Sequence record: MZ443769.1
Direction: 5' to 3' (one strand)
Length of the DNA stretch: 64,000 nt
Notes under the pieces: generated by a model
Databases searched by the model: none
The model's input: only the letters and a program-made list of their open reading frames with translations
What the model was told of the DNA's origin: nothing
In this document: positions 1 to 64,000 of the stretch, one piece after another
Layout of the letters: each line of letters opens with the position of its first letter
Numbering within the stretch: the first letter of the stretch is position 1
Program-made: the position numbers and the translations under genes

Positions 1-63
1 ATCATCGTATGCCCTGAACTCGAAGAGACTGCACAGCCTTTCCGATTCAGAGGCCAATGTCCG

Positions 64-564
64 ATGGTCACTTGTCAGTATTGCACAAGAGAGACTATGA
101 CAGGCTGCATGGCTCTTGACCGAAAAGAATCCGCTGATCGTTCTATCTCTAACAGGGAGATTGCTTATTACAAGCGTGGCCTCTTTCCTGAACTTAAAGA
201 AATGGACCAAAAGCAATTGGACACGACAGTCCGTCGCGCACAAGCTCGTACCCGTACTGCTCTCTGTCTTAATATGTACATTGCTTCCATTGATGATTCT
301 GATTGCGACCGTACTTTCTCCTTTGTAGAAGGCCGCTCACGAATCGTTGATCAGGTTCATAACTATCTGGTTCAAACATTTACTGACTACCGACCGTGGA
401 TGCTCGCGTATCTCGATGATGAAGAACGCTTCAACACGTCAGTGGGCAAAGTAACCAATTCCGAATTCAATTTAGGTTACGCACTGCGCTTAACGCCTCG
501 TAAGTATCAGACGTTCTGCCAGTCGCTAAAAGACCTCAAACAATCTGGAGAAAGACATGAGTAA
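64..564 (+). CDS. hypothetical protein (166 aa)
   Basis: ORF track; stop overlaps next start; no recognisable motif. Confidence 0.6.
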   Translation: MVTCQYCTRETMTGCMALDRKESADRSISNREIAYYKRGLFPELKEMDQKQLDTTVRRAQARTRTALCLNMYIASIDDSDCDRTFSFVEGRSRIVDQVHNYLVQTFTDYRPWMLAYLDDEERFNTSVGKVTNSEFNLGYALRLTPRKYQTFCQSLKDLKQSGERHE

Positions 565-2323
565 CTTTATTTCGTTGGATCAGTATCGTGCTATCATCCA
601 ACGCAACATTCTCGTCGAGCCTGCAATGCTTGTCTCGAACCAAACGCAGCCGCTGGGTTCTATCACCTTCCAGTGTCCTGGCGACAATTTCCAAATGCGG
701 GATATCACAATCCCTGCTTCGCGTAACGCAGTCGACCTGACTCAATATGCGCCTCTGGAAAATTTACTTGCGTGTTCTCAACTGAAATCTCTAATTCAGT
801 TGCAGCGCATCGCGTTGTTGAATCCGGAAGACATGCCAACTCCTGGTGAAGGTATTCAGAAGCCTACGCTTTCTGTTGAACCTGTTGCTGGCGCTATGTC
901 AGTTGATGGACAGACTATCCCGAATGCAACGATCATCGTTGAGCAGAACGGAAATGTTTGGACTGGTACTTCGAACGGTGCTGGTGTATTCACTGTTGAC
1001 GTTAGCGGACTCGAAGAAGGTTCGTTCTCAATCACAGTGACCGCAGAAGGCTTCACGCCAGCTCGCTTCACCTACGAAGCAGGTGAACAGCCTCTTCAAC
1101 CGTACCCAGTTCCTACTGCGACTGCTGTGTTTAAAGAAACCACAGTCAACGGTACGACTGTTCCTCTTGCGAACATTGTCGTTGCGTTCGACACTAAATC
1201 GTTTACCGGTCAAGCAGATGATCAAGGCGTGTTCGCTATTGATGTTGACCCAATTCCGTTTGATGCAATCAGCCTGCACTTCGAAGCTGAGGGCTATCTG
1301 GAATACAACACAACGATCAACGCTGCAAGCATTCCTGGTATCGCGTCTGTTACTGCGCTGAACTTCCTGACAACTAGCGTTGCAGGTACTGCGAGTCCGA
1401 ACGCAGAAGTTGAGATCTTGATTGATGGCCAGCCGAACGTGTTTGCTACTGCAAGCCCGACTGGTACATGGTCAGCAACTGTGTTGCCTGTTAAAGGCAC
1501 TGTGCTTGCGCGTAGTCTTGAAGTTGATGGCTATGATGAAGCAACGGCCACTGCCGTACCTTCTAAATTGAACTTCGGTGACGTTGTTGTTGATGACGCT
1601 GATCAATTCGGTGAGAACCGTACAACTGTGACCGGTACAATCGCAGGCTTGAGCCCTGATGCTACCGACATTGCTGTGACAGTTACTGTTCAGGCAGGTG
1701 TTTACGAAGGGACTGTTGACCTTGCTGCTGGCACGTTCAACATTACAGGCGTTGATGCTAAAGCGGGTGTTGGTTCTACTGGCGTTGTCGATGTTACTTC
1801 CGCATTCTACGAAGATGGCTCTGCTGCGTTCACGATTCTGGAAGAGTTCGCTGCGCCTACGCTGCAACAAGCTGTTGATGGTCAGACTGCTGTTGTCGGC
1901 GACACTGCTGCTTCAACCACAGTTAAAGTCACAATGAACGGCGAAACTAAAACTGCATCTTCTAATCCGCAAGGTGCGTTCTCTGTTGATGGCTTCACTA
2001 ACGTTGCTCCAGGTGAAATCACAATCGAGTTGTCTCGCGCTCAGTACCTGACTGCGACGTTCAAACCTGTGCTGGCTGTTCAAGCGTTTGCTGAACTCGA
2101 TGCAGACCTGAAAGAAGCTGACACAACTGTTGCAGGTCACGCAACTCCTGGCTCTACTGTTTCTGTTGTACAAGACGCAATCACTGGCGATGCAGTTGCT
2201 CAGCCAGACGGTTCGTTCTCTATCACGCTGTCTGGTCCACTGGTTGCTGGTCAAGCACAATTATCTGTGCAGCACGCCAACTATGTAACGTATTCGTCTG
2301 CGCTTCCTGTAGACGCTGCTTAA
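557..2323 (+). CDS. Ig-like repeat virion protein (putative fibre/decoration protein)
   Basis: Repeated ~80-aa T/V/A/G-rich units (V.G...P.A.V.V....G...A...G.F.V) typical of bacterial Ig-like domains; N-terminal ~90 aa shared with 2380-3039. Confidence 0.75.
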   Translation: MSNFISLDQYRAIIQRNILVEPAMLVSNQTQPLGSITFQCPGDNFQMRDITIPASRNAVDLTQYAPLENLLACSQLKSLIQLQRIALLNPEDMPTPGEGIQKPTLSVEPVAGAMSVDGQTIPNATIIVEQNGNVWTGTSNGAGVFTVDVSGLEEGSFSITVTAEGFTPARFTYEAGEQPLQPYPVPTATAVFKETTVNGTTVPLANIVVAFDTKSFTGQADDQGVFAIDVDPIPFDAISLHFEAEGYLEYNTTINAASIPGIASVTALNFLTTSVAGTASPNAEVEILIDGQPNVFATASPTGTWSATVLPVKGTVLARSLEVDGYDEATATAVPSKLNFGDVVVDDADQFGENRTTVTGTIAGLSPDATDIAVTVTVQAGVYEGTVDLAAGTFNITGVDAKAGVGSTGVVDVTSAFYEDGSAAFTILEEFAAPTLQQAVDGQTAVVGDTAASTTVKVTMNGETKTASSNPQGAFSVDGFTNVAPGEITIELSRAQYLTATFKPVLAVQAFAELDADLKEADTTVAGHATPGSTVSVVQDAITGDAVAQPDGSFSITLSGPLVAGQAQLSVQHANYVTYSSALPVDAA

Positions 2324-2336
2324 TCCTATTTACTCG

Positions 2337-2352
2337 AGGGGCTTCGGCCCCT
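2337..2352 (+). terminator. GC hairpin with UUCG loop
   Basis: AGGGGC-TTCG-GCCCCT just after the stop; weak U tract. Confidence 0.55.
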
Positions 2353-2379
2353 TAACAAAACAATTCACGGAGACATACA

Positions 2380-3039
2380 ATGTCAAACACTAAAACTAGC
2401 CACGTTAAGCCGATTACTCTGAACACGTACAACGACCGCTACGGTGACAACTCTGTTGCTCCGATGTATGTTGTTAACCGTACCGAACCTCGTGGCAACG
2501 TTGCATTCACTGCGCAAAACGACATGGGTCAGCCTGTTGCTGTCGTTGTTCCAGCCACTTTCATCCCGATCGATCTGACTACTCAGGCAACTAAAGAAAG
2601 CCTGCTGAAATCTACTCACTTCCGTCGTGCGTTGAACATGGGTCAGTTGGTTATCATCGAAACTGACAGCGCCGAGTCGTATCTGCAAAACAACAAACTC
2701 GCTCAGTCCGAACTGCGCAAGCTGAACAAAATGGGTCATCAGCTGGACGTTGACCTGTCTCGCGGCGATAACGAAGAACTGGAAGATATCGATCTGGGTG
2801 CGGGTTCTAAGAAACGCGCAATCGTATTCGAAGGCGATAACGTCAGCTCCAACAACTTCGTCAATGCGTTTATCCAACGCGCCGCTGAAAACAGCGAAGA
2901 GTCTGACGACAACTTAGAGCGCGAATTCCTGACTAAAGGTCTGGAACTGCCTCGCTCTGAACTCGAACTGCTGCGCAAGTACATCACGCGCCCAGCTATC
3001 GTTGAACTGATCGTACAAGCACTCGACGACGCACAGTAA
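2380..3039 (+). CDS. hypothetical protein, paralogous N-domain with 557-2323
   Basis: SD (GGAG) before ATG; strong codon bias; gapless N-terminal similarity to the Ig protein. Confidence 0.8.
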   Translation: MSNTKTSHVKPITLNTYNDRYGDNSVAPMYVVNRTEPRGNVAFTAQNDMGQPVAVVVPATFIPIDLTTQATKESLLKSTHFRRALNMGQLVIIETDSAESYLQNNKLAQSELRKLNKMGHQLDVDLSRGDNEELEDIDLGAGSKKRAIVFEGDNVSSNNFVNAFIQRAAENSEESDDNLEREFLTKGLELPRSELELLRKYITRPAIVELIVQALDDAQ

Positions 3040-3055
3040 TTCTCGGCGTTTAGAC

Positions 3056-3094
3056 AAAAAAAATGGGAGGCCCCGAAAGGAGTCTCCCATTTTA
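3056..3094. terminator. bidirectional rho-independent terminator
   Basis: A8-TGGGAG...CTCCCA-T5 between convergent genes. Confidence 0.85.
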
Positions 3095-4186
3095 CTATGC
3101 CGCTGCTTTTTGTCTACTTGACTTCTTTACTACAGGCGGTGGCAACTGACATTGCCTACTCCAGCCTAACTTCTTAGCAGGTATAAGTGCTTTCTTACCA
3201 TGCTTATCTTTCAACGTCAATCGAACTTCACGAATGATTTCTTTTGGTGCGTTGTCAGGGTCCATCTTAATCACGTTACCTTCTTTGTCTTTATCACGCG
3301 GAAGTTTGAAGTGACGTACGGGAACAGGTGAGCCAGAATTTTCAAACTCATACTTGATCTTGTCACGCAACAACTTACCACCACCGTCGTTATCAGTCAT
3401 CGTATAAACAACACTGATACCGAGCATCTCAATCGTTCTGCGTTTAGTCACACCAAACTGCTCTGCACCTAACACAGCGATTGCTGGAATGCCTTGTGAT
3501 AATAAAGCAAGCGCATCACGAGGACCTTCAACAAGAACAACGTAACGAAGCCCATATTCTTTGATGCAGTCTTTCACTAGCTGCAACGGGAACAGACCTT
3601 TCTCTTTCGCCCAATCACCTTGCGAGTTCACATAGCTTGTGCCGTTCATTTGCTTACGCAGATACGCAGCGACACCACCTATGTATTTCGTTCCATGCTT
3701 ACACGGGAAGAAACAAACGTTACTACCTGTTCGCTGTGCATTCAATAAACCACCAGCAGCACGAACAAGCGATCCCGGATATGTACGCCACTCAACATCG
3801 AGAGGCCATTCCATATAACTGTTTCTGCCTAACGCTTTCATCAATGAAGCGACAGAAGCATAGGTACCAATCTTCGAACCGAGCTTCTCGTATGTTTTAA
3901 GCAATGCACTGAGACTGTTCGACCCAGCATCTTTCAATGCCCAGCCTTTTATCTCTTGAAGCCCACACTGCTTCGCTAAATCATTCCACCCGCCTTTTGC
4001 ACCACAACCGAAGCAGTGAAAGAAGCCTAATGGAATCTCCATCCCTACAGAAGTGTAAATACCACAACTAGGGGACTTATCGCTGTGGAACGGACAGCAT
4101 ACCATAACAGTATCTCCCGCAAACTTTCTGTCTCCGGGAATCTTTGCTATCTCGTCCATTATTACCTGATGAACGTCATCTGCCAT
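3095..4186 (-). CDS. DNA primase (CHC2 zinc finger + TOPRIM)
   Basis: CPFHSDKSPSC...HCFGC zinc-binding motif; TOPRIM LVEGPRDALAL and TDND motifs. Confidence 0.9.
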   Translation of the reverse strand: MADDVHQVIMDEIAKIPGDRKFAGDTVMVCCPFHSDKSPSCGIYTSVGMEIPLGFFHCFGCGAKGGWNDLAKQCGLQEIKGWALKDAGSNSLSALLKTYEKLGSKIGTYASVASLMKALGRNSYMEWPLDVEWRTYPGSLVRAAGGLLNAQRTGSNVCFFPCKHGTKYIGGVAAYLRKQMNGTSYVNSQGDWAKEKGLFPLQLVKDCIKEYGLRYVVLVEGPRDALALLSQGIPAIAVLGAEQFGVTKRRTIEMLGISVVYTMTDNDGGGKLLRDKIKYEFENSGSPVPVRHFKLPRDKDKEGNVIKMDPDNAPKEIIREVRLTLKDKHGKKALIPAKKLGWSRQCQLPPPVVKKSSRQKAAA

Positions 4187-4229
4187 ACCTTACCTGCCTT
4201 CTTTCGTAATTTCATAGCATATAAGCGTA

Positions 4230-4236
4230 TTTACAG
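4230..4236 (-). promoter_or_regulatory. CTGTAAA motif upstream of primase
   Basis: TTTACAG on + strand, ~44 nt upstream of the only minus-strand gene. Confidence 0.6.
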
Positions 4237-4253
4237 ATAAAGGAAAAAAGACA

Positions 4254-4595
4254 ATGGTTAATGCGCATCGTTACGTGCATACAGCGGTACGTCGCTTCTA
4301 TGCACCACATTGGATTCAATTTTGTGATCAGATTAAAGTAAGCCCGCAGACGCATGGTGCATTCGACAAGCAAGACAACATGCTTGGTCTGCAACTGCCC
4401 CGTAACTTGTTTGACCAACGTATCGATCAGATGGTGCGTCCGCTCAAGTTGGTTTATTCTGTTAAGGAAAATGAAGTAGAGTCTCGCTGCTATCTGTTCG
4501 GCGTTCGCTATTACGTTTTTGTTTTCTTCGAAGAAGTTATCGCTGTCAGTGAGGACACATATGAGAACGTTCGCAGCCGTACCCAGCAGGGCTAA
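4254..4595 (+). CDS. hypothetical protein (113 aa)
   Basis: AAGGA SD upstream; 3' end overlaps next gene. Confidence 0.55.
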   Translation: MVNAHRYVHTAVRRFYAPHWIQFCDQIKVSPQTHGAFDKQDNMLGLQLPRNLFDQRIDQMVRPLKLVYSVKENEVESRCYLFGVRYYVFVFFEEVIAVSEDTYENVRSRTQQG

Positions 4596-5646
4596 TGATA
4601 CTCGTGTGTTGTCACGTATCGGCAAGATGGTTGATGCAGCACTCGACGTAAAGATTCAAGAGAGACGCTGGCCAAAGAAGCGCGTTAGTCCTTCTATGTT
4701 TCCTATCTGTGCAATACAGGAATATGCAAAGCTCCTGTATCAGAAACACAACAACGCTGTTACTGGCGAGTCAGGTACGCTGCTGAATATCTTTGCGAAA
4801 GCAGGTACGGGGATGCACGAAGCTGTACAGAATGCTCTCGGCAATAGCGGTCAGATGGTCGGTCACTGGAAGTGTAGAAACGAGAAGTGTCCAGAACACG
4901 CGAAGACCAAAGGTAAAATGGTTGATGGTAAGTATAAGAAGGGCAAGTATACGCGCACTCGTAGCACGAATAATATTTGTCCCTGTTGCCAACAACCGAT
5001 GGCTTATGCAGAACTCAAAGTCCTGTACAAGTCGCTCAAAGGTTATGTCGATGGCCTTATTGATAATCTCGACGGCACGTATAGCCTGATAGATTTGAAA
5101 TCAACGACGATCAAGAAAGCTGGTGACGGTACCTTCTTCGTGAAGTATCACCGTTTCCAGATCGCAACGTATGCTTACCTGCTGAAAAAGCGCTACGGAT
5201 ATAACATCGTCGATTACACATTGATTTATGTACCCCGCGATAATCCGAAGAACTTTGTTGAGAAGACTTTCCTTTTCGATGAAGCTGAATCAAAGCGCAC
5301 AAAAGATTTTATGATGGAGCAAATTAACGCATGGGACGCGGCTGTTACTTCTGCTGCTAAGTCAGATCCCCTTGCAGCGATGAAGCGCAAGCCTTGCAAA
5401 AGTCCCGAGTATTACTGGGACGAGTTCCACGGTTACGATGTATGCCCCTTTGTTGATTACTGTTTCATACAGTCACACCTGATCGAGTTCCTCGCAAAAC
5501 TGGAACAACGAATCATGGCTAACCCCGATCTGTCTTATACGGAGATTATCAAGACAAGTCGGAAAACTCAACAACAAGGATTGATGCAGGACAAAGCGAA
5601 GAAGTCGCAACGTCCCGCAGTGATCGTAAAACAATTTGAACTATGA
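4561..5646 (+). CDS. Cas4-like PD-(D/E)XK exonuclease
   Basis: Start set at ATG 4561 (GAGGA SD); PSMFPIC, HEAVQ, YVDGLID..IDLKST, QIATYA motifs; C-terminal Cys cluster (PC...CPF..YC). Confidence 0.8.
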   Translation: MRTFAAVPSRANDTRVLSRIGKMVDAALDVKIQERRWPKKRVSPSMFPICAIQEYAKLLYQKHNNAVTGESGTLLNIFAKAGTGMHEAVQNALGNSGQMVGHWKCRNEKCPEHAKTKGKMVDGKYKKGKYTRTRSTNNICPCCQQPMAYAELKVLYKSLKGYVDGLIDNLDGTYSLIDLKSTTIKKAGDGTFFVKYHRFQIATYAYLLKKRYGYNIVDYTLIYVPRDNPKNFVEKTFLFDEAESKRTKDFMMEQINAWDAAVTSAAKSDPLAAMKRKPCKSPEYYWDEFHGYDVCPFVDYCFIQSHLIEFLAKLEQRIMANPDLSYTEIIKTSRKTQQQGLMQDKAKKSQRPAVIVKQFEL

Positions 5647-6053
5647 GCATACAAAAAGACTACGAACGATCAAAGCGTAGGCTTATGACTGCTGTTCATC
5701 GAATGGAAGAACTAGGATATGTGGTGCCACGATGCGTCGATGTTATTGTCGATAAAATCCTGCCACCACAGCAAGTAGTGTCACGAAAATATTTAGTGAT
5801 GCTCATGCTGTTCAGCCAGACGTGCGAGACACTAGGTTACACTCTGACTACGCGAGAGCAACTGGTTGTTAAGCTGACACTGTTAAGCCGCAAACACCCT
5901 ACACCAGAGATACAGCGACGTATTGAGAAGCTCGATGCTCTGGTTATATCGCATGACAGGAATATCGAAAGCCAGAGATTGTTGCTTGACTATCGCAGTG
6001 CAATCCTGATTGAAATTCTTGAAGGGCGAGAACCAAATTCACGATATACCTGA
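5643..6053 (+). CDS. hypothetical protein (136 aa)
   Basis: ORF track; ATGA overlap with upstream stop. Confidence 0.65.
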   Translation: MSIQKDYERSKRRLMTAVHRMEELGYVVPRCVDVIVDKILPPQQVVSRKYLVMLMLFSQTCETLGYTLTTREQLVVKLTLLSRKHPTPEIQRRIEKLDALVISHDRNIESQRLLLDYRSAILIEILEGREPNSRYT

Positions 6054-6061
6054 GGTGCAAC

Positions 6062-6568
6062 ATGATTGTATTTATTAGTCTGAGTCAAACGACTTCTGAC
6101 AAGAATCGAGACAAACCGACTAGCCCTGAATCAAACACGGGCCGTGTCGATATCTCCGAGTACGCTAGTCTGGAGAAGAAAATCCGTCTGACTGATGAAG
6201 CTAAGGACAAAGAGAAGTTAGCTCAACAGGCTGGTGGCGGGGATTCTGTAAAGGGTAAGAAAGACGCTAAAAAAGGCGATACTTCTAAACCCAAAGAAGA
6301 TGACGCAGACGCGGATGCTGGTGACGACGATGAAGGCGGGGATGACCCGGACTTTGGCTTCGGAGGTGGTGACGATGATGCAGATGATTCTTCCGATGAT
6401 AGTGGAGACGACTCCGATGGAGCAGACGATTCTACCAAAGGCAAGAAAGGAAAGAAAGCCGGAAAATCCAAAGCTGACGAAGCTGACGATGCAGAACCCG
6501 CAAGTGACGACGGGGATGACGATGCTGAAAGCTCTGATGATGAGGAGCTCGATGACGGAGACGTGTGA
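6062..6568 (+). CDS. acidic low-complexity protein
   Basis: GAGGTG SD; D/G/K-rich; begins MIVFISLS. Confidence 0.75.
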   Translation: MIVFISLSQTTSDKNRDKPTSPESNTGRVDISEYASLEKKIRLTDEAKDKEKLAQQAGGGDSVKGKKDAKKGDTSKPKEDDADADAGDDDEGGDDPDFGFGGGDDDADDSSDDSGDDSDGADDSTKGKKGKKAGKSKADEADDAEPASDDGDDDAESSDDEELDDGDV

Positions 6569-7082
6569 CGTTGAAAAGTCATACGAGTCCATGCGTGATA
6601 TCTTGATCGCACTTCGTTATATGTGCACCAAGCGCATGGCATTTCCAATCGTTACTGCAAATATCGAGCAGAACAACGAGTATCTGGTTATGACACGGAT
6701 GGGCTTCCAAGTGAAGCCGTCCAACTTCTTTTCTGCTGTGACTGATAACAATGGTCGTGTGAACTGTGAATGGTTGTTGAAAGCATTCACGCGCATTGCT
6801 ATCTACTTTGATCTGAAACCGATCATCGTTGAAAAGAACAATCAGTATCAACCGCTGTCTACACGGTATTTCTCCAGAGAGGCTTCTGAGTTTGCGTACA
6901 GCCGACATTACGATGTACGTGCTATGCCGCAAGTTGATTCAATCAGAAAACCTCGTGTGTATACGCTTCAAGGAGTTAACTATAATGGCGTACAAGTCGC
7001 TGGCCAAGAAACCCAAGAAGAGCGCCGCTGCGAAGCAAGCCGAAACTCGGGAGAAAGCGCACAAGCAAGCGAAACGCGGTAA
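6552..7082 (+). CDS. hypothetical protein
   Basis: 3' part of ORF 6300-7082; ATG 6552 follows GAGGAG; overlaps next gene by 98 nt. Confidence 0.55.
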   Translation: MTETCDVEKSYESMRDILIALRYMCTKRMAFPIVTANIEQNNEYLVMTRMGFQVKPSNFFSAVTDNNGRVNCEWLLKAFTRIAIYFDLKPIIVEKNNQYQPLSTRYFSREASEFAYSRHYDVRAMPQVDSIRKPRVYTLQGVNYNGVQVAGQETQEERRCEASRNSGESAQASETR

Positions 7083-7641
7083 GCTGGGAAAAGCAGTGAA
7101 GACTTTATCTGCTGCTTCTGCTAAGTCTCGTCGTATGACCAAAGGCGAGAAACGTGCAATCATGGTTACGCCGTTCAAACCACAGATTGTGCCTCAGCCC
7201 CCAACAACTCCGCTGATGCTGAAAGGTCTGTCGCTCAACATGCTGATGAAGTCAACGCCTCGTCTCATGAAAGAGAACTCGACCGAGTGTTACGTTAGTC
7301 GCTACAAGATGGGCAAGACGAAGAAAGGTCTGCCTGTCGTTACTGCAAACGTAAAACACAAAGACCCGATGCGTCCGAACAAGACTGTTCGTATTCATAA
7401 GCCGATGATCATTGGTCTTGATGATCCGTTCAAACCGATTCACAAACAAAAGCGTGTGATGTGTAGCTGCCCGTGTGAGAACTATGTTTTCATGTGGGAG
7501 TATGCGAACACTGAACACGGTGCTGCGCGAATCATTTACGGCAACGGCGAACCACCGAACTTTACTAACCCAGGTTCTGCACCGGGATTGTGCAAACACT
7601 TAATGGCTTTGGCCACACTGGTCAAGCGTAACGGAGATTGA
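6985..7641 (+). CDS. basic protein with SWIM-like zinc finger
   Basis: AAGGAG SD before ATG 6985; CSCPC...CKH motif. Confidence 0.7.
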   Translation: MAYKSLAKKPKKSAAAKQAETREKAHKQAKRGKLGKAVKTLSAASAKSRRMTKGEKRAIMVTPFKPQIVPQPPTTPLMLKGLSLNMLMKSTPRLMKENSTECYVSRYKMGKTKKGLPVVTANVKHKDPMRPNKTVRIHKPMIIGLDDPFKPIHKQKRVMCSCPCENYVFMWEYANTEHGAARIIYGNGEPPNFTNPGSAPGLCKHLMALATLVKRNGD

Positions 7642-7644
7642 TAG

Positions 7645-7869
7645 ATGTTCTTCAAAAATCCTGTTGGCGGCATTGTGCCGAACTTCCCTGTTCAGTTATC
7701 AATTGTTCAGATGCACCGCGAAGTCGCAGAACTGCATGGCGAGCTGAAAGCTGCTGGTTGTGAGATCGTTCAGCACTGCGGTGACATTGAAATCAAAGTT
7801 CCTGCCGGCATTGATATCCAGCCTATTATGGATAAACACATGCACATGTTTAATAAAGGTGCTCAATGA
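7645..7869 (+). CDS. hypothetical protein (74 aa)
   Basis: ORF track; tight packing with neighbours. Confidence 0.55.
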   Translation: MFFKNPVGGIVPNFPVQLSIVQMHREVAELHGELKAAGCEIVQHCGDIEIKVPAGIDIQPIMDKHMHMFNKGAQ

Positions 7870-8201
7870 AAAATTTGAAAATCTTTCTTGGCGGTCATCC
7901 TCTCGATTGTACGCAGGCTGCACTTCAACCTGTGTCTGTCAAGAGCGAGTTCGATACTAATGAAGGTATCATGTCAATGTTTAAACGTTGGCAAGAACTC
8001 GTTGCAGAACCGACACCAACGCCTCCGCCGATGTGTGCTCCTGTTCCTGAGTACATGCGTCAAGTGTTTCGTGATCAGGGTTTCTCTGAGGAACGCATTG
8101 ATCGCATCGTTATCACAGGCTTCGAACCTGAATTGAATCTGAATTGTCTCGAAGACAAGACAGTGCAAACAGTTCAGATTACGTGGGCTGATGGCTTGTA
8201 G
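7866..8201 (+). CDS. hypothetical protein (111 aa)
   Basis: ATGA overlap with upstream stop. Confidence 0.6.
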   Translation: MKNLKIFLGGHPLDCTQAALQPVSVKSEFDTNEGIMSMFKRWQELVAEPTPTPPPMCAPVPEYMRQVFRDQGFSEERIDRIVITGFEPELNLNCLEDKTVQTVQITWADGL

Positions 8202-8409
8202 TGGTTGTGGTCGTCGTAGCACACGCATTAGTTACGGCAGACAGTCAGTTCCTCAAGAGCTAGTTCCTATTGAGGACGATACGTTAAGCGCCGCGCGTTT
8301 GACACCTCATGGTTGGGTACGAACCTGCATCAAGTGCGGTAAAGTATCTGACCCTTCTCCCTTTGCAGAACATATCAACCAGACTTGTGACTGCAAAGCT
8401 GACGAGTAA
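8191..8409 (+). CDS. small Cys-rich (zinc-binding) protein
   Basis: CSGC, CIKC and CDC motifs. Confidence 0.6.
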   Translation: MACSGCGRRSTRISYGRQSVPQELVPIEDDTLSAARLTPHGWVRTCIKCGKVSDPSPFAEHINQTCDCKADE

Positions 8410-8414
8410 CTAAA

Positions 8415-9098
8415 ATGGAACAACTTGCTTCTTATGCTTCTGATCTGGACAACATTCGTTTCTATGCTCAGAACATGTTGAACGTCCAATTCGGTTCTCC
8501 TTTGCAACTGTGTCCGTATACGCATCGCGTGTATATCAGGCACGGGAGTCTTCAACGACTGATTGCAACTATCGAGCGTGATTTTGATAACGCAATCAGT
8601 CGTGGTGATCTTGCTTTCCCGTCTGAACCTCTTATCTATAAGTTCCGCGCTGCGCTTGATCGCTACAGAACCTCGTACTTTTACACGCAATTACAACCAT
8701 GTTTGCCTAGCTTGGGTTACGATCTGAAAGTACCTGAGCGTGGTAATAAATCTGCGCGTGAGTTTGCTTGTTTCTTCTTGGACTACGCGGCCGAGCAGGT
8801 ACGGAGTTTCATTTATCTTCTTTCTATCGAGTGCTACGCAAAGCAGACGAACGATAGTGTCTTACCTCTATGTCCGCAGCGCTTCGAAGTTCCTCCTGTG
8901 TTTGATTGTCTGCAAATGCAAGATGCTCACGCTAACGTTGCGCGTTCCATGCTGGAAGCTCTGTTGCTGTCTTATCGCGATGGGGAAAACTCCCATAATC
9001 CTATTCTACGTGAATACGGCAGAGATGTTATTCTGCCTCTCGTAGCAGAAGCCCGCAATGTTATTTATGCGGCATACCCAGAAGTTAGAGGCGAATAA
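8415..9098 (+). CDS. hypothetical protein (227 aa)
   Basis: ORF track. Confidence 0.7.
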   Translation: MEQLASYASDLDNIRFYAQNMLNVQFGSPLQLCPYTHRVYIRHGSLQRLIATIERDFDNAISRGDLAFPSEPLIYKFRAALDRYRTSYFYTQLQPCLPSLGYDLKVPERGNKSAREFACFFLDYAAEQVRSFIYLLSIECYAKQTNDSVLPLCPQRFEVPPVFDCLQMQDAHANVARSMLEALLLSYRDGENSHNPILREYGRDVILPLVAEARNVIYAAYPEVRGE

Positions 9099-9622
9099 TG
9101 TCAGACGTAATCGCGTTCGTAGATCAACAAAGCTGGGAAGATATTGGCACTGCTATGTACGAGGAGTACAAACTCAGCGTTACAACCACAGCAAGCCAAG
9201 CGATGCACATTCCTGTAGTCGCACCTAATGGTGATGTTAAACACGCGCTGACCTATAAAGACACGAACATTTGGTCTGAGAAGGTTGTTCTTGACCTGTT
9301 GATCGAAGAGGCAGAAGTACCTAACGGTGTTGAGCCTTACTACGATGCGACTGGTCTTGAAGTTGCTGTGCGTCAGGTAGTAGCTCACTATCAGGCTGTT
9401 GCGAAAGATCTTGATTGTCATACTGTTGGTCGTTATCTGACAGAAGACAACAAGGTTCAAGGTGCGCTTGTGCGTGTATTCCGCAATGCAGATTTCGAGT
9501 GTAAAGGCCACCCAGAAATGTTGTTCGGATCTCCAATCGGAATGTTCCACTGCGACAAATGCGGAGAGATGCAAGTCGCGGGTTCATTCCATCTGGCTAA
9601 AGAGGAAACAGCTAATGGTTAA
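9098..9622 (+). CDS. hypothetical protein with C-terminal HCxxC zinc ribbon
   Basis: TAATG overlap; PIGMFHCDKCGEMQVAG. Confidence 0.7.
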   Translation: MSDVIAFVDQQSWEDIGTAMYEEYKLSVTTTASQAMHIPVVAPNGDVKHALTYKDTNIWSEKVVLDLLIEEAEVPNGVEPYYDATGLEVAVRQVVAHYQAVAKDLDCHTVGRYLTEDNKVQGALVRVFRNADFECKGHPEMLFGSPIGMFHCDKCGEMQVAGSFHLAKEETANG

Positions 9623-10082
9623 AGGCGGTCTGTGGCGCGTCTTTCCTGATTACGATTCAGAAGAGATGCTGCTTAAACTGTTGTCTACTATCGGCATAGA
9701 CTCCGATGATGAATCTGTGCCTGATGAATTCCACGTTACTCTCGCTTATGATATGTCTAATCCAGACGTCAAAGCAGAGATCAACGATCCAGGGGAATTC
9801 TTCGGCGTAGTGAAAGAGGCAACGCTGTTCGGTGAGGGTCAAGATAAGATTCTTGTTCTCGTACTTGAGTCCGAAGACTTGCAGCGCGAACACAATCGCA
9901 TTCATGCGTGTGGCGCAGCAACGTTTAAACACTCTCCGTACAAACCTCACGTTACTCTCACTCATGCGGCGAAAGATAGTCACGCAGAATTCCTGAATCA
10001 GGTTATCTCGCATCCGGGTCGCCCTCCAATTACTTTGCGCTTCATCGAAGAAGACCGCAAGGTGCTTGTACCGAAAGACTAA
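9615..10082 (+). CDS. acb1: 2H phosphoesterase, Acb1 (T4 gp57B)-like
   Basis: Two HxT motifs (FHVTLAY, PHVTLTH); LVLVLESEDL...H...GA...Y.PHVTL resembles T4 57B as recalled; GAGGA SD before ATG 9615. Confidence 0.8.
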   Translation: MVKGGLWRVFPDYDSEEMLLKLLSTIGIDSDDESVPDEFHVTLAYDMSNPDVKAEINDPGEFFGVVKEATLFGEGQDKILVLVLESEDLQREHNRIHACGAATFKHSPYKPHVTLTHAAKDSHAEFLNQVISHPGRPPITLRFIEEDRKVLVPKD

Positions 10083-10091
10083 CCCAATCAG

Positions 10092-10118
10092 AGCGGTGGC
10101 CATTGTGCTGCCGCTTTT
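10092..10118 (+). terminator. putative terminator
   Basis: AGCGGTGGC/GCTGCCGCT stem followed by TTT. Confidence 0.55.
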
Positions 10119-10137
10119 GTCATTTGAGGACAAAACA

Positions 10138-10455
10138 ATGGAAATGCTCATTAGCCTTAGCCATGAGATTCGCATCGAAGAACAGGATGTGAAGCCCGTT
10201 ACTCAACCAACTGATCAAGCGCAGCAGGCCCTTGCGTTAAAAGACCAACAACGTATCGTAGAGGATTACGGTATTGACGCCTCACCTGAGGAAATTGAAA
10301 AAGGTGAGAAAGAGCGCACAGAGCAGGAAGAAGAGAAAGCAGAGGAAGCAAAGAAAACTGTGCCTCAGGATTTGGGTCAGTTCAAACAGTCTGATGAATC
10401 AGAGAACAATGCGGCTAAGATCCAGCAATCTCATGATAACCTCACAGACCTGTAG
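10138..10455 (+). CDS. acidic Q/E-rich protein
   Basis: GAGGA SD before ATG 10138; begins MEMLISLS. Confidence 0.7.
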   Translation: MEMLISLSHEIRIEEQDVKPVTQPTDQAQQALALKDQQRIVEDYGIDASPEEIEKGEKERTEQEEEKAEEAKKTVPQDLGQFKQSDESENNAAKIQQSHDNLTDL

Positions 10456-10459
10456 GAAT

Positions 10460-10466
10460 CTGTAAA
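10460..10466 (+). promoter_or_regulatory. CTGTAAA motif
   Basis: AATCTGTAAAT in the gap upstream of the sigma-like gene. Confidence 0.55.
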
Positions 10467-10500
10467 TATGAGTCAAAGCAACTGACAGGTGTATTTGACC

Positions 10501-11538
10501 ATGAGCGATAAGTCTAATCTCACGGGTGGTCAGATTGAGAGTGTGATGGACACACTTCTTCATGACTGCCTTAGTGAGATTGTTGAGAATACAAATATCT
10601 TTGACGTGCAACTGACATATCTACTCGGTCTTATCACGTCTAATAAAAAGCGAAAGCCGTACAACGCAGAAACCCGCGAACGTGCGATAAGCCTGCTGAT
10701 CAAAGCACTCTCTGTTACGCGGGACCAGAAGATGGTTTATATCCGCGAGCTTAAAATGGAACGTAACTTTATCTACGTCTTCCTGGACAATGTAATTAAG
10801 CGATACTACGCGACGTATGTTGATCTGTATCGCTGCTTTATCGTGACTGCCGATGTGAACAAGCGTATTCGTTATGCTCAACGCCTTGACGTGTACGTTA
10901 AGATGTTCGGTGCGGATTCACGATCAAAGTTGTTTGTAGCACTCAATCGCCTCAATGATTTGCTTCCGCACTTCATGGAATATTTCCATTCGGTTGTTGC
11001 TGACTTCTATCGTCTGTGTACAAAGCAGACACGATTTTATGTTGATACCAATAAAGGCAAACAGTACGACAGCAAAGATGTTCGACAGAACTTCCTGCGC
11101 AACGTCATTATTGCGATCAACAAGTATGACTCGTCGCGTGGTGCGATTGTGAGTTATACGAAGTGGTGGATTCTGAACGCTCAAACCTGTAGCAGTAGCG
11201 AACACGAATATGGGATCGCGTATACAATACCGCAGACCCAGCGTAAGAAACTCGCAACAGGTGAAGATACCACTTCACTCAATTTCTCGGTTAGTCTCGA
11301 TGCTCCGACTTCTGAATCTGATGAAGGACCGGACGCGAGCCTCCATCAAAAAGTGAGTGACCATCATCACTTAGAAGATCACGTCGATAGCGAAAGACGA
11401 ACCGGAAAGCTGAGACTCTTGATTAAGCGTGTAGACCCGTTGGGTGTCGCTCGCCTCACGATGGATGTGGGTGAGGAGTTCGACAAAGACGAACTGGAAT
11501 TTATGCGCCGTTACATGAAGTCTCAACGGCTAGCCTAA
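10501..11538 (+). CDS. phage sigma70-like transcription factor
   Basis: IAINKYDSSRGAIVSYTKWWI matches sigma region 2.3-2.4; VSLDAP matches region 3.2; region 4 degenerate. GTG 10489 is an alternative start. Confidence 0.75.
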   Translation: MSDKSNLTGGQIESVMDTLLHDCLSEIVENTNIFDVQLTYLLGLITSNKKRKPYNAETRERAISLLIKALSVTRDQKMVYIRELKMERNFIYVFLDNVIKRYYATYVDLYRCFIVTADVNKRIRYAQRLDVYVKMFGADSRSKLFVALNRLNDLLPHFMEYFHSVVADFYRLCTKQTRFYVDTNKGKQYDSKDVRQNFLRNVIIAINKYDSSRGAIVSYTKWWILNAQTCSSSEHEYGIAYTIPQTQRKKLATGEDTTSLNFSVSLDAPTSESDEGPDASLHQKVSDHHHLEDHVDSERRTGKLRLLIKRVDPLGVARLTMDVGEEFDKDELEFMRRYMKSQRLA

Positions 11539-11540
11539 AA

Positions 11541-11547
11541 CTGTAAA
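11541..11547 (+). promoter_or_regulatory. CTGTAAA motif
   Basis: Intergenic, upstream of the SSB gene. Confidence 0.55.
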
Positions 11548-11582
11548 CATTGCGAAAGCAAACTCAATATTGAGGATATATA

Positions 11583-12845
11583 ATGGCACGTGGATTTGAT
11601 AACATCAGCGACAACAGTAAGCGCGACAGCTTACGTGAGTCGGATATCTTTGAGATTTATCCGTTAGCGAAAAAAGCTGCTGGCGGCTGGGTGTCTATTC
11701 GTTTACTTGAAACTGACCTGCTGCCTATCAAAAAGCACTGGATCAAAATCATGGGCGGCAAAGACAAAGACAAAGAAATCAAAATCCCACGTCTTTGTGT
11801 TAGCTTCGACCCTGACAATGCCGGTAAACCGTTACGCGGTATGAAGTGTCCGTACTGCGGCATTGCTCACGGTAACGACGAATCAGGTGCACCAGCGCAG
11901 TACGACTTTAAGTGGTATGCGCAAGCGATTGTTCGTGATGAACAAGAAACTCAGCCACGCAAATTGCCGAAGCACACGAAGCAAGAGCTGAAAACGAAAA
12001 AGAAAGAAAAAGGCTCAGAAAGCTGGACTCCGGTATTTTGTATTCCGCTCACTAACAGTCTGGCTGGTCGTATCAAAGAGCTGGGCGAGCGCAACATTCA
12101 CAACGTTAAAGACAAAAAGTCTGGCAAGAAGTCTAAGCAAGCGTTTCAGGTCAATCATCCGAAGTACGGCTGTGACATTGAAATCAAATACAACGCTAAG
12201 AAATCTCCTGCCGAGCGTTACTCAATCGAACGCGGTGAGCATAAGCCGCTGACCGAAGAAGAAAAAGAATATCTGACCTGGGACTTCGAAAACTGGGAAG
12301 AGATTTATGATCTTCTCGGCCGTCTGTCAGAAGCAGATGCTCTTGCTGACTTCAAGAAGATGGACGTTCTCGGCGTCGAACCTGATGATAGCGATGACGA
12401 CGAAGACGACGATGACGATGGCATGTCATTGGGCAAGAAAGGTAAAAAGTCCAAGAAGTCTCGCAAAGACGATGACGACGAAGACGACGAGGATGACGAA
12501 GACGAACGACCGTCTAAGAAATCCAAGAAGTCCAAGCCTTCTAAGTCTAAGCGTCTGCTTGACGATGATGAAGACGACGAAGACGAAGATGATGAAGACG
12601 AAGACGATCGTCCATCTAAAAAGTCCAAGAAGTCTTCTAAGGACAAAAAGTCAGTGAAGTCCAAGAAGTCTAAAAAATCCAGTCGTGACGATGACGACGA
12701 AGATGATGAAGACGAAGACGAAAAGCCTAAGAAGAAGAAAAAGAAATCTTCTTCTGCTGACAAGTCTTCCGTGAAGAAGAAGAAAAAGAAATCTTCTGAC
12801 GACGATGAAGACGAAAAGCCAAAGAAAAAGAAAAAGAAAAAGTAA
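11583..12845 (+). CDS. T4 gp32-like ssDNA-binding protein with long D/E- and K-block tail
   Basis: HWIKI...CPYC...WYAQAIVRD...YGCDIEIK pattern recalls gp32; adjacent to the recombinase; C-terminal ~150 aa low complexity. Confidence 0.6.
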   Translation: MARGFDNISDNSKRDSLRESDIFEIYPLAKKAAGGWVSIRLLETDLLPIKKHWIKIMGGKDKDKEIKIPRLCVSFDPDNAGKPLRGMKCPYCGIAHGNDESGAPAQYDFKWYAQAIVRDEQETQPRKLPKHTKQELKTKKKEKGSESWTPVFCIPLTNSLAGRIKELGERNIHNVKDKKSGKKSKQAFQVNHPKYGCDIEIKYNAKKSPAERYSIERGEHKPLTEEEKEYLTWDFENWEEIYDLLGRLSEADALADFKKMDVLGVEPDDSDDDEDDDDDGMSLGKKGKKSKKSRKDDDDEDDEDDEDERPSKKSKKSKPSKSKRLLDDDEDDEDEDDEDEDDRPSKKSKKSSKDKKSVKSKKSKKSSRDDDDEDDEDEDEKPKKKKKKSSSADKSSVKKKKKKSSDDDEDEKPKKKKKKK

Positions 12846-12857
12846 CTGATCGATCAC

Positions 12858-12887
12858 ATGGGGTGGCATAAGCTGCCCCATTCTTTT
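12858..12887 (+). terminator. putative terminator
   Basis: ATGGGGTGGC/GCTGCCCCAT stem followed by TCTTTT. Confidence 0.6.
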
Positions 12888-12910
12888 CTCTAATCAGGAA
12901 TTACCTCTCG

Positions 12911-15403
12911 ATGGCCAAAGAGAAGAAAGTAAAAGAACCCAAAGCTAAGAAAGCAAAAGCTGTTGCTTCGGACGATGTGGGTGGAAAAGAGATTAAGGTG
13001 TTTAGTCTCTCAAGCATGATGGACGACACGCTCGATCTCATTGAGAAGAAAACGAAAGTAAGTTCTCAGGATGCAGCGCGTCACGCACCACGTATCTCAA
13101 CTGGTGTGCTCGCTCTCGATATGTATCTCGATGGCGGTATTGTACCTGGTGGCTGGTACACATTCGCAGGCGGTGAGCAGTCCTGTAAGTCTACGATGAC
13201 CATGAGTATCATGGCGTCTCTGATTCGACTGAAATATAAAGGGACCAGCGTAGTATTCGACTACGAAGGTTCAACCGATGCTGACTACGTTGCTGGTCAG
13301 TTGAAAACGTTTGGCGTTACTGTCGATCCGAAAACAATCTTCGGTGTGCGTGATACTGATGGTGGCGGCTGGATCATCAAACCTCAGATCCGCTACTACG
13401 CACCTGATAACGGTGAGCGCTTCTTCGATTACATGTCGATGCTGCGTCGTCGTCTGCCGAACAAAATCGTTGAGAAAGACGGCTCTGCGTATTACGTCTT
13501 TGAGAACACCAAAGAGAACGCGAAGAAAGTCGCTGGCTTCTACGATAAGAAGTGGTTCAGTCGTAACAACGAATTCAAAGTACCTGCCGAAGATGCACAC
13601 ATGCAGGCTATGGTTATCGTTGACTCATATCCGGCCATGATGCCTGATGCTGTCGATGATGACGATGGTTCAAAAGCAATGGCGATGCAGGCGCGTATGT
13701 TCTCTGACGGTATCAAACGTTTCCGTGGCGGTATGCGTCGTAAGATGATGACTATCGTTGGCGTTAACCAGATTCGTCTGAAACCTGCTGTGATGTTCGG
13801 CCCGCCTGAGTACGAGCCGTGTGGTGAAGCGTTGAAGTTCTATTGCTTCGCGTCTGACACTAACATCCGTACTGATCACGGTGTGCTGACTGCACCTCAG
13901 ATCAAAGAGCTGCTGGATGATGGTAAAGACGTTAGCGTTGAATCGTTCGACGGCTTCCAACAGATCGTTCAGGCGTGGAAAGTCGATGACGCTCCATTCC
14001 CTATCGAGCTGTACGCTGGTGGTCACGCATATGTTGGCAGTGCAGAGCACCGTCAGTTCACGCTGATGCACGACACAACCGATGATGGTATGCGTGTGTT
14101 ACGCCCTGAGTGGAACACGCTCAATCAGCTTGCGCAATTCCCAAGCGCCGAAGGCCAGTACGCAGCGTTGCGTGTTGCTAAAGTTGAAGAACTGAAACAG
14201 CATACGCCTGACGTGTATGATGAATCTTCCGCTGCTGTTAAACGCCTACTCGCTAACTGCGATCCACAAAGCAAGCAACTGCCTCTCGTATCTAAAGGTG
14301 ATACGACGTATGCAGCGAACTGCCTCGTGATTGATATGGTTGGTGATAGCACTGACCAGTCAGACTTCGAGCTGTGGGTTAAGCACTTCATGAACATCGG
14401 TATCTTGGCGTTTGCTGATGCTAACGGTATCTGGTTGCCGGGTCTGCATAAGCATGAGCTGGAAGAAGCCTTAGTTCAAGATGCTCTCGGTGCACACGCA
14501 GGTATCAGTGATGCTTCGTCCGCTCGTCAACGTCAGACTCAGATGCTGACTGTGATCGCTGACGTATTCCCTGAACTGACTCGTTACGTCCTCGACTACA
14601 ACCTGACTAACGAGCCTATATATCTGGCTCCTGGTTATGATTTCGCGGAAGCGCTTGACGCAATTCTGCATAAAGAAATCAGCGGTTACGACGACCAGTA
14701 CGATCTGCTGATGACTCAGCTTGCGTACATCGAAGACTGGTACACGGTCTGTGACTCAATCGTTCCTGTTCCGTTCTCTCTTCGCGCTCTCGACCGTGCT
14801 GTTGAGTTCTGGGATGTTAACGTTGCATCAACCTCAGTCGTTATCACGAACAACTTCGCATCGCATAACAGTGACGTGCGCGTTCGTCTGACTTCTCGCG
14901 CTGTGCCTCAGGGCTGGCCTGTGATGAAAGACGCTCACGGTATCGTCGGCGAGAAGTCTGTTACTGTTGAAGGTGGTACTGACCGCTATCGTTTCATTGC
15001 GGCTAAGACTACCAAGAACAAGATGGGTGGCATCCCGAATCAGCAAACGTGGATGCGTTTGTGGGAAGCAGATGGTAATGGTGAAGCGCGTGGCTTCGAC
15101 CCAGTGTTTGACTGCTGGCATTATCTGAAAACCCTGGGCTTGATCAACGGTACGCGCAAGAACTTCAAAATGAAAGCGCCGTGTCCTCTCGCATCTGATG
15201 TTAAGATCGATTGGGACGAGTTCCGTACTTTGATCAACGGTAACAAGCAACAAATCATTGACGTGTGTCGTAAGCTGAAAGTGAAGAAGCCTCTGTCTCT
15301 GCGTACGTGGTGCTTCAAGTTCGTGCAGTCCACACAGGGCAAAGAGATGTTGAAAGCGTCTATCAGTAAGTCGGCTAAGGTCGAAGACGACGAAGACGAT
15401 TAA
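12911..15403 (+). CDS. recA: RecA/UvsX-like recombinase interrupted by an intein
   Basis: RISTGVLALD, Walker A GGEQSCKST, IVDSYPAM, GVNQIR, GEALKFY motifs. Confidence 0.9.
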   Translation: MAKEKKVKEPKAKKAKAVASDDVGGKEIKVFSLSSMMDDTLDLIEKKTKVSSQDAARHAPRISTGVLALDMYLDGGIVPGGWYTFAGGEQSCKSTMTMSIMASLIRLKYKGTSVVFDYEGSTDADYVAGQLKTFGVTVDPKTIFGVRDTDGGGWIIKPQIRYYAPDNGERFFDYMSMLRRRLPNKIVEKDGSAYYVFENTKENAKKVAGFYDKKWFSRNNEFKVPAEDAHMQAMVIVDSYPAMMPDAVDDDDGSKAMAMQARMFSDGIKRFRGGMRRKMMTIVGVNQIRLKPAVMFGPPEYEPCGEALKFYCFASDTNIRTDHGVLTAPQIKELLDDGKDVSVESFDGFQQIVQAWKVDDAPFPIELYAGGHAYVGSAEHRQFTLMHDTTDDGMRVLRPEWNTLNQLAQFPSAEGQYAALRVAKVEELKQHTPDVYDESSAAVKRLLANCDPQSKQLPLVSKGDTTYAANCLVIDMVGDSTDQSDFELWVKHFMNIGILAFADANGIWLPGLHKHELEEALVQDALGAHAGISDASSARQRQTQMLTVIADVFPELTRYVLDYNLTNEPIYLAPGYDFAEALDAILHKEISGYDDQYDLLMTQLAYIEDWYTVCDSIVPVPFSLRALDRAVEFWDVNVASTSVVITNNFASHNSDVRVRLTSRAVPQGWPVMKDAHGIVGEKSVTVEGGTDRYRFIAAKTTKNKMGGIPNQQTWMRLWEADGNGEARGFDPVFDCWHYLKTLGLINGTRKNFKMKAPCPLASDVKIDWDEFRTLINGNKQQIIDVCRKLKVKKPLSLRTWCFKFVQSTQGKEMLKASISKSAKVEDDEDD
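13844..14869 (+). mobile_element. intein (342 aa) in recA
   Basis: Starts CFASDT after ALKFY; block B SAEH; ends SHN followed by extein Ser; removal restores ALKFY-SDVRVRL. Confidence 0.9.
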
Positions 15404-15414
15404 TATAAACCAAT

Positions 15415-15443
15415 AGAGGCGGGCTTCGGCTCGCCCTTTCTTT
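15415..15443 (+). terminator. terminator with UUCG loop
   Basis: GGCGGGC-TTCG-GCTCGCC then CTTTCTTT. Confidence 0.75.
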
Positions 15444-15458
15444 AACAGGAAAAATGAA

Positions 15459-15836
15459 ATGTCAAAAACGTATCTCGCTGATATCGGAAACTTAGGTCTT
15501 ATCAAACTGGCTATCAATGCTGACGTTCGCCCTCTGAATATCGAAACGCTCAAAGAGCTGGACTCTGCTGATCTGCCTACTGACCTGAACCGTGTGTACA
15601 TCGTTGGTGCTAACGTCGCGCCTGCTATGTTCACTGAACTCGAAAGCTACATCGACCCGTCTGAACTCGTTGCTGACGTTGAGAAAGGTAATATCGGCAA
15701 GCTGTTCAACCGTGATGTTATTCGCAGCGAACAGGTAGACCCTGATATGCTGGCGCTGGTCCTGCTGTTTAGTCCGAACAATGACAGCGAAGCACTCGAA
15801 GTTCTCGGCTTTGCTGCTGTGAAGATTAATCTGTAA
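15459..15836 (+). CDS. hypothetical protein (125 aa)
   Basis: AGGA SD; strong codon bias. Confidence 0.75.
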   Translation: MSKTYLADIGNLGLIKLAINADVRPLNIETLKELDSADLPTDLNRVYIVGANVAPAMFTELESYIDPSELVADVEKGNIGKLFNRDVIRSEQVDPDMLALVLLFSPNNDSEALEVLGFAAVKINL

Positions 15837-15837
15837 A
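15831..15837 (+). promoter_or_regulatory. CTGTAAA motif
   Basis: Overlaps the stop codon; followed by a 9-bp hairpin at ~15847-15869. Confidence 0.5.
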
Positions 15838-15910
15838 TACAACACAGAGCGAGAGATTCACTCTCGCTCACATTCAACTCGATAGACCATAAGGTCAGGA
15901 GTATTAGACG

Positions 15911-16630
15911 ATGAAAAGAATTCACGTACAGACATTACCGCTAGACGCACTCAACGGACTTGTTCACGGTTTCCACCACCATGAACGTCACCACAATTTC
16001 GGTCGGGTCGATGTATCTTTATATTACATGGACGTGACAGCTCAAGCAGCGCAGAACTCCTTGTTCTCTATTTTGAAAAAAGAAAAGCATAACATCAAAC
16101 CTGTGGGTTACGATAGTATCAGCTCTGTTCAAGGTAAAACGCTGCCTGAAATAGCTGGCACTGTGTTATCTACTAGCCTGCTTCACGTTGACCGTGTATC
16201 TATCGCATCTAACCTAAACGACATGTTTGGCAGTATGCGCCGCTCTGGACTCACTAAACAAAGCACAATAACAATTTACGGTGAGCCTGGAATTGAGAAG
16301 CTTATGCACATGGCGAACGACGTTGCATACGCAGCATATAGCGAAGCCGATAACTCCTCAATCCGACTAGGCCATGAAGGTACGACGACAAATCTTCCGT
16401 TAGATACTCTCATGAAACTTATTCTCGATACTGAGAAGAACATTTGTGCTATGATTCATAATTCGCCTGCGAACGTATACACGTTTGGTCCTGAGCTTAC
16501 GATCTTGGACCCTGAGTGGTTGTCTAAGTTTCTTTCGTGTGTGAAGCGTACAGGCAAGAGCGCACATCTTCATCCAGAACTTCATCGTAAGTTTTTTGAC
16601 GCTGAAATTTCCATTTACGAATTCGTATAA
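15911..16630 (+). CDS. hypothetical protein (239 aa)
   Basis: ORF track. Confidence 0.7.
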   Translation: MKRIHVQTLPLDALNGLVHGFHHHERHHNFGRVDVSLYYMDVTAQAAQNSLFSILKKEKHNIKPVGYDSISSVQGKTLPEIAGTVLSTSLLHVDRVSIASNLNDMFGSMRRSGLTKQSTITIYGEPGIEKLMHMANDVAYAAYSEADNSSIRLGHEGTTTNLPLDTLMKLILDTEKNICAMIHNSPANVYTFGPELTILDPEWLSKFLSCVKRTGKSAHLHPELHRKFFDAEISIYEFV

Positions 16631-16669
16631 CTGAACACAATGCTGTGTGTAGTCTTTGCCAATTGGCAC

Positions 16670-16699
16670 GGGAGATCATGATGGTCTCCCATTTTTTTT
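16670..16699 (+). terminator. rho-independent terminator
   Basis: GGGAGATC/GGTCTCCC stem followed by a T8 tract. Confidence 0.8.
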
Positions 16700-16736
16700 A
16701 TTTAAATTCCCAGCATATGTCTTGAGAGTCTGCGCT

Positions 16737-17756
16737 ATGTCTAAAGAAACTTACTTAGAAGTACATGATGCCTATATTGCAAACAATTTCTTGCAGGATA
16801 TTCCACGTTCTAAGCTGACAGCTCGCTTCACTGAATATTTGAATCGTGTCAAAGGCGTTGTTCCTTCCAACGGTATTCCTATGGCTGAATTCTTGCAGTG
16901 GGCAAACATGATGCCAGCTAAGGACGAGGAGATCGATTCCCGTAGAATGCTGTTTACGGTTGGCATTGTCTACACGCATTTCATCTGGTCGTTCACTAAA
17001 GCCTCCTATGTTGTTGAGCGTGACATATGGAAGCATCTTGTCGAGAGCGACTCTCCAAAAATACTACCGTCTGCTACACTCAAGCAACTCCCTCACTGGT
17101 CTCAGTGGATTGCAGCACCAGTTACTGTCACACACAAAGACAGCAAGTCCGATACATCTTACATAATTGATTCGGATGGTTTCTGGGCGACCTATGCAAA
17201 TTTCAACGAAACAACCCACATGAACCTGGCCTTTGTTGGGTCTATCAGCATTAATAACGACCGTCATATAATGCACATGCAACTTATCTTTGACATTACC
17301 AAAGATATGGAATTGATTGATGGTTTCGATTGGTTCATGTTTATATTAGGTGAAAATGGAAGTTCACACATAGACCCGAGTACACCAGAAGGTCCTGTCG
17401 TAGCTCGTATTCTTGAAGAATTTATGAAGCCTGTTGTCAACGTTCTTTTGTTCATTGCATCGGAAGTAGACAACATCTACAAGGGAGGTATGAAAAGGTT
17501 TAAACCTCGTAAGCAGGGTAACTCATACAAAGTTATACCAGTGCGCGATGTAAGAGAGTGGCGAGTAGGTACAGAGTTACTTAATGAAATTCGTACTTAC
17601 GAAAACGAAGTAGAGACTGCGAAGTCGCAAGGCCGTCGTGCTCATATACGACGCGGCCATTATCATAACTACTGGTACGGTCCGCGTACTGGTGACCGTC
17701 AGCTCAAATCAAGATGGGTTCCACCTTGTGTTGTTAGAGGCACCATCGAAGATTGA
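16737..17756 (+). CDS. AcrVA2/FinQ-like protein
   Basis: C-terminal RAHIRRGHYHNYWYG...RWVPP plus LPHWSQWI and DGFWATY, colinear with AcrVA2 as recalled. Confidence 0.65.
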   Translation: MSKETYLEVHDAYIANNFLQDIPRSKLTARFTEYLNRVKGVVPSNGIPMAEFLQWANMMPAKDEEIDSRRMLFTVGIVYTHFIWSFTKASYVVERDIWKHLVESDSPKILPSATLKQLPHWSQWIAAPVTVTHKDSKSDTSYIIDSDGFWATYANFNETTHMNLAFVGSISINNDRHIMHMQLIFDITKDMELIDGFDWFMFILGENGSSHIDPSTPEGPVVARILEEFMKPVVNVLLFIASEVDNIYKGGMKRFKPRKQGNSYKVIPVRDVREWRVGTELLNEIRTYENEVETAKSQGRRAHIRRGHYHNYWYGPRTGDRQLKSRWVPPCVVRGTIED

Positions 17757-17801
17757 GTTCTATCAACCTCCACGTATGAGCTGTTAGCTCGGAGAAAAAC
17801 T

Positions 17802-18563
17802 ATGTCCCGTGTACAAAATGTCTATATCCCTGATGTTGAATCGTTTGAACCTTACGTCCGCTCACTGTGTCACATGGCGCGTATACTCGATCAAAATGGT
17901 ACTAACTACAACAAGATGAAACACGTAGTTGTTATCGGTACTTCTAAACGTATGGCAGAAGCTTATGTGCGACAGCTTCTCGGATCAAAAGACCTACCCA
18001 GCAATCTTATCTGCTTCGGTTGTGATGAATCACCTGTCAATCACCGCGAGTTCTCTTACATCGGTTCGCATGTCGTGCTGCTGCCTGAATTGAACTATGC
18101 GTCTGAAAGCGCTTTGGATAAAATCTCACGCCGCGTTATTGAAATGATTTTGAGCCTGAAACAGAAGGACGAAGACACAGAGCTAAAGAATGGCGCTCTC
18201 ACTGTCACGTATCAGAATCCAAGAATCTGGTCATGCCTCATTTCATGTGGGGCCGTCATGAACGCGCCGAACTATGCTAACATTCAGTTCCAGAAAGATT
18301 TGGTGTCTTCCATAGGCGTAGGCCAACTCATGGACTGTATGACGAATGAAGACTACCACGAACTTCATGCGCAAACGATCACGATCGGCCTTGAGTTCCT
18401 GTACGTCAAAACCGAATACATTATTGAGAAACTGCACAACCTGCTGTGGTCACTCAGCTCAACAAACAGTGAGTTCAAGGATAAGCACACGGTAGTCCTG
18501 CACGACGATTTCCGTCTGGCCTTATTCGAACAATATCTGCTCTACGACTTCCGTGGGTTTTAA
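17802..18563 (+). CDS. hypothetical protein (253 aa)
   Basis: GGAG SD; ORF track. Confidence 0.75.
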   Translation: MSRVQNVYIPDVESFEPYVRSLCHMARILDQNGTNYNKMKHVVVIGTSKRMAEAYVRQLLGSKDLPSNLICFGCDESPVNHREFSYIGSHVVLLPELNYASESALDKISRRVIEMILSLKQKDEDTELKNGALTVTYQNPRIWSCLISCGAVMNAPNYANIQFQKDLVSSIGVGQLMDCMTNEDYHELHAQTITIGLEFLYVKTEYIIEKLHNLLWSLSSTNSEFKDKHTVVLHDDFRLALFEQYLLYDFRGF

Positions 18564-18901
18564 GACTATTCTTAGTCCTGTTCTCTAATTTCTAAACGTC
18601 GGCAAGTAGTGCTGACGAGACGTTATTGGAGAATAACATGTGCGGACGTAGCCTAGTACGGTTGAAGTATCTCGCACGGTCCTCGAACTGGTGCAACAAT
18701 AAAGTAAACGCTTGTAATAAGCGGAAGGCGAAGCATGTACAGTGTGAAGAATTTCTGGCAGCCACGAAAGGTTGTAGCACTGTCCAACTCTCGCCCAGTG
18801 TTATCTCGTTCTATTGTAATTCTGAACTGGTCGGTCAGACAGTATGGCATGAAATAGAAGGCGATAATTCACTTCAATTCCGTCTGTTACTCGCATAGTC
18901 T
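18563..18901 (+). ncRNA. candidate structured ncRNA (~340 nt)
   Basis: Largest gene-free gap in the core block; many nested helices; ends complementary (AGACTAT/ATAGTCT); followed by a terminator. Confidence 0.5.
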
Positions 18902-18942
18902 AAAGGGCTGTCAGAAATCAATCTGATGGCCCTTTCTCTTTT
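18902..18942 (+). terminator. rho-independent terminator
   Basis: AAAGGGCTGTCAG/CTGATGGCCCTTT stem followed by CTCTTTT. Confidence 0.8.
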
Positions 18943-19006
18943 ATACGCTAATTTTTAAACGTATAAACGCGCGGTGTTCCGCTACCTCACTCTAAGGATA
19001 TTCATT

Positions 19007-19939
19007 ATGTCTTTGATTAAACTCGAAGGCGTTGCATCTACTTCTGCTGTATCAAAAGCACAGAAAGATGCGGCTGTCTACATGTTCGGTTCTAAAGGTC
19101 ACAGCATTGTTGCAGTGCTTGACAAGTTCGCTCGCGCAAAAGAAATTCAGGCGCCGCACCTTGCTGGTATTCTCGCGCTGATGAAAGATGGTGAAGATGA
19201 CGAAATCATCAAATTCACATCGTCCGCTGCTGGGAAGAAGTCTATCGTTGCTGCGAAGCAATTCGCTATTGCAAAAACGTTTACGAACGCAATCAAATAC
19301 CTGAAACTGATTCGCGTTCCGATGAAGTGGATTCCAGGCCACTCTGATACTGCGGCTGCACGTATTCAACAAACCGAAACTATTCGTGCAAGCAAACGCG
19401 CTTCTACAAAACCTGAGAAGCCTATCAAGCTTGATAACCCTCATGCACCTGAAGCCGTAGAGCAAGAACAAACCAAAGCGTCTGCCGCTATCAACAAGAT
19501 TTGGGACCTGTCTAAGTTCAAATCAAATCTTCTTGATTCGTCTTGGTCTGCGTTGATCACTGCATTCAACACAGAGTTCAAAGGTCGCTATGTGTTGAAA
19601 CTGAACAAGCGTGAAGGTGCATTCCGCATCAACACTCTCAATGGCGGTTACTCTGGTCGTGGTGAAGCATTCCTGTCTGCTGCTTTCGAAAACAATTCGT
19701 GGGTAATGTTTGCCAACGACCCTGCGACTAAGAGTGCTGCATTCGATAGTTGGTACGTCGGTCCTAAACTGACATTCGCAACAATCGTTTCGTATCTGAG
19801 CAACGAACTTGCTGGTCCTCATTCCGGTGAGAAGCAAGAGATCGATAAGCTGATCGCTGGCGCTGTTATCTTCCCGCACAATGATCGCTATTACGATGCG
19901 ACAGAAGACCAGCCGAAAAAGACTACTGCAAAAAAGTAG
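19007..19939 (+). CDS. hypothetical protein (310 aa); short product of a putative frameshifting gene
   Basis: AAGGA SD before ATG 19007; ends at slippery A_AAA_AAG TAG. Confidence 0.75.
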   Translation: MSLIKLEGVASTSAVSKAQKDAAVYMFGSKGHSIVAVLDKFARAKEIQAPHLAGILALMKDGEDDEIIKFTSSAAGKKSIVAAKQFAIAKTFTNAIKYLKLIRVPMKWIPGHSDTAAARIQQTETIRASKRASTKPEKPIKLDNPHAPEAVEQEQTKASAAINKIWDLSKFKSNLLDSSWSALITAFNTEFKGRYVLKLNKREGAFRINTLNGGYSGRGEAFLSAAFENNSWVMFANDPATKSAAFDSWYVGPKLTFATIVSYLSNELAGPHSGEKQEIDKLIAGAVIFPHNDRYYDATEDQPKKTTAKK

Positions 19940-19995
19940 TTACCAGTGCACCTGCTGCATACACTCCTTCGGGGAAAAGCGCAGATACACTGGTA
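19930..19995 (+). other. putative -1 programmed ribosomal frameshift signal
   Basis: A AAA AAG at 19930-19936; TACCAGTG 19941-48 pairs with CACTGGTA 19988-95; C(UUCG)G cap. Confidence 0.7.
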
Positions 19996-20640
19996 GACGA
20001 AATCGCAGAAACTCCTGCCAAGAAAATTGCAGCGAAAGGTCTTCGCGAGAAAGAAGAATACTTTGCTGCACTAGCTACGGTGCTAGGTCGTAACTTGCCT
20101 GCATATCGCGTAGAAGCAACGCACGAAGGTGTGACTGTTACACGTGGCTCGAAGGTCAACACTGTGCGTCTCGGCGAAAAAGCTTGGACCATTCAGATGG
20201 GCATCACTGCTAAACTGAAATCACTCGGCGCCAAGTTTGATATCGTTGATCTGCTTGGTATGATTGACAAAGGTATCGCCAGCCCAAAGCTTAAAGCCGG
20301 AGTTCCCGGCCAAGCAATGCCGATGCCTTACTTTGATGCCGTGAAGAAGAACGCGCAAGACGGAACGTATGATACCGTTATCTACATGGAAGCTGATCGA
20401 ATTTATCCTCTGGCGCTCAAGCGTGAAGGGAATATGTTCACAATGAAAGTTTCTATGTTCGGCCCTATTCAGCATTTCATCACTCAAGGTATTCAGGAGT
20501 GTGGTGCAACGCTGACTGGTGTGACGGGTAGATCATTCACGTTCAATGAAGACGATGCCAACGCATTTGAGAAGTGGCTTAAAGCTCAACGTAGACCGAA
20601 GACGCTTTCGACCAAATATCTGATGCCACAGGCTTTGTAG
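19936..20640 (+). CDS. -1 frame extension of 19007-19939 (fusion ~544 aa)
   Basis: Frame open from 19885 to 20640; the GTG at 20080 has no SD. Confidence 0.65.
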   Translation, partial: VVTSAPAAYTPSGKSADTLVDEIAETPAKKIAAKGLREKEEYFAALATVLGRNLPAYRVEATHEGVTVTRGSKVNTVRLGEKAWTIQMGITAKLKSLGAKFDIVDLLGMIDKGIASPKLKAGVPGQAMPMPYFDAVKKNAQDGTYDTVIYMEADRIYPLALKREGNMFTMKVSMFGPIQHFITQGIQECGATLTGVTGRSFTFNEDDANAFEKWLKAQRRPKTLSTKYLMPQAL

Positions 20641-20657
20641 TAGCAACTGCTTGAACC

Positions 20658-20686
20658 AAAAAGGGGTGCCTTCGGGTGCCCCTTTT
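20658..20686. terminator. terminator with UUCG loop
   Basis: AAAAA-GGGGTGCC-TTCG-GGTGCCCC-TTTT. Confidence 0.85.
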
Positions 20687-20763
20687 GCGTCTCTGTACGC
20701 CGTTAAAAGCACTAAAAATCGACCTCATATCGCTACATATAATAGACCGCACATCTGCTGAAC

Positions 20764-20819
20764 TCTGCATATAATAGGCTAAAATAGCGCTAGATTTGAG
20801 GTACTGAATATGATATACT
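20764..20819 (+). promoter_or_regulatory. early promoter (upstream element + extended -10)
   Basis: TCTGCATATAATAGGCTAAAATAG...TGaTATACT. Confidence 0.75.
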
Positions 20820-20866
20820 GAATGCGAGCAATAATGCTCAATACACTGATTGCCAAGGGGCATAAA

Positions 20867-21235
20867 ATGACTACTTATACATCTATCTATGAAATCGCAG
20901 AAGCAATCGACGGCGGCCTGAATTCAGAAGAAGTTGCGCAAGCTCTTAACATCACTAAGCCTCATCGCCAAGAAGTTCTGGTTTGTGGTCTGCAAGAAGA
21001 CTTCGGTATCTACGCGCCGATGATGAACAGCGATGAAAACTATCTGTTTGCTGACACAGACGATTTGTTCTCTGAACATCTGAAAGGTCAAGGCGCTTTC
21101 ACCGTATGCCGCATCTTCACACCAGAAAATGAAATGTTCGATCAAGAAGAAGTCACAGTCGAACAGCTCGGCGAGTTTAATGATTTTGAAACCGCACTCG
21201 CAGCATTCGTATCTGCTATCAACACAGCCGCATAA
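20867..21235 (+). CDS. acidic hypothetical protein
   Basis: AAGGGG SD before ATG 20867. Confidence 0.75.
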   Translation: MTTYTSIYEIAEAIDGGLNSEEVAQALNITKPHRQEVLVCGLQEDFGIYAPMMNSDENYLFADTDDLFSEHLKGQGAFTVCRIFTPENEMFDQEEVTVEQLGEFNDFETALAAFVSAINTAA

Positions 21236-21259
21236 TAAAGACTGACACATAGCAGGCAG

Positions 21260-21296
21260 AAATTCTGATTGTATTTGAACTGCTGCCTGCTATTAT
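21260..21296 (+). promoter_or_regulatory. putative early promoter
   Basis: TTGTAT-16-TATTAT with extended TG; inside a 9-bp inverted repeat. Confidence 0.5.
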
Positions 21297-21345
21297 ATGA
21301 TCTCTAGCGCAATGACGCGCTCAACACTGAACGAGAGAAAACAAA

Positions 21346-21597
21346 ATGACAGACAAGAAAGTAGTTATTGATTTAGTCGCTGACGTTGCATCGCCAACAG
21401 AAGTTGTTTTTGAAGATGGCCAGAAATCATCTGAGTGGCTTGCGCCTTACGATCTGCGTTTGAACGTGTCGCAAACTGTAGGGCCGAACGGCTATCCCGA
21501 AGTTGAAATCATCGGCGACGATGCTAATCTCATTAAGTTCTTCGACGAGCAAATGCCTAACTCTGAACTTTCAGAAAACGACTTGCTCGATCTGTAA
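21346..21597 (+). CDS. acidic hypothetical protein (83 aa)
   Basis: ORF track. Confidence 0.7.
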   Translation: MTDKKVVIDLVADVASPTEVVFEDGQKSSEWLAPYDLRLNVSQTVGPNGYPEVEIIGDDANLIKFFDEQMPNSELSENDLLDL

Positions 21598-21610
21598 TAG
21601 CGCTGCACAC

Positions 21611-21639
21611 AAGAGACGTTACGGCGTCTCTTTTCTTTT
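21611..21639 (+). terminator. terminator with UACG loop
   Basis: AAGAGACGT-TACG-GCGTCTCTT then TTCTTTT. Confidence 0.75.
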
Positions 21640-21664
21640 ATACTAATTGCCAAGGGGCATATTG

Positions 21665-22321
21665 ATGAACGTTTTAAAAACTGCTGCTGACTTTGATCGC
21701 GCTCTGCATAACGCCGTTGTTCTGAACGACACGACTGAGATTGATCAATTCATCTCTGCGTTGAATAACGAGATCAAACGATCTGATATCGTTCTGCGTT
21801 TAGTTGTTGGCCAAGATCCCTCAGATGAAAATTCTGATCTGTCTGTGGCGCCTACGTATATCTCTGCGGCGCGTGTTGCAAACCCCGAAGAAGATCTCGT
21901 TTCTATCTATCTGCCTACTAATCATGAATTCTATGCAGACGAATCAATCAACATTACTGGCACAAGCGCTAGTGCAATCTCAATTAATGAATGCGTCGAA
22001 ATCAATGACAAGACGATTCAAGAAGTCTGCCGCACATTAGCGAAGTATATCAAACGTCGCCCGCCTCTGCTTAAACTGGCTGACGCTGATCGCTCTATCA
22101 TTGAGATGTACAGCGCAGGTCTTATCTCGATGACTGAGCTTGTGCTTGACCTTATGTCACGCGGTATTGGCATTCGTCAAATAACGACAGGCACAACTGA
22201 TGACCCAGCAATCGAAGTCATTGTTCGTCACGGCAAACTCTACTTAGACCTCACACATGATGCAGGCCAAGTCGATGAACACAACTGGCCTGTGCTGCAA
22301 TCAGTTGTTGTGCTAATCTAA
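21665..22321 (+). CDS. hypothetical protein
   Basis: Same ATTGCCAAGGGGCATA RBS block as gene 20867; ATG 21665. Confidence 0.75.
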   Translation: MNVLKTAADFDRALHNAVVLNDTTEIDQFISALNNEIKRSDIVLRLVVGQDPSDENSDLSVAPTYISAARVANPEEDLVSIYLPTNHEFYADESINITGTSASAISINECVEINDKTIQEVCRTLAKYIKRRPPLLKLADADRSIIEMYSAGLISMTELVLDLMSRGIGIRQITTGTTDDPAIEVIVRHGKLYLDLTHDAGQVDEHNWPVLQSVVVLI

Positions 22322-22372
22322 TTCAATACGCCCTGCTGCGGGGCTTTTATATTTCTGTTTGAGAGAATCGCT

Positions 22373-22900
22373 ATGAAAAATCAATACCTCATTATTCGCA
22401 TGAAAGCCGCTGACCTGTACAACAACAAATTTTTAATGCGCGGCTTTGATCGAAAACGTATCGAGCAAGTCATCGGTATCGTTGTCGTTGTGGCTGATGA
22501 ACACAGCACTTCCCTGAAAGACAACATGTATCACCTGTCCAACGTTGGTGTTGAAATGTTAGTTTCTGATACGCAGCAAAAACATGCGCGACTGTTCTGG
22601 AATGACGAAGACCGTCGTGTGATACAAGATGGTAAAACACTTCTGCCTGCGGATTTACGCAAGACGATTGATTCTATGCTGAACAATCGTATGTACCATA
22701 CAGTAGATACTCAAATACCAGAAGCGTTTCGTGAGTGCCACACTGTGTTTGATATTCCGACAGGCACAGAAATGCGTGAACGCATAAATAAACGCTTGCG
22801 TGATTCGCAGAAGAAAGACGTTCTTGATAAATTCACTGTAGAAGAATTATTGCAGCACCTGAAGAAACGTACAGGCGCTAAAATCACACTCGAACTGTAA
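22373..22900 (+). CDS. hypothetical protein (175 aa)
   Basis: ORF track. Confidence 0.7.
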   Translation: MKNQYLIIRMKAADLYNNKFLMRGFDRKRIEQVIGIVVVVADEHSTSLKDNMYHLSNVGVEMLVSDTQQKHARLFWNDEDRRVIQDGKTLLPADLRKTIDSMLNNRMYHTVDTQIPEAFRECHTVFDIPTGTEMRERINKRLRDSQKKDVLDKFTVEELLQHLKKRTGAKITLEL

Positions 22901-22901
22901 A
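22895..22901 (+). promoter_or_regulatory. CTGTAAA motif
   Basis: Overlaps the stop codon, upstream of 22957. Confidence 0.4.
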
Positions 22902-22956
22902 TCAAAACTAACCAATAGCCCTGCATGTGTGGGGCTTTTCTGATCTGGAGAATGCT

Positions 22957-23394
22957 ATGATCTACGAACGCGAAGACCTCGAACAAAAAGACTGCACTGA
23001 ATTACACGCTATTGCTGAACAGCGTGGCTTACTCGCCGACTTCGATGATGAAGACGATGTAGACGAACACCTGCTTATCGGCCTCATTCTTGACGCACAG
23101 AAAGAAGACCTCGATGCTGAGGTCAAAGAGTGTGAAGATCGCGAACGCGAAGAAGACGAAGAGGCAGAAGAAGAATTCTGCGAAGAATGTGGTGGCATGA
23201 TTGGCGATGATTGCGATTGCGATAATGAAGACGAAGACGATGATCACTGCGACGAGTGTGGTGAATCGTTCGACAGCCATGAAGGCCTTGATGAATTCGA
23301 ACAAGACGCGCTCGACAAGCAGCGAGCCGAAAATGATCGCGACCCGCTGATCAATCGTCGTGATGGCCAAGACGGCTCTGACGACTACTGCTAA
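22957..23394 (+). CDS. very acidic protein with CxxC motifs
   Basis: GGAG SD before ATG 22957; CEEC, CDEC; D/E-rich. Confidence 0.75.
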   Translation: MIYEREDLEQKDCTELHAIAEQRGLLADFDDEDDVDEHLLIGLILDAQKEDLDAEVKECEDREREEDEEAEEEFCEECGGMIGDDCDCDNEDEDDDHCDECGESFDSHEGLDEFEQDALDKQRAENDRDPLINRRDGQDGSDDYC

Positions 23395-23438
23395 AACGAA
23401 GAGACACCAAACGAGTGTTTCAATAACTGGAGAACATC

Positions 23439-23780
23439 ATGGACCGCATGATAATCAAAGTAAGCCCTGACGAATTCAACGCTCGTCAGATTCTATTACC
23501 TCACGCTTTACCTTTCACTAAAGAAGAGGCTGTTGTGTTTGTCGTAACGAGCACGAACGAGTTTGGTGGTTTGACGTATGAAGACGCATACCTTATCACT
23601 AAACTCAAAGTGACTGACAACACAACTCCTGGCGGGCCTGCTCAAACGCTTGAAACGCAAGAGTATGGCAAAGTCACATTAGATGAAGCGTGGAAAATTC
23701 CACTCTTGCCTAAAGTGTATATCGTTGAGCCTGTACCTGAACGCGATCAGCGTATCTACTCGCAGACTGAATTCGTCTAA
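23439..23780 (+). CDS. hypothetical protein
   Basis: GGAG SD. Confidence 0.7.
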   Translation: MDRMIIKVSPDEFNARQILLPHALPFTKEEAVVFVVTSTNEFGGLTYEDAYLITKLKVTDNTTPGGPAQTLETQEYGKVTLDEAWKIPLLPKVYIVEPVPERDQRIYSQTEFV

Positions 23781-23785
23781 CTATC

Positions 23786-23812
23786 AAGGGCTGCCTAACG
23801 GTGGCCCTTTTT
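23786..23812 (+). terminator. rho-independent terminator
   Basis: AAGGGCTGCC-TAAC-GGTGGCCCTT then TTT. Confidence 0.75.
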
Positions 23813-23817
23813 CGTTT

Positions 23818-23824
23818 CTGTAAA
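23818..23824 (+). promoter_or_regulatory. CTGTAAA motif
   Basis: Immediately after a terminator and before 23857. Confidence 0.55.
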
Positions 23825-23856
23825 TACTGCTCACGAACAAACAAAAGGTAATCACT

Positions 23857-24216
23857 ATGCGCCGCTCTTTCATTGTATTTCTTATCTCTCAAGGCGAACT
23901 AAACAACGGTCGCTTCTTTCAACCCAAGATGAAACTTGGTGCAGACCTGCTGGCTCACATTGATTGTGTGTTGCTCGTCGTGCGTGATACCAAACACGTC
24001 TACTGCCCTAAGCAGTTTGAGCACCGTGAAAGCGCAGAGCCTGGAATCTATCAGGTTGACTTTGAAGACATGCAAGAAGTCACCACGATGATCAATGCTA
24101 TTCAGGCACTCAAGATGCCTATTGACAGGACTGCACCGATCGAAGAGATTCGCTATTTCTTGCGCACACCAGCACAAGACACAGACCCGTCACTTGTAAC
24201 TTATATCGAGGTATAA
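23857..24216 (+). CDS. hypothetical protein (119 aa)
   Basis: ORF track. Confidence 0.65.
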   Translation: MRRSFIVFLISQGELNNGRFFQPKMKLGADLLAHIDCVLLVVRDTKHVYCPKQFEHRESAEPGIYQVDFEDMQEVTTMINAIQALKMPIDRTAPIEEIRYFLRTPAQDTDPSLVTYIEV

Positions 24217-24486
24217 ATGGCATACGATCCACCTAAGCCGAGAACGAATCTCGGTGCATCACTGGCAGCACGTTTTGGTGTTACTTCTGCTGAGAAGATT
24301 GCGAAGAGAAAAAAGATCTACCCGAAAAACAAAACAGCTTCGTCTGCTGTCACTACTCCGATGTATGTTGCACTGACGAAGCTGGCTAATCGTCGTGGTA
24401 TCTCTGCTGCCCGTCTTATCGAAAGTCTGTTAGAGCGTGAGCTTACCGCAGAGAACATTCCTTACATTGGAGTTCAAGACGAATGA
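24217..24486 (+). CDS. putative ribbon-helix-helix DNA-binding protein
   Basis: GAGGT SD; MYVALTKLANRRGISAARLIESLLE resembles RHH helices. Confidence 0.5.
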   Translation: MAYDPPKPRTNLGASLAARFGVTSAEKIAKRKKIYPKNKTASSAVTTPMYVALTKLANRRGISAARLIESLLERELTAENIPYIGVQDE

Positions 24487-24848
24487 GTCTGCATATTTAT
24501 TGTCGTCTGTATGGCGTACAGCATCGCTTGCGTATCACGGAGCATGATTTCACACGCACACCTAAAATGGTCACTGTGTGTAACGCAGACTTTCTCACAA
24601 TGATGCCTCTTGTTATTGTCGGTGCTGCTTACGACACGTACACGCCGTACAAAATTTTGAAAGCAGGTAAAGCTGATTTTAAGATCAGAAGAATTGAACG
24701 TGTATCGCCAGACAAGTGGCTTTATGTATTCGAAGATTCACAGGGCAATGCGTTCCAAACGTATTTGCAGAGGAGGATGTATGAAACGTATCGGGACAAT
24801 CGTAGCACTCGGCCTGAAAGACAAACAGCCGAAGTCGTGCGACATTGA
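24483..24848 (+). CDS. hypothetical protein (121 aa)
   Basis: ATGA overlap. Confidence 0.55.
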   Translation: MSLHIYCRLYGVQHRLRITEHDFTRTPKMVTVCNADFLTMMPLVIVGAAYDTYTPYKILKAGKADFKIRRIERVSPDKWLYVFEDSQGNAFQTYLQRRMYETYRDNRSTRPERQTAEVVRH

Positions 24849-25416
24849 TATAACACCTGTGTCGAAAGACGACGAATGGGGCTCGCTGAGTCCCTTTCAT
24901 TTAGGACCATGCAGAACACCTGACGGTACGATGTTCTATAACATGGAAAACCTCTGGCAGTACAGCAAAGTGTATGAAGACCATCTGAACAACTCTAACG
25001 ATATCTTTAGTGGTGAAGTTAGTCCAGACTGGTATGCGTGGCATCTCAAAGGTGCTATGTCAAAACAGGCGCATCGTTATCCCATGGGTAAAGGCCAAAA
25101 GCCGTTATTCAGTCGCTGGGGTAATCTGCGTCTTTCTTACGTTCCAGCGCGAAAACAAATCTACGTGCCTGAGTATGCGAAGCTGGTAATTGAACAGAAG
25201 AAGTTCAAACAGCTCCTCAAAGAATATAAGAAAGGTGCTAACATCGTTGTGCGTGATTATGACACCTACGATATTCATAAAGCATATCCTGATTCACGTT
25301 CACCTTGGATAAGTGCGATAGAGAATCCCCATAACAAGTTCGGACACTCATTCGTGATCGCGCTTGCTCTCTTATTTCATGAACGACCTCTCTGGTACAA
25401 TCAATGGGTTTTATAA
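24781..25416 (+). CDS. conserved hypothetical protein (possibly DUF6939/NADAR-related)
   Basis: GAGGAGG SD before ATG 24781; LSPFHLGP, ENLWQYSKVY, ARKQIYVPEY, GHSFV motifs; family from memory only. Confidence 0.5.
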   Translation: MKRIGTIVALGLKDKQPKSCDIDITPVSKDDEWGSLSPFHLGPCRTPDGTMFYNMENLWQYSKVYEDHLNNSNDIFSGEVSPDWYAWHLKGAMSKQAHRYPMGKGQKPLFSRWGNLRLSYVPARKQIYVPEYAKLVIEQKKFKQLLKEYKKGANIVVRDYDTYDIHKAYPDSRSPWISAIENPHNKFGHSFVIALALLFHERPLWYNQWVL

Positions 25417-25778
25417 AAATCAATCGACAAGGTTGTACGCGCATTGTTTTCCTGACAAAGAAGTATGCGATCAAGATTCCTACTATAACAACGTGGGAAG
25501 GATTCGTTCTCGGTATGCTGGGCAATATGAATGAGCGCAGGTGGAAAGACTCTCCTCCTGAATGGTTTATCTGCCCGCTTCTTTATAGCAATCGTTTTGG
25601 TCTGTTGAACATAATGCCTCGTTGCAGTCCAGTCAAGCATCGAGGTTTGTATCTCACGGAACTGAAACGTATCTGTGTGCTTTCACCTCTGTCCGATGAA
25701 TTCTATATGTCAGACGCAAAGCCTCAGAACTATGGAACGTATAAAGGCCGCATGGTCAAACTTGATTATGGGAGTTAA
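25404..25778 (+). CDS. minimal protein-kinase-like protein (124 aa)
   Basis: GCTRIV, YAIKIP, NMNE, SDAKPQNYG and terminal KLDYG in kinase order. Confidence 0.6.
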   Translation: MGFIKINRQGCTRIVFLTKKYAIKIPTITTWEGFVLGMLGNMNERRWKDSPPEWFICPLLYSNRFGLLNIMPRCSPVKHRGLYLTELKRICVLSPLSDEFYMSDAKPQNYGTYKGRMVKLDYGS

Positions 25779-25781
25779 AGC

Positions 25782-26096
25782 ATGATTCAACCTAAATACG
25801 AATGGCGTATGCGTTTTGAAGACCGTGAAGGTAATCTCAACTTACCTGAGTTACCTCCTGATATCGAAATCTATATCAAAGACAACCTCACGCTTCAACG
25901 CATTCCTGTCTTAGTTAACCGCACAACAATCGTAAGCGTTAACGGTAAGACGTGTGGTTGTTTGCAGTGGCTCGATACTGCTAATCTACTCGTTTGGTCT
26001 TCATTTGAGATCTATCGTTTTACGCTGTTTGTCGAACGAGTCACAAGCGTAACCGCATCTGAGACAACCCTGCAATCTGAACAACTCTGCATATAA
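25782..26096 (+). CDS. hypothetical protein (104 aa)
   Basis: GGGAG SD. Confidence 0.6.
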   Translation: MIQPKYEWRMRFEDREGNLNLPELPPDIEIYIKDNLTLQRIPVLVNRTTIVSVNGKTCGCLQWLDTANLLVWSSFEIYRFTLFVERVTSVTASETTLQSEQLCI

Positions 26097-26141
26097 TAGG
26101 CTAAAATAGCCGTTCACTTCTAGACGCTCCTATGCTATAAT
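26086..26141 (+). promoter_or_regulatory. early promoter (upstream element + extended -10)
   Basis: TCTGCATATAATAGGCTAAAATAG...TTCACT-17-TATAAT with TG. Confidence 0.8.
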
Positions 26142-26170
26142 AGATTCAAGCAATAGTGCCTATAAATCTA

Positions 26171-26184
26171 ACGCTGAGGAGCGT
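26171..26184 (+). promoter_or_regulatory. RBS hairpin with GAGG loop
   Basis: ACGCT-GAGG-AGCGT. Confidence 0.65.
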
Positions 26185-26187
26185 ATC

Positions 26188-26631
26188 ATGACTGTATATC
26201 ACATCTCAACTCTGACTTCCCCAGAAGACTTCCTTGAAGCGCGTTTTGGCCACATGGAAAACCTCGTTACTAAAATCAAAGAAGCGTTGAATCGTCCTGA
26301 TATCGAAGTGTACTTAGATGCGGACGACGGGCAGATGCTCGAAGAAGCAAACACAGAAGGTCCAGACCAGAAGATTGACGATAGCCTGATCAACGTTCAC
26401 ATTCGTTATGCAGGTATGTCATTCGATGAATCGACTGAGAAAGGTGTGTGGGATATTCTGCTGGGCGTTCCTCATGTTGATAACGACATGGGCGACTGGA
26501 CGAATTCATACACGCTGTTCATTCTCGATGAAGACATGGACGCTCTTGAGGAAGTTGCGATTGAAAACGGAAATCCTCATATGTTTGAGACTATCGTTGA
26601 TCGCATTAACTTCTGGTTACCTAAACTGTAA
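26188..26631 (+). CDS. acidic hypothetical protein (147 aa)
   Basis: GAGGAG SD. Confidence 0.8.
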   Translation: MTVYHISTLTSPEDFLEARFGHMENLVTKIKEALNRPDIEVYLDADDGQMLEEANTEGPDQKIDDSLINVHIRYAGMSFDESTEKGVWDILLGVPHVDNDMGDWTNSYTLFILDEDMDALEEVAIENGNPHMFETIVDRINFWLPKL

Positions 26632-26633
26632 TT

Positions 26634-26693
26634 GATTTGTGAAGGGCCTTCTCTGAGGGCTCTTTGAAAATCTAACCTAAGCTGAGGAGCTTA
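26634..26693 (+). repeat. intergenic repeat copy 1 (10-bp hairpin + GAGG-loop RBS hairpin)
   Basis: GATTTGTGAAGGGC...CTTTGAAAATC...TAAGCT-GAGG-AGCTTA. Confidence 0.75.
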
Positions 26694-26696
26694 ACA

Positions 26697-27023
26697 ATGT
26701 CATCATCAACTGAAATCACTTTCTCTTTCTCTTCTCTGACTAGCCTTGAAGTTGTGACAGGCAGTAGTGCTGTTGCCGACTATATGGGCGTGGCTGCGAA
26801 TCAGAAGAAAACGTTTAGCAACAAAGAAGCGTTGGACCTGATGCAGAACAGCAACATCATTAGCGCGTTGTCTCGCTTTGATCAAGCGATTGTCAATCTG
26901 CTGATCGATCAGCAAGAGAGCCACGAAGAACAGCGCAAGCATTATGTCGAACTTGCTCGTGGTATCGATCGTCCTGAAGATGTCCATGCAGGCGTGTATC
27001 TGACAATCAGACACTGCCGCTAA
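26697..27023 (+). CDS. hypothetical protein (108 aa)
   Basis: GAGGAG SD. Confidence 0.75.
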   Translation: MSSSTEITFSFSSLTSLEVVTGSSAVADYMGVAANQKKTFSNKEALDLMQNSNIISALSRFDQAIVNLLIDQQESHEEQRKHYVELARGIDRPEDVHAGVYLTIRHCR

Positions 27024-27086
27024 GATTTGTGAAGGGCATTCTAGCGAGTGTCCTTTGAAAATCACATAACCCGTTCTGAGGAGAAC
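27024..27086 (+). repeat. intergenic repeat copy 2
   Basis: GATTTGTGAAGGGC...CTTTGAAAATC...GTTCT-GAGG-AGAAC. Confidence 0.75.
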
Positions 27087-27090
27087 AAAC

Positions 27091-27447
27091 ATGTCTGCTA
27101 CTCAACTGCCTATCGACGCTCGCGCTTTTGATGACCTCGATAACATCGGCTTTTTGCATATCACTAACTGCCTGTCGATTATGCTTTCTCGTGGCGATTT
27201 AGAACTCGTCACTGATATTGCAGATCGCACAGTCACTGTTAAGTACCGCACTGGCGCTGTGAACAAACTCGGACACGGACTCATTGTCCTGCGTTTCCCG
27301 TCAGAAGTGCTTCAATCGGATATTCTCGAAGACTTCGAAGTGACCGTTGATAAGAATATTGTGATTCTTATCGAACGCCAGCACAGTTCAGACGCAACGT
27401 TCCAGCGCATTGCCGGCGTGATTGAAGGTCTGATGTACAAACTGTGA
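27091..27447 (+). CDS. hypothetical protein (118 aa)
   Basis: GAGGAG SD. Confidence 0.75.
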   Translation: MSATQLPIDARAFDDLDNIGFLHITNCLSIMLSRGDLELVTDIADRTVTVKYRTGAVNKLGHGLIVLRFPSEVLQSDILEDFEVTVDKNIVILIERQHSSDATFQRIAGVIEGLMYKL

Positions 27448-27494
27448 TTGTTGCTTGCAGGTTCTTACGAGAGCCTGCTGTCAACATAACCCAC

Positions 27495-27508
27495 ATGCTG
27501 AGGAGCAT
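27495..27508 (+). promoter_or_regulatory. RBS hairpin with GAGG loop
   Basis: ATGCT-GAGG-AGCAT. Confidence 0.65.
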
Positions 27509-27511
27509 ACA

Positions 27512-27931
27512 ATGATGAAATTCCCAACACGCGGCCAGACTTACACACTGCGTCAAATTCTGCTTGAACTGCCTTTACGTGATTCCGCGTTCTTGCGTTT
27601 CTACCCGACTAAAGTTCGTTATGTCGGATCAAGTGAAGCAGATATTCAAGTCATTCAGACTTCTGCATTGAGCGACGAGCATTTGCTGCTTGACCCTAAG
27701 TGGGAAAACAGTGAGTGGACATTCGTCTAAGAGACTTACGAGTGGATTCCTATCTTCCGCGCAAAAGATAATGCAGCAATCGAAGCGCTGTGTATTATCG
27801 AAGCTTCAACCGAGTCATTCCATCGTAACAACGGGCACATGCACGTATACCCAAAAGGTATGCAGTTCCCGCAGTACGAACCTTATGATGAAACAGTTCA
27901 CGCCAGCTATCTTGAGCGTGTAGGCGAATAA
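27512..27931 (+). pseudogene. gene interrupted by a single in-frame TAA (27728-27730)
   Basis: Same frame continues 66 sense codons (ETYEWIPIF...ERVGE) to TAA 27929-31, then a terminator. Confidence 0.65.
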
Positions 27932-27937
27932 CAAAAC

Positions 27938-27969
27938 AGGGATGCTCACAAAGGTGGGTGTCCCCTTTT
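27938..27969 (+). terminator. rho-independent terminator
   Basis: GGGATGCTCAC/GTGGGTGTCCC stem then CTTTT. Confidence 0.7.
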
Positions 27970-27991
27970 ACTTTCTGTTGAGGAAAAAGCT

Positions 27992-28501
27992 ATGACAAAT
28001 AACACCAGTGCTATCGTTCTGCGTCTCATGACTCACGTTCATCTGATGCACAGTGTAGAGCAGGTCTGCATCATGCAGGACGTTGTACGCATCCGTCTGT
28101 CTGGGATCATGTATGACGTGCGCACAAACGGCCATACGTTCTTAGTGCATGAGATTGAATCCTCCTGCATGTCATCAACTAAGGCAGCGCGAGACCTTGA
28201 AGAGAAATTGAACGGCGAGCGTGAAGCGGTACCTGTGCACGGTTTAAAGATTCAACCACACTGGCCACCGATTATCGACAAATACACCCAGTCAATGTCG
28301 CCTCAGTACATTCAAGAATACACGGAACATTGTGGTGGGCCTGACTTAGATGATCTCAAAACAAAAACTATCTGGGTAAGATCTCACTTGCTCGAATTCT
28401 GGCGAGCGAATGGTCTGAACAATTTCCTCGACCACGTACTCTTTATCGAAGGTCGCATTCGCCGCGACGAGCTGTTCAAAGAAATCCAAAAGCACTGCTA
28501 G
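27992..28501 (+). CDS. hypothetical protein (169 aa)
   Basis: GAGGA SD. Confidence 0.75.
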   Translation: MTNNTSAIVLRLMTHVHLMHSVEQVCIMQDVVRIRLSGIMYDVRTNGHTFLVHEIESSCMSSTKAARDLEEKLNGEREAVPVHGLKIQPHWPPIIDKYTQSMSPQYIQEYTEHCGGPDLDDLKTKTIWVRSHLLEFWRANGLNNFLDHVLFIEGRIRRDELFKEIQKHC

Positions 28502-28527
28502 TTCACTCATAACAAAAGAAGGACCAA

Positions 28528-28836
28528 ATGAAAACATTTCCGCTTAACTTAGCGGGCTTTGTTGTAGCGATTTATAGTCGCATTAAGTACCGTAGGGAAA
28601 GATTCAAAAACGAAATATTGGACGCGATTATAAAATTGAATCAACGAGACCGTAACCTGTTGTTCATCGTGTTTGATTTAGAAAACAATGACAGTGGCAT
28701 AACTGCATTGTCTAACATGAGTCGCAGACAGCTTGCTGACCTGTGTGCTCAAAACTACGTGCGTGTCACAGGCAGAGATTGGCCAGTGTACCACACATTC
28801 AACCAAGTAGTATCTGCAACTAGAAGATGGGGTTAA
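28528..28836 (+). CDS. hypothetical protein (102 aa)
   Basis: AAGGA SD. Confidence 0.7.
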   Translation: MKTFPLNLAGFVVAIYSRIKYRRERFKNEILDAIIKLNQRDRNLLFIVFDLENNDSGITALSNMSRRQLADLCAQNYVRVTGRDWPVYHTFNQVVSATRRWG

Positions 28837-28838
28837 TC

Positions 28839-29279
28839 ATGAGCGATATAGATATTCTGATCCGTGAATACCAACGGGCGTATCTGAAAGCGGAAGCATC
28901 ACACTGGGGAAACGTTGCGTACCACGTTGAAGATCTTACTGAGTGTTCGATCTACATGCGATTCCGTTCAGGCAGACAAGCTCTGTGGCAGCGACCCGTT
29001 CTTGTACTCGCAACAATCGACGTGAAAAATCCTGGCAACGGTTTCTTCTCCAAGCTTCTCGCTGAAACGAAAGCCCTGTGCAAAGAACGCGACTGGGTGC
29101 TACAGCTTGAGAACGTGTTGACTCCGCAGTTTCGTCGCTTCCTATCTCGTGGTGGATTCACACCGCAAGGCGTAGACTCTGATTCTGATCATGGCAGTAT
29201 GTACTGGTTTCATGATGAAAGCATCCTCAGCACAACACCTATGCGACCTGAGTATTTTGAATTGATCAAACAGCTCTGA
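28839..29279 (+). CDS. GNAT-like acetyltransferase
   Basis: LATIDVKNPGNGFFSKLL (motif A-like) and FLSRGGF (motif B-like). Confidence 0.5.
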   Translation: MSDIDILIREYQRAYLKAEASHWGNVAYHVEDLTECSIYMRFRSGRQALWQRPVLVLATIDVKNPGNGFFSKLLAETKALCKERDWVLQLENVLTPQFRRFLSRGGFTPQGVDSDSDHGSMYWFHDESILSTTPMRPEYFELIKQL

Positions 29280-29295
29280 ACATTGATAACCACCC

Positions 29296-29325
29296 AAGCA
29301 CTGGTCTGAAAAGGTCAGTGCTTTT
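29296..29325 (+). terminator. terminator with GAAA loop
   Basis: AAGCACTGGTCT-GAAA-AGGTCAGTGCTT then TT. Confidence 0.7.
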
Positions 29326-29346
29326 CCTACATTACTGGAGCACTAC

Positions 29347-30387
29347 ATGACTAACGAAACTGGCATGATGATTGATGAAGATGTTCTTGATTACCTCGAA
29401 GACAGACTCACGCATGAGATGCAAGACATTACCAATGCGTTGAACAACCTGCTGTATGCAAACCGCGCTGTGTTGCAGATATCCCACCTCGAATCAGATG
29501 AAGACATTGCTGCACTGTCTCACGCTGACCTTACGCTGCTGCTCAAGCTGGCTGACCCGAACAGTTCTTACGACAACGTTACTCTGTCTAACAGAAAGAT
29601 TCTCGGTCTTGTGTTGAATGCTCTGAACGTTGTAGAGTATCGCCTGCCTACTTATCAATCCACTCTACTGGAGAAACGTGCCTTTGAGCTAAATGAAGTT
29701 CTCATTCTCGACAAGACTGTCGGCCAAGGCGTTATCTTCTCTGCTGCATGGAACTGGCTGCACGGCATTCAAGATGTGAATCTCGATCAGATTGGATTCA
29801 GTGAAGCGCCTGAGACAGATGGTATCTATCTCGTACTTGATGAACATAAGCAAGTGCGTATGGGCAGACTGTTCCACAACGCAGATGATGGACTTTCGTT
29901 TATTGAGCAACATGCAAATGAAAGTTCTTTGTGGCACAAGGCAGAAGAACTCGACGAAGATGAATTGCCGATCTGCTTACTCACTAACTGGGTTCTGGTT
30001 ATGCCTGAAGTAGTACCTACTGTACGTGCAACAGGTGCACCGCTTAAAGCTGCTACTGACTGCACTCGCATCTATGCGTTCGTGACAAACCTCAGCCCTC
30101 ACGTTAAGACTGAACTTGTCACACACTTCGCAGGCATTCTTGATCGTGAACTTAATTCCGTTCAAGCGATAGGTCGTCTGTCTGAACTTGACTGGCAGAA
30201 CGCAGCCCGCGCAGTTGCTGACGATGTGCTGTTACGCCTGAGTGACCGTACATCTTGGTCTACAGAGAAAGCGTGGCCGTGTTTCGTTGCTGTGTTAAAG
30301 GAGTTGGGCTTCAACTTCGAAACCCATCAGTTCGATGCTCAATATGAGTATGGTGCTAACGATGAAGAACATGATAGCGATTCGTAA
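29347..30387 (+). CDS. hypothetical protein (346 aa)
   Basis: GGAG SD. Confidence 0.8.
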   Translation: MTNETGMMIDEDVLDYLEDRLTHEMQDITNALNNLLYANRAVLQISHLESDEDIAALSHADLTLLLKLADPNSSYDNVTLSNRKILGLVLNALNVVEYRLPTYQSTLLEKRAFELNEVLILDKTVGQGVIFSAAWNWLHGIQDVNLDQIGFSEAPETDGIYLVLDEHKQVRMGRLFHNADDGLSFIEQHANESSLWHKAEELDEDELPICLLTNWVLVMPEVVPTVRATGAPLKAATDCTRIYAFVTNLSPHVKTELVTHFAGILDRELNSVQAIGRLSELDWQNAARAVADDVLLRLSDRTSWSTEKAWPCFVAVLKELGFNFETHQFDAQYEYGANDEEHDSDS

Positions 30388-30583
30388 AAAGTTATATTTG
30401 AATGTGACAGCCTTAGTGCTGTCCTTCATTCTTATCACACTGCTTTGTTGGTCTGACCTAGACGTGTTTGCTTTTGCATACGCTATGCTGCTGGGTCTAT
30501 CTCTATTCTGCGCAGGCGTTGCTGTTGGCCGCGTAGAAAAAACAATTGAAGAACTATTTGAAAAGGAAGATCAGAATGGCTAA
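30371..30583 (+). CDS. small membrane protein (2 TM)
   Basis: Two hydrophobic segments; overlaps both neighbours. Confidence 0.6.
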   Translation: MIAIRKKLYLNVTALVLSFILITLLCWSDLDVFAFAYAMLLGLSLFCAGVAVGRVEKTIEELFEKEDQNG

Positions 30584-31121
30584 GTCACTCGGCGTATACA
30601 TGACATACGTGTTACGTCACAGTCCGCAATCAATCGGTATTGCTATGGACACTCAGGGTTGGGTATCAGTTTCTGATTTCTTGCAGAAGCAACAATGGCA
30701 CAAGACAAAGACTGTCTCTCTGGAAATGCTGATCGAAGAAGTGGCGAATGACGAGAAAGGCAGATTCGAGTTGAACACAAGTCAGACCAAGATTCGTTGT
30801 GTTCAAGGCCACTCTGTTGAGCATGTGATTCTTAACTTGCAGGACTACATGCCTGAAGATTACCTGTATCACGGTACTGCTGAAAAGAACTTGGCAATCA
30901 TCTTACAGGAAGGTCTGAGCAAGATGCGCCGCAAGCACGTTCACATCTCTGACAACCAAACTACTGCAATGCAAGTAGGTCAGCGACACGGCAAACCTGT
31001 TGTGCTTTCAGTTGACGCCGCTACTATGGCTTCTCATGGATATAAGTTCTACCGTGCAGAGAACGGAGTCATTTTGATTAACGAAGTACCTCCACGATAT
31101 CTTAGGATTGCTCATGAATAA
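30576..31121 (+). CDS. kptA: RNA 2'-phosphotransferase Tpt1/KptA family
   Basis: LRHSP, GWV, RCVQGHS, LYHGT, RKHVHIS, GQRHG, NGV.L..VPP motifs. Confidence 0.9.
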   Translation: MAKSLGVYMTYVLRHSPQSIGIAMDTQGWVSVSDFLQKQQWHKTKTVSLEMLIEEVANDEKGRFELNTSQTKIRCVQGHSVEHVILNLQDYMPEDYLYHGTAEKNLAIILQEGLSKMRRKHVHISDNQTTAMQVGQRHGKPVVLSVDAATMASHGYKFYRAENGVILINEVPPRYLRIAHE

Positions 31122-31512
31122 AAGATACTATCAATATCTAGGTGGCCGTCGATTTGTCAGATCGCCTAGCGGTACTTGGTACTTCGTGTTTCAACGCGAT
31201 GGTGCTATGGTAACGAACAGCAACGGAACAACGTTCTACCGTACAGGTTCAGAAGTGTGGAAAGATATCACGATGACTGAACGTAACCAACTTGAACGCA
31301 TGTTCGTGGAATCGAGACAAGCCGAACGCAAAGTAATGAAAGAGGAAGATATGCACTGGCTGACCCTGATCCGTGTTCTTATCAATGACTCAATGATTGA
31401 AAGCAACGAAAACAAGGCCGAATTGGCAGGGCTTTTAGATGGGCTGCGCATAGCGTCATATCAAGAGAAGCTGTCTGATCTAGACACATTATTGGACAAA
31501 ACGTCTGTATAA
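31114..31512 (+). CDS. hypothetical protein
   Basis: AGGA SD before ATG 31114. Confidence 0.65.
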   Translation: MNKRYYQYLGGRRFVRSPSGTWYFVFQRDGAMVTNSNGTTFYRTGSEVWKDITMTERNQLERMFVESRQAERKVMKEEDMHWLTLIRVLINDSMIESNENKAELAGLLDGLRIASYQEKLSDLDTLLDKTSV

Positions 31513-31536
31513 AGTGTAAGCACAACCTGTTATACT
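31504..31536 (+). promoter_or_regulatory. possible promoter (shortened early-class variant)
   Basis: TCTGTATAAA...CAACCTGTTATACT resembles both ends of the 53435-53490 promoter. Confidence 0.35.
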
Positions 31537-31572
31537 ATCAATGAACGCTAGACATTCTGTTTAGCTATTTAC

Positions 31573-32949
31573 ATGAGGAACATGTACATGAAAAAGATCA
31601 AACACACTTTCCGCCTTGCTGACTTGGTTCACATCAAACCAAACACAAAGAAAACCCGCAGTCACTTCGAATCCGATGTTGATGCAATCGTCGTTGGCCG
31701 TGATGATGAAGAAGACAAGTATGACCTTCACATTAAAGGTGTTGGTGTAAGTGCTTGGTACCCAGCAGAAGACCTGATTCTGATCAAACACGATCAGAGC
31801 GAACTGCTTGACCAGTGGGAATCCGGCAACTACGGGAAAAAGAAGCGCAAGATTCCTAAGACGCTGCGTAACTTCACGGCGATTCTGCCTGTGACCTGCA
31901 ACGCCGATTGTTCGTTCTGTCCAGAGAAAGAGATGGAAACGAAAGCTGGCCAGAAAGAATGGCAAGACAATCTGATCGCCTCTATTCTTGCGCAGGAACA
32001 TCGCTTCGACCACGTATCAATCAGTGGCGGCGAACCTACTCTGCGTCAGAAATTCCTGTTCGAAACGATCGACCGTATTCTGTCTGAGACTTCAATCAAG
32101 AAAGTCGGTCTGACTTCTAACGGCCAATTCCTTGAGAAGCATAACAACACTCTGGACTTTCTTGATCGTAACACAACGCTTGAGATGACGAGCAAGCTGT
32201 CGCATCTGAATATCAGTATGCACTCATTCAACCGTGACCGTGCAAACGAAATCATGGGCGTGAAGTATCAGCACAGTCTGGAGGAGCTTGCCCGCTTCCG
32301 TCGTCAGTTAGGTCGCAACGTTAGTTTCCACATTAACTTTGTTCTGAATGAAAAGTCCGATGACTATCAGAAAGAGTTTCTGGCAGCACAAGCTTTCATG
32401 AAAGAGCATCCGTACATTGATGTTGTATTCCGTGTTGACTACAACAACAAAGAGCTGTCGCAAGAGCTGCGCGACTACGCTATGTCCGTTGAAGAGTATC
32501 ACGCACAATCTGCTGATGCTGTTAAACGCCGCTTGAAGTTCAAGGCGCCTAAAGTATTACGTCCTAAGCTTGTTCAGAAGTTTGATGGCGTCTTCGGTCA
32601 TAACGAAGATCACGAAGAAGGTGCTTGGACAACGGGCTGTCCGTCTTGCTTCACTCACTGTTCTGATTCCGTCAACAATAGTCATGCGTACTTGAAAGCG
32701 AGTTCATACGAACCGAATGAAGATGAAGATGAATACACTGAGATGGTGTTTCACATGGACGGTAAGTTGTACTTCGATTGGTCGCGTGTGGATGTAGTGC
32801 CTGCTAAGAAACCGAAAGCTAAGAAAGTTGTGGCGAAAGCTAAGAAAGAAAAGAAAGAAAAGAAAGAAAAGACTAAACGCGATTGTGTGTACTACCCGCG
32901 TTCTGGTTGTTCTTATGCTCGTACTGGCGTAGGCTCTTGTCAATTTTAA
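31573..32949 (+). CDS. radical SAM domain protein
   Basis: CNADCSFC (CxxxCxxC), SISGGEP, LTSNG, LNISMH motifs. Confidence 0.85.
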   Translation: MRNMYMKKIKHTFRLADLVHIKPNTKKTRSHFESDVDAIVVGRDDEEDKYDLHIKGVGVSAWYPAEDLILIKHDQSELLDQWESGNYGKKKRKIPKTLRNFTAILPVTCNADCSFCPEKEMETKAGQKEWQDNLIASILAQEHRFDHVSISGGEPTLRQKFLFETIDRILSETSIKKVGLTSNGQFLEKHNNTLDFLDRNTTLEMTSKLSHLNISMHSFNRDRANEIMGVKYQHSLEELARFRRQLGRNVSFHINFVLNEKSDDYQKEFLAAQAFMKEHPYIDVVFRVDYNNKELSQELRDYAMSVEEYHAQSADAVKRRLKFKAPKVLRPKLVQKFDGVFGHNEDHEEGAWTTGCPSCFTHCSDSVNNSHAYLKASSYEPNEDEDEYTEMVFHMDGKLYFDWSRVDVVPAKKPKAKKVVAKAKKEKKEKKEKTKRDCVYYPRSGCSYARTGVGSCQF

Positions 32950-32959
32950 GGGGATAAAA

Positions 32960-33514
32960 ATGAAACCTGTTGAACATTCCGAAGGTTACTGGGCATCTGC
33001 ACTCTGCCCTCTTCTGCCTACAGCGATTCATAAAGATCGCGCATGGCACGGCAAGAAACAGTTTCTTGCAAAACTTGATCGCGTAGAGTTGCAAGCGAAC
33101 CGTGTGCAATTCCGTGGCATCTCTAAATGTCGTCTGTGTAACTGTCAGAACGGTGGCGGTACCTTTGAGTATCTCGGCTGGCGTTGGCCTCAAGGCTATT
33201 CTCATTACATCGACGAGCACAACATCAAGCCGTCTGCTGAGTTCTTTGAATTCGTTAATCGTTGTACAACCGATCCGAAGATCAAAGTAGACGTAAGCAC
33301 AGGCGTAACGAAAAAAGAGATGTTGCTTCTGGAGCATGTTGCATGTGCCTATGCAGGCAACGAACAAGTTCGCCTACATGCAATGTATATTGTAGCTAAG
33401 ATGCTACGTGCTGAACGCGGCCAGAACATGCCGCACACTAACGTGGTTATTGTTGATGAAAAGAGTAGCGAAGACGAACTCCGCGCTGCTCTGAAAAGAA
33501 TGGGAGTCTTATAA
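32960..33514 (+). CDS. hypothetical protein with CxxC/H motif
   Basis: CRLC...WPQGYSHYIDEH. Confidence 0.7.
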   Translation: MKPVEHSEGYWASALCPLLPTAIHKDRAWHGKKQFLAKLDRVELQANRVQFRGISKCRLCNCQNGGGTFEYLGWRWPQGYSHYIDEHNIKPSAEFFEFVNRCTTDPKIKVDVSTGVTKKEMLLLEHVACAYAGNEQVRLHAMYIVAKMLRAERGQNMPHTNVVIVDEKSSEDELRAALKRMGVL

Positions 33515-33846
33515 TGTATTCTGTTTATTACACTGCGTACCATACGTGGCGCAAACGCTTTTCTATTGTCGTCTTGTTGTTAGTTCTGACTCTGATTGCT
33601 CAGGGTTACATGAGTCAAACAATGGCGAACAGTTACTGGATGTGGATTGGCATTCTGTACATCATACCGCTTGCTGTTAGTTGGTACTACATGGCTTTCT
33701 ATAGTGACTGTCTGATTTCTGATTTGCAGGCAGGAACTCACGTTGTCTGTCCTGGCTATGACAAGTGGAAAAAGCGACACATCGCTTGGTACACAAAACG
33801 TTTTGGCAGCGCACCTCGTATTAAACAGATGGGGGATAATAACTAA
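33514..33846 (+). CDS. membrane protein (2 TM)
   Basis: Two hydrophobic segments; TAATG overlap. Confidence 0.65.
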   Translation: MYSVYYTAYHTWRKRFSIVVLLLVLTLIAQGYMSQTMANSYWMWIGILYIIPLAVSWYYMAFYSDCLISDLQAGTHVVCPGYDKWKKRHIAWYTKRFGSAPRIKQMGDNN

Positions 33847-34172
33847 TGATTACTTTCCTTCTCCGTGCTCTAGGCTTGCGCTACCCCTCAGTCTATTGTG
33901 CCCTGAACAATATGCGCAAAGATTGTGTGCGTATCTCCTATGACTCTTACGTTGTAAAAAATTCTTCTGGATTGGCCGAAGCAATCAATGACTATATCAA
34001 AAATACTTACGATATGGTTAGCCCTAATGATCGTGATACAGCTTCGGCGTTGCGCGTTAATCTTTTAGAAGGTGCAACAAACGTGCATTATCCTAGCGTT
34101 GTGTGGGTGGCGCAGAGTTCATTGGAAATTCTGCATGTTGATTATGATCAATCTGATGCGTACGGAGCGTAG
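33846..34172 (+). CDS. hypothetical protein (108 aa)
   Basis: TAATG overlap. Confidence 0.6.
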   Translation: MITFLLRALGLRYPSVYCALNNMRKDCVRISYDSYVVKNSSGLAEAINDYIKNTYDMVSPNDRDTASALRVNLLEGATNVHYPSVVWVAQSSLEILHVDYDQSDAYGA

Positions 34173-34175
34173 CTA

Positions 34176-34652
34176 ATGAGTCGTCTGTTTACTGAGAACC
34201 ACCGCAAGAAACATCACGTTGCTTCAACTGACCCTAAATATCATGGTGCTGAGTGTGAAGCAATCTATCTCAACGGTATGGAGTTGTTGAAAGAGCATCA
34301 CTACCTACGCTCTGTGCTGACCAACATAAATATTGTTGCTAGTTCTTCTAGCATCACTAATAAGACAACGCGCAAGACTCGTAACGCTTGGGTGAAAGCT
34401 GTTGCTTCCCTCGCAGACGAACCGCGTAGTCGTGCAACTCTTATTGCTCGGTACAACGATGTTGCCGAGCTGCTGAAAGATGCAAGGCACTCTTATTCCG
34501 AGTACCACAGCGAACGACACGGCGTGCCTATCCTGTATCACGTAGTCGACCCGCGTATGCAGGTTCTCGTCAAGTGTCACACTCACGGGTATGCCCGTCA
34601 CTATATCGACTCAACGGGCATCATCGCAAAACTTAAATATATTAAGGTGTAA
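34176..34652 (+). CDS. hypothetical protein (158 aa)
   Basis: GGAG SD. Confidence 0.7.
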   Translation: MSRLFTENHRKKHHVASTDPKYHGAECEAIYLNGMELLKEHHYLRSVLTNINIVASSSSITNKTTRKTRNAWVKAVASLADEPRSRATLIARYNDVAELLKDARHSYSEYHSERHGVPILYHVVDPRMQVLVKCHTHGYARHYIDSTGIIAKLKYIKV

Positions 34653-34656
34653 AGAA

Positions 34657-34914
34657 ATGGCTGTAGGCTTTGGACCTGCTGATGGTGTTCAAGATACCAT
34701 CCACGCAAACTTGATGAATGAACTTGATCGCGTTCGTTCAGAACTTCAAGGTAGTGGTAGCGATTATTGCCATGACTGTGACGCAGAGATTCCAGTCATG
34801 CGCAAGCTTGCAATGCCGAACGCTATCTACTGTGTAAGCTGTCAATCAGATCACGACGGCAGCGCTCACGTTTCCTATAATCGACGTGGTTCGAAAGACT
34901 CACAGTTGAGGTAA
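34657..34914 (+). CDS. ybiI: DksA/TraR C4 zinc-finger protein, YbiI-like
   Basis: CHDC...IP..R..A.P....CVSCQ; C-terminus YNRRGSKDSQLR as in enterobacterial YbiI (recalled). Confidence 0.85.
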   Translation: MAVGFGPADGVQDTIHANLMNELDRVRSELQGSGSDYCHDCDAEIPVMRKLAMPNAIYCVSCQSDHDGSAHVSYNRRGSKDSQLR

Positions 34915-34916
34915 GT

Positions 34917-35282
34917 ATGGGTATCAGATATATTCCTCGTTGGATTTACCTGAGTGTCAAACGTGTCGTTCTCTCCATAGAATTGAAACTGCTTGAACGT
35001 AAAGTCCAGCGAACGGAAGAACAAAGAGTTGTGTTTGATGCGATTGCGAACATGGGCGTTCGTGGTCATCAAGTCTTGGTTTACTTTGATCGTTACTACA
35101 AGAAACCTCGTGGCATTAGTCACAATCTTGTTTACTTGTGGCCGAAGAAAACACTGCATCAAGTATTCCACAATAACGGCATTGAAGTGTCAGACACACC
35201 TGACTACGAAGTTGCGTTCAACCAACTACTCGACAAAGTATACAGAGAAGATAAGCATGAAACCGACTATATGGAAAGTTAA
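34917..35282 (+). CDS. hypothetical protein (121 aa)
   Basis: GAGGT SD. Confidence 0.65.
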   Translation: MGIRYIPRWIYLSVKRVVLSIELKLLERKVQRTEEQRVVFDAIANMGVRGHQVLVYFDRYYKKPRGISHNLVYLWPKKTLHQVFHNNGIEVSDTPDYEVAFNQLLDKVYREDKHETDYMES

Positions 35283-35616
35283 GTACACGCAGAAAGATAA
35301 TCCAAGTAATACACATGACGCTATCTTTTACTCTCAAGAGGACTTTGAGAAATCCGCGTGGTTGCATTCGCTCAACTTCACTGTCGATGTTCAGACTTTC
35401 ATTGAGCTGCCTCTCGATTCGTTTCAATACCCGGACGTTCCAAGCACCACGGAACCTCCGCGTATCTTTAGCGTTAAGCATTACACAGGCGACGAGCATC
35501 CGTCACTGATAGGCATGAAGCAATACTTCCACGTCATTGGTGATCGTGAAGAAGTACAGGACTTTGCTGATATGCTCAACACCGCACTGCTGTGTGCATC
35601 AAAAGTTAAACAGTAG
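35257..35616 (+). CDS. hypothetical protein
   Basis: 3' part of ORF 34993-35616; ATG 35257. Confidence 0.6.
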   Translation: MKPTIWKVKYTQKDNPSNTHDAIFYSQEDFEKSAWLHSLNFTVDVQTFIELPLDSFQYPDVPSTTEPPRIFSVKHYTGDEHPSLIGMKQYFHVIGDREEVQDFADMLNTALLCASKVKQ

Positions 35617-35623
35617 GTGAATC

Positions 35624-35959
35624 ATGAACGAGAAATTCGGTGGAATCTCTGACGAAGAAGTGGAAGTCTTCTTGAAGCAGAATGGTTTTATGCAAGTGCG
35701 TAAGCTTGAGACAGGTGAATGGATTGGACTGATGCGCCTAGCATTCACAATGAGCGTGTGTTGTGATATTGATGACATGACACCGTTTCGTTATCGTTGG
35801 TGTTTCAGCGAACTTGCCGAAGCCATGCACTTCTTCGCTGTATGCAAGTCTGTGACAGAAGTACCTGAAGAAGATCGTAGACATTCACTTGCTGGTCATC
35901 GGTACATTGATAAGCCGTTACTCGTTCTGTACAACGAAGTGGGCTTGCCTCGCTGGTAG
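35624..35959 (+). CDS. hypothetical protein (111 aa)
   Basis: AGGTG SD. Confidence 0.7.
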   Translation: MNEKFGGISDEEVEVFLKQNGFMQVRKLETGEWIGLMRLAFTMSVCCDIDDMTPFRYRWCFSELAEAMHFFAVCKSVTEVPEEDRRHSLAGHRYIDKPLLVLYNEVGLPRW

Positions 35960-35970
35960 TCGATACGATT

Positions 35971-35977
35971 CTGTAAA
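35971..35977 (+). promoter_or_regulatory. CTGTAAA motif
   Basis: Intergenic, upstream of 36011. Confidence 0.55.
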
Positions 35978-36010
35978 TCCCCTCTATAACTGTTGAGTAA
36001 GGAAAAGAAA

Positions 36011-36376
36011 ATGATTAAACAACTTCCGAACATCGTCAAAGGTATGAACTGTGACGATGCTGCCGATTACGTCGGACTTCACGAGTACAGCGCTACTGTC
36101 AAAGGTACGTGGCGTCTCATTCATGGTTTGAGTGCAAGCGGTGAACGGGTCGTTGTCCTGTCCGTACCTCAAGACCATCATGTGCTGCCTGACTACAAAG
36201 GCGTTCAGACTCTTATCCACTACGGCTTCAAAGAAGTGGACGCTCTGCTTGCGTTGTGTATTCATCGTAACGAGTATGCACAAATGAAGAAGAAAGACAG
36301 AGCTGCCAAACGTAAAGCAGCCGAAGTAAAACAACAACCGCGTCGCAGCGGTCCTGTATCTCTCGACGACCTTTAA
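36011..36376 (+). CDS. hypothetical protein
   Basis: TAAGGA SD before ATG 36011. Confidence 0.7.
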   Translation: MIKQLPNIVKGMNCDDAADYVGLHEYSATVKGTWRLIHGLSASGERVVVLSVPQDHHVLPDYKGVQTLIHYGFKEVDALLALCIHRNEYAQMKKKDRAAKRKAAEVKQQPRRSGPVSLDDL

Positions 36377-36385
36377 GGAACAATC

Positions 36386-37102
36386 ATGACAACTAAACCT
36401 GAACTGAGTGAGTTCGCTAAAAGCGGCCGTATCGTTCGTCAATGTGAAATCCGTCTGGCTCTTGCTGATTGCTATCGGACTCTGCGTGATAACACATTCT
36501 TGCAGTCGATTGAATTGCCTGCTGATGAACGTAAAGCATTCAACATGTTCACGTCTACCATGGACGAAGGCGATTGTGTACGCTTCCAATCCATGGTATC
36601 AACGTGCGCCTTCGCCCTCGATAAGTTTTGCAGTGGCGCACTGACTGATCTCTCTAAACTGATCGCGATTCATTATGATCGCTGCCGTGAAGAAGATAGC
36701 ATCCGCACTTCTATCCATCCGCATCAACAAGCTATCATGGCTGATCTTGCGCGTACTGAGAGTGTCACTGTTCATGTGGCCTCTGTTGAGCCTGAAGAAG
36801 ACATTCGCACGTTCGTTGCGGCTCTGATCGAATACATCAAAGAGCATCTGGACGAAGAAGACCGCGAGCCGTGTGTAATCGAAATCTGCGAAGCGCTTGA
36901 AGGTGAAGAGTACGATATCTTCGCAGACAAGACCGAAGACGAGATGTTCGCGTTCTTGCGTGAAGCGATGTTTGCCACAGACATTCCTGTTGAAGATCTC
37001 AAAGAAGATGTTCTGAATGTTATTCAAGGAAACGGCTGGCCTCAAGTGGGTATCTTCGGGGCTGACGAGGCTGACGATGAAAACTACGCACTCGCTCCTT
37101 AA
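36386..37102 (+). CDS. acidic protein ending in ssrA-tag-like peptide EADDENYALAP
   Basis: TAAGGA SD; C-terminus read directly from the sequence. Confidence 0.8.
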   Translation: MTTKPELSEFAKSGRIVRQCEIRLALADCYRTLRDNTFLQSIELPADERKAFNMFTSTMDEGDCVRFQSMVSTCAFALDKFCSGALTDLSKLIAIHYDRCREEDSIRTSIHPHQQAIMADLARTESVTVHVASVEPEEDIRTFVAALIEYIKEHLDEEDREPCVIEICEALEGEEYDIFADKTEDEMFAFLREAMFATDIPVEDLKEDVLNVIQGNGWPQVGIFGADEADDENYALAP

Positions 37103-37274
37103 TCGTTACTGGCGCGAACTGATCATTGTGATTGTGTTCGCTGCCGTTGCTGCCGCTGTTATTTTTCTTGGAGTAGAAAGCCCTAAGGTTGTCGTGATAG
37201 TGGCAATCATCTGTGCTCTCTACTTCATTGCTGTTCGGGTCTGTAGACCATCTTATGGGGATAAGAAAGAATGA
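37077..37274 (+). CDS. small membrane protein (2 TM)
   Basis: GAGG before ATG 37077; two hydrophobic helices. Confidence 0.55.
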   Translation: MKTTHSLLNRYWRELIIVIVFAAVAAAVIFLGVESPKVVVIVAIICALYFIAVRVCRPSYGDKKE

Positions 37275-37831
37275 AAAAGAATGAAGTTAAACTGAGTGCG
37301 AAAGATATTGAAGCAGGCAAGAAGCAAATCTTAGACATGTGCCTGCATTACGGTATCACTGTTGAAGCTGGTGGCGTGGGTTATGAAACGCTGTACACCG
37401 ATGACATGGATGAAACGCAAGGCGGCTGGTATTGTTCTTTCGATAAGAAGATGAAAGAGCGACTGCGTGAAGCGCGTGTTACTTCGTGGCAGAACATCGG
37501 CATGGTGTCTGATGATACCATCAACGGCTTACTCGTCAATCTGCGTGACTTAGGCACCAAGCTGCGCAATCGCCGCAAAGCAGATCCTCAGACTGGTCTG
37601 ACTAAAGCTGAGACTCTGACTAAAATGAAAGTGGCCAACACAAAAGCTGCGGTCAACAAGTTCCACAGCACGGGTGCTCTGACTGATGAAGAACTCAATC
37701 TTTGCATCAAGCATTATCAAACCTTAGAGCAAGCAATTCATGCAGACCAAACACTGCAACTTGCTTGGGCTTATGTGTCGCAGAGTCTAAACACTCTCGT
37801 CCAGTTTAAAGAAGCACGTAAGCGCAAGTAA
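37271..37831 (+). CDS. hypothetical protein (186 aa)
   Basis: ATGA overlap. Confidence 0.7.
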   Translation: MKKNEVKLSAKDIEAGKKQILDMCLHYGITVEAGGVGYETLYTDDMDETQGGWYCSFDKKMKERLREARVTSWQNIGMVSDDTINGLLVNLRDLGTKLRNRRKADPQTGLTKAETLTKMKVANTKAAVNKFHSTGALTDEELNLCIKHYQTLEQAIHADQTLQLAWAYVSQSLNTLVQFKEARKRK

Positions 37832-37834
37832 CAT

Positions 37835-37865
37835 AATGGGAGATCTCGACAAGAGGTTTCCCATT
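37835..37865. terminator. 13-bp intergenic hairpin
   Basis: AATGGGAGATCTC/GAGGTTTCCCATT; weak U tract. Confidence 0.5.
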
Positions 37866-37887
37866 AGTCATTTCTGGAGCAAATTTT

Positions 37888-38862
37888 ATGAAGTACGGAT
37901 TCGCCTGCAAGCTGATTGATAACAAGGGCAAACAGCCTTTCCCTAATCGCAGTATCAGCTACAAACACTTCGCACCGTTAACTGACGAAGACCAGAGACT
38001 CAAACTGATTGAGATCGCTACGCACAACCTGACAATGTTGCTCGCTATGATTCACTATGTCGGACGCTTGCGTATGGACTTGCGTATGTTCCGCATAACA
38101 AGCGAACTGCTTCCTCTGTACACGCATCCGAAAGTCAGTGCATTGTATCAAGAGCCTCACATACGATCATTGATTGAACCAATGCTTGCTGCGTGTGGTC
38201 GTGCTGCGCGTACACGTCAAGTTCGTTTGTCGTTTCACCCAGGACAATTCACTGTACTTGCATCTGACCGACCAGAAGTTGTCGTGTCTGCAATTGAAGA
38301 ACTTGAGTACCACGCATACTGTGCATATCAGATGGGATACGGCAGAAAGTTCCAAGACTTCAAAATCAACATTCATCTGAGTGGCCGACTCCGTGCAGAA
38401 GGTTTCCGTGCTGCGTTCAAACTCCTGTCACCTCACTGTCGTCGTATGTTGACCGTCGAGAATGACGAGATCACCAGCAGCATCGAAGACGTGTTAACTC
38501 TAGGTGACTTGTGCCCGATCGTCTTGGACGTGCATCATCATTGGGTAATGACTAACGAATACATTCTGCCTACAGATGATCGCGTTAAGCGCGTGATAGA
38601 CTCGTGGCGCGGCGTTCGACCTGTTGCACACTATTCAGTGTCTCGACCTGAGCATGTACCGTCACGTGGTATGCCCGATCAGAACAAGCTGCAAGCTAAC
38701 AGAATGCAGTTACGCGCTCACGCTGAATACTATCACAATGAAGACGTAAACGACTGGGTCCGCACTTTCTCTGATTTCGACATAATGTGCGAGTCAAAAG
38801 CTAAAAATCTAGCTCGCTTAAAATTGGTGTATTTTGAGTCAACTCTGCATATAATAGGCTGA
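37888..38862 (+). CDS. uvsE: UV damage endonuclease (UVDE)
   Basis: RLSFHPGQFTVLAS, LTVENDE, LDVHHHW, HYSVS, DIMCESKAK motifs. Confidence 0.92.
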   Translation: MKYGFACKLIDNKGKQPFPNRSISYKHFAPLTDEDQRLKLIEIATHNLTMLLAMIHYVGRLRMDLRMFRITSELLPLYTHPKVSALYQEPHIRSLIEPMLAACGRAARTRQVRLSFHPGQFTVLASDRPEVVVSAIEELEYHAYCAYQMGYGRKFQDFKINIHLSGRLRAEGFRAAFKLLSPHCRRMLTVENDEITSSIEDVLTLGDLCPIVLDVHHHWVMTNEYILPTDDRVKRVIDSWRGVRPVAHYSVSRPEHVPSRGMPDQNKLQANRMQLRAHAEYYHNEDVNDWVRTFSDFDIMCESKAKNLARLKLVYFESTLHIIG

Positions 38863-38899
38863 AATACGGCTTGTGCTGTAGGTCGCACCGTGATAAACT
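38844..38899 (+). promoter_or_regulatory. early promoter (upstream element + extended -10)
   Basis: TCTGCATATAATAGGCTGAAATAC...TTGTGC-17-TAAACT with TG. Confidence 0.75.
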
Positions 38900-38953
38900 G
38901 TACATGAGCACTTTTGCTCGTTTAGCTTGTCTAAAAAGACATAAGGAAACGCT

Positions 38954-39247
38954 ATGTACACTAATCACATTATCGCAAAGAAACCTGCTGCACCTCTGAC
39001 GTATTCAGCAAGCAACACGTATGAACAACGCGACCGCATCTCCTGCATCTGGCCTGGCTGTCTCGATGTTCCTGCTGCAATTAAACGTTGGTGCCGTGCT
39101 CATGAGATTATGATCGATCTCGATTCCTATATGCGCGTTCGATTTCGAGGACGTCGTGCGGATATCCTGACATTGATTGCAACTCACATTGCGCCTAACA
39201 ATTCTGAACTGACCGCACGTATCGTCAGCACAATCACAGAGGCTTAA
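38954..39247 (+). CDS. hypothetical protein (97 aa)
   Basis: TAAGGA SD. Confidence 0.7.
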   Translation: MYTNHIIAKKPAAPLTYSASNTYEQRDRISCIWPGCLDVPAAIKRWCRAHEIMIDLDSYMRVRFRGRRADILTLIATHIAPNNSELTARIVSTITEA

Positions 39248-39248
39248 A

Positions 39249-39512
39249 ATGAAAATCGAAAGAATGGAAGCTACCTATGAGTTGCGTGATACGAAAGCGG
39301 CTTTAGTTGAGAAGAGGGGCTTTCGTACCGTTGAGTCGAAGTATGTTGACGGTACGGAGGTTAGATTACAACGGAGAGACCACGAGGTTCTCGAACGTAT
39401 CGTTGTAGGCTACGACAGATTTGGTCGTGCCGTGTACGGGTCACTCGTACCACAACGTTCGTTCGAAGTGCGTGACAGCAAGGACGGCGTACCTCAAGTG
39501 CCAGCTCCCTAG
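39249..39512 (+). CDS. hypothetical protein (87 aa)
   Basis: GAGG SD. Confidence 0.65.
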   Translation: MKIERMEATYELRDTKAALVEKRGFRTVESKYVDGTEVRLQRRDHEVLERIVVGYDRFGRAVYGSLVPQRSFEVRDSKDGVPQVPAP

Positions 39513-39589
39513 CAAGCTCACAACAAGAAGCCATAGAATATACAAACTCAAAAATAATTCTGTGCTTAAACCTAGTGGGGTGTCACAAA

Positions 39590-39967
39590 ATGATCGTCAT
39601 CTGTAATTCTTCGAAAGACTTTTCTTTTGAACGGTTGTCACACGGGGACGCATTTGTTTTTGGAAAGACACGCATGTTACTACGTGCGGACTTTATCGTC
39701 CTGACCGACAAGAACAATGCTTTCTATGTTATACGCAAATCTGATGTTGTTTGGTCGCCGGAACTTACTGGTGCAACGCAAATGGTGAAAGTCCGGGCGT
39801 TTGCCCAGATTAAACCGTTCGAACTAAACACTGCATGTCCGCAATTCAACAGCCGCGTATACGGAACAGTAGCTTTTCGCAACACGCACTTTGAGTATCG
39901 GTTAAATCACCTACAATATAAACCAACACAGTTCGGAGGTTTACATGGCACGGTATCATGTGTTTAG
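39590..39967 (+). CDS. hypothetical protein
   Basis: GGGGTG SD before ATG 39590. Confidence 0.55.
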   Translation: MIVICNSSKDFSFERLSHGDAFVFGKTRMLLRADFIVLTDKNNAFYVIRKSDVVWSPELTGATQMVKVRAFAQIKPFELNTACPQFNSRVYGTVAFRNTHFEYRLNHLQYKPTQFGGLHGTVSCV

Positions 39968-40193
39968 CGCTACCCATCAGTATTACGGCGAAGCTTACGC
40001 TGGGACATATCTTAAAGATATCGACATGGGCGTAACGCTGAACCAAGCGGAGTTCAAGGACTTCGCCTCAGCCAAAACTTGTGCGGATAAATTGCATGAG
40101 GTTTGCGATATAGGCTGGATTGTCTACAACGCATTTTCTGAAATGCCGATGTACGACACTCGGACGTCTACTGACGAGTCTGTAAATACATAA
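39945..40193 (+). CDS. hypothetical protein (82 aa)
   Basis: GGAGGT SD. Confidence 0.65.
   Translation: MARYHVFSATHQYYGEAYAGTYLKDIDMGVTLNQAEFKDFASAKTCADKLHEVCDIGWIVYNAFSEMPMYDTRTSTDESVNT
40180..40186 (+). promoter_or_regulatory. CTGTAAA motif
   Basis: At the 3' end of the upstream ORF, ~80 nt before 40264. Confidence 0.4.
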
Positions 40194-40263
40194 CAGGCCC
40201 GCCTACATCTTCCAGTGTGATGCTTACGGGCTTCACGCAAATTCACTTAAATGAGGTTTTACT

Positions 40264-40773
40264 ATGAAACGTTTTATCACTGCTATCGCTTTTGTTGTTG
40301 CTTCTTCTAACGCATTCGCTTCTGCCCAGTACGTTGCGCCAACAATTAGCGGACTGAACCCAAGCACTGACCTGACTATCACTCATGCACTTGATAGTTC
40401 TTGCAGCACAAAGCTGGCGACTGCTATCGATCTGCGTGGTGGCCTTGTTGATTTTGCTGTCAACAAGAATACCATCGACACTAAACCTCTGTGGCCTCTG
40501 CTGTGTAGTCCGACAGTTGAAGCCACTAAAGTGGATGTGGAACGTGCGGGGCAAGACATTACTCTGACCTATATCAACCGCGATAAATCAATGCCTAAGC
40601 TGATTATCGTTATGCAGCGCGTCGAATCTGAGAACGACGATGATGCGCCAACGTATCAGATCGTCCGCGTAGGCGATATGAATGCTATGGGCTATGAAGA
40701 ACAAGCGGCACTGCAAGACTGGCTGCTTGATTGCTACGCTGCAACTAATCAAGATTCGTTGGCGCTGAACTAA
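40264..40773 (+). CDS. putative secreted/periplasmic protein
   Basis: Sec-type signal MKRFITAIAFVVASSNAFA; two Cys. Confidence 0.7.
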   Translation: MKRFITAIAFVVASSNAFASAQYVAPTISGLNPSTDLTITHALDSSCSTKLATAIDLRGGLVDFAVNKNTIDTKPLWPLLCSPTVEATKVDVERAGQDITLTYINRDKSMPKLIIVMQRVESENDDDAPTYQIVRVGDMNAMGYEEQAALQDWLLDCYAATNQDSLALN

Positions 40774-41075
40774 TGGCTAAAACGAAAACCATGCTGACGT
40801 ATTCTAATCAGTTGCAGAAAGATATCTCAAAGCCTGAAGACTGGCAGTTGTTCAAGGCCATGCTGCTTAATCTTCGGCTTGCTGTACTGACTGAACCTAA
40901 GCCTCATGCTAAAGTGCGTGAACTATGTCGCACTTGGTATAGTGGCGGGAAATATCGAAGCCCGATTTGTGATTCAACCCTTATTCGTTTGTCTTCAACA
41001 AAGAAAGCGCATACGCTGTTAGACGAACTCATTGAACTTTATGTTGGTATTGAGGAAAAGAATGATGACCAGTAA
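40773..41075 (+). CDS. hypothetical protein (100 aa)
   Basis: TAATG overlap. Confidence 0.65.
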   Translation: MAKTKTMLTYSNQLQKDISKPEDWQLFKAMLLNLRLAVLTEPKPHAKVRELCRTWYSGGKYRSPICDSTLIRLSSTKKAHTLLDELIELYVGIEEKNDDQ

Positions 41076-42132
41076 ACCTGTTATGAGTGCAACCCAAATT
41101 GAAAACCGTCGCGTGACTGGTGTGCGCAACAAAGTTACTGCTGCCTTGCAAGGTGGTTTCGATGCAATGCGTGTGCCGCGTCCTGATCAAAGCCATGTGC
41201 GTGATGCTTTCCGCTTCATTGCTAATCAGGTTCTTCACGCAGGCGCACAGTTCAAGTATGAAGACACTAGGCCGAGTCATGCAGCCGCGTACGATATTAT
41301 TCGTCAGTACGAAATCAAACTCACTGGACCTCAAGCGCGAATCGCTCGCCCTGATGTTATTGTTGATTTTGAAGATCTGCTGCGTCCGAACTTGCAAGCA
41401 GTCTGGCCGAGCGTTCTGCGTAATCTAACGATCACAAACTCGTTGCTTCGCACTCCAGATTCGAACGTATTCTCTCCTGACCCTGATGCGAATACACAAA
41501 ACCTGATGAACTCGCTTGCGTTCTGGTTCACTGAACTCGGCTTGAAAAATATGCTTATCGATCCTTCAATCGTTGAGCACACCAACTTAGTATCGATCAA
41601 CGTTGTCACTGCGGCATCGCACTATGATCTGTCTGCGTGTGATTGGGAGTATCGCAACCGTCTCTACGGCCGCTCGTATGAACCTGATACACAAGAAGTC
41701 CCAGACTGGAAAAAGCCAGCACCTTCGAACTGCACCTGCAACACAAGTTCTTATGACGACGATTGTCCTGCTCACGATACAGGCGATGATATTGACGATG
41801 AAGTTCCTGCTTTCTATACAGACCGATACATCGTCGAATTCGAACACAGCCTGCGTGACGTTGATTTCAACGCTGAAAGGCCTGCACCAGTTGCCTTAGA
41901 TTCCGTACAACAAAAACAGCGCTTCAAGAAAGCAAAGTCTAAAACACCTCGTGGCGGCACGTTCGATTTCATGCCTCAATGGTATGTGCTTGATGAACGT
42001 GAAGCGAAAGGCGTATACTTCGCTGTCGTGCTTATGTCTCGTTCTACAGTCGGTATCCCAGTTGTTACTGCGACAACCCGCGAAGCTCTCGCAATCGCAG
42101 AAGTCCTGCACTCGTTCGAATTCGACAAATAG
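41062..42132 (+). CDS. hypothetical protein
   Basis: GAGGA SD before ATG 41062. Confidence 0.8.
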   Translation: MMTSKPVMSATQIENRRVTGVRNKVTAALQGGFDAMRVPRPDQSHVRDAFRFIANQVLHAGAQFKYEDTRPSHAAAYDIIRQYEIKLTGPQARIARPDVIVDFEDLLRPNLQAVWPSVLRNLTITNSLLRTPDSNVFSPDPDANTQNLMNSLAFWFTELGLKNMLIDPSIVEHTNLVSINVVTAASHYDLSACDWEYRNRLYGRSYEPDTQEVPDWKKPAPSNCTCNTSSYDDDCPAHDTGDDIDDEVPAFYTDRYIVEFEHSLRDVDFNAERPAPVALDSVQQKQRFKKAKSKTPRGGTFDFMPQWYVLDEREAKGVYFAVVLMSRSTVGIPVVTATTREALAIAEVLHSFEFDK

Positions 42133-42139
42133 CAGGTAG

Positions 42140-42177
42140 AAACAGCGCTCGAAATGAACGCACTTCTATGATATAAT
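42140..42177 (+). promoter_or_regulatory. early promoter
   Basis: AAACAG-26 nt-TATAAT with extended TG. Confidence 0.65.
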
Positions 42178-42243
42178 CATAGCTAGAGCATATCGCTCTC
42201 ACGTAACCTTTAAACATACGTTAATCAGTAACGGGAATATATA

Positions 42244-42546
42244 ATGGCTCGCACACTCTCACGCAAGAAAGCACTCGCCCTCATGTCTGACGCTTACAAC
42301 TCAAAACACGAACAATACCTTCCACGACTTATGGCGGAAGATATGGAATCGAAACACCTCTTCGAATTCCGTGAGCAAGTTGTCGCTAAGATTCAGGCGG
42401 GCGAGAATCCCTCTAAAGTTGTCGATGATATGATCGATACCGCGATTCGCGTTACTCTGGTCCGTCGTCGCACGAGCAATGACTATAATCCAAAACTTTC
42501 TGATGTGCTCACCGACGAACTGCGTGATGCACTGCGTAACTTATAA
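42244..42546 (+). CDS. hypothetical protein (100 aa)
   Basis: ORF track; follows a promoter. Confidence 0.75.
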   Translation: MARTLSRKKALALMSDAYNSKHEQYLPRLMAEDMESKHLFEFREQVVAKIQAGENPSKVVDDMIDTAIRVTLVRRRTSNDYNPKLSDVLTDELRDALRNL

Positions 42547-42554
42547 GGTATAAA

Positions 42555-43115
42555 ATGAAAAGCTACGGTTACTTTTTGGTTCTTAACCACATCGCACTCG
42601 CGGTTGACAATCCCAGCAAGGAGGCTGGGTTCAAGTCTCTTATCGAACTTGATATGTTCAATCGTGCTTCCTCAATCGTTCTGCCTGATGCTGAGCCGAA
42701 AGGTTTCAAGCTCGCAAAAGATTTGACGGAAGCTATCTATCCTGCGTCTGCTGACGTTCAACCAACAATCGGCCAACGCATGATGATGGTGCAAGCCCTT
42801 CATGACCAAGAAGTAGCCGCACTGTTAGGCGATACAACGATCTTTGTCGCTCATTCATTCACTAATGATGAATTGATGACACGCTTTGGTTTCTTCTACG
42901 ACGGTACAGACACTGCGCTGTTCATGCCGTACTACTTGCGCAAACACATCATGGCAGATCAAGCGGTCTTCTGTGAAGGTAAGCTGACGAGTTTTGATTA
43001 TGCCTGTTCAAACGGTGCAATCACACCTCATGTCCATTCTTACGGTTTGCTGACTGCGCAAGCTTATGGTCACGATACAATGCCAGCTAAGTACCGTCAC
43101 AATTTTCTTCTCTGA
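42555..43115 (+). CDS. hypothetical protein (186 aa)
   Basis: TAAGGT SD. Confidence 0.75.
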   Translation: MKSYGYFLVLNHIALAVDNPSKEAGFKSLIELDMFNRASSIVLPDAEPKGFKLAKDLTEAIYPASADVQPTIGQRMMMVQALHDQEVAALLGDTTIFVAHSFTNDELMTRFGFFYDGTDTALFMPYYLRKHIMADQAVFCEGKLTSFDYACSNGAITPHVHSYGLLTAQAYGHDTMPAKYRHNFLL

Positions 43116-43129
43116 CGGAGGCCGCACTC

Positions 43130-43576
43130 ATGGGTGTAGTCAAAGGTATCACATCGACTGAGTTTCCAGCTCGCGACCGCGACGAGTATTCGCAAGTCAT
43201 TATTCAAATGTCTGACGGTACATTCAGCGCAACGCTAATGCGACGAGATCGTACGGAGCCGCTGAATACAATCTGGCGTATCGACGGCGACTGTCTGCCT
43301 GAAGAATTCTTTCAAGGCACTCGCCCTCTGTATGTGTCTGCATCGTATCTGCAAGACAACGGCAAGAGCTTGTTAGTTGCAGCAGGTCCGAATGAAGGTC
43401 TGTTCTGCGAAGTCTGTTTTGATTTTGATTTGAAGTCAAAAGTTGACGGCGTTGTTCTTACACACCGTGCTAACCAAACAATCATTCAGATTCTGAGCGG
43501 ACCTCATGAAGGTCGCATCGTCAGTTCTGCTGAGTGTCAATATTCAATTCTCCCATATAAAGGAGTTAAGCTGTGA
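43130..43576 (+). CDS. hypothetical protein (148 aa)
   Basis: GGAGG SD. Confidence 0.75.
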   Translation: MGVVKGITSTEFPARDRDEYSQVIIQMSDGTFSATLMRRDRTEPLNTIWRIDGDCLPEEFFQGTRPLYVSASYLQDNGKSLLVAAGPNEGLFCEVCFDFDLKSKVDGVVLTHRANQTIIQILSGPHEGRIVSSAECQYSILPYKGVKL

Positions 43577-43755
43577 TCAAGTTTAAAGTTCTCGTAATCT
43601 CTACCGTTGTCCGTGGCTGTGAGTCGGGCGCAGGTGTCAGTCAGACCGTGCTGGACTTCGACACAAAAGAAGAGGCTGATACTGCCGCAGATCGAATCAA
43701 CGGCACAAAGTCCGTAGAGTATTACTTAAAGAATCAGGCTATCCCACTCTACTGA
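43573..43755 (+). CDS. hypothetical protein (60 aa)
   Basis: AAGGAG SD; GTGA overlap. Confidence 0.6.
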   Translation: MIKFKVLVISTVVRGCESGAGVSQTVLDFDTKEEADTAADRINGTKSVEYYLKNQAIPLY

Positions 43756-43768
43756 TTTAGGTGATGCT

Positions 43769-44032
43769 ATGAGCAAAGGTAATTTCATGAAGCGCCTTGA
43801 AGCGGGCGAGACGTTCTACATGTACGTGTCTGGAAAAGACTGCACTCCAATCGCTCTTGGTCACGATGCTAATATTACGGACTTGCGTGTTGCTATAGGC
43901 GGACTTGCGTTTGCTCACAACCTCAAGAAAGTAAAAGTATCTTTTAGTCGCAACATCATGGCAGACCCTGATGGTGTTGTGTATTTCGATATCGTTCAAA
44001 CAATCACTGTTAAAAAAGAAAAGGTGTACTAA
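43769..44032 (+). CDS. hypothetical protein (87 aa)
   Basis: AGGTG SD. Confidence 0.65.
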   Translation: MSKGNFMKRLEAGETFYMYVSGKDCTPIALGHDANITDLRVAIGGLAFAHNLKKVKVSFSRNIMADPDGVVYFDIVQTITVKKEKVY

Positions 44033-44568
44033 TGCAATTTCTCGTTAAGCCAGACCTGAATCGTTACCCAGATTTCATCGTACCAAAGCGTGGCTCTGCG
44101 CAAGCTGCTGGTATTGATCTGTTCGCTCAACAGGATATGATCATTACTGCTGATACTGAGCTGTTCGACCTGGGTTTTCAAGCTGCTGTGCCTGATGGTT
44201 ACGTTGCTATTATTTTCCCTCGTAGTGGTCTTGGCGCTAAGTTCAATGTGCAACTGTCGAACACTACTGGCGTTATTGATAGTGACTATCGTGGCGAGTG
44301 GAAAGCTGCTATTCATCTCGGCGGTAAAGGTACGCAAGTCGATCAACTTGATTGGCTGAGCGCTGCGTATCTGCAATCGGACATGGACGAATTCCCTGAC
44401 CTCGACGATGACGAAGATCAGAAAGCATTGCTGATCAAACGCGGCGAAGCTTACGCACAGGTACTCTTCTTTGAAGTGCCTCTGATGGAAGTTGCGCTGG
44501 CCGAAGAACTGCCTGATACAGAACGCGGTGATGGTGGCTTCGGTTCTACAACTGCACCACGTGTCTAA
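44032..44568 (+). CDS. dut: trimeric dUTPase with acidic insertion
   Basis: AGIDL, PRSGLG, GVIDSDYRGE, AQV, RGDGGFGST motifs. Confidence 0.95.
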   Translation: MQFLVKPDLNRYPDFIVPKRGSAQAAGIDLFAQQDMIITADTELFDLGFQAAVPDGYVAIIFPRSGLGAKFNVQLSNTTGVIDSDYRGEWKAAIHLGGKGTQVDQLDWLSAAYLQSDMDEFPDLDDDEDQKALLIKRGEAYAQVLFFEVPLMEVALAEELPDTERGDGGFGSTTAPRV

Positions 44569-44785
44569 TTGGCCAGCGATAGCCATCGCGTATTATCTCG
44601 TTGGTTGTGTTATGGCTTATCGTGATTTCAAAGTGGCTAGTGCGGAAGTCAAGAAAGATTCTTACAAGACAACCATTCTTGGCAAAATGCCTCGATATAA
44701 AATTGTTTTGTTAGCTCTGATGATTTCCGCCATCGTGGTGTTCATTGATATCCCCACGTGGCCATTTAGGAAGAAACGTTCTTAA
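44561..44785 (+). CDS. small membrane protein
   Basis: Probable GTG start overlapping the dut stop; two hydrophobic stretches. Confidence 0.45.
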   Translation: MSNWPAIAIAYYLVGCVMAYRDFKVASAEVKKDSYKTTILGKMPRYKIVLLALMISAIVVFIDIPTWPFRKKRS

Positions 44786-44833
44786 ACACGAAGGGTCCTT
44801 CACTGGGCCCTCATTTATCGTAATATAAACACT

Positions 44834-45148
44834 ATGAGAAAGAAAACTTGCTTGCTGCCACGAGAGCGTAAAAGCCCGCTAAAGAACATGCGCGCCTATC
44901 TCGCATTTCTCGCCCGGAAACCCAATGATAATCGCAGAGTATTAGAAGCGTATTGCAATGCAGCGTTAGCTCAAATGCGCCGTGACAGATTCTTTGTTGG
45001 CAGGCTCTTTGCTCATAAAGTGTATACGAAGTCGAACAAGGTCGCATACACAGTTGTCTGGATTGACCCATACAACTACGACTGTCTTGTTCTCAATCAC
45101 AGAGAGAGGAAAGTAGAATTTAAAAATCTATATGGCCTGATTCTTTGA
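44834..45148 (+). CDS. hypothetical basic protein (104 aa)
   Basis: ORF track; weak SD. Confidence 0.5.
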   Translation: MRKKTCLLPRERKSPLKNMRAYLAFLARKPNDNRRVLEAYCNAALAQMRRDRFFVGRLFAHKVYTKSNKVAYTVVWIDPYNYDCLVLNHRERKVEFKNLYGLIL

Positions 45149-45187
45149 TTAGGTCCTAGCGCCTACACACTAGGAGATATTCCAAAA

Positions 45188-45865
45188 ATGTTAGTTATCA
45201 TCAACAATCGTACCGACGAGGTAATGAACCGCCTGAACGTAGCAGTATGGGTTTGTGTGGCATTCGCGTTTGCTCTTTTAATAGCGTTACGCATTTCGCC
45301 ATCATTCGCCAGTATGTCTACAGGCATCGAGAAACCAATTGATGTTTCGTCCGCAGTGTCGCTTGATGCCTCCCATCGAGTGGCTAAACAATACAAGGAG
45401 ATGGCTGCATCTGAGCAACAAGAAGAACGAAGGCGAGAGAAATCCCTGACGAAAGAACGCCTTCAACAATTGTATGCACACCTGCCGCACCCGTCAGACC
45501 TAGGCAAGCAAATTGATTTGGCCGCAGCAAAGTATGGAGTAGACGCAAAACTCGTCCTCTCTATCTGCGTGTCCGAGTCGCATCTTCGTGCTAAAGTCAG
45601 AAACAAATCTGGTGCTACTGGCTTATGTCAGATAATGCCAAAGATGCACGGGCGTAGTTCACGCGAGTTACTTGATTACCGTGTTAACGTTGATCTTGCA
45701 GCACGTATCGTTTCAGATCTTACCAAGCAATGCAAAGGCCGTCGTGCCTGTGTGATTCAATCTTACAACACTGGCTGGGGAGCATACCTGAAGGGTGCGC
45801 GAGCGCCACAATACTTAGCTAAAGTACAGACCGAGTATCGCCGCAAGCATACTCCTTCTTCCTGA
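45188..45865 (+). CDS. lytic transglycosylase (SLT domain) with N-terminal membrane anchor
   Basis: AAAKYGVD...VSES catalytic Glu, SGATGLCQIMP, SYNTG, YLAKV; hydrophobic N-terminus. Confidence 0.85.
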   Translation: MLVIINNRTDEVMNRLNVAVWVCVAFAFALLIALRISPSFASMSTGIEKPIDVSSAVSLDASHRVAKQYKEMAASEQQEERRREKSLTKERLQQLYAHLPHPSDLGKQIDLAAAKYGVDAKLVLSICVSESHLRAKVRNKSGATGLCQIMPKMHGRSSRELLDYRVNVDLAARIVSDLTKQCKGRRACVIQSYNTGWGAYLKGARAPQYLAKVQTEYRRKHTPSS

Positions 45866-45879
45866 GAGGATATAATACA

Positions 45880-46554
45880 ATGAATATTCAATTCGCAGAC
45901 CTGTGTAAGTTGCAGCGGGAAATATTAAAGCCGTTATCTCCGAATCAAGAGTTCGCTCTGGTTCAGTTGCTCGTTGACGAAGACTGTGCTGATGAAGTTG
46001 CTGGCATCATTGAAGTGATGTTGAAAGAGCATGACCACACAGAACGTCTGTATAGTGCTTGGTTGGAATCGTCTAAGCACACAAACGTTGTCCCGCTGAT
46101 CGTTCCTGTTATTGACAGTGAAAACATCATGCGTGACATTCTCAACCGCGATAATAGCACTCTCGGTCTGGCGGACAGCTTGCGCCACGTTCTTGATGAA
46201 GCACACATCCGCATGTTGCGTACTGCTGAATCTCAAACAGAACTGCTGTCTGTATCAACTACTGGTCCTGCACTGACTGTTGATTATGTTGTTGGCTGTA
46301 TGCTCGACGCTCTTAATGAAAGTCTGATGCCTATTGCAGTACGCCCTACTCAGGAACAACGTGCTTCGCGTAAAGAGAACCTGCTGTCATTCAGCAAACT
46401 CAAAGCACTCGACCTGTTCTCTGGCACACTCGATTATAGCCGCGCACTCCGCCCTACTCCTGAACATCGTCAGGAACGTATGCAGATTGCCGCTTCAATC
46501 GCACACAGTGCTGGTAAATCAAACGAAGATTATTCCTTCGTGTTTGAACGCTAA
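45880..46554 (+). CDS. hypothetical protein (224 aa)
   Basis: GAGGA SD. Confidence 0.75.
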   Translation: MNIQFADLCKLQREILKPLSPNQEFALVQLLVDEDCADEVAGIIEVMLKEHDHTERLYSAWLESSKHTNVVPLIVPVIDSENIMRDILNRDNSTLGLADSLRHVLDEAHIRMLRTAESQTELLSVSTTGPALTVDYVVGCMLDALNESLMPIAVRPTQEQRASRKENLLSFSKLKALDLFSGTLDYSRALRPTPEHRQERMQIAASIAHSAGKSNEDYSFVFER

Positions 46555-46563
46555 GTAAAACTC

Positions 46564-46594
46564 AACGGGAGACCTTAACTGGTTTCCCGTTTTT
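46564..46594 (+). terminator. rho-independent terminator
   Basis: AACGGGAGACC/GGTTTCCCGTT stem then TTT. Confidence 0.75.
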
Positions 46595-46625
46595 CATTCT
46601 TGTACGAATTTTTGAGATCAACCAA

Positions 46626-47567
46626 ATGACTAAAATGGTTACTATGCCGTGGGCAACTTCTGAGCAACGCAATGACTTTTTCTCTACGCAAGTACGGCAG
46701 TTAGACTTACATCCTGTGTGGAGCTATGTCGAAGTGCAAAACAATCCTCAGTGGAAAGGTGACCCGCTGCTTCACCACATGCACTATCATTCGACAGAGC
46801 ACATGAAGCAGGTAACTGCACTTGCATTGTGGATGCTGACAGAAGAAATGCAGTACGCATGGCAGTATGAAAACGGTGCGCTGCCGCTGGCCGTCGCGTG
46901 TATGTTCCACGATATGCACCACTCACTTGGTCGTCTTAATGATTCAGGCAATATTCTCATTGCCAAAGATGCTTTCAAAAAGTATCTGACCTTCTGTACA
47001 GACCAACGTATTATTGATCAGCAAGAAATCATTCTTGAACTGATTGGCATTACCGAATTCCCTTACATGAAGAACAGACAGCCGAAGAATCTGATTGAGC
47101 GCTGTATTCGTGATGCAGATATTCTCTACGGTATGCAGGATGACGCAATGGACGTAGTGCTATTTGCTCTGCGTCGTGAAGTGAATCGCAGCGTCAATAC
47201 TAATACGCGCTACAACCAAGAACAGTGGGCTACAGGCCGTGTTGACTTCCTCATGTCCGTTGAGATGTACACACCTACTGCGAATGCAATCATGGCCTGG
47301 GCATTAGCTGAGGATAACGATCACAACCATCAATCTAAGATTGATAGCTGGGCGAAAGAGAATGTATACTTCCGTGATACGACTGCACACCAGCTAAAAG
47401 CTAATGACGTGTTGTTCATTGATACGCAGGAAGACAGTACTCCGAAACGCCGTCTGATCGAAAGTGTTGAGACAGTTCATCCATACCTGAACATATACTT
47501 CCACGACGGCTCTGCTATCTCGCTGCGTGATGGAGAGAGCTGCGTGGTATGCGAAAGACGCAAATAA
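46626..47567 (+). CDS. HD-superfamily phosphohydrolase
   Basis: YHSTEH, MFHDMHH and IRDADI motifs. Confidence 0.8.
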   Translation: MTKMVTMPWATSEQRNDFFSTQVRQLDLHPVWSYVEVQNNPQWKGDPLLHHMHYHSTEHMKQVTALALWMLTEEMQYAWQYENGALPLAVACMFHDMHHSLGRLNDSGNILIAKDAFKKYLTFCTDQRIIDQQEIILELIGITEFPYMKNRQPKNLIERCIRDADILYGMQDDAMDVVLFALRREVNRSVNTNTRYNQEQWATGRVDFLMSVEMYTPTANAIMAWALAEDNDHNHQSKIDSWAKENVYFRDTTAHQLKANDVLFIDTQEDSTPKRRLIESVETVHPYLNIYFHDGSAISLRDGESCVVCERRK

Positions 47568-47612
47568 TAGGCTGAAATAGAGGTTCAGCAAACACCTCAT
47601 ATGTGATATAAT
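47563..47612 (+). promoter_or_regulatory. early promoter
   Basis: AATAGGCTGAAATAG-26 nt-TATAAT with extended TG. Confidence 0.75.
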
Positions 47613-47641
47613 AATCAGACACACATAAAGAGAGAAATAGA

Positions 47642-48334
47642 ATGAGAACTTTAAAACGAATCAACATCGGCTCAGATACTAACTTTTTTGCGCTTAACGC
47701 AATCGTCGTACCTGTCGCTGCAATCTACATGGACGTCACTATGACGGAGTCAGGCAAAGAACTGAAACTACCTGTACGTGTTGACCCGAACGTATCTCCT
47801 GAATCCATGTCGATATTTGTTGAATACAAACTGGATATTCCTGTGCTTGCCTGTCATCCGATATCTGATACCGAGTTCTATACCGAGATCGGATTTACGT
47901 CAGTTAATGCTCGTCGTTTTAATCTTGAACACAGACGTGTCTCGCCTATCGCTTACATGGGAATGCTGCCTGACGTTACCGAATCTGATGTTGGGGATAA
48001 ACGATACGTTGCGCCTTTATCAGTTTATCAACTTCCTGAACGTACAGACATTCCTAAACCATTTTCAAAGGTCCGCAGATACGGCGCTGTATTGCGTACT
48101 GATTATTTGCACACACCACTTCTTGATGCTATTGATGACGAAACGTGGGCCGCTCGTTTGCTGGAGCCAACAGGTATGATGTGGTCTGAATTTCTCGAAG
48201 GTGCGACAAACGGTAGATTCACACCAGCCGATGATTTGTCTGAATGCTTCGGCGATCTGGATGCGGAGTTTGTACCTGAGTCTGACCTAAAGTATCTTGT
48301 AGGTCTTAAAGTTAAAAATCGAATGAAGGACTAA
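47642..48334 (+). CDS. hypothetical protein (230 aa)
   Basis: ORF track. Confidence 0.75.
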   Translation: MRTLKRINIGSDTNFFALNAIVVPVAAIYMDVTMTESGKELKLPVRVDPNVSPESMSIFVEYKLDIPVLACHPISDTEFYTEIGFTSVNARRFNLEHRRVSPIAYMGMLPDVTESDVGDKRYVAPLSVYQLPERTDIPKPFSKVRRYGAVLRTDYLHTPLLDAIDDETWAARLLEPTGMMWSEFLEGATNGRFTPADDLSECFGDLDAEFVPESDLKYLVGLKVKNRMKD

Positions 48335-48336
48335 TC

Positions 48337-48555
48337 ATGATGCACGATTTGTATAAGGTAAGTGCTATCCTGTTCTACGCGCTAGGTGCTATGGCATTCC
48401 TTGCACATATCGTAGGCTTCATGAAGAACTGGATGAAGATAAAAGAGATGCGCCAGAAGAGTCGTGACAAGCTGAAAAAATCAGTAACGCCTATGGCAGC
48501 AATTCGTCGTCGTCTTAAACAAGCAAAGCGCGATACACTGCGCAATAAGAGGTAA
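48337..48555 (+). CDS. small membrane protein with basic tail
   Basis: GAAGGA SD; one TM segment. Confidence 0.65.
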   Translation: MMHDLYKVSAILFYALGAMAFLAHIVGFMKNWMKIKEMRQKSRDKLKKSVTPMAAIRRRLKQAKRDTLRNKR

Positions 48556-48559
48556 TGCT

Positions 48560-48892
48560 ATGACAACCAAACAACGTAACAGTCAGTATATCCGAAGTCG
48601 TGTGATGTTAGCCCTCGATGCAATGTTCGCACGTAAGCAAGAGCAGAACCTCGCTGATGATACAGCGTTCTCCGTGTTACAGACAGACCTACTTCCTGTT
48701 GGGGAAATGATGTTCAGAGATGCCTCAATGATTGAGCGGTGTCTGCAAAGTCCACACTTCGTTAATCTCTACGGCGCGTATACAATCACTCCTGCGCGTA
48801 ATCAAAAAGACGAGCGCGTTGTTGTTTTCGTTCGTGTGCCTGATATTGATGACGTAGTGCAAGTGGAGGTACTGAACGATGGAACAAATTGA
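48560..48892 (+). CDS. hypothetical protein (110 aa)
   Basis: GAGGT SD. Confidence 0.7.
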   Translation: MTTKQRNSQYIRSRVMLALDAMFARKQEQNLADDTAFSVLQTDLLPVGEMMFRDASMIERCLQSPHFVNLYGAYTITPARNQKDERVVVFVRVPDIDDVVQVEVLNDGTN

Positions 48893-49421
48893 TATGTTCG
48901 CTTTCGGAGAAGCGCAATCCGTGACACGATTCTCTGAGTACCACAACCCTGCTATTTCTGATGATGATCGTGCGAGGACTTGGCGTAAAGCACAAGCAGC
49001 CTTTGGTGCTGGACCTGCTGGCAGCCCTATTCGTGTTGAAACTCTGCACAAACAAGTTGGCCGTGTACATGAATTCGTTATCGTTCCAAGCGAGTTCTTC
49101 CGTGCAAAGATTGCACAGAACATGGGTGAGCCTCGTGATGCAGATGACCAGACCTACTTAACTAACCTGTATACGCATACAGAAACAGTTGGTGCGTTTG
49201 TCCGCGACTTTCTTGAGTACGAACAAGACATGGGCCTCGTAGGCTGTATGCCGTTATTCACGGCTGCTACGATATATGAAATCCGTCTCGTCATGTTCTG
49301 GCATTTGAATAAACTTGAAACAGTAGACGACTGGACTGCATGGGTAAAAGCAGTTAGCGACTACATCGATCAAGAGAAGTGTTTCGAAATCCACAGTTCG
49401 ACTGAACTCTATTCCAAATAA
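48879..49421 (+). CDS. hypothetical protein (180 aa)
   Basis: GGAGGT SD. Confidence 0.75.
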   Translation: MEQIDMFAFGEAQSVTRFSEYHNPAISDDDRARTWRKAQAAFGAGPAGSPIRVETLHKQVGRVHEFVIVPSEFFRAKIAQNMGEPRDADDQTYLTNLYTHTETVGAFVRDFLEYEQDMGLVGCMPLFTAATIYEIRLVMFWHLNKLETVDDWTAWVKAVSDYIDQEKCFEIHSSTELYSK

Positions 49422-49458
49422 GCCGTAATGCTCACGGGCATTATACAGGAGATACAAA

Positions 49459-50757
49459 ATGTTATTCGATATCCGTAAGAACTTACTCATGGTTCGTGTT
49501 GTTATGGGCGGCCAGCCTGTATACAACTTCTACAATGCGTGTGGTCGTGAGTATCAACTCACTGGCCTAGTGTGGAAAGAAATTGTAGAGCGTCAGTTCT
49601 CTGGTAGTCTGAACGTACAAACTGCGTGGGGTCAAAGCGTCCGCATTGATCGTCAGACTTTCATCTTCGACGAATCGGGTGACATGTTGATTCGCCTGTA
49701 TGTAGGTCCGTACGGTTCAATTGATGTACCTGTCGCTGATGTGACTAACGGCAATTCTATCTTCAACGTGATTGACGGTGTGTGCATTGAAGACTCAATG
49801 CGTGGTGATATCCGCGCCCACCTGCGGGCAACAAACAGACCTGTTGAAAACATTGTCTGGTATCATGATATGTCTGATACTGAGCTGCGTATTGTGCTCA
49901 AGAGCTTCGGGCAAGGTCCGATGCGTATCGACAAAGCTGACACAGAAGGTCTGCATAAGATCTGGGAAACGTTTATCGAACGCCACGATGACGTGTACAA
50001 ATACACGCACAGAGCAATCGGTATTGAAGACGATGAAAAAATTCCTGCTGATCTGCGTCCAGAAAATCTGCGTCCGATTTCAAAACGTGCTATGGCTCCG
50101 AATAAAACCGTTGAGCTGATGAACGTTGCTCTATTTGACATACTCAAAGTCATGGCCATTATTCCTGTAGATGCGGAGAATGGACTTGATCGCCAGCAGT
50201 TGCATGACATTGTTTTCGAGTGGTACAAGTCGCTTGAAGATGATCGCCTGCCTACGTACTTGAGAAACCCTCAGTTCACTGTCAATTTCATCTACGGTAT
50301 GTTGCCCGACTATGATTGGAAAACAATCAATGACGAGACAGAAGACTATCAACAATCTCTCGTCCGCGCTGCGCTTATCGAGCTGGAAAAAGAATTCGAA
50401 TTAAATCCACGCCCAGAATTGAAGCAGACTGGTGCGTGTAAGCTTCCTGAGCTGAGGCTTCTCTCTGATGTGAAGTGGGCTATAGTGCGCCGCGTCTTAC
50501 GCACTATTGAGACACGTTGTGCTTTGGGTCATGACGTACTTCGTATCGGCATCCCAGACGTTCTCAAACTTCTTGCGCAAGATGCTGTATTGTCCTCGCT
50601 GCACAAAAGCCAGCTTGTGACTCTTGCTAGTGCTTTAAGCCACTTTGAAGCAGCAAAACAAAATACAGAATACCTGAAAGAACTAATTACATATGCGGCG
50701 CTGAACATAGAACGTCTTTCAGATGAAGCCGAAGAAGAGGAAGAAGAAGACGAGTAA
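49459..50757 (+). CDS. hypothetical protein (432 aa), acidic tail
   Basis: AGGAG SD. Confidence 0.8.
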   Translation: MLFDIRKNLLMVRVVMGGQPVYNFYNACGREYQLTGLVWKEIVERQFSGSLNVQTAWGQSVRIDRQTFIFDESGDMLIRLYVGPYGSIDVPVADVTNGNSIFNVIDGVCIEDSMRGDIRAHLRATNRPVENIVWYHDMSDTELRIVLKSFGQGPMRIDKADTEGLHKIWETFIERHDDVYKYTHRAIGIEDDEKIPADLRPENLRPISKRAMAPNKTVELMNVALFDILKVMAIIPVDAENGLDRQQLHDIVFEWYKSLEDDRLPTYLRNPQFTVNFIYGMLPDYDWKTINDETEDYQQSLVRAALIELEKEFELNPRPELKQTGACKLPELRLLSDVKWAIVRRVLRTIETRCALGHDVLRIGIPDVLKLLAQDAVLSSLHKSQLVTLASALSHFEAAKQNTEYLKELITYAALNIERLSDEAEEEEEEDE

Positions 50758-50806
50758 GCTTCTTCCGATTCACACTCAATCATACCTAACATTGTAGGGA
50801 ACAAAA

Positions 50807-51238
50807 ATGGTACAGTTTAATAAAAAGATTCTTGTAGTTGACCGCGTGTCTCTCGTAATGAATGACGAAACTATTGCTGCGTGGGGAATAGCTGCTGGTG
50901 CTGATCGTGAAGGCGCAGCGACTAACACTGCCCTGATACTCGGTAAGCTGCAACGTGATATCGCTTGTTCGCTTTATACGAACCATCCAGAAGCTGCGCT
51001 GCGTGGAGAAATTCTCTGGACCTCTTACGGTAGCGTGTCACTGCAAGGTCTGTTCGTCATTGCGTCTAATGCTGACAATGAACTCCTCAACTCTATCGAA
51101 GATCAGGATTACCTGTGCCATCTTCGTAGCATTCAGGAAGTTGCCACTGCCTCTGGTTTTAACGTCAACATCCAGCGCGTTCAAACGTCATTCCCGATCA
51201 ACACAATCGAAGTACCTGCGTCTCTCTTAAACTCCTGA
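50807..51238 (+). CDS. hypothetical protein (143 aa)
   Basis: AGGGA SD. Confidence 0.75.
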   Translation: MVQFNKKILVVDRVSLVMNDETIAAWGIAAGADREGAATNTALILGKLQRDIACSLYTNHPEAALRGEILWTSYGSVSLQGLFVIASNADNELLNSIEDQDYLCHLRSIQEVATASGFNVNIQRVQTSFPINTIEVPASLLNS

Positions 51239-51247
51239 GGTGATATC

Positions 51248-51547
51248 ATGACAACAAAGACAATGACAGTACCGAATGCTGTAATCGTTTGCGCCATGCG
51301 TGAGTCTAGTTCTTTCATGGGTCAGAAAGCAGACGGCTGGGTTTATCTGCCAAGCAAAGAAGCGCTCGAACAATTCAAGAAACACATTGAACAACACAAG
51401 CGCATTGAGGAGTACAGCTACATTGTGAGCATAGACCTCAAAGTAATCAATGAAGCGGGTATGCTGCAACTCGCGGACTGCATCAACGACGAAGATGATC
51501 GCCCGTGGCTGTGGTCGAATGATGACTTCTCTGTCAAGCTGTGGTAG
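51248..51547 (+). CDS. hypothetical protein (99 aa)
   Basis: GAGGTG SD. Confidence 0.75.
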   Translation: MTTKTMTVPNAVIVCAMRESSSFMGQKADGWVYLPSKEALEQFKKHIEQHKRIEEYSYIVSIDLKVINEAGMLQLADCINDEDDRPWLWSNDDFSVKLW

Positions 51548-51555
51548 CTATCAAG

Positions 51556-51611
51556 TCTGCACAAAATAGGCTGAAATAGCGGTATCAATAAAAGCCTCAA
51601 TATGATACAAT
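51556..51611 (+). promoter_or_regulatory. early promoter (upstream element + extended -10)
   Basis: TCTGCACAAAATAGGCTGAAATAG-26 nt-TACAAT with TG. Confidence 0.75.
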
Positions 51612-51645
51612 AGAAGCGTAGCAGATGCTGCGCTTTTTACTTTAT

Positions 51646-51659
51646 AGTCTGAGGAGACT
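51646..51659 (+). promoter_or_regulatory. RBS hairpin with GAGG loop
   Basis: AGTCT-GAGG-AGACT. Confidence 0.65.
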
Positions 51660-51663
51660 CGTT

Positions 51664-52128
51664 ATGTTAGAACCAATCAAATTCAATCAGTCTGAAATCG
51701 ATCTGCAAGACGCAATCATGGAAGTAGCTGTGAGCAACGTTATCAAGCTGACACCTAACTGGACTGATATTTGTCTTGCTGCTGCCCGCCTGTATCTGAC
51801 AACCTGCGATATGCTTAACGGAACAATTCCTGAAATCCGTTTCATTCATAACGGAAAGTCTACTCGCCTTGAGTACCGTCTCAAAGAAGTTGAAGGTACC
51901 GAAGAGTTTGAAGCTGACGCTGCGGACATTGAAAAGCAGAAAGCAATTCTCGACGCGATGTTTGACACTGCTGAGAAATCAGAAGACGGATTCAGTTACG
52001 GCGACTTGCTGATCTGTTCGGGTCGTTTGTTTATGATTGGTTATGACGGTCTTGCTGGAACCAAAGACGTTCTGAAATTCCGTCACAACAAAAAGAACTT
52101 CACTATGCACCTTGTTGAGGCCAAATAA
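51664..52128 (+). CDS. hypothetical protein
   Basis: GAGGAG SD before ATG 51664. Confidence 0.75.
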   Translation: MLEPIKFNQSEIDLQDAIMEVAVSNVIKLTPNWTDICLAAARLYLTTCDMLNGTIPEIRFIHNGKSTRLEYRLKEVEGTEEFEADAADIEKQKAILDAMFDTAEKSEDGFSYGDLLICSGRLFMIGYDGLAGTKDVLKFRHNKKNFTMHLVEAK

Positions 52129-52761
52129 ATGGAAACCTATTTCGTACTCAAACGTCACATGCGCGATAGCCGCAGCCTTGCATTCTTCCACGACGATAAG
52201 TGTCTGGCGATGTTCTCAACACGCTTGATGCAACGTGTTCAAGAAATTCTTGAGCTGCCTACAGTTATGTCCACAATCGTTTGGGCAGACGACAAAGAAA
52301 CGCACAACCGTCTGCTGATCGTTGACCGCTCATTCATAACACGCGACAACGAAATGCGCACTAACTTTGAACTGTCGATGATCACTTCGCCTGCTGGCCG
52401 TCCTGATTATTCGATACCTGTTGATGTGTGTCGTATGCACGACGGCATCACACCGTACATCAAAGAGATTCGCATTGAACAGGCGATTGCTCAATTCATG
52501 CTGAAAGAGATTCAAACTCTGCTGCTGTCTGAACCTAAAGAAGACGACGAAGACATGTATGAGTCTCTTTTAGACGGCGACGAAGTATCGGACATAGAAT
52601 TCTCTCCTGAGTTCCTGCGTCAGGAAATTGCCGACGGCTATCGCACAGAAGACTACATGCTTCGCCTGAGCATTGAAGACGTATTGGAGATACACGACAA
52701 AGAAGTCGGAGTATTCATGCCAGAGCACGAAGAACAAGACCAAACACCTTTCTATTATTAA
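52129..52761 (+). CDS. acidic hypothetical protein (210 aa)
   Basis: Abuts the upstream stop. Confidence 0.75.
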   Translation: METYFVLKRHMRDSRSLAFFHDDKCLAMFSTRLMQRVQEILELPTVMSTIVWADDKETHNRLLIVDRSFITRDNEMRTNFELSMITSPAGRPDYSIPVDVCRMHDGITPYIKEIRIEQAIAQFMLKEIQTLLLSEPKEDDEDMYESLLDGDEVSDIEFSPEFLRQEIADGYRTEDYMLRLSIEDVLEIHDKEVGVFMPEHEEQDQTPFYY

Positions 52762-52772
52762 GGCAGTACAGA

Positions 52773-52964
52773 ATGAAAACAACAAGTGACCTTGTCAAAG
52801 AACTCAAACAACATGGCGTCTTGATTATTGAAGACCACATGAAACACACTCTGCCTGATTTAACTTTCACGCTTGATTGTATGTGTATCACTTATTCGAA
52901 GCGTGAAATTGAAAGTACCAAACTAGGCCGTGTTGTTCGTATTCGAATGATGGCAACACACTAA
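52773..52964 (+). CDS. hypothetical protein (63 aa)
   Basis: TAAGG SD. Confidence 0.6.
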   Translation: MKTTSDLVKELKQHGVLIIEDHMKHTLPDLTFTLDCMCITYSKREIESTKLGRVVRIRMMATH

Positions 52965-52976
52965 TACATGCGGTTT

Positions 52977-53034
52977 GCCTGACGTGCCTCACACTCAACC
53001 ACGCATTTGCGGGTGGCATAGTCGGGCTCTTTTT
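52977..53034 (+). terminator. long hairpin/terminator
   Basis: GCCTGAC/GTCGGGC outer stem with inner stems, then TCTTTTT. Confidence 0.55.
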
Positions 53035-53074
53035 GAAATGTGTTTGTTTGACGCGCATTACATAAAGATAAACC

Positions 53075-53088
53075 AACAGGAGGCTGTT
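53075..53088 (+). promoter_or_regulatory. RBS hairpin with GAGG loop
   Basis: AACAG-GAGG-CTGTT. Confidence 0.6.
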
Positions 53089-53427
53089 ATGAACAGATTT
53101 ACCGCAGTATCGAAAGACGCACAAATCGTTTTGCTGAGTTGCGCTCTCGCAGGCACGCTGAACATTCTAGGCAGAGAACATCAAGACGGCGGAAAGCAGG
53201 TATTCGAATTCACGCTTGCTAAAATTGGCCTCGCACCAGACGAGTTCAAATTCATTCTTGATCAAATGTCGTCTGATGTGGAAGAGGAAGTCAGATCTGT
53301 TACTGGTCTGCCTGACGAAGACGAAGACACCGCGTCTGATTTAGACACTATGGAAGACAGCCCGAACAAAGGCGAATACGATACAAGCCGCATGAACAAA
53401 GATGGCTGGGAAGATTTAGACCGCTAA
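53089..53427 (+). CDS. acidic hypothetical protein
   Basis: AGGAGG SD before ATG 53089. Confidence 0.75.
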   Translation: MNRFTAVSKDAQIVLLSCALAGTLNILGREHQDGGKQVFEFTLAKIGLAPDEFKFILDQMSSDVEEEVRSVTGLPDEDEDTASDLDTMEDSPNKGEYDTSRMNKDGWEDLDR

Positions 53428-53434
53428 TGTGAAG

Positions 53435-53490
53435 TCTGCATAAAACAGGCTAAAATAGAGGTTGAGACATATATCAACACCTGTTATACT
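53435..53490 (+). promoter_or_regulatory. early promoter (upstream element, -35, extended -10)
   Basis: TCTGCATAAAACAGGCTAAAATAG, TTGAGA-17-TATACT with TG. Confidence 0.8.
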
Positions 53491-53498
53491 TATTAGAC

Positions 53499-53619
53499 AG
53501 CGAGACATATATGTGTTGCTGAGTTCGATTGATAGCTTTTAGCTGTATGTGAACTTTTCCCCCGCATACAGCTCTTTTTAAAGTGACTTGATTGAGGTTG
53601 CTTTAAAAAGACCAGCTAT
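53499..53619 (+). ncRNA. candidate sRNA / structured leader
   Basis: Three hairpins between two tandem promoters; no ORF. Confidence 0.4.
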
Positions 53620-53643
53620 TTGATGTATGCAAAAAGTTGGACG

Positions 53644-53680
53644 AAATAGCGGTTGTGCAAAATGCTCTGCCTGCTATACT
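53644..53680 (+). promoter_or_regulatory. early promoter
   Basis: AAATAG, TTGTGC-16-TATACT with TG. Confidence 0.7.
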
Positions 53681-53725
53681 TATATCTCTAGCGCAATATC
53701 GCGCACAACGTAGTATCTCATATAC

Positions 53726-53741
53726 AATACTGAGGAGTATT
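53726..53741 (+). promoter_or_regulatory. RBS hairpin with GAGG loop
   Basis: AATACT-GAGG-AGTATT. Confidence 0.7.
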
Positions 53742-53745
53742 AATC

Positions 53746-55326
53746 ATGGCTATCGAAACTAACACAAATCTGGTTGGCAAAACTATCGTTCTGTTGGACG
53801 GCACTAAAACTAAAATCACTGATGCAATCGCGTCTGGTTATAAAGTGAAAAGCCGCACAGCCCGCGTATCAACTCGTTGTGTAGTTAAAGACGGCGCTCA
53901 CTTCCGTGAAATCGAGCGCATGAACATGAGCCAGTTAGAAGATACAGGCGAAGGTTACGTGAAAGTGAAAGACGCGAAAGCGACCAAGTCTGCTAAGACC
54001 GCGAAAGCTGAAAAGCCAGCTAAGACCGCGAAGACAACCAAAGCAGAAAAGAAACCTGCTAAGCCGTCTAAGAAAGACGAACCTGCTCCGAAAGTTCGCA
54101 GCAAGAAAGAAAAAGAAGCGAAGCAACAAGAAGATTACTTGAGCCTAGCAACTGCGATCATTAAAGGCGGCAAGAAAGTTGCGCCTGTCGAAATCGAAGC
54201 AACCGACGCTGAACTGACAGACGCGATTGCAAAACGTCTGGTAGATGTTCTCGAAAATACCGAAATCGCCCGTGTAGCTGCTGATAACAAAACGCCGATC
54301 GCAAACGCAATCGCAATCACGTACGGCGCTGAGTTCGCCGAAGAAGCTAACGTGCTTCAAATCACGTTGAACCTGCAATACGCTAAGCCTGTCGTATCAG
54401 CACCTGAGCCTGAGCTGGACGAAGCTGTTGCTCGTCGTGCTGCTAAACTCGCCGCTAAGAAAGTGGGCAAGGTGTTGGCGAAAGCAATCAAAACTGCATT
54501 CGACCTCGAAGATGCAAACGACCTGCTGCCTGGTACCGTGTTGCTCAAAGCAGAAGAAGAGTTTATCTTCTGCGGCGAAAGCGCGAAACATGCAGGCAAA
54601 GCGCTGCTGTACAAAACAGCCGACGATAAGTTTGCGTCTGTCGCTGCTGATGCTCTGACTGAATACGAAATTGTTCAGGAAGAAGCTGAGGCAGAAGAAG
54701 AGGAAGAAGAGGAAGAAGAGGAAGAAGAGGAAGAAGAGGAAGAAGAGGAAGAGGAAGAGGAAGCTGATGAAGACCTCGATGACTCTGACGCTTATTCGTA
54801 CATCGCCGTTGATAAAGACCAGCTTGCACTCGTTAACAAGAAAGTGACTGCTAAGTATCACGCTGCAACCGCTGAACGTTTCGGCGTTAGCGAAGAAGCT
54901 CTGGTCCCTGGCCTTGTCGTTACAGACGGCGACACAACGTTTGCTTATCTGGGCTTCGATAGCAAAGGCGGTATGCTCGTCATTGACAACGAAGCCGAAG
55001 ATCAAGATGTTCTGTGCTACTCAAAAGCAGACATTAAATCTCTGGTAGACTTCTCGCCAGTAGTTGGCGAAGAGGGCGAAGATGATTCGGACGACGAAGA
55101 ATCTGCTGATGACGAAGAATCTGCTGATGACGAAGAGGAAGAAGAAGCAGACGAAGAAGAAGAAGCGGATGATGACTTCGACTTCGGCTCTGATATCCCG
55201 TCAGAAGATCTTGAAGACCTGACCGCGGATGAACTGCGTGACCGTGTTGTTCACTTAGGTCTGTCTACTCAGAAGAAAGCAGATCGCATGGACGAAGACG
55301 AACTCCGCGCTCTGCTGACTGAATAA
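53746..55326 (+). CDS. acidic multi-domain protein with poly-Glu tract
   Basis: GAGGAG SD; K/A-rich segment, E23 run, D/E blocks; N-domain shared with 55412-56647. Confidence 0.85.
   Translation: MAIETNTNLVGKTIVLLDGTKTKITDAIASGYKVKSRTARVSTRCVVKDGAHFREIERMNMSQLEDTGEGYVKVKDAKATKSAKTAKAEKPAKTAKTTKAEKKPAKPSKKDEPAPKVRSKKEKEAKQQEDYLSLATAIIKGGKKVAPVEIEATDAELTDAIAKRLVDVLENTEIARVAADNKTPIANAIAITYGAEFAEEANVLQITLNLQYAKPVVSAPEPELDEAVARRAAKLAAKKVGKVLAKAIKTAFDLEDANDLLPGTVLLKAEEEFIFCGESAKHAGKALLYKTADDKFASVAADALTEYEIVQEEAEAEEEEEEEEEEEEEEEEEEEEEEEADEDLDDSDAYSYIAVDKDQLALVNKKVTAKYHAATAERFGVSEEALVPGLVVTDGDTTFAYLGFDSKGGMLVIDNEAEDQDVLCYSKADIKSLVDFSPVVGEEGEDDSDDEESADDEESADDEEEEEADEEEEADDDFDFGSDIPSEDLEDLTADELRDRVVHLGLSTQKKADRMDEDELRALLTE
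54694..54762 (+). repeat. (GAAGAAGAG)n microsatellite encoding poly-Glu
   Basis: Six 9-nt units plus degenerate GAAGAG units, 23 Glu. Confidence 0.85.
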
Positions 55327-55336
55327 GCTGTACTCA

Positions 55337-55343
55337 CTGTAAA
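55337..55343 (+). promoter_or_regulatory. CTGTAAA motif
   Basis: Intergenic, upstream of 55412. Confidence 0.5.
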
Positions 55344-55392
55344 CTGATATGATAGCGGTCTATGATGGCCGCTATACTTTGACTAATCGCGC

Positions 55393-55406
55393 TGATTGAG
55401 GAATCA
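55393..55406 (+). promoter_or_regulatory. RBS hairpin with GAGG loop
   Basis: TGATT-GAGG-AATCA. Confidence 0.65.
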
Positions 55407-55411
55407 CAACT

Positions 55412-56647
55412 ATGTCAACTTCAAACAAAATGTTATTGAACGCCCGTGTACGTCGTCTTGATGGTACTGTTACTCACATCAACAAGATCAATACTAACGG
55501 TTATAGCACTGATGCCAAGGGGCCTCAGATACCTGTTAAGCGTCTCGTTCTTGCAGGCAAATCTTTGAAAGAGATTGAAGCGCCGTTCGCAAAAGACGAG
55601 TGCATCATCTCACAAGGCGTTACAGTCAAACTGAACAAACGCCAGCAACGTGAACTCGCAGATAAAGCGCTTGATGAAAAAGCGTTGCGTCCTGACTTCG
55701 GTAGCTTAGTGTTTATCGACCCTGACACAGGCAAAGCGACTGACGGCAAGAAAGTGAAAGTGAAAGCTGGTGCGAAAGAAAGCCTGAAAGAAACGCGCAA
55801 GCATAACAAAGAGCCGAAAGTTAAGAAAGCAGAGAAAGTTTCTGCCAAGAACGATCTGAAAGATTCGCTCGACCTGATTGACGAACGTAAGGCACCTAAG
55901 TCTGCGCTCGTTGAAATGCTCACTGCTACACTCGAAGGCGATACGACGAAAGAACAGCGCAAGCAATTCGCTGATGCGTTTGGTATTGACTGGAAAGCTG
56001 CTAAGAAGCTCGGTGGCAAGGGTATCGTTAAGCAACTCGGACGTAAAGCTGCGCAAGCCGCTGCTGACAAGCTGAATGCTACTGTGACCTCTGATGCGTT
56101 CATTAAGCAGATGCCTCCTGAGTTGAAGCGTCTGATGCGTGAAGGTTCGCTTACTCTGAACAAAACACAGATTGAGCGTGTACTGTCTGCGCTTGGTCTT
56201 GATACGAAGTTCTATGCTATCGCAATGCAGAACTTCCTGGGTAATCTGACACTGGCCATCAAGCCCGAAGAAGTGAAGACTACGCAGAAGAAAAAGAAAG
56301 CTGCACGTCCGCAATACGCGACTGATAAAGATGCGAAGCGCCGTGTAAAGAAGATGACAATAAAGCTGCTGGCGCCTGATGCGAAAGGTATGAAGACTGC
56401 TAAGGCTCATTTGAAACAGGCAAAAGCAATCTTAGCCTCTAAGCTGGGTATCGCTACAAAAGATATTAAACGCGGTCTGATTGTGTATCACAAGAACGGA
56501 GTTGATTACATGTTCGTTGCCTGTGATGTACGCGGTCCGATCTTCATCGACAAAGATGGTGACCCGGCAGTGTATACTTACGCGAACCTGCAAGACACGT
56601 TCGACTTCACACTGACGCCAACCTCTGAGCTGGACGCCGCTGTATGA
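55412..56647 (+). CDS. basic K/A-rich protein, paralogue of 53746-55326
   Basis: LDGT-x10-GY-x22-EIE N-domain shared with the upstream gene. Confidence 0.85.
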   Translation: MSTSNKMLLNARVRRLDGTVTHINKINTNGYSTDAKGPQIPVKRLVLAGKSLKEIEAPFAKDECIISQGVTVKLNKRQQRELADKALDEKALRPDFGSLVFIDPDTGKATDGKKVKVKAGAKESLKETRKHNKEPKVKKAEKVSAKNDLKDSLDLIDERKAPKSALVEMLTATLEGDTTKEQRKQFADAFGIDWKAAKKLGGKGIVKQLGRKAAQAAADKLNATVTSDAFIKQMPPELKRLMREGSLTLNKTQIERVLSALGLDTKFYAIAMQNFLGNLTLAIKPEEVKTTQKKKKAARPQYATDKDAKRRVKKMTIKLLAPDAKGMKTAKAHLKQAKAILASKLGIATKDIKRGLIVYHKNGVDYMFVACDVRGPIFIDKDGDPAVYTYANLQDTFDFTLTPTSELDAAV

Positions 56648-57033
56648 AAACATCTGAAATAGTTTTGACAGGTGTATTTGCTCAACTGTATGCGCGGCTA
56701 GCAATGGCCGCCATCAATAAAGTTCACATCTACTACATGGACTTAGCACCTGTAGTGTTCGGTGTGCAATTCAGTAAGATGGATAACTCGCAAGTAGAAG
56801 CTGTCTGGCAAATGCTGCGTATGTCCATGCAAATGGATATGCAACACAATAGACCGCCGCTCGCTGCGCTGTTTGTCAGTCGCGCTTCTGAGTTAAAGAA
56901 ACCTGGCCGCTCATTCTTCAATGAGTATGAGAAGATTACAGGAATTAAGCTCTCCTACGAAGACTGGCAGAAGCTCGTTGAAGAAGTATGGGCGCATTAT
57001 TCGATGCAAGATTTCGTTGGAGAGCAATCATGA
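56644..57033 (+). CDS. hypothetical protein (129 aa)
   Basis: ATGA overlap; PPLAALFVS...PGRSFF motif. Confidence 0.7.
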   Translation: MKTSEIVLTGVFAQLYARLAMAAINKVHIYYMDLAPVVFGVQFSKMDNSQVEAVWQMLRMSMQMDMQHNRPPLAALFVSRASELKKPGRSFFNEYEKITGIKLSYEDWQKLVEEVWAHYSMQDFVGEQS

Positions 57034-57509
57034 AAAAGTTAAAAATCAAATCGTCAATCAGTCGCGGTGGTTACAAGCCGAAGTCTGATGACGAAGCCCG
57101 CAAGCTGGTAGTTGAGTTTATTCTCGGTACTATCGGTACTGCACCAACTGTTCTGAGCCAGACGTTAGTTCTGAACGTTGCGAACTATAACTGGCTGACG
57201 TCAATACCTGATACTGCTAAGCCTACGCAATCGAATCAATCAGTGTTGCATAAAACTGTAAAAGAACTTAATGAGTTCTGTCGATTGAACAAATTTCCAC
57301 TGGGCTTACTAATTATGCCCCACACATCATCGAGTGACTATAGCGGTGATGAAGTGATAGCAATCCCGTGGAAACATGTTGCGGCGAATTCACAAAGTCA
57401 GTCCGCTGTTAATTCGATTTTCGAAACAGTGATCGCTGATGGATATCCGCAGTTCGTAGCCGATGCAAAAACTTTGCACGTAGACGTAGAGGGTAGCGAT
57501 GTTTTATGA
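57030..57509 (+). CDS. hypothetical protein
   Basis: GGAG SD; ATGA overlap. Confidence 0.65.
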   Translation: MKKLKIKSSISRGGYKPKSDDEARKLVVEFILGTIGTAPTVLSQTLVLNVANYNWLTSIPDTAKPTQSNQSVLHKTVKELNEFCRLNKFPLGLLIMPHTSSSDYSGDEVIAIPWKHVAANSQSQSAVNSIFETVIADGYPQFVADAKTLHVDVEGSDVL

Positions 57510-58779
57510 TCACGTATTCACGCATGACGAGCGGCAGGCGTTGCTGCTCCTTGCTGAATCATTCTTTCTGGTAAAAACTGAATGTCCCGACTATCTCAAA
57601 AAGTCTAAGCACTCGATTGAGATTCGACACACGATTAATCATCGTGGGAAAGAACGCCGGTCGGGTCACATTGTAACGTCATTCGTTCCGCGTATTCACA
57701 TGAGCGTTATTCAGCGTCTTGTTCGTGTGATTCGTGACGACTACGATATCCGCGCAGCACATCACCTGAGCAAGTTGTTTGAACTCGGACTCGGCGTGCC
57801 GAAGCAACGTGACATTGCACTTTACCTGAGTGACTACTCAAAAGAAGCTGACCCGAAAGGTGTGGGTATGAAGTATATCCGCAAGCTGATTAATGAGTAT
57901 CACCGCAAGTATCGTCGCAGCATGGCAGGTAGTCGCTGGATTATGCCAGCCGCGTATACTGCGAACATGATGCACATGCAGTCTTTCATTCACTTGAAAG
58001 AGAACGGTTATGCGAAGCAACTCAAAGTGCCTGATGGAATACCTGTGGTTCTCGTGTACAACAACACGAACCATGAGCGTTCTGAGTTTACTTTGTGTGA
58101 CGCATTCATGATAAGCCCGCTGGGTTTCCCTGTACCGTTCGCGCAGATTGCATTACGTCCTGAATTCAAAGCTGTGCCGAAAACGTTTTGCTCGAAAGCA
58201 CTTCGCGGTCGTGGTATGTACAGCATGGTGATGGGTGTTGTTCATTGGTCTGATACTGATTCCGTGAAGCACTTCCGCGAACTGATGGAAATTGATGCTG
58301 ATAGCTATCTGTCATTGCTCGATAGTGAACAGTACATGGACCGCCGGTCTCCTGAGTATCAAGCGCTGTGTGACAAGCGCGCCGAGTATAACGAACAACG
58401 TGTAGAGATGAATGAAGTCCTCGCTAAGTTCGGAACTACGAAGCGTATTCTTAAACCCGAGCAGCAGGCTAAGTTAGACCGCGCTCTCAAGTTCTTCGCA
58501 GACCGCAAAGACTTCCTCAAGGAGTTTGATCAGTTTGAGAAGAAAGAACAGCACAAGGCAGCGAAGCAATTCGCAGTAGCCAGTGCGCAGTTCGCAGCAA
58601 TTGACTGTGGTACTATCATGGACCGCACAACGTATATGGCGGTCAGTACGACACTCGATAAAGTTCACCACATTCTTGGGAAGTGGGGATTTACTACTGT
58701 CGATACTGTTAATGCTAGTTTGAAACACTCACTCATGACTTACGGCGAATCAAAAGCAACTCGTCGCTGGTCACTATAA
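57499..58779 (+). CDS. hypothetical protein (426 aa)
   Basis: GAGGGT SD. Confidence 0.8.
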   Translation: MFYDHVFTHDERQALLLLAESFFLVKTECPDYLKKSKHSIEIRHTINHRGKERRSGHIVTSFVPRIHMSVIQRLVRVIRDDYDIRAAHHLSKLFELGLGVPKQRDIALYLSDYSKEADPKGVGMKYIRKLINEYHRKYRRSMAGSRWIMPAAYTANMMHMQSFIHLKENGYAKQLKVPDGIPVVLVYNNTNHERSEFTLCDAFMISPLGFPVPFAQIALRPEFKAVPKTFCSKALRGRGMYSMVMGVVHWSDTDSVKHFRELMEIDADSYLSLLDSEQYMDRRSPEYQALCDKRAEYNEQRVEMNEVLAKFGTTKRILKPEQQAKLDRALKFFADRKDFLKEFDQFEKKEQHKAAKQFAVASAQFAAIDCGTIMDRTTYMAVSTTLDKVHHILGKWGFTTVDTVNASLKHSLMTYGESKATRRWSL

Positions 58780-58783
58780 CCTT

Positions 58784-58797
58784 TATCTGAGGAGATA
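58784..58797 (+). promoter_or_regulatory. RBS hairpin with GAGG loop
   Basis: TATCT-GAGG-AGATA. Confidence 0.65.
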
Positions 58798-58801
58798 TGT
58801 A

Positions 58802-61800
58802 ATGTCTGATAACAACGAAAACTTGGGCGCATCAAGCCGCTTCGGCACGGAGTTACAACAACAAGTGACGAACGAACAACGTCGCGCTAACTCTGCTGAA
58901 AGTGGTACCGTACATCGCAGCACTATCGTGGTGCTGACTACCCTGAACTCGAACGAAAAATATTCGTACATGTCTGCCGACGAGCAACTGCACGAAAAGC
59001 CTATCATCGGTAAAATCATCGACCGTCTGCCTGCGCTGATCGAACGTGCATCAGGTCCGTCTGCTGATAAGAACAGCGCGTACTATCTGCTGCATCCGAA
59101 CAACGGTGTACCGACCAGCATTGATGAACGTGTTAAGTTCGGTGACTCGTTTGCTGCTATCGTTTCATATACTGTAAATAAAGCAGTATCAGAGATGCAC
59201 GGTACGCTGTCGCTTGCGCTGTTTGCTGCTGTGGATTCTTCTGACTTGTCAGACTTAGCTGCTGAGTTCGGTATCCACGCAATCGCAATCGTGCCTGCTG
59301 ATAATAGCGGTGTGTTCATCAAAGCACTGACTGAACAACTCGAAGCGCTGCAATCTGTAAACGTACTGAGCATTGACGACACTGATGGTACTCTGGACCG
59401 CGAAGTGATCGACTACGCTGCTCTGCCCGGCAATCCAGTAACTGTGGTATCTGGTGCTGTGCGTACTTTCATTACGCAATCTATCGGTGGCGAAGTCATC
59501 GCTGCAATCCCAAATAACGGAGAGTTCAACGTGAAACAAAACACAATCAATCCTGCGCCAGTCGATCTTGAAGAAGACTTCGATAATGAAGACGAAGTTG
59601 AAGATCAGCAGGAAGACGGTGAAGAAAGTCCTGCGTCTGGTGCCGAGCTGTTCGGCTTCAAGTCAGAAACCCTGACCACTGAACAGATGACCGAAGCTCT
59701 GGAAGCTGTCGGTTATGATTGTTCCGAGTTCGCAGAAGATGAACTGCGTGTATCGTTCGAAACCGAACAGGCGTTGTACCTGTCTAAAGAAGACGACGCT
59801 GCGGAAGAAGAGTCTGATGAAGAAGAATCAGACGACGAAGAAGAAGAAGAAGCGGAAGAAGAAGCGGAAGAAGAATTCGATCCGTGCGCTTCTCTCGCTC
59901 AACTGCTGGCCGAAGAATCTTTCGACCGCCGCGCTCTGAAAGTCCTGGTACTGTCACAAGAACTGAAAGTGTTCAAGTCTGACACCGAAGAAACTCTGGT
60001 AGCGAAGCTGCTGGAAAACGTTGAAGACGCAACGCAGCAAGAGCTGTTTGAGCTGGTATCAACGTTCGTTGAACTGCTGGGTGAACGTGAAATCGAATGC
60101 CCTGCGCTGACTGCTGCGATCTCGTCTGACGACGAAGACACATCAGGTGATGACTCTGACGACGAAGAAGAGTCGGAAGAAGACGAAGACGAAGACGAAG
60201 AATCAGAAGATGATTCCGAAGAAGCGCCTGTCTCTGACCTGACCTCTGTAACTGATCCGCTCGACTACTTCCAGTTTGCTGGTGGTGAACTCGAACATCA
60301 TCACCGTCTGGCCGCTGTTGAAGCGATGGGCGAAAACGTTGAAGGCCTGAACATCATTCAGGTAATGAAAGCGTTCAACCGCATTCAGCAACAAACCAAC
60401 GCAATCGAAATCACCGGCCTGTCCGTCAACGCTGATGTAGACGATGCAGAAGACGCGGGTCTGGAAGATCAGATTCGTGCGATTCTCGAAGCGAACGAAA
60501 GCGGTGACGACGACGACACTGCAATCGAAGATCTGTGGACGCTGCTTGACTGCGCATCTGATGATCAAGACGCTACCATGATTGACGATATCGTTGCGTC
60601 TGGTACCGAAGAGCGTCACGCTACAGCTCTGCAATCTGCCGCTGAAACCTACGGCGTGGACATTTCAGAAATGTCTTACGAAGAAGGTCTGCTCGCATTC
60701 CTGGCCGAGTTCTTCGCTGAAGGTGATGCAGAAGAAGAATCCGAAGAAGAGTCGGATGAAGAAGAAGCGGAAGAAGCTGATGACCGTGAAGGTTACGAAG
60801 CCGATACTGCTGAAAACGCATCGAGCCTGCTGTTCCTGAAAGATATCGACAAGTCAAACCCAATCGGTCCGATGCTGTCTGTTGATATGGCGCAAGCGCT
60901 GATCATCAACTTCACGCTGACTGATGGCCGCACGTACACTGATATCGAAGCTGAACTGAACGACGTTAACGATGTTAACTACCGCATTCCGTTCAACGTA
61001 GGCGCTGCTGATAAAGCTGCCGGTTCTATGCACGTACCTGCCGGTATCATCGTTGATGTTATTCAACGCGCTGGCACCAGCCGCTTCTTAGCTGATCCGA
61101 AAACGTTCGACGTTGGTTCATGGGCTGAAAGTCTGGAACAAACTCTCGACGCTGAGATTCAGAACTCTATCTACGAAGGCCGCATCCCTGATGGCGCTGA
61201 CCCGCAGGAAGCTGGTGTTGTAGTCGGTGACTTCATCGACGAAGACGAGCTGGAAGAAGCTGCCGAGCTGGGTATTGACCCAAGTCAGTTTGACGAAATG
61301 GGTACTGGTGATCATCTGCCGATTGCGAGCCTGTACAACGCACACACTCGCGTTCGTCCGGTTAACGATGGTGATAACTACATCGTCGCTCACACCACTG
61401 TGTTGAACGTTGCACTGCCTGGCTTCTGGGGCGCTGAGTCTGCTGAGATTGTTGGCCGCATGATTCAAGCTGCTGTCAATCGCGTTATCAGTAGCATCGC
61501 AGATCGCACCGACGTTAAAGTCTACGCTGCGTTCACTCTGGAAGCTGCTGCTCTGCTGAACAATAGCAACCTGTTCGCTGCTATGTCTGTGCTGCGTGAC
61601 ATGGAACGTGTACAAGCGTACTCTGCTGCTGACGCCGCTGCGTTCACTGAAACGGATGACGTGATCGAAACTGCATCTGCTCTGGATGATCGTGACCTGC
61701 CGTTCACTGTCCTGACTTCTGGCATTGCACAAGCAACGTTCGAAAACGGCGGTGACCTGACTGTTCTGGTACCATGCTTCGAAGAAGAAGCTGAGTACGA

Positions 61801-61834
61801 AGACGAAGCCGAAGACGACGGCGACGACGAATAA
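58802..61834 (+). CDS. very large, extremely acidic protein (1010 aa)
   Basis: GAGGAG SD; multiple D/E blocks; strong codon bias. Confidence 0.9.
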   Translation: MSDNNENLGASSRFGTELQQQVTNEQRRANSAESGTVHRSTIVVLTTLNSNEKYSYMSADEQLHEKPIIGKIIDRLPALIERASGPSADKNSAYYLLHPNNGVPTSIDERVKFGDSFAAIVSYTVNKAVSEMHGTLSLALFAAVDSSDLSDLAAEFGIHAIAIVPADNSGVFIKALTEQLEALQSVNVLSIDDTDGTLDREVIDYAALPGNPVTVVSGAVRTFITQSIGGEVIAAIPNNGEFNVKQNTINPAPVDLEEDFDNEDEVEDQQEDGEESPASGAELFGFKSETLTTEQMTEALEAVGYDCSEFAEDELRVSFETEQALYLSKEDDAAEEESDEEESDDEEEEEAEEEAEEEFDPCASLAQLLAEESFDRRALKVLVLSQELKVFKSDTEETLVAKLLENVEDATQQELFELVSTFVELLGEREIECPALTAAISSDDEDTSGDDSDDEEESEEDEDEDEESEDDSEEAPVSDLTSVTDPLDYFQFAGGELEHHHRLAAVEAMGENVEGLNIIQVMKAFNRIQQQTNAIEITGLSVNADVDDAEDAGLEDQIRAILEANESGDDDDTAIEDLWTLLDCASDDQDATMIDDIVASGTEERHATALQSAAETYGVDISEMSYEEGLLAFLAEFFAEGDAEEESEEESDEEEAEEADDREGYEADTAENASSLLFLKDIDKSNPIGPMLSVDMAQALIINFTLTDGRTYTDIEAELNDVNDVNYRIPFNVGAADKAAGSMHVPAGIIVDVIQRAGTSRFLADPKTFDVGSWAESLEQTLDAEIQNSIYEGRIPDGADPQEAGVVVGDFIDEDELEEAAELGIDPSQFDEMGTGDHLPIASLYNAHTRVRPVNDGDNYIVAHTTVLNVALPGFWGAESAEIVGRMIQAAVNRVISSIADRTDVKVYAAFTLEAAALLNNSNLFAAMSVLRDMERVQAYSAADAAAFTETDDVIETASALDDRDLPFTVLTSGIAQATFENGGDLTVLVPCFEEEAEYEDEAEDDGDDE

Positions 61835-61846
61835 GCACAAGCCTGC

Positions 61847-61874
61847 AAGCGGCTCTTCGGGGCCGCTTCTCTTT
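61847..61874 (+). terminator. terminator with UUCG loop
   Basis: AAGCGGCTC-TTCG-GGGCCGCTT then CTCTTT. Confidence 0.75.
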
Positions 61875-61889
61875 GAAGGAAATGTGTAA

Positions 61890-62738
61890 ATGTCAGAAGC
61901 AAAGCAAGACAGTATTGACCACGGCGCAAAGCTTGCTGAATTGATTGGTAAGCAAAGCGCAGACTACGACAAGCTGCATTACAGCTACGTTGAAGTGCGT
62001 GGTAAGAACATGGACTTGGAAGAAGAACTCGCCGAGTCCACCAGACGTGAAACGAAGCTGCGCCTCGAAGCGCGTAACACGCAGCGTCTTAACCGCGACC
62101 ATGCGATTCGCCTCGAACGTATCATCGAGCAAGAACGTGGTGATAAGGTTGATGCGCAAAACGAAAATGCTCGTCTGCTTGTTCAGATCGATAAGCTGAA
62201 CGAAACTGTAAAACAGAAGCATGTAGAGCAAGCGTCTGTTGTTCTGCAAATGATAATGTCAGAATCTGTCAGGCAGTTCGGTAATGTTGTTCAAGCTGTA
62301 TCTCACATGTTCGTCAATCGTCGTAAGTCAAAAGCCGACGCAGCCATGCAATCCGCATTGCTGATGGACTATGTGACTAAACAGCCTTCACTGTACCGCA
62401 CTGTTGCGCAGTATTACAACTCAATCAATCTGCCTGTACCAACCGCAGCCGCGTTGAAGTTGCAAATGATTGAGCACGTTAAACTGAACGCGCATCTGTA
62501 TCTCAAAGACCCTGATATTCAAGCCTATCGTGAAGCATTGATTATCATGGTTACGCAACCGACTTCGCAAATTAATCGCAGCCGCATGATGACCAGTGTG
62601 CGTGATGGTTTCGACTACATCAATGTTTTCGATGCTGGGTTCGACGTAGCTATTCTGTCGGACAATACTTCGTGGGCAGCAACACTGTCTGACTCGCTGT
62701 TAGATATTTCGGGTCATCTTATCAGCGCGAATTTTTAA
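61890..62738 (+). CDS. hypothetical protein with N-terminal coiled coil
   Basis: GAAGGA SD; heptad-like E/Q/R-rich N-half. Confidence 0.75.
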   Translation: MSEAKQDSIDHGAKLAELIGKQSADYDKLHYSYVEVRGKNMDLEEELAESTRRETKLRLEARNTQRLNRDHAIRLERIIEQERGDKVDAQNENARLLVQIDKLNETVKQKHVEQASVVLQMIMSESVRQFGNVVQAVSHMFVNRRKSKADAAMQSALLMDYVTKQPSLYRTVAQYYNSINLPVPTAAALKLQMIEHVKLNAHLYLKDPDIQAYREALIIMVTQPTSQINRSRMMTSVRDGFDYINVFDAGFDVAILSDNTSWAATLSDSLLDISGHLISANF

Positions 62739-62739
62739 T

Positions 62740-62771
62740 CTGTAAAAAATATTCGTAAAGTAATCTGTAAA
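62740..62771 (+). promoter_or_regulatory. tandem CTGTAAA motifs
   Basis: AATCTGTAAA with cores at 62740 and 62765. Confidence 0.6.
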
Positions 62772-62833
62772 CACTAATTGAAGTTCACACTGAGCAACTC
62801 GCTCAACCGCATAAATCTGGAGCATTAAAGAAA

Positions 62834-63394
62834 ATGGCAAAAGCTACTAAAGGTACTAATCTGGTTCCGACCATTGTTTCCCGTATCGCAAAGAAAGCTG
62901 GTTCTATCGGAACTACCAAAGTTAAGCCAACTGATCTGCCGCACGACATTCTGATTGAAAGCGTTCACGCTTCTGAAATCGTCGGTTTCATCACAGACCG
63001 TTCTGCTACCAGCGTAACGATTCGTCACAAACGTGGCCACGGTTCTTCTGCTCAAATCGTTTCTACTTTCGGTCCTGGTCAACTGCTGACTGTTCTGGGT
63101 GAAGCCGGTTCTCACGGTCAAGTCCGTGCAATCGTGACTGCACCAGTGTGTGAGCTGAAAGGTTACACTGTTAAATTCGACGGCGCAATCATCATCGCCA
63201 CCTCAATCGAAACGGGCGAAGTGATCAACGTTAACACCAACCTGCCGGGCTACACTGTTCGCGCTACTGTTAACGAAAACGCTGCTGCTAAAAAGTACGG
63301 CACTGCTGCGCCAGTTAAAAACAAAAAAGTTGAAAAGTCTGACAAAGCCGGTAAATCTGCGAAAGCGATTAAAGGCGGCAAAGTAAAAAAGTAA
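62834..63394 (+). CDS. hypothetical protein (186 aa), basic tail
   Basis: GGAG SD; very strong codon bias. Confidence 0.8.
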   Translation: MAKATKGTNLVPTIVSRIAKKAGSIGTTKVKPTDLPHDILIESVHASEIVGFITDRSATSVTIRHKRGHGSSAQIVSTFGPGQLLTVLGEAGSHGQVRAIVTAPVCELKGYTVKFDGAIIIATSIETGEVINVNTNLPGYTVRATVNENAAAKKYGTAAPVKNKKVEKSDKAGKSAKAIKGGKVKK

Positions 63395-63432
63395 CGGCGT
63401 CTGACGAAGACTTTTAATAGTCTCTGACGAAT

Positions 63433-63498
63433 CTGTAAAGAATGATTATGCAGCAACATAAAAAATGTGTTGCTGCCGAATACAAACGAATCTGTAAA
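63433..63498 (+). promoter_or_regulatory. tandem CTGTAAA motifs flanking a hairpin
   Basis: ACGAATCTGTAAA twice (cores at 63433 and 63492). Confidence 0.6.
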
Positions 63499-63546
63499 TC
63501 TTAATTGAAGCAATAACGCTTCTCGAACTCAAAGGAAATTCGTATC

Positions 63547-64000
63547 ATGGCTAAAGCTAAATCCGCAAACGCAGCAACTCTGGTTCTGGCATCTATCTTC
63601 GGTGTTGTTGTTGAGAACGCCTCGAACGAAGAGATTCAAAAGCTGCTGGCAGACGCGGGTCTGACTGTATCCGGTGGTAAAGTTGTTAAAGGCAAAGCTG
63701 CTAAAGCTGAAAAGCCTGCTGCTAAAGGTAAAGGCAAGAAAGCTAAAGCGCCGACCGTTGCTGAAATCGTTGCAGCGGTGAAGGAAGAAGAAGAACTGGA
63801 CATCTCTGCTGTGAGCGAAGATGATCTGCGCGCCGCAGTTGTGAAAGCTAAACTGGCCGCTGCCAAGAAAGCAAAAGCGCTGGACGAAGACGATCTGCGC
63901 GAACTGCTGAACGAAGCAATGGGCGTCGAGTCAGAGGATGACGAAGACGAAGAAGAAGAGGACGACGAAGAAGAAGAGGACGAAGACTCTGACGACGAAG
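63547..64000 (+). CDS. K/A-rich then acidic protein, runs off the window end
   Basis: AAGGA SD; translated by hand: MAKAKSANAATLVL...; not in the ORF track because it is incomplete. Confidence 0.8.
   Translation, partial: MAKAKSANAATLVLASIFGVVVENASNEEIQKLLADAGLTVSGGKVVKGKAAKAEKPAAKGKGKKAKAPTVAEIVAAVKEEEELDISAVSEDDLRAAVVKAKLAAAKKAKALDEDDLRELLNEAMGVESEDDEDEEEEDDEEEEDEDSDDE

Follow-up and report, generated by a model that had tools for sequence, protein, structure and literature searches.

Does the heptamer CTGTAAA, which recurs near gene boundaries in the 64,000-nucleotide stretch of DNA analysed here (the window), act as a promoter, and if so, which genes does it serve and what reads it? The window comprises bases 186001-250000 of MZ443769.1, the genome of Erwinia phage pEp_SNUABM_52, a 261 kb jumbo phage of the species Sasquatchvirus Y3 that is placed in the PaBG/Lu11 group ('Lupandier') following PMC7412058. 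A preliminary description had proposed a single-element, middle/late phage promoter analogous to the late promoters of T4 and read by the sigma-like protein encoded at 10501. The explanation that we favour as a whole, and consider likely, is that CTGTAAATA is a phage-specific, single-element middle promoter of the -10 type that has no -35 element.

Distribution and orientation of the motif

The window holds 18 copies of CTGTAAA against 9.35 +/- 2.76 expected from dinucleotide-preserving shuffles, and none of 100 shuffles reached this number. Seventeen copies are on the plus strand (6246, 10460, 11541, 15831, 22895, 23818, 35971, 40180, 55337, 57256, 59172, 59355, 62206, 62740, 62765, 63433 and 63492), and the one on the minus strand precedes the lone minus-strand gene; the positions listed in the preliminary description were all exact. 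Ten of the 17 plus-strand copies are situated at most 110 nt upstream of a called start, i.e. at positions that make up 17.7% of the window (binomial p = 2e-4), and the number rises to 12 once the gene truncated at the end of the window is counted. The rule that orientation follows the genes holds for the whole genome: each of the 60 copies shares the orientation of the genes, the strand blocks contain 16:0, 0:23 and 20:1 copies, respectively, and the sole exception to the block pattern precedes the minus-strand primase gene. Altogether 41 of the 60 copies are found within 110 nt upstream of a start.

The genome-wide enrichment check suggested at the outset found the motif enriched upstream of genes. 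In an unbiased k-mer search of the region from -80 to -12, the top upstream-enriched 8-mer was CTGTAAAT, with 30 of its 38 sense copies upstream (within 80 nt of a start) versus 0.78 expected; the corresponding figure for CTGTAAATA is 23 of 29. Sense copies deep in coding sequences are as frequent as expected from synonymous-codon shuffles (14 versus 13.8), and the antisense word TTTACAG is absent from the coding sequences of the genome (0 versus 12.8 +/- 3.3). Such avoidance points to a direction-dependent signal at the level of DNA rather than to an RNA element. Among 13,020 comparable 7-mers, 103 have a count of zero, TTTACAG being one of them and most of the others resembling restriction sites; this is counted against our preferred explanation.

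The same data bear on the alternative that CTGTAAA is not a promoter at all, i.e. that it is an RNA-level signal of the 5' leader (processing or translation control) or a by-product of gene ends. The latter is conceivable since CTG-TAA-A reads as a Leu codon followed by a stop codon, and in about 6 of the 60 copies the TAA is indeed the stop codon of the upstream gene; the fixed distance to start codons described below would suit an RNA element too. However, the overlap with stop codons concerns a minority of the copies, the lack of the reverse complement in coding strands is unexpected for a signal that acts only in mRNA, some copies are placed directly after terminators, the minus-strand primase has its own inverted copy, and no Rfam family matches anywhere in the window. 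We regard this alternative as very improbable.

Individual copies in the window

The minus-strand copy (tttatCTGTAAATAc, 4230-4236) precedes the ATG of the DNA primase gene (4186) by 43 nt. As first described, primase is the only minus-strand gene of the window, and its promoter-like copy is kept at the orthologous site of Alexandra. On the plus strand, promoter-like positions are occupied by ggaatCTGTAAATAt (10460-10466), 34 nt before the ATG (10501) of the sigma factor; ctaaaaCTGTAAACA (11541-11547), 35 nt upstream of the ATG of the ssDNA-binding protein (SSB) at 11583; attaatCTGTAAATA (15831-15837), whose TAA is the stop codon of the gene at 15459-15836 and which precedes a start at 15911 by 73 nt; CTGTAAATA (23818-23824), 32 nt upstream of the ATG at 23857; and cgattCTGTAAATC (35971-35977), 33 nt upstream of the ATG at 36011, with an orthologous copy in Alexandra. 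The 23818 copy directly follows a terminator (stem 23786-23809 plus a T tail), as had been noted before, and the arrangement of terminator and motif is kept in Alexandra. The leader of the sigma gene is kept there as a whole.

Further copies are found on the plus strand. gagtCTGTAAATA (40180-40186) falls in the last codons of the gene at 39945-40193, precedes the start at 40264 by 77 nt and has orthologous copies in Alexandra; CTGTAAACT (55337-55343) is intergenic, 68 nt upstream of the start at 55412. Two pairs follow: aatCTGTAAAAA (62740) and aatCTGTAAACA (62765) are arranged in tandem within 62740-62771 and precede the start at 62834 by 87 and 62 nt, and aatCTGTAAAGA (63433) and aatCTGTAAATC (63492) occupy 63433-63498, preceding the start at 63547 by 107 and 48 nt. 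The plus-strand copy CTGTAAATC (22895-22901) overlaps the stop codon of the gene at 22373-22900 and is doubtful as a productive promoter, since a terminator-like hairpin (22917-22936) comes directly after it; a copy firing into a terminator is also counted against our explanation. The preliminary description had seen about four copies deep inside ORFs; those four (CTGTAAAg at 6246-6252, plus strand, and the copies at 57256, 59172 and 62206) exist, and a fifth, at 59355, had been missed. All five are intragenic and in sense orientation, and they are probably due to chance or silent, as their number agrees with the codon-shuffle expectation.

Shape of the motif and the predicted start site

The consensus is sharp, AaT-CTGTAAA-TA (also given as AaTCTGTAAATA). 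In the 41 upstream sites of the genome there is an A at -3 in 29, an A at -2 in 24 and a T at -1 in 25 (counted from the heptamer), and T or C follows the heptamer in 36, in agreement with the earlier remark that the motif is often AATCTGTAAAY. Likewise, the reported lack of an accompanying -35 element stands, given that no column upstream of -4 exceeds 0.21 bits in these sites. Single-mismatch variants are not enriched upstream of genes. The distance from the end of the motif to the ATG has its mode at 32 nt, and 85% of the bases 7 nt beyond the motif are purines. Placing the hexamer TAAATA at -12 to -7, TG at -14/-13 and C at -15 predicts a start on a purine about 7 nt downstream and leaders about 25 nt long.

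The hexamer has T and A at its first two positions and ends in A, not T. A T at -7 is normally needed by region 2 of sigma70-type factors. The lack of this T in TAAATA, unlike in the TAATTT motif described below, is a further point counted against our explanation.

Conservation and annotation in related phages

The motif is found at orthologous sites across genera, i.e. in Alexandra, Lu11, PaBG (in a relaxed form) and Aura; the SSB gene has an orthologous upstream copy in Alexandra, Aura and Lu11, where it is an annotated promoter. Pseudomonas phage Lu11, whose record reportedly goes back to Adriaenssens et al. 2012, has 17 copies in sense and 1 in antisense orientation over 75 kb, and two tandem copies head the operon that contains its sigma gene. 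In the record NC_017972, AAACTGTAAATA is labelled "putative middle/late promoter", the annotated features reading aaAACTGTAAATAc and AAACTGTAAATGg. The core ACTGTAAAT(A/G) is common to Lu11 and the phage studied here; an identical core has already been annotated as a putative promoter. The Lu11 label is a prediction, and regulatory features are absent from the records of the present species; in the searchable literature we found no data on transcription starts or expression timing for this phage or any relative.

Orientation, enrichment, antisense absence, fixed start distance, conservation and the Lu11 label all favour the single-element phage promoter originally put forward. We conclude that CTGTAAATA very probably acts as a genuine phage promoter consisting of a single element, its role in transcription start being deduced from sequence patterns.

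Three proposed promoter classes and the genes they precede

CTGTAAATA precedes the genes of DNA ligase, two DNA polymerases, the clamp loader, the SbcC operon, a recombination endonuclease, primase, SSB and the phage sigma factor, as well as nucleotide-metabolism genes and many small genes. A promoter in front of replication and recombination genes and of the sigma gene itself looks middle rather than late. A second motif without a -35 element, (C/G)TAATTT, is found before structural and lysis genes (tail sheath genes, PAAR/baseplate genes, the tail operon, the ATPase-MCP operon, endolysin and the portal operon) an arrangement that holds in Lu11 and PaBG too. It has a G-rich column exactly 7 nt downstream. 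A third, host-like class combines an upstream box, ATAGGCTRAAATAG, with a TATAAT-like -10 element. The second and third classes had both been missed at first, and of the proposed 'middle/late' role the middle part stands, while the late part falls to (C/G)TAATTT. The genome thus appears to have three promoter classes, i.e. host-like early, CTGTAAATA middle and (C/G)TAATTT late, with the timing suggested by the genes behind them.

The two phage-specific classes are sharply separate. No intergenic region has both motifs, and their locations in the genome differ (Fisher p = 0.002). Among all C-N-N-TAA-N-T-N combinations only the forms CTG..A.[ACG] and C[AG][CG]..T.T are used upstream of genes, and hybrids of the two are not found there.

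Possible readers of the motif

The annotation of Y3 lists no phage RNA polymerase, and the PaBG paper (PMC7412058) describes this phage group as depending on phage sigma factors and not on a polymerase of its own; we therefore infer that a host core RNA polymerase works with a phage-encoded specificity factor. One candidate is the 345 aa protein encoded at 10501-11538 on the plus strand (PHROG 17569), which sequence comparison and structure prediction identify as a genuine RpoD-like sigma factor. Its predicted layout consists of regions 1.2, NCR, 2 and 3.0, an acidic disordered linker and three C-terminal helices. Pfam and NCBIfam give no match to the protein itself, while its homologues carry PF04542, and its profile matches RpoD and SigA in the PDB with E = 6e-5 over profile positions 110-234 only. 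The AF2 model (pLDDT 81) has top Foldseek matches that are all E. coli sigma70, with probability 1.0. The conserved stretch SYTKWWILNAQT aligns with Y430, W433 and W434 of sigma70, so that the Y..WW melting aromatics of region 2 are kept. No region 4 helix-turn-helix was recognised; three short helices (288-341) follow the linker (238-287).

Our single best guess for the reader of CTGTAAATA is this sigma factor, a tentative assignment. Homologues occur in phages that have the motif at orthologous positions (Alexandra, Lu11, Aura). If the assignment is correct, the sigma gene would be positively autoregulated. This raises a bootstrap problem, counted against our explanation, because the CTGTAAATA copy is the only recognisable promoter before the sigma gene, behind the terminator at 10090-10117 that lies upstream of the preceding gene. 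Also counted against it is that Y3, Lu11 and Aura share an identical motif and yet have different residues in region 2.4 of their sigma factors. At the least, the sigma gene, which begins 34 nt after the motif and lies behind a terminator, should be a product of the CTGTAAATA class.

The last point can also be read as a cascade, in which CTGTAAATA is a middle promoter read by a factor made earlier, and the sigma factor is its product and reads (C/G)TAATTT. We hold this to be possible, and about as likely as the sigma factor reading CTGTAAATA. Besides the position of the sigma gene, insulated by the terminator and arranged in the same way in Alexandra, the two tandem copies at the head of the Lu11 sigma operon fit such a cascade. 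TAATTT has T-12, A-11 and T-7, suiting a sigma whose sigma70-like regions 1.2 and 2 are conserved, and its G-rich downstream column and its place before virion and lysis genes, in Lu11 and PaBG as well, agree with this. The cascade would follow the order known from other phage sigma genes, for instance T4 gene 55 and SPO1 genes 33/34, whose expression comes one class ahead of the genes they direct.

The earlier factor could be host sigma70 redirected by a phage protein, or a second sigma-like, weakly ECF-like protein encoded at genome positions 259568-260698. The Foldseek matches of the latter are ECF sigmas, and HHpred relates its PaBG homologue to sigmaE at 97% (PMC7412058). However, the Foldseek matches are not significant (E = 0.2), there is no Pfam or PDB profile match, the -35 element that ECF sigmas ordinarily require is missing, and a tblastn search of Aura, where the motif stands upstream of SSB, gave no homologue of this protein. 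Moreover, host sigma70 could equally read TAATTT.

A single sigma might also serve both motifs, reading CTGTAAATA and CGCTAATTT with the timing set by affinity or an auxiliary factor. In aligned logos the two share C-15, T-12, A-11, A-10 and T-8, one sigma is confidently identified, and Aura has both kinds of motif with no second sigma-like protein detected. However, the sharp separation of the two forms and the different gene classes they serve make this improbable.

Taken jointly, these elements could form a three-step programme on host core RNA polymerase in the PaBG/Lu11/Y3 group, with two phage sigma-like proteins, though we put it forward as a rather doubtful speculation. A host-like early class with its conserved 25-30 nt upstream box would act first, followed by the classes without a -35 element, with CTGTAAATA serving replication genes and (C/G)TAATTT serving virion genes. 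The two different factors that read these classes would be the RpoD-like sigma, presumed to have lost region 4, and the divergent ECF-like protein, the former being made from the middle class and then switching on the late class.

Comparison with known promoter systems

The closest parallel is in Lu11, a phage of the same group with a homologous sigma (37% identity), whose annotated promoters have the identical core, the same orientation rule and a copy at the orthologous position before SSB. In contrast to the AAT found here, AAAA is preferred upstream of the core in Lu11, and its record lumps middle and late together and leaves the TAATTT class before its structural genes without annotation.

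The late promoter of T4, TATAAATA, is recognised by gp55 together with gp33 and the gp45 clamp. The similarities are a single A/T-rich element at about -10, no -35 element, short leaders (predicted in our case) and a match of TGTAAATA to TATAAATA at 7 of 8 positions. There are also differences. Firstly, TATAAATA has no sense copy in the genome and ATAAATA is not enriched upstream of genes. Secondly, the phage sigma is RpoD-like, with Foldseek matches to sigma70, as opposed to gp55: hhalign against T4 gp55 gives a probability of 0.2%, and tblastn has no match below E = 0.8. Thirdly, a tblastn search with T4 gp33, a short divergent protein of which 101 of 112 residues were used, found no counterpart. 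Finally, the motif precedes replication, recombination and metabolism genes, while virion and lysis genes carry TAATTT. T4-type late transcription was rejected on the absence of TATAAATA, a sigma that is not gp55-like and the absence of virion genes behind the motif, and the analogy originally drawn is not sustained.

Extended -10 promoters (TGnTATAAT) of bacteria and phages, which do not depend on a -35 element, are similar in that TG stands just upstream of an A/T-rich hexamer beginning with TA, there is no -35 element and a purine follows about 7 nt downstream. Here, however, no spacer base separates the TG from the hexamer, which ends in A, not T; unlike host -10 elements, the motif is also far sharper and single mismatches are not used.

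The sigma cascade of SPO1 proceeds from gp28 to gp33/34, with bipartite promoters (-35 and -10). In our case both phage classes are single elements and the second sigma-like protein is only weakly supported, but the general features are shared: several phage-specific promoter classes, more than one sigma-like protein, and a sigma gene placed behind a phage-specific promoter.

Distribution and form of the CTGTAAA motif

The preliminary description had proposed CTGTAAA as a single-element phage promoter whose orientation follows the genes; the observation is confirmed, and the pattern is much stronger genome-wide than within the window. An exact check within the window found all the listed CTGTAAA coordinates to be correct, including those of the copies deep inside ORFs, but the list of the latter was incomplete, one more copy being at 59355. 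The window holds 18 copies (17 on the plus and 1 on the minus strand) as opposed to 9.35 +/- 2.76 in dinucleotide shuffles, none of which reaches 18. The suggested proximity to gene boundaries also holds, since 10-12 of the 17 plus-strand copies are at most 110 nt upstream of a gene start, a zone that makes up 17.7% of positions (p = 2e-4).

The window corresponds, at 100% identity, to record positions 186001-250000 of Erwinia phage pEp_SNUABM_52 (MZ443769.1, 261,095 bp, species Sasquatchvirus Y3). Genome-wide tests were carried out on the whole pEp_SNUABM_52 genome with the RefSeq annotation of vB_EamM_Y3, to which the window is 99% identical. The genes run in three blocks (record 1-44.6 kb plus, 44.6-184.5 kb minus, 184.5-261 kb plus), and the sole gene against its block direction is the minus-strand primase at window 3095-4186. 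All 60 copies of CTGTAAA are co-oriented with the genes: they split 16:0, 0:23 and 20:1 over the three blocks, and the single off-block copy is the one preceding primase. In an unbiased k-mer search of positions -80 to -12 relative to the 360 called starts, CTGTAAAT was the top k-mer with 30 of 38 sense copies upstream (0.78 expected, p about 1e-36), and the motif in the form CTGTAAATA had 23 of its 29 sense copies upstream of starts.

The logo of 41 upstream sites reads A-a-T-C-T-G-T-A-A-A-T-A, and carries no information farther upstream, i.e. the -35 element is absent as first noted. A purine occupies the column 7 nt past the motif in 85% of these sites, the modal gap between the end of the motif and the ATG is 32 nt, and single-mismatch variants are essentially not used upstream of genes.

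The reverse complement, TTTACAG, does not occur in coding strands (0 vs 12.8 +/- 3.3 expected from synonymous-codon shuffles), with the caveat that 103 of 13,020 comparable 7-mers share a zero count, most of the others resembling restriction sites. Sense copies of CTGTAAA deep in genes are, by the same shuffles, as frequent as expected (14 vs 13.8). The absence of TTTACAG speaks for a signal that depends on direction and acts in the DNA, for instance a promoter, rather than for one confined to the RNA. From these sequence patterns we consider it very probable that the CTGTAAA motif is a promoter.

A separate observation concerns palindromic 6-mers, many of which are wholly absent from coding sequence genome-wide even though 8-10 copies of each are expected (among them GAGCTC, CCATGG, GCATGC, CTCGAG, ATGCAT, TCCGGA, GCCGGC, TACGTA and words containing CCWGG); this indicates strong avoidance of restriction sites. 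Two individual motif copies also deserve mention. The CTGTAAATC copy at window 22895 overlaps a stop codon, and a terminator hairpin comes no more than 16 nt after it, the two together spanning 22895-22936. Either the copy is silent, or promoter and terminator form a pair that serves some regulatory purpose. The CTGTAAATA copy at record 85362, in the minus-strand block, precedes a 1.27 kb stretch (84113-85381) that has no annotated gene in either the pEp_SNUABM_52 or the Y3 record. Searches for tRNA genes and Rfam families were negative both for the window and for this gap.

Three proposed classes of promoters

The same genome-wide search returned a second motif that the first reading had overlooked, (a)CgCTAATTT(tta), or in general (C/G)TAATTT. 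The word TAATTT occurs 45 times in sense and 3 times in antisense orientation; 31 copies are upstream of starts, about 30 nt before the start codon, and most of these are on the minus strand at record 46-184 kb. In the window, plus-strand sites are found at 4207-4212, 18586-18591 and 18949-18954. TAATTT is also without a -35 (a hidden one was sought in both logos and found in neither), has a G-rich column 7 nt downstream, and is rarer inside genes, whichever its orientation, than synonymous-codon shuffles predict.

The two motifs precede different sets of genes. Downstream of CTGTAAATA are replication genes (DNA ligase, PolA, a second polymerase gene, clamp loader, primase, SSB), recombination and nuclease genes (the SbcC operon, a recombination endonuclease, an HNH gene), and the genes of a sigma factor, a DNA methyltransferase, a ParB-like protein and metabolic functions. 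Genome-wide, no annotated virion gene is preceded by CTGTAAATA. TAATTT stands before both tail-sheath genes, the PAAR/baseplate genes, the tail operon, the ATPase-MCP operon, the endolysin gene and the portal operon. No intergenic region carries both motifs, and their sites are unevenly placed, with 23 of 31 TAATTT sites in the minus block vs 15 of 41 for CTGTAAATA (p = 0.002).

A third class was spotted by eye in intergenic listings. In it a conserved upstream box, ATAGGCTRAAATAG, with the consensus cTCTGCAtAaAATAGGCTRAAATAGc, precedes a TATAAT-like -10 by about 24 nt. There are five copies, all within the window on the plus strand (20777, 26099, 47570, 51569 and 53448), and their -10 elements are GATATACT, GCTATAAT, GATATAAT, GATACAAT and GTTATACT. 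By its sequence this class of promoters is host-like and putatively early, and its upstream element is unusual. A scan for host-type TTGACA-N17-TATAAT sites gave few strong sites, without enrichment.

Given these gene sets and the third class, CTGTAAATA looks like the middle element of a three-class programme. The initial label of "middle/late promoter" is supported in its first half, as replication and recombination genes lie downstream, but not in its second, as virion and lysis genes carry TAATTT, which is probably the true late promoter. That the CTGTAAA motif is a promoter and specifically one of the middle class seems likely to us.

Two neighbouring leaders lack both phage motifs: those of the major head protein gene and of the gene preceding it, which share the word TAATCGTCGCG (record 105274-105333 and 106042-106094), beginning at the upstream stop codon. 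Among the genes of the window, the UvsX/RecA-like recombinase (12911-15403) is 830 aa, far above the usual length, and its RecA domain accounts for only a portion, the Pfam match being at residues 234-313.

Conservation in related phages

Alexandra belongs to a different genus and its sigma factor is 87% identical to that encoded at window 10501-11538. It has the CTGTAAA motif at orthologous places, i.e. before primase (minus strand), sigma and SSB, past the same terminator, and at others; the TAATTT class is also kept, as is the early box, in two copies. In Pseudomonas phage Lu11 the sigma is only 37% identical, and 75 kb contain 17 sense and 1 antisense copies of the motif. PaBG has a relaxed version of the motif, aa(C/G)TGTAAA. 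P. putida phage Aura is more distant, its sigma being 24% identical, and carries CCTGTAAATA 32 nt before the SSB start. TAATTT precedes structural genes in Lu11 and PaBG as well. As a side observation, four sense copies of AACTGTAAAT lie within 1 kb inside two Lu11 coding sequences (record about 122.3-123.3 kb), an unusual cluster.

The sigma factor and the reading of the motifs

The 345 aa product of window 10501-11538 (+) has as its sole database match a PHROG that is specific to phages and carries the name sigma factor; nothing came from Pfam, from NCBIfam or from a PDB search with the single sequence. It has 234 homologues, some with PF04542, and a profile built from them matches regions 1.2 to 2.4 of RpoD and SigA (E = 6e-5). 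In Foldseek, all top matches of its AlphaFold model (pLDDT 81) are E. coli sigma70, with probability 1.0 over about 310 aligned columns, and the stretch SYTKWWILNAQT retains the sigma70 melting residues Y430, W433 and W434. The C-terminus consists of an acidic disordered linker and only three short helices, in which no region 4 helix-turn-helix was recognised; this fits -35-less promoters of either class. A truncated RpoD-like sigma of this kind is carried by 81 phage records and conserved across hundreds of metagenomic contigs of jumbo phages.

In line with the preliminary description, we tentatively lean to this protein as the reader of CTGTAAATA, because no other sigma is identified with confidence, no phage-specific signal is more abundant than this motif, and autoregulated sigmas are common. 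Only slightly less probable is a cascade in which the sigma is made from the CTGTAAATA class and reads TAATTT, another factor reading CTGTAAATA. Against the first assignment, phage sigma genes are usually expressed one class ahead of the class they direct; here the gene lies 34 nt behind CTGTAAATA, insulated by a terminator (10090-10117), and two tandem motif copies head the Lu11 sigma operon. Moreover, a sigma whose regions 1.2 and 2 are sigma70-like would be expected to need a T at -7, which TAATTT has and TAAATA does not. A single sigma reading both motifs is improbable in our view, and the small remaining probability goes to other options. Covariation of region 2.4 with the motifs over Y3, Lu11, PaBG and Aura gave no pattern that discriminates the reader.

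In a search for a second sigma, Pfam (E <= 1) gave no match in ten genes neighbouring 10501. A candidate outside the window (record 259568-260698, 376 aa) is a homologue of Lu11 gp184 and of PaBG gp112, the latter described in the PaBG paper as a possible sigmaE-like protein (PMC7412058). Its gene is always adjoined by a topoisomerase gene. The protein has no matches to Pfam and PDB profiles, and the best Foldseek matches of its model are ECF sigmas (SigH, SigE, SigL, AlgU; E >= 0.2, none significant); these matches suggest, but do not prove, that the genome encodes another phage sigma here. TGTAAA may resemble the E. coli sigmaE -10 element, which we take as a lead only. Aura has the sigma and no match for this second factor, and both kinds of motif seem to be present, so that its phylogenetic profile does not discriminate between the assignments.

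Comparison with known systems

The proposed analogy with T4 gp55 was not borne out: hhalign and tblastn gave no similarity of the 10501 sigma to gp55 or gp33, nor of the second candidate factor to either. The 10501 sigma is thus unlike gp55. The T4 late element, TATAAATA, was tried as a candidate and is absent from the genome.

The closest precedent is in Lu11, whose RefSeq/GenBank record marks regulatory features of 16 nt (AAACTGTAAATA) as "putative middle/late promoter", one of them upstream of SSB. The CTGTAAA motif is of this already annotated kind; the TAATTT class is without annotation in that record. Records for the species Sasquatchvirus Y3 have no regulatory features, and our literature search found no promoter mapping, transcript mapping or RNA-seq for this phage group.

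In this group of phages, which infect plant pathogens and have genomes of about 260 kb, most gene annotations read "hypothetical". Assigning genes to early, middle and late sets by three sequence-defined promoter classes would give the group a transcription map that can be put to use. The promoter specificity of a widespread truncated RpoD-like sigma also becomes directly testable. Both sigmas encoded by phages and phage promoters of a single element are familiar, so the three-class map is not a new principle; what is added to the known systems is the map itself and two defined candidate templates.

What the first reader, a model, noticed from the sequence alone, without database searches (positions are those of the whole stretch)
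19007..20640. Programmed -1 ribosomal frameshift producing a 310-aa and a ~544-aa protein
Seen: the ORF ends GCA AAA AAG TAG, the classic bacterial slippery heptamer A_AAA_AAG (19930-36). Four nt later a stem-loop begins: TACCAGTG 19941-48 pairs perfectly with CACTGGTA 19988-95, with inner CTGC/GCAG and a C(UUCG)G cap. The -1 frame is open from 19885 to 20640 and reads as a natural linker plus domain (KKVVTSAPAAYTPSGKSADTLVDEIAET...). Its GTG at 20080 has no SD, and a terminator follows 20640. Knowledge: the same heptamer plus hairpin drives dnaX and IS frameshifting. Known phage cases are mostly tail chaperones next to a tape measure or capsid/tail Ig extensions; neither context is evident here.
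Basis: partly seen in the sequence, partly recalled or inferred. Interest (0 to 1): 0.8.

Follow-up and report, generated by a model that had tools for sequence, protein, structure and literature searches.

The report
Programmed frameshift in jumbo-phage gene
Two neighbouring "hypothetical" genes of an Erwinia jumbo phage are almost certainly one gene: its longer product is made when ribosomes slip back one base at a classic slippery site followed by an RNA hairpin, which makes this a new, well-supported example of a known mechanism in a protein family of unknown function.

Summary
The window is Erwinia phage pEp_SNUABM_52 / vB_EamM_Y3. ORF1 (19007-19939, 310 aa) ends with an in-phase A_AAA_AAG directly before TAG. 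A hairpin of -22.3 kcal/mol follows 3-4 nt later. The -1 frame then stays open for 234 codons.

About 20 distinct relatives encode the same modules in one in-frame ORF.
- The same layout is found in five independent datasets.
- Against a diverged relative that keeps the site (L015), the -1 piece has 17 synonymous and 3 non-synonymous codon changes (dN/dS 0.05). In the 48 codons before the annotated GTG 20080, all 6 changes are synonymous.
- Those 48 codons hold nearly invariant family residues and three helices of the C1 domain. No start codon lies upstream of them in that frame.
- The hairpin exists only in the lineage with the frame change.
- A second relative (L016) has a different top-efficiency heptamer (C_CCA_AAG) and an unrelated hairpin at another module junction.

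Verdict: programmed -1 frameshifting giving 310-aa and 544-aa products, confidence about 0.85. There is no direct protein evidence, and the protein's function is unknown. It is a new member of a known kind and is not annotated in the databases.

The parts
19007..20640 (+). The whole two-frame gene. In GenBank it is annotated as two hypothetical proteins: Y3_249 + Y3_250, and pEaSNUABM52_00251 + 00252.
   Evidence: it is flanked by terminator-like hairpins
19007..19939 (+). ORF1 in the 0 frame, 310 codons plus TAG. This is the short product (N domain + M module).
   Evidence: AAGGA at 18994-18998 lies 8 nt before the ATG
19007..19456 (+). N domain (aa 1-150), helical, about 70-77% identical in all relatives. 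Its first ~105 residues recur in about 50 further protein clusters.
19457..19936 (+). M module (aa 151-310) ending in a Lys-rich linker. It is shared with only some relatives and is replaced by other modules in L015.
19930..19936 (+). Slippery heptamer A_AAA_AAG in X_XXY_YYZ phase, the last seven bases of ORF1 before its stop.
   Evidence: invariant in four sequence variants while the codons just upstream vary; among the three most efficient heptamers in E. coli (PMC4066793)
19940..19996 (+). 3' stimulatory hairpin: a 9-bp outer stem, internal loops and inner stems.
   Evidence: kept in Y3, L015 and L020; absent at the homologous place in 14 in-frame relatives
19936..20640 (+). The -1 frame coding part, 234 codons plus stop (C1 + C2 modules). 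It is read only after the shift.
19936..20289 (+). C1 module (residues 1-118 of the -1 piece). It is present in every relative that has the N domain, usually at the C-terminal end of one ORF.
20290..20637 (+). C2 module (residues 119-234 of the -1 piece), shared with a few relatives (SNUABM_35/36, P0009, P0021 type).
20080..20640 (+). The GTG-started ORF as annotated in the databases (186 aa). The start is probably wrong: it cuts through helix 36-53 of C1 and has no SD.
18902..18935 (+). Terminator-like hairpin that ends the upstream unit.
20659..20686 (+). GC-rich terminator-like hairpin after the gene.
   Evidence: not called by the pattern scan

Best explanation
One gene gives two products by programmed -1 ribosomal frameshifting.

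Most ribosomes read ORF1 (N domain + M module) and stop at TAG, giving a 310-aa protein. A fraction pauses with the two Lys codons of A_AAA_AAG in the P and A sites, held there by the hairpin that begins 3-4 nt downstream. Both tRNA-Lys re-pair one base back. Translation then continues in the -1 frame for 234 more codons (C1 + C2 modules), giving a 544-aa protein.

Shown here:
- the signals are present;
- the -1 frame is under coding selection from the site onward;
- the product is colinear with in-frame relatives;
- the cassette persists in diverged relatives.

Inferred:
- the slip itself and its efficiency;
- that both isoforms are used.

Likely origin (inferred): the family's ancestral state is a single in-frame ORF. 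The frame change arose at a junction between shuffled modules, and the 5' arm of the hairpin evolved in the variable linker against a 3' arm that lies in conserved C1 codons.

The protein's own function is unknown. It looks like a conserved N-terminal adaptor domain carrying exchangeable C-terminal modules.
For: 1. The signals are there: an in-phase heptamer, an immediate 0-frame stop, and a hairpin of -22.3 kcal/mol (z -3.6, lowest 0.8% of windows).
2. It is not a sequencing error. The same end of ORF1 occurs in pEp_SNUABM_52, Y3, a JGI metagenome contig (L013) and two Logan runs (L015, L020). A 22-nt block covering the heptamer, the stop and the 5' arm is invariant, while the codons just upstream vary.
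3. Window versus L015 in the -1 piece: 17 synonymous and 3 non-synonymous codon changes, dS 0.11, dN/dS 0.05, p about 1e-8, no indels. In the 48 codons before GTG 20080 all 6 changes are third positions of the -1 frame and synonymous (p about 3e-4). ORF1 has a similar dN/dS of 0.07 against L013.
4. About 21 nearly invariant family residues and helices 16-25, 28-32 and 36-53 of the C1 fold (pLDDT 82) lie before or across residue 49, where the GTG sits.
5. There is no ATG/GTG/TTG in the -1 frame between 19885 and 20080.
6. The pieces are colinear with the in-frame 434-aa relative in L014. ORF1 residues 1-297 match its 1-296, and -1 piece residues 2-118 match its 315-433.
7. The hairpin is lineage-specific. 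It folds at -20.8 to -23.5 kcal/mol where the frame changes. At the homologous place in 14 in-frame relatives the values are -11.5 to -17.5, with no common stem.
8. L015 carries different upstream modules, yet DNA identity resumes about 8 nt before the heptamer. The cassette therefore survived a module swap.
9. There is an independent second case. In L016 ORF1 (4001-4918) carries an in-phase C_CCA_AAG one codon before its stop, followed by an unrelated hairpin (-14.4 kcal/mol, z -3.8). Its -1 piece matches in-frame relatives from residue 7-14, before its first start codon at residue 27.
10. Both heptamers are among the three most efficient in E. coli (PMC4066793).
Against: - No peptide, ribosome-profiling or transcript data could be reached. 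The Y3 paper is not held.
- The spacer of 3-4 nt is shorter than the 5-9 nt that I recall as usual for bacterial stimulators.
- There is no Shine-Dalgarno-like stimulator upstream, unlike dnaX.
- There is no covariation in the stem. Only three variants exist and their changes fall in unpaired positions, which are also third codon positions.
- The UUCG cap is not conserved.
- About 20 distinct relatives are simply in frame.
- One relative (L019) has this gene broken by two frameshifts away from any canonical heptamer, while being 97-99% identical to an intact 524-aa copy. The family therefore does suffer plain damage or assembly errors.
- L016 is a single contig with no close relative for a selection test.
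- No Rfam frameshift element matches.
Confidence: 0.85

Rival explanations
1. Split or decaying gene. A frameshift mutation at the homopolymer broke an ancestral single ORF. Only the 310-aa protein is made. The downstream part is either silent or is expressed on its own from GTG 20080, as annotated.
For: About 20 relatives have one in-frame ORF. Homopolymers are mutational hot spots, so a frameshift mutation there could leave a slippery-looking heptamer by accident. L019 shows a copy of this gene broken by two frameshifts. The databases annotate two genes.
Against: The -1 piece has dN/dS 0.05, with no indel or stop over dS 0.11. All 6 changes before the GTG are synonymous. Conserved residues and three helices lie upstream of the GTG. 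The GTG has no SD. A stable hairpin is found only in the lineage with the frame change. The layout survived a swap of upstream modules. There is a second site with another top-efficiency heptamer plus a hairpin.
Confidence: 0.07
2. Transcriptional slippage. RNA polymerase changes the length of the A-run in a fraction of transcripts. Standard translation of those transcripts then gives the same long protein.
For: The site is a homopolymer, and the protein outcome would be indistinguishable from ribosomal frameshifting. Homopolymer heptamers are linked to slippage in the literature (PMC4066793). The tools used here did not show which polymerase transcribes this gene.
Against: The run is only six A. 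From memory, documented bacterial slippage needs about nine or more identical bases. A downstream hairpin at 3-4 nt fits a ribosomal stimulator, not slippage. The second site in L016 is C_CCA_AAG, which is not a long homopolymer.
Confidence: 0.05
3. Sequencing or assembly error in a homopolymer. The real phage would have one in-frame ORF.
For: Homopolymers are error-prone on some platforms. L019's two frameshifts could be errors of this kind.
Against: The run length and stop are identical in five independent datasets from Switzerland, Korea, a JGI metagenome and two Logan runs, with other substitutions around them.
Confidence: 0.01

Closest known systems
E. coli dnaX tau/gamma -1 frameshift
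   Same: It uses the same heptamer A_AAA_AAG, read by tRNA-Lys in both sites, and a simple 3' stem-loop as stimulator (PMC5009743; PMC4066793).
   Different: dnaX also uses an upstream SD-like stimulator, which is absent here. [quoted passage not shown] The proteins are unrelated. There is no Rfam match.
IS3-family insertion sequences (IS911, IS3, IS150): OrfA / OrfAB
   Same: A_AAA_AAG lies near the end of the upstream ORF, with a 0-frame stop close by and a 3' structure. The shift fuses extra domains onto a shorter N-terminal protein (PMC4066793; PMC5009743).
   Different: This is not a mobile element, and it has no transposase or DDE domain. The stimulator is a plain bulged hairpin, not a three-way junction or pseudoknot.
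Phage lambda G/GT tail assembly chaperone frameshift
   Same: [quoted passage not shown]
   Different: The context differs. Here there is no tape measure or tail tube gene nearby, and the neighbours are RecA-like, nuclease and hypothetical genes. The proteins are much larger and a strong hairpin is present. The family has no similarity to chaperones.
Halothiobacillus carboxysome csoS2 -1 frameshift
   Same: It has a 3' stem-loop stimulator without a 5' SD element and gives two isoforms of a modular protein (PMC5009743).
   Different: It is a cellular gene for an unrelated protein, and it was not compared at sequence level here.

Membership tests
Bacterial-type -1 programmed ribosomal frameshift site | X_XXY_YYZ heptamer in the phase of the upstream ORF that allows both tRNAs to re-pair | tested here: met
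   A_AAA_AAG at 19930-19936 is in phase with ORF1. It is a top-three motif in E. coli.
Bacterial-type -1 programmed ribosomal frameshift site | Downstream ORF in the -1 frame that overlaps the site and has no initiation codon of its own before conserved coding sequence | tested here: met
   The -1 frame is open 19885-20640 and its first start codon is at 20080. Homology to relatives begins at residues 1-9 of the -1 piece.
Bacterial-type -1 programmed ribosomal frameshift site | 3' stimulatory RNA structure a few nucleotides after the heptamer | tested here: met
   Hairpin at 19940-19996: -22.3 kcal/mol, z -3.6, lowest 0.8% of windows. The spacer of 3-4 nt is at the short end.
Bacterial-type -1 programmed ribosomal frameshift site | Signal conserved in relatives that share the two-frame layout, with purifying selection on the -1 frame | tested here: met
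   The heptamer, stop and stem are invariant in four variants. dN/dS is 0.05, and 6 of 6 changes before the GTG are synonymous.
Bacterial-type -1 programmed ribosomal frameshift site | Compensatory base changes that support the stem | tested here: inconclusive
   Only three stem variants exist and all changes lie in unpaired positions.
Bacterial-type -1 programmed ribosomal frameshift site | Trans-frame protein actually made | not testable with these tools
   No proteomic or ribosome-profiling data could be reached.
dnaX / IS911-type site with a 5' stimulator | Shine-Dalgarno-like sequence about 6-17 nt upstream of the heptamer | tested here: not met
   There is no GGAG/AGGA-like stretch in 19905-19929.
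Phage tail assembly chaperone (G/GT) frameshift | Pair of short ORFs between the tail tube gene and the tape measure gene | tested here: not met
   The neighbours are RecA-like, PD-(D/E)XK nuclease and hypothetical genes. There is no PHROG or Pfam chaperone hit.
Transcriptional slippage site | Long homopolymer (about nine or more identical bases; from memory) | tested here: not met
   The run is six A followed by G. The site in L016 is C_CCA_AAG.
Curated Rfam frameshift elements | Match above the gathering score | tested here: not met
   Only chance-level matches were found in 19800-20150.

The most novel reading that the evidence does not exclude
In this module-shuffling gene family, -1 frameshifting has been recruited at least twice independently, with two different top-efficiency heptamers and two unrelated hairpins, each exactly at a mosaic junction between modules. 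The heptamer-hairpin cassette travels with the downstream module when upstream modules are swapped. Frameshifting would then act as a 'soft junction'. It would let a newly joined C-terminal module be appended to only a fraction of the molecules, setting a short-to-long isoform ratio that in-frame relatives cannot have.
Probability: 0.35. Interest if true: 0.65.

Novelty: new member of a known kind. Interest (0 to 1): 0.55.

Why it matters
- **Annotation.** It corrects the annotation of a cultured jumbo phage. Two "hypothetical proteins" (Y3_249/250 and pEaSNUABM52_00251/252) are one gene with two products, and the annotated start of the second is probably wrong.
- **Range of known cases.** Known phage frameshifts are dominated by tail chaperones and capsid or tail extensions. 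This one lies in a non-structural-looking region of a jumbo phage, in a hypervariable modular protein family.
- **Evolution of the signal.** In-frame relatives, a relative that shares the site, and a relative with a second site exist side by side. Together they give a natural series for studying how a frameshift signal arises at a recombination junction.
- **Scope.** The mechanism itself is textbook, so the surprise for a specialist is moderate.

Tried and rejected
**Function searches that found nothing**
- Pfam, PHROGs, NCBIfam and PADLOC on both pieces.
- A PDB sequence-profile search.
- Foldseek of the -1 piece model against the PDB, with no hit at E <= 0.001. Against BFVD only uncharacterised phage proteins came back, mostly members of this family.
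- The AlphaFold model of ORF1 was too poor to search (pLDDT 48.8).
- A profile search of 1.84 billion representatives found 71 clusters. Pfam gave no hit on the 50 most distant of them, and PHROGs gave only unnamed families.
- No internal repeat links the M module to C1 or C2.

**Searches for more relatives or data**
- IMG/VR and the JGI metagenomes added only already known genomes plus one in-frame relative.
- The original Y3 paper, which might hold virion proteomics, is not held. The AD1 paper has no mass spectrometry.
- Rfam gave no match, and there is no tRNA gene in the window.

**Ideas rejected**
- Independent start at a non-canonical codon: the synonymous-only changes already begin at codons 5, 8 and 12 of the -1 piece.
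- Re-initiation at the GTG just after the stop of ORF1: it lies in the wrong frame.
- The other ORF-terminal A_AAA_AAG, at 63385: the -1 frame is open for only 8 codons and there is no structure.
Full report
**Source.** The window is 100% identical to Erwinia phage pEp_SNUABM_52 (MZ443769) and 99.7% identical to vB_EamM_Y3 (KY984068, genus Sasquatchvirus). Both are 261-kb jumbo myoviruses of Erwinia amylovora. Both records annotate the region as two hypothetical proteins: Y3_249 and Y3_250, and pEaSNUABM52_00251 and 00252. The second protein is started at the GTG that corresponds to window position 20080.

**Checking the observation.**
- ORF1 runs from ATG 19007, which has AAGGA 8 nt upstream, to TAG 19937-19939, and is 310 codons long.
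- Its last seven bases are A_AAA_AAG in the X_XXY_YYZ phase.
- The -1 frame is open from 19885 to 20640, and its first ATG/GTG/TTG is at 20080.
- The 64 nt after the heptamer fold into a bulged hairpin. The outer stem pairs 19940-19948 with 19988-19996. MFE is -22.3 kcal/mol, z = -3.6, and no shuffle out of 200 folds as well. The same hairpin appears in a 161-nt fold.
- Only 0.8% of all 64-nt windows in this 64-kb sequence fold as stably.
- The heptamer by itself is not rare: 11 copies against 16 expected. Among 27 X_XXA_AAG heptamers on both strands, this is the only one with a long upstream open frame, an immediate stop, a long open -1 frame and a strong 3' fold.
- Terminator-like hairpins flank the unit at 18902-18935 and 20659-20686.
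- Two details need correcting. The spacer is 3-4 nt. The UUCG cap is not conserved.

**Relatives and modules.** tblastn with the two pieces kept apart finds about 20 distinct relatives in Alexandravirus-like Erwinia and Dickeya jumbo phages. The family is strongly modular:
- an N domain (ORF1 aa 1-150, about 70-77% identical) is always present;
- the middle modules are variable;
- a C1 module (residues 1-118 of the -1 piece) is always present and usually ends the protein;
- sometimes C2 (residues 119-234) or other modules follow.

Protein sizes range from 270 to 728 aa. In all these relatives N and C1 lie in one frame of one ORF.

**It is not a sequencing error.** The same end of ORF1 is found in five datasets:
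- the two cultured phages, from Switzerland and Korea;
- a JGI metagenome contig (L013, 98.5% identical);
- two Logan assemblies (L015 and L020).

In an alignment of the four distinct variants, a 22-nt block covering the heptamer, the stop and the 5' arm of the stem is invariant. The codons just upstream differ.

**The -1 frame is translated from the site onward.** L015 is the informative relative. Its DNA is 98.8% identical to the window up to about residue 160. It is unrelated through the middle, where other modules give a 453-aa ORF1. It is 97.1% identical again from about 8 nt before the heptamer onward.
- Between the window and L015, the 234-codon -1 piece shows 17 synonymous and 3 non-synonymous codon changes and no indel. 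dS is 0.11, dN/dS is 0.05 and the binomial p is about 1e-8.
- ORF1 compared with L013 gives a similar dN/dS of 0.07.
- In the 48 codons between the heptamer and GTG 20080, all six changes are third positions of the -1 frame and synonymous. In either other frame all six would change the amino acid.
- The same 48 codons hold about 21 of the residues that are nearly invariant across the family.
- In an AlphaFold model of the -1 piece (mean pLDDT 82), helices 16-25, 28-32 and 36-53 of the C1 domain lie in or across this stretch. A protein started at the GTG (residue 49) would lack half of that domain.
- No start codon lies upstream in this frame, and the GTG has no SD.
- The two pieces are colinear with the in-frame 434-aa relative of L014. 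ORF1 residues 1-297 match its 1-296, and -1 piece residues 2-118 match its 315-433. Only a short Lys/Ala-rich linker lies between.

**The hairpin belongs to the frame change.** At the homologous place, anchored on the conserved LVDE codons, the sequences with the frame change fold at -20.8 to -23.5 kcal/mol with the same 9-bp outer stem. Fourteen in-frame relatives fold at -11.5 to -17.5 kcal/mol with no common stem. The 3' arm lies in conserved C1 codons and the 5' arm in the variable linker. The three substitutions seen inside the hairpin region fall in unpaired positions, so there is no covariation evidence either way.

**A second, independent case.** L016 is a Logan contig whose ORF1 (4001-4918, 305 aa) is 55% identical to ORF1 of the window. 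The evidence for a second cassette is:
- ORF1 carries an in-phase C_CCA_AAG one codon before its stop.
- An unrelated hairpin follows directly (-14.4 kcal/mol, z -3.8).
- The downstream ORF is in the -1 frame, which opens only five codons before the heptamer.
- This -1 piece matches in-frame relatives from residue 7-14, whereas its first start codon is at residue 27.
- The site again lies at a junction between modules that occur in different relatives.

C_CC.A_AA.G, G_GG.A_AA.G and A_AA.A_AA.G are reported as the most efficient heptamers in E. coli. Frameshifting is about 0.3% without a stimulator and reaches up to 54% with the IS3 pseudoknot (PMC4066793). Both sites in this family use motifs from that top group.

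**Caveats.**
- In L019 this gene is broken by two frameshifts that are not at canonical heptamers, although its pieces are 97-99% identical to an intact 524-aa protein (P0021). The family can therefore be damaged or mis-assembled, and most members need no recoding.
- L016 is a single contig.
- The spacer is short, there is no 5' SD-like stimulator, and there is no Rfam match.
- No proteomic, transcript or ribosome-profiling data could be reached.

**Mechanism and rivals.**
- The best explanation is tandem -1 slippage of the two tRNA-Lys on A_AAA_AAG, stimulated by the hairpin. It gives a 310-aa and a 544-aa product (confidence 0.85). Efficiency cannot be estimated from sequence.
- A split or decaying gene (0.07) is contradicted by the selection pattern and by the lineage-specific hairpin.
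- Transcriptional slippage (0.05) would give the same protein. It is disfavoured by the short run and by the non-homopolymeric second site.
- Sequencing error (0.01) is contradicted by the five datasets.

**Function.** Function is unknown. No family library, PDB profile or fold search gave a named hit. The first ~105 residues of the N domain recur in about 50 further protein clusters with unrelated C-terminal parts, none of which has a Pfam domain. Neighbouring genes include a RecA-like protein and a PD-(D/E)XK nuclease, with a radical SAM enzyme further along the window. A conserved N-terminal adaptor carrying rapidly exchanged modules suggests a host-interaction role, but that is inference only.

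**Comparison with known systems.** It works like dnaX and the IS3-family OrfA/OrfAB sites: the same heptamer and a 3' structure. Like lambda G/GT, it gives a short and an extended product in a fixed ratio (PMC5009743). It is not a member of any of those gene families. I rate it a new member of a known kind.

**Working notes on the rules.**
- No sequence joining the two frames was built, saved or searched. The pieces were always handled apart.
- The output shows the bounds of the pieces of the twice-broken gene in L019. An earlier count gave locus coordinates of the candidate sites in L015 and L016. None of this is repeated here beyond gene bounds.
- In my reasoning I set the end of ORF1 beside the start of the -1 piece to compare them with an in-frame relative.

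Noticed in passing
window 63385-63391: A second A_AAA_AAG lies in phase at the very end of a 205-codon open frame. However, the -1 frame stays open for only 8 codons and there is no 3' structure (z 0.1). It is probably chance.
   Followed up: partly
window 19007-20640 and loci L002-L037: The gene family is a hot spot of module shuffling. Among closely related jumbo phages the protein ranges from 270 to 728 aa, with a constant N domain, a constant C1 module and different modules between or after them. Both -1 sites lie exactly at mosaic boundaries.
   Followed up: partly
L019 (Logan ERR13298114 contig), family gene starting at 3001: This copy of the gene is broken by two frameshifts away from any canonical slippery heptamer, although it is 97-99% identical to an intact 524-aa relative (P0021). 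The upstream genes on the contig are intact. Real damage and assembly error could not be told apart.
   Followed up: partly
window 16656-17756: The homologues of this ORF in relatives carry a precomputed Pfam hit, PF26125 (AcrVA2-like). The window copy gave only phrog_6160 and no Pfam hit at E < 0.1. The region may be an anti-defence neighbourhood.
   Followed up: no
L016 5900-7711; L004 5021-6859; L007 3588-5435: In some relatives the next gene downstream is a ~610-aa protein. The copy in L016 carries PF27114 (Phage_tail_beta); L004 and L007 have a gene of similar size in the same position. No gene of that size follows the window gene.
   Followed up: no
window 18945-18970: A palindrome TATACG...CGTATA sits in the intergenic stretch between the upstream terminator-like hairpin and the start of ORF1. 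It could be a promoter or operator element of this phage.
   Followed up: no
window 19922-19940: A short inverted repeat (ACUACU / AGUAGU) brackets the A-run, so the heptamer would sit in the loop of a small hairpin. One pair is lost in L015. Its relevance is unknown.
   Followed up: no
Y3 and pEp_SNUABM_52 genomes, outside the window: tblastn with ORF1 reports a second matching place in the same genomes, which suggests a paralogue. It does not lie in the window.
   Followed up: no

Follow-up and report, generated by a model that had tools for sequence, protein, structure and literature searches.

Several genes of a jumbo phage begin with a Shine-Dalgarno (SD) sequence enclosed in a small hairpin, which raises the question of whether these structures form in the RNA and what they do there. 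The window analysed here, a stretch of 64,000 nucleotides, covers record positions 186001-250000 of the Erwinia jumbo phage pEp_SNUABM_52, which is 98% identical to phage Y3. An initial annotation had listed nine hairpins with a GAGG loop and two copies of TGCC-AAGG-GGCA. All were recovered in place on the + strand (Table 1) and, save for the duplicate, each of the eleven strings is unique in the window. The SD hairpins at the start of about eleven genes are genuine RNA stem-loops and a real translation signal. They match no known RNA element family, and the signal is apparently new to the literature.

Anatomy and frequency of the hairpins

In each hairpin the 5' arm is upstream sequence and the four-nucleotide loop, R-A-G-G, is the first half of the SD. 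The 3' arm opens with the final SD bases, A-G, and runs through the spacer to 0-5 nt from the AUG, in line with the 0-6 nt first described. Stem stability is low (-1.9 to -5.5 kcal/mol), with longer stems where GC is scarce, while the SD:anti-SD duplex reaches -8.4 to -10.4 in eight of nine genes, compared with a genome mean of -6.5. Against other genes with a spacer of at least 20 nt and equal GC, the nine genes with GAGG hairpins had a start-region folding of -8.9 rather than -10.7 (p = 0.045) with a narrower spread (sd 0.7 versus 3.3; Levene p = 0.009), and an opening cost of 7.05 (sd 0.96) rather than 7.79 (sd 2.77; Levene p = 0.026), p-values that are marginal for a set of nine. These energies are compatible with a gate that yields to the ribosome. 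The 15 nt preceding the hairpins are poor in G (12 of 135 bases, 8.9%, versus 23.6% in the window).

Perfect flanking pairs, at least five of them, surround 9 of the 100 GAGG motifs on the + strand of the window, where about 0.1 would be expected by chance (100 x 4^-5); none has exactly four, and none of the 159 GAGG on the - strand forms such a hairpin. At the 987 GAGG motifs on both strands of Y3 (245 kb), stems of 0, 1, 2, 3, 4, 5 and 6 bp numbered 731, 182, 52, 10, 1, 8 and 3, a geometric decay with a distinct mode at 5-6 bp. Nine of those eleven 5-6-bp hairpins lie at a ribosome-binding site and two do not. We also used a null that keeps composition, in which one gene's left flank is joined to another's right flank in SD alignment. 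The 93 window genes carry 11 hairpins with a 4-nt loop versus 0.8 +/- 0.9 under this null, and none of 1000 shuffles reached 11; the remaining 221 genes of the genome have no such excess. The frequency lies far above chance, with an excess for the core set of about 10-100-fold.

Table 1. Hairpins and promoter-like units in the window (dG in kcal/mol)
Feature	Coordinates	Strand	Sequence	Distance to ATG	dG	Details
SD hairpin	20851..20862	+	UGCC-AAGG-GGCA	4 nt, ATG 20867	-4.1	P(bp) 0.98; 17 bits under model R1; first gene after promoter 20777
SD hairpin	21648..21659	+	UGCC-AAGG-GGCA	5 nt, ATG 21665
SD hairpin	26171..26184	+	ACGCU-GAGG-AGCGU	3 nt, ATG 26188	-5.5	147 aa, pI 4.1; first gene after promoter 26099
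SD hairpin	26678..26693	+	UAAGCU-GAGG-AGCUUA	3 nt, ATG 26697	-5.2	108 aa; P(bp) about 0.9
SD hairpin	27073..27086	+	GUUCU-GAGG-AGAAC	4 nt, ATG 27091		118 aa
SD hairpin	27495..27508	+	AUGCU-GAGG-AGCAU	3 nt, ATG 27512
SD hairpin	51646..51659	+	AGUCU-GAGG-AGACU	4 nt, ATG 51664		154 aa; after promoter 51569 and stem-loop 51612-51637
SD hairpin	53075..53088	+	AACAG-GAGG-CUGUU	0 nt, ATG 53089		112 aa
SD hairpin	53726..53741	+	AAUACU-GAGG-AGUAUU	4 nt, ATG 53746		526 aa, 26% D+E; 3' of promoter 53639
SD hairpin	55393..55406	+	UGAUU-GAGG-AAUCA	5 nt, ATG 55412	-1.9	411 aa, pI 9.8
SD hairpin	58784..58797	+	UAUCU-GAGG-AGAUA	4 nt, ATG 58802		1010 aa, pI 4.05
Candidate member	31570..31586	+	UACAUG-AGGAA-CAUGUA	1 nt, ATG 31588		radical-SAM protein
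Candidate member	42541..42553	+	UUAUA-AGG-UAUAA	1 nt, ATG 42555
Promoter-like unit	20777..20819	+				conserved unit, one of six
Promoter-like unit	26099..26141	+	TTCACT-17-TATAAT			10/12, TG; heads four-gene hairpin cluster; conserved in Alexandravirus
Promoter-like unit	47570..47612	+				conserved unit
Promoter-like unit	51569..51611	+				5' of hairpin gene 51664
Promoter-like unit	53448..53490	+	TTGAGA-17-TATACT			10/12, TG
Promoter-like unit	53639..53680	+				5' of hairpin gene 53746

Conservation in related phages

Five related phage genera retain the hairpins through compensating mutations. They are present at orthologues in Alexandravirus, Rivsvirus, Yoloswagvirus, a Yersinia phage and uncultured relatives, at protein identities down to about 35%. 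Over 47 distinct instances, pairs 1-4 are formed in 100% and pair 5 in 94%, with three to five pair types at each of pairs 3-5. The covariation score is 0.612, compared with 0.146 +/- 0.021 for shuffled alignments (0 of 500 as high) and at most 0.158 for slid controls. G-U pairs are common and occur on the sense strand only, and every instance lies on the coding strand at a fixed SD-to-AUG spacing. Together with the excess, these compensatory changes and strand preferences indicate that an RNA-level structure is under selection, which upholds the earlier argument from stem covariation within this genome and extends it to covariation between genomes.

Individual sites illustrate the substitutions. 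Orthologues of the 26171 hairpin have AAGCU/AGCUU, in which pair 4 has gone from C-G to A-U, and those of 27495 have UAAGCU/AGCUUA (pair 4 U-A to A-U) or UAGGCU/AGCUUA, with a G-U wobble. Pair 5 at 51646 is A-U, U-A, C-G or U-G among orthologues and is broken in one. The 27073 stem is UGUUCU/AGAACA in orthologues and is exchanged entirely for UAAGCU/AGCUUA in pEa_SNUABM_17, and at 21648 the AD1 orthologue has an unrelated stem, AUGCU-AAGG-AGCAU. The 53726 hairpin was the sole structure returned by RNAalifold for 16 orthologues (-45..+15), with two of five pairs compensated and none broken; its distant forms are UAAUUCU-GAGG-AGAAUUA and UAUUUCU-UAGG/UUGG-AGAAAUA. At 58784 the orthologues have 5 or 6 bp, and fHe-Yen9-02 has AUCUUU-AGG-AGAGAU.

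Primary sequence in the stems is also conserved well beyond the needs of pairing. The 53075 and 55393 hairpins are unchanged in eight genomes, though their proteins share just 30-67% identity; the latter is missing from pEa_SNUABM_5, Yoloswag and fHe-Yen9-02. The stem closes with CU...AG in 45 of 47 instances. The closing pairs UU/AA, CC/GG and AG/CU also occur (sites 53075, 55393 and 20851 differ).

The loop had been described as an invariant GAGG, which holds within pEp_SNUABM_52 and fails in relatives, where AAGG, TAGG and TTGG are found. GAGG and AAGG loops stand side by side in one genome, AAGG replaces GAGG on an unchanged stem at 26678 in pEa_SNUABM_23 and also occurs at 27073 in pEa_SNUABM_39, and more distant phages have TAGG or TTGG at one gene and different loops at its neighbour. 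SD function is kept in all loop types (GAGG, AAGG, TAGG, TTGG and AGG). The feature that usually stays constant is a loop ending in GG with AG next in the stem, which is the SD, and only alignment columns A10, G11 and G12 are invariant. The constant element is thus the SD and not a separate signature.

Gene class, promoters and cassettes

The hairpins are confined to one arm of the phage genome, and the genes that bear them sit in operons headed by a sigma70-type promoter present in six copies. From this promoter type, the eleven genes are probably early or immediate-early. Each promoter unit comprises GGCUrAAAUAGmGG, a -35-like hexamer, 16-17 nt and a TG-extended -10. Behind the six promoters there are five first genes, four of which carry a hairpin, compared with 7 of 94 other genes (hypergeometric p about 4e-4); the first gene after the unit at 47570, at 47642, has none, and what the unit at 53448 drives is a short structured RNA, not a gene. 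The hairpin genes form a class. The nine proteins behind the GAGG hairpins are not paralogues of one another, and the acidity ascribed to them was borne out for eight (pI 4.05-5.7) and not for the basic product of gene 55412.

Each hairpin is preceded by a single-stranded A/C-rich linker and, further upstream, by a stable stem-loop of terminator-like or 5'-terminal type. The 5'-terminal hairpins are separate from the SD hairpins and occur immediately 3' of promoters. Intergenic regions of cluster 1 are repeated cassettes of stem-loop, GAAAAUC, C/A-rich linker and SD hairpin, and cassette exchange is seen in pEa_SNUABM_17, where one hairpin has been replaced by another.

Possible functions and known counterparts

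We tentatively favour, with slightly less than even confidence, the hairpin as a self-contained, context-independent ribosome-binding module. It would fold quickly and locally on the emerging RNA with the G-rich SD core left unpaired, and this local fold would prevent capture of the SD and spacer by neighbouring or coding sequence; it would probably also guard the A/U-rich spacer from single-strand nucleases. The G-poor, C/A-rich leader upstream would offer the 30S subunit an unstructured standby site. The anti-SD would then nucleate on the loop and displace the stem, weak as it is at -2 to -5.5 kcal/mol, giving a UGAGGAG:anti-SD duplex of 6-7 bp and freeing the spacer and AUG. If so, genes needing immediate translation in a recombining, cassette-like region would share a uniform, strong start signal. 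Neither the highly expressed late genes nor the other 221 genes use the device, so it is not a general trick for high expression. This class-specificity suggests regulation and counts against a plain module, as do the stem sequence conservation in excess of pairing and the near-constant CU...AG closing. Display of the tetraloop may also serve for nucleation only, as the full anti-SD helix requires melting of the stem.

It is possible, if rather doubtful, that the hairpins are instead operators of a post-transcriptional regulon, in which a phage-encoded factor or host CsrA/RsmA reads the SD loop on its stem and either clamps the hairpin shut so as to turn off early translation, in the manner of T4 RegA and of RNA-phage coat proteins, or cleaves it at the GG|AG junction between loop and stem, in the manner of T4 RegB. 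Restriction to one gene and promoter class (p about 4e-4), strong conservation of loop and closing pairs, and stem conservation beyond pairing all speak for this. However, the invariant bases are those of the SD alone, GAGG and AAGG coexist while distant relatives have TAGG, TTGG and others without concerted change, and the closing pairs are not universal (53075, 55393, 20851). A set of many SD hairpins whose stems vary has its known precedent in CsrA-type regulators (PMC7652899), and the Csr/Rsm system is active in the host genus (PMC7652899, PMC5109040). Like CsrA/RsmA sites, the phage hairpins are short stem-loops that sit at the ribosome-binding sites of many genes unrelated to one another and have a purine-rich loop that is conserved. 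By sequence comparison they differ in having an R-A-G-G tetraloop rather than a hexaloop holding the whole GGA (its A lies in the closing pair), stems of 5-7 bp where CsrA SELEX ligands mostly have 4 or fewer, no upstream ACA and no second GGA in the G-poor leader.

RegB cuts at GG^AG within the SD of early mRNAs. Its targets share an early-gene class (a probable one here) and a GGAG in the start region with the phage hairpins, and in seven of nine of these hairpins the boundary of loop and stem lies precisely between GG and AG, at the RegB cut point; the other two have no GGAG there. Were the closing U-A to fray, seven of nine would become C[UGAGGA]G, in which GGA is single-stranded while the fourth G is paired; RegB on its own is reported to cut efficiently under that condition (PMC3014915). 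RegB sites are nevertheless essentially unstructured, structure being reported as protective, and have an A-rich 3' consensus, GGAGRAYARAA, that the phage sites lack, so that the target rule is followed in part only. Among the best 25 of 41 NCBIfam families matched by 99 window proteins, no RNA-binding regulator was recognised and no regB-like gene was identified, a weak negative given that a novel factor would be invisible to family matching. The hairpins may also, as the initial annotation suggested, help to keep phage sites active while host translation is shut off.

We consider it unlikely that the hairpins chiefly set mRNA fate, either by shielding the ribosome-binding region, or a 5' end created by processing further upstream, against attack of the RNase E type, or by marking a processing site, with a secondary effect on translation. 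Bacterial mRNAs are known to be stabilised by stem-loops at the 5' end, a stable stem-loop and single-stranded A/C-rich linker precede each hairpin, and the phage encodes an RNA 2'-phosphotransferase, a cyclic phosphodiesterase and a NUDIX protein, RNA-end enzymes whose presence suggests that damage to RNA and its repair are important to the phage. Yet the stems are weak, separate 5'-terminal hairpins already stand right after promoters, and protection alone leaves the fixed SD-in-loop register and AUG distance unexplained. For the core eleven, a chance by-product of A/T-rich sequence round a G-rich SD, or a DNA inverted repeat (protein operator or hairpin promoter), is refuted by the enrichment, shuffled null and cross-genus covariation and is scarcely credible given half-sites that vary too much for any single dimeric DNA-binding protein, sense-only G-U pairs and sites that all lie on the coding strand, separated from an ATG by the distance usual for an SD; chance suits only some additional AU-rich candidates described below.

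The ribosome-binding module that we favour has partial counterparts elsewhere. The MS2 coat gene reportedly has an initiator hairpin of threshold stability with ribosome standby, as described by de Smit and van Duin. A weak start-region hairpin is tolerated where the 30S subunit, helped by a strong SD and an unstructured standby site, can catch transient openings. The MS2 structure is likewise a weak local hairpin over a start region, but it belongs to a single gene and has the AUG in its loop, whereas here a gene family spanning genera has the SD in the loop. In T4, start-region hairpins also set translation efficiency, being inhibitory at e, soc, 49 and I-TevI and enhancing, with a split SD, at 25 and 38 (PMC3014915). 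There the SD or AUG is buried in a stem or the hairpin lies between them; in the hairpins of this phage the loop holds the SD core and the 3' arm is formed by the spacer. MS2/PP7 operators and lambda/P22 boxB share a 5-7 bp stem of free sequence and a small conserved loop, but occur once or twice per genome and are marked by a bulged A, or by a GNRA-like pentaloop together with boxA, none of which is seen here; boxB is not at ribosome-binding sites. T4-type PeSL cassettes (promoter-early plus stem-loop) occur in hyperplastic regions. They too recur in the intergenic regions of small early genes and show signs of exchange, but what defines them is a promoter with a terminator-like stem-loop; an SD hairpin is no part of the definition.

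About three to four AU-rich chance candidates are expected from the null model, and those at 24217, 32960, 37271 and 10138, not conserved in AD1, are probably of this kind. The AU-rich hairpin at 42541, whose composition makes it the weaker case, is a possible additional member of the set (UUUAA-GGA-UUAAA in the AD1 orthologue), and that at 31570 a probable one, retained in AD1 as UACAUG-AGGA-UAUGUA with one G-U pair. At 20851, the hairpin fits a start at 20867, which is probably the true one, the annotated start at 20834 probably being wrong.

Occurrence and sequence of the SD hairpins

The window corresponds, at 100% identity, to record positions 186001-250000 of Erwinia phage pEp_SNUABM_52 (MZ443769.1, 261 kb, Sasquatchvirus Y3 species), and its identity to vB_EamM_Y3 (Y3) is 98%; nearly all of its genes run along the + strand and, with few exceptions, they are annotated as 'hypothetical protein'. 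The initial annotation had noted nine SD hairpins with a GAGG loop and two copies of TGCC-AAGG-GGCA, each 0-6 nt before an ATG. All eleven strings are present where it had placed them (see table) and every one ends upstream of an ATG, although the gap is 0-5 nt rather than 0-6 nt. Genes are named here by these ATGs. For the hairpin at 20851, ATG 20867 fits better as a partner than the annotated start at 20834. The annotated start of this gene, pEaSNUABM52_00253 (+), has no SD and ATG 20867 has UGCC-AAGG-GGCA at the canonical distance, which makes 20867 the likelier start.

Table. Coordinates of the SD hairpins, promoter-like units and other features (window positions unless marked Y3)
Feature	Position	Strand	Remarks
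SD hairpins with GAGG loop (ATG)	26171 (26188), 26678 (26697), 27073 (27091), 27495 (27512), 51646 (51664), 53075 (53089), 53726 (53746), 55393 (55412), 58784 (58802)	+	5-6 bp stem
SD hairpins UGCC-AAGG-GGCA (ATG)	20851 (20867), 21648 (21665)	+	
Promoter-like unit, six copies	20777-20819, 26099-26141, 47570-47612, 51569-51611, 53448-53490, 53639-53680	+	conserved sequence
Intergenic cassettes	26632-26696, 27024-27090, 27448-27511	+	
Very acidic protein, 1010 aa	58802-61834	+	pI 4.05, 24% D+E, 5% K+R
Very acidic protein, 526 aa	53746-55326	+	26% D+E, long poly-Glu runs
Common N-terminal domain	53746-53920, 55412-55580	+	~55 aa
Fourth hairpin gene	27512-27931	+	premature stop
RNA with two hairpins, ~85 nt	53492-53590	+	follows promoter unit P53448
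Larger structure before ATG 18638	18578-18640	+	
Intergenic hairpin in Y3	108219-108234 (Y3)	+	genes there on -
RNA 2'-phosphotransferase (Tpt1/KptA)	30576-31118	+	E = 2e-58
Radical-SAM protein	31588-32946	+	MoaA-like and viperin-like matches; own conserved SD hairpin
DksA/TraR zinc-finger protein	34657-34911	+	
Putative cyclic phosphodiesterase	9615-10079	+	named only in Y3 annotation

Of 100 GAGG on the window's + strand, 9 are flanked by at least five perfect pairs, against a chance expectation of ~0.1, and none by exactly four; on the - strand at least five pairs are found at 0 of 159. Over both strands of Y3 (245 kb), stem lengths at 987 GAGG are distributed geometrically up to four pairs, and a distinct second mode follows at 5-6 pairs, in which 2 of 11 stems lie away from a start codon. 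The suspicion that the hairpins exceed chance also held against a null that keeps position-specific composition by recombining left and right flanks of different genes, aligned on the SD: with 4-nt loops, the window's 93 genes gave 11 hairpins against 0.8 +/- 0.9, and with 3-8 nt loops 15 against 3.8 +/- 1.9. The same null revealed no excess in the genome's remaining 221 genes. A covariance model built from the hairpins (R1), run over both strands of 289 kb of phage, found no members beyond its training set, the next best match being 14 bits at the Y3_181 start. Together these data indicate that the SD hairpins are real, strand-specific and restricted to one genome arm.

An exact IMG/VR scan for AAGCTGAGGAGCTT returned at least 117 stretches, most of them coding (K-L-R-S); non-relatives with an ATG-ORF behind the match numbered eight, about chance. 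Further candidates at 24217, 32960, 37271, 10138 and 34176 were set aside for lack of conservation in AD1. In Y3, just two GAGG hairpins of at least 5 bp were found that are not at a start codon. One of them, AAAAUA-GAGG-UAUUUU, is intergenic (Y3_141/Y3_142) and reads AAAAUA-CCUC-UAUUUU on the coding strand.

The loop proved less constant than the invariant GAGG first proposed, which holds for the nine hairpins but gives way to AAGG in the two others and in some orthologues. Distant 53746 orthologues have TAGG or TTGG, Yersinia phage fHe-Yen9-02 has AGG or UUGG, and the neighbouring gene in the distant clade has still other loops; within one genome, loops show no concerted change. What usually stays constant is GG as the last two loop bases and AG as the first two of the 3' arm, together the SD core GGAG, in 45 of 47 aligned instances. 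Exceptions in the window are 53075 (GG then CU), 55393 (GG then AA) and both UGCC-AAGG-GGCA copies (GG then GG). Seven pairs are possible between UGAGGAG and the 16S 3' end. In eight of the nine, GAGG starts 12-14 nt upstream of the first base of the ATG, as is canonical for an SD. The spacer is thus formed by the 3' arm, and initiation requires the hairpin to open.

Conservation and covariation

Orthologues were drawn from Alexandravirus (AD1, Alexandra and several pEa_SNUABM phages), Rivsvirus pEa_SNUABM_5, Yoloswag, fHe-Yen9-02 and uncultured relatives, the last reaching down to ~35% protein identity. At orthologous start sites the SD hairpin is present almost everywhere, and the adjoining upstream sequence has diverged. 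The hairpin is absent from the 55412 orthologues in pEa_SNUABM_5, Yoloswag and fHe-Yen9-02, and in one orthologue of 51664 it has four pairs only.

Compensatory changes were observed in the stems: pair 4 changes from C-G to A-U among 26188 orthologues and from U-A to A-U, or G-U, among those of 27512. Pair 5 of 51664 is A-U, U-A, C-G or U-G, and pairs 3 and 5 of 53746 change from A-U to U-A. The 27091 stem carries a three-pair swap in pEa_SNUABM_17, and that of 21665 is UGCC/GGCA or AUGCU/AGCAU. Across 47 distinct instances, partly picked for having a hairpin and leaving out the 53089 group, which MAFFT had shifted, pairs 1-4 are paired in 100% and pair 5 in 94%, with 3-5 pair types at pairs 3-5. 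Selection on pairing, argued earlier from this one genome, is upheld by a covariation score of 0.612, compared with 0.146 +/- 0.021 in shuffles (0/500) and at most 0.158 with slid partners. Consistent with this, RNAalifold predicted the SD-hairpin helix, and no other, from 16 orthologous 53746 leaders. G-U pairs occur on the sense strand only, which together with position and strand marks the hairpins as an RNA element. Like conserved cis-regulatory RNA structures in general, they show compensatory changes across homologues and are strand- and position-specific. Rfam, at gathering score, gave 0 matches on both strands of the 64-kb window.

Promoter units, cassettes and proteins

All six copies of the promoter-like unit found in the sampled 290 kb of phage are in the window, and the unit is conserved in Alexandravirus. 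It consists of ATAATAGGCTrAAATAGmGG, a -35-like hexamer, 16-17 nt and a TG-extended TAtAmT (-10); a generic promoter scan flagged 2 of the 6 copies, with 10/12 matches. Its A-rich block, which we take to resemble a proximal UP element, gives the unit the look of a strong host-RNA-polymerase, that is early, promoter. Judged by this look, the operons behind the units would be early, and the six units probably define immediate-early transcription units. An R-AGG hairpin is present in 4 of the 5 protein-coding first genes behind the units and in 7 of 94 other genes (hypergeometric p ~4e-4); the remaining hairpin genes lie downstream in the same operons.

Upstream of each SD hairpin is a stable stem-loop, terminator-like or 5'-terminal, then a G-poor, C/A-rich linker; the 15 nt before the hairpins hold 12 G in 135 bases, compared with 23.6% G overall. 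Between the genes of the four-gene cluster (26.1-27.7 kb) lie repeated cassettes, composed of GAUUUGUG, an 8-9 bp stem-loop, GAAAAUC, the C/A-rich linker and the SD hairpin. Their large stem covaries between phages (GAAGGGCA/UGCCCUU, GUUGAGCA/UGCUCAA and GUAGAGCA/UGCUCUA). In pEa_SNUABM_17 the SD hairpin of one cassette is replaced by that of its neighbour, which suggests cassette exchange.

The promoter unit P53448 is followed by no gene. Behind it lies the ~85-nt RNA, a candidate early small RNA (MFE -26.3 kcal/mol, z = -3.0; no Rfam match), whose second hairpin has an 11-bp stem that, with the CUCUUUUU after it, makes a terminator.

PHROGs and NCBIfam matched the hairpin genes only to families of 'unknown function'. 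The initial annotation had most hairpins on early or acidic-protein genes; of the nine GAGG genes, eight encode acidic proteins (pI 4.05-5.7) and one a basic protein. Paralogy was rejected as the origin of the common hairpins, since only 53746 and 55412 resemble each other, weakly and at the N-terminus. The N-terminal domain that these acidic 526-aa and basic 411-aa proteins have in common (28% identity; E = 0.002 against a small database) is also found by itself in a 232-kb viral contig that is unrelated. The 1010-aa and 526-aa proteins are conserved across five genera and had no NCBIfam relatives; PDB sequence searches with both gave no relatives, with nothing below E = 0.02. Owing to its premature stop, the fourth hairpin gene has 72 codons here (139 in Y3, 134 in AD1), and a second, 30-codon fragment is annotated downstream.

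Possible functions and comparison with known systems

Isolated SD hairpins have folding energies of -1.9 to -5.5 kcal/mol, with longer stems where they are GC-poor. The SD:anti-SD duplex reaches -8.4 to -10.4 in eight genes and -6.7 in 55412, compared with a genome mean of -6.5 (sd 2.3). We compared the hairpin genes with 43 other window genes of the same GC content and a spacer of at least 20 nt. Start regions (-35 to +35) of the hairpin genes fold slightly more weakly (-8.9 versus -10.7 kcal/mol, p = 0.045) and with a clearly narrower spread (sd 0.7 versus 3.3, Levene p = 0.009), and opening -20 to +13 costs 7.05 (sd 0.96) versus 7.79 (sd 2.77; Levene p = 0.026). The hairpin thus adds no structure, and instead supplies one defined weak element in place of variable structure.

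These data allow us to favour, tentatively, a model in which the SD hairpin is a self-contained ribosome-binding module. A fast-forming local hairpin would keep the SD core free, and the spacer from other pairings and from nucleases; the G-poor leader ahead of it would serve as standby, and the strong SD would invade from the loop and open the weak stem. Such a module accounts for invariants that are SD bases only, for variable loops, a narrow range of stability, uniform folding energies, the cassette setting and the fact that the genes are unrelated. Less well explained are the limitation of the device to one gene class and the strong conservation of stem sequences. If true, the module would be a natural design for context-independent translation, offering ready-made parts, and would help explain how phages express shuffled early genes.

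Class restriction and stem conservation keep alive the regulon idea of the initial annotation, in which the hairpins would be operators read by an RNA-binding protein or nuclease of phage or host origin; we regard it as somewhat unlikely that they act in this way. CsrA/RsmA sites hold GGA fully single-stranded in a hairpin loop, typically the hexaloop A(N)GGA (PMC7652899), whereas the loop here is a 4-nt R-A-G-G with the A of GGA in the closing pair in 45 of 47 instances. The SELEX consensus is RUACARGGAUGU, with ACA and GGA invariant and stems of at most 4 bp (PMC7652899), in contrast to nnnCU-GAGG-AGnnn and stems of 5-7 bp. Finally, CsrA/RsmA usually bridges, as a dimer, at least two GGA sites 10-63 nt apart (PMC7652899), and there is no second GGA in the 15 nt upstream of the hairpins.

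Any resemblance to T4 RegB targets is partial. Those targets carry GGAG or GGAU in the intergenic start region of an early gene. Here GGAG spans the loop-stem junction in 7 of the 9 hairpins (55393 has GGAA and 53075 a shifted GGAG), in genes that are presumably early, and with a frayed closing pair 7 of 9 would have GGA unpaired and the fourth G constrained. RegB targets have the 3' consensus GGAGRAYARAA in an unstructured context (PMC3014915), whereas GGAG here is followed by a variable 3' arm (CGUAUC, CUUAAC, AACAAAC) that is predicted to be paired. Nor was a candidate factor found: the best 25 of the 41 NCBIfam families matched by 99 window proteins include no CsrA, Hfq or RNase type and no regB-type nuclease. 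One candidate, the basic 411-aa protein (55412), was modelled by AlphaFold2 from an 8-sequence alignment, and the model (mean pLDDT 57, pTM 0.31) was too poor for a fold search. Any operator would point to a novel post-transcriptional regulator.

A more specific proposal, which we consider unlikely, is a dedicated translational regulon of early genes, with the hairpins as its cis-elements and with conservation in at least five genera of phages of 250-270 kb. The SD at the loop-stem junction would be read by a novel phage protein or a hijacked host factor that clamps it or cleaves between GG and AG. If true, this would be a structure-specific functional analogue of T4 RegA or RegB, timing the shut-off of about a dozen immediate-early proteins. 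That the hairpins mainly serve RNA stability is improbable, and such a role would be compatible with the ribosome-binding module.

An RNA thermometer (fourU, ROSE), which holds the SD inside a stem, was rejected, since the SD core here is in the loop with a predicted unpaired probability of 0.4-0.99. boxB/nut elements combine a 5-bp stem, a GNRA-like pentaloop and a nearby boxA, and occur once or twice per genome off ribosome-binding sites; here there is a GAGG tetraloop, with eleven copies each 0-5 nt from an ATG. Split-SD enhancer hairpins (T4 genes 25 and 38) lie between SD and AUG and shorten an over-long spacer (PMC3014915), in contrast to an SD inside the hairpin whose linear spacing is already canonical. 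Chance, like any DNA-level reading, is excluded for the core eleven, and N4-type hairpin promoters and dimeric DNA operators were rejected.

At ATG 18638, a GUUAUU-GGAG-AAUAAC hairpin should, by prediction, give way to a far larger fold (-34.9 kcal/mol), where CUGUUCUCUAAU is paired to the SD region and encloses an inner stem-loop. Unlike the others, this ribosome-binding site is thus predicted to be sequestered.

Known structured ribosome-binding sites are either single-gene cases or targets of CsrA. Structured start regions as such are well known (PMC3014915). Our literature search found no description of SD-in-loop hairpins in phage early genes or of such a family, and the PaBG and AD1 papers contain nothing on promoters or hairpins. 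Within the literature searched, a family of some eleven SD-in-tetraloop hairpins, tied to one promoter class, covarying across several jumbo-phage genera and with no Rfam match, has no prior description. This phage group is considered for fire-blight biocontrol, and nearly all of its early genes are without assigned function. Whether module or operator, the hairpins and six promoters would delimit a coherent early regulon that is directly testable.

The window also encodes Tpt1/KptA, radical-SAM, DksA/TraR and putative cyclic phosphodiesterase proteins, which together hint that the phage repairs RNA and modulates RNA polymerase.
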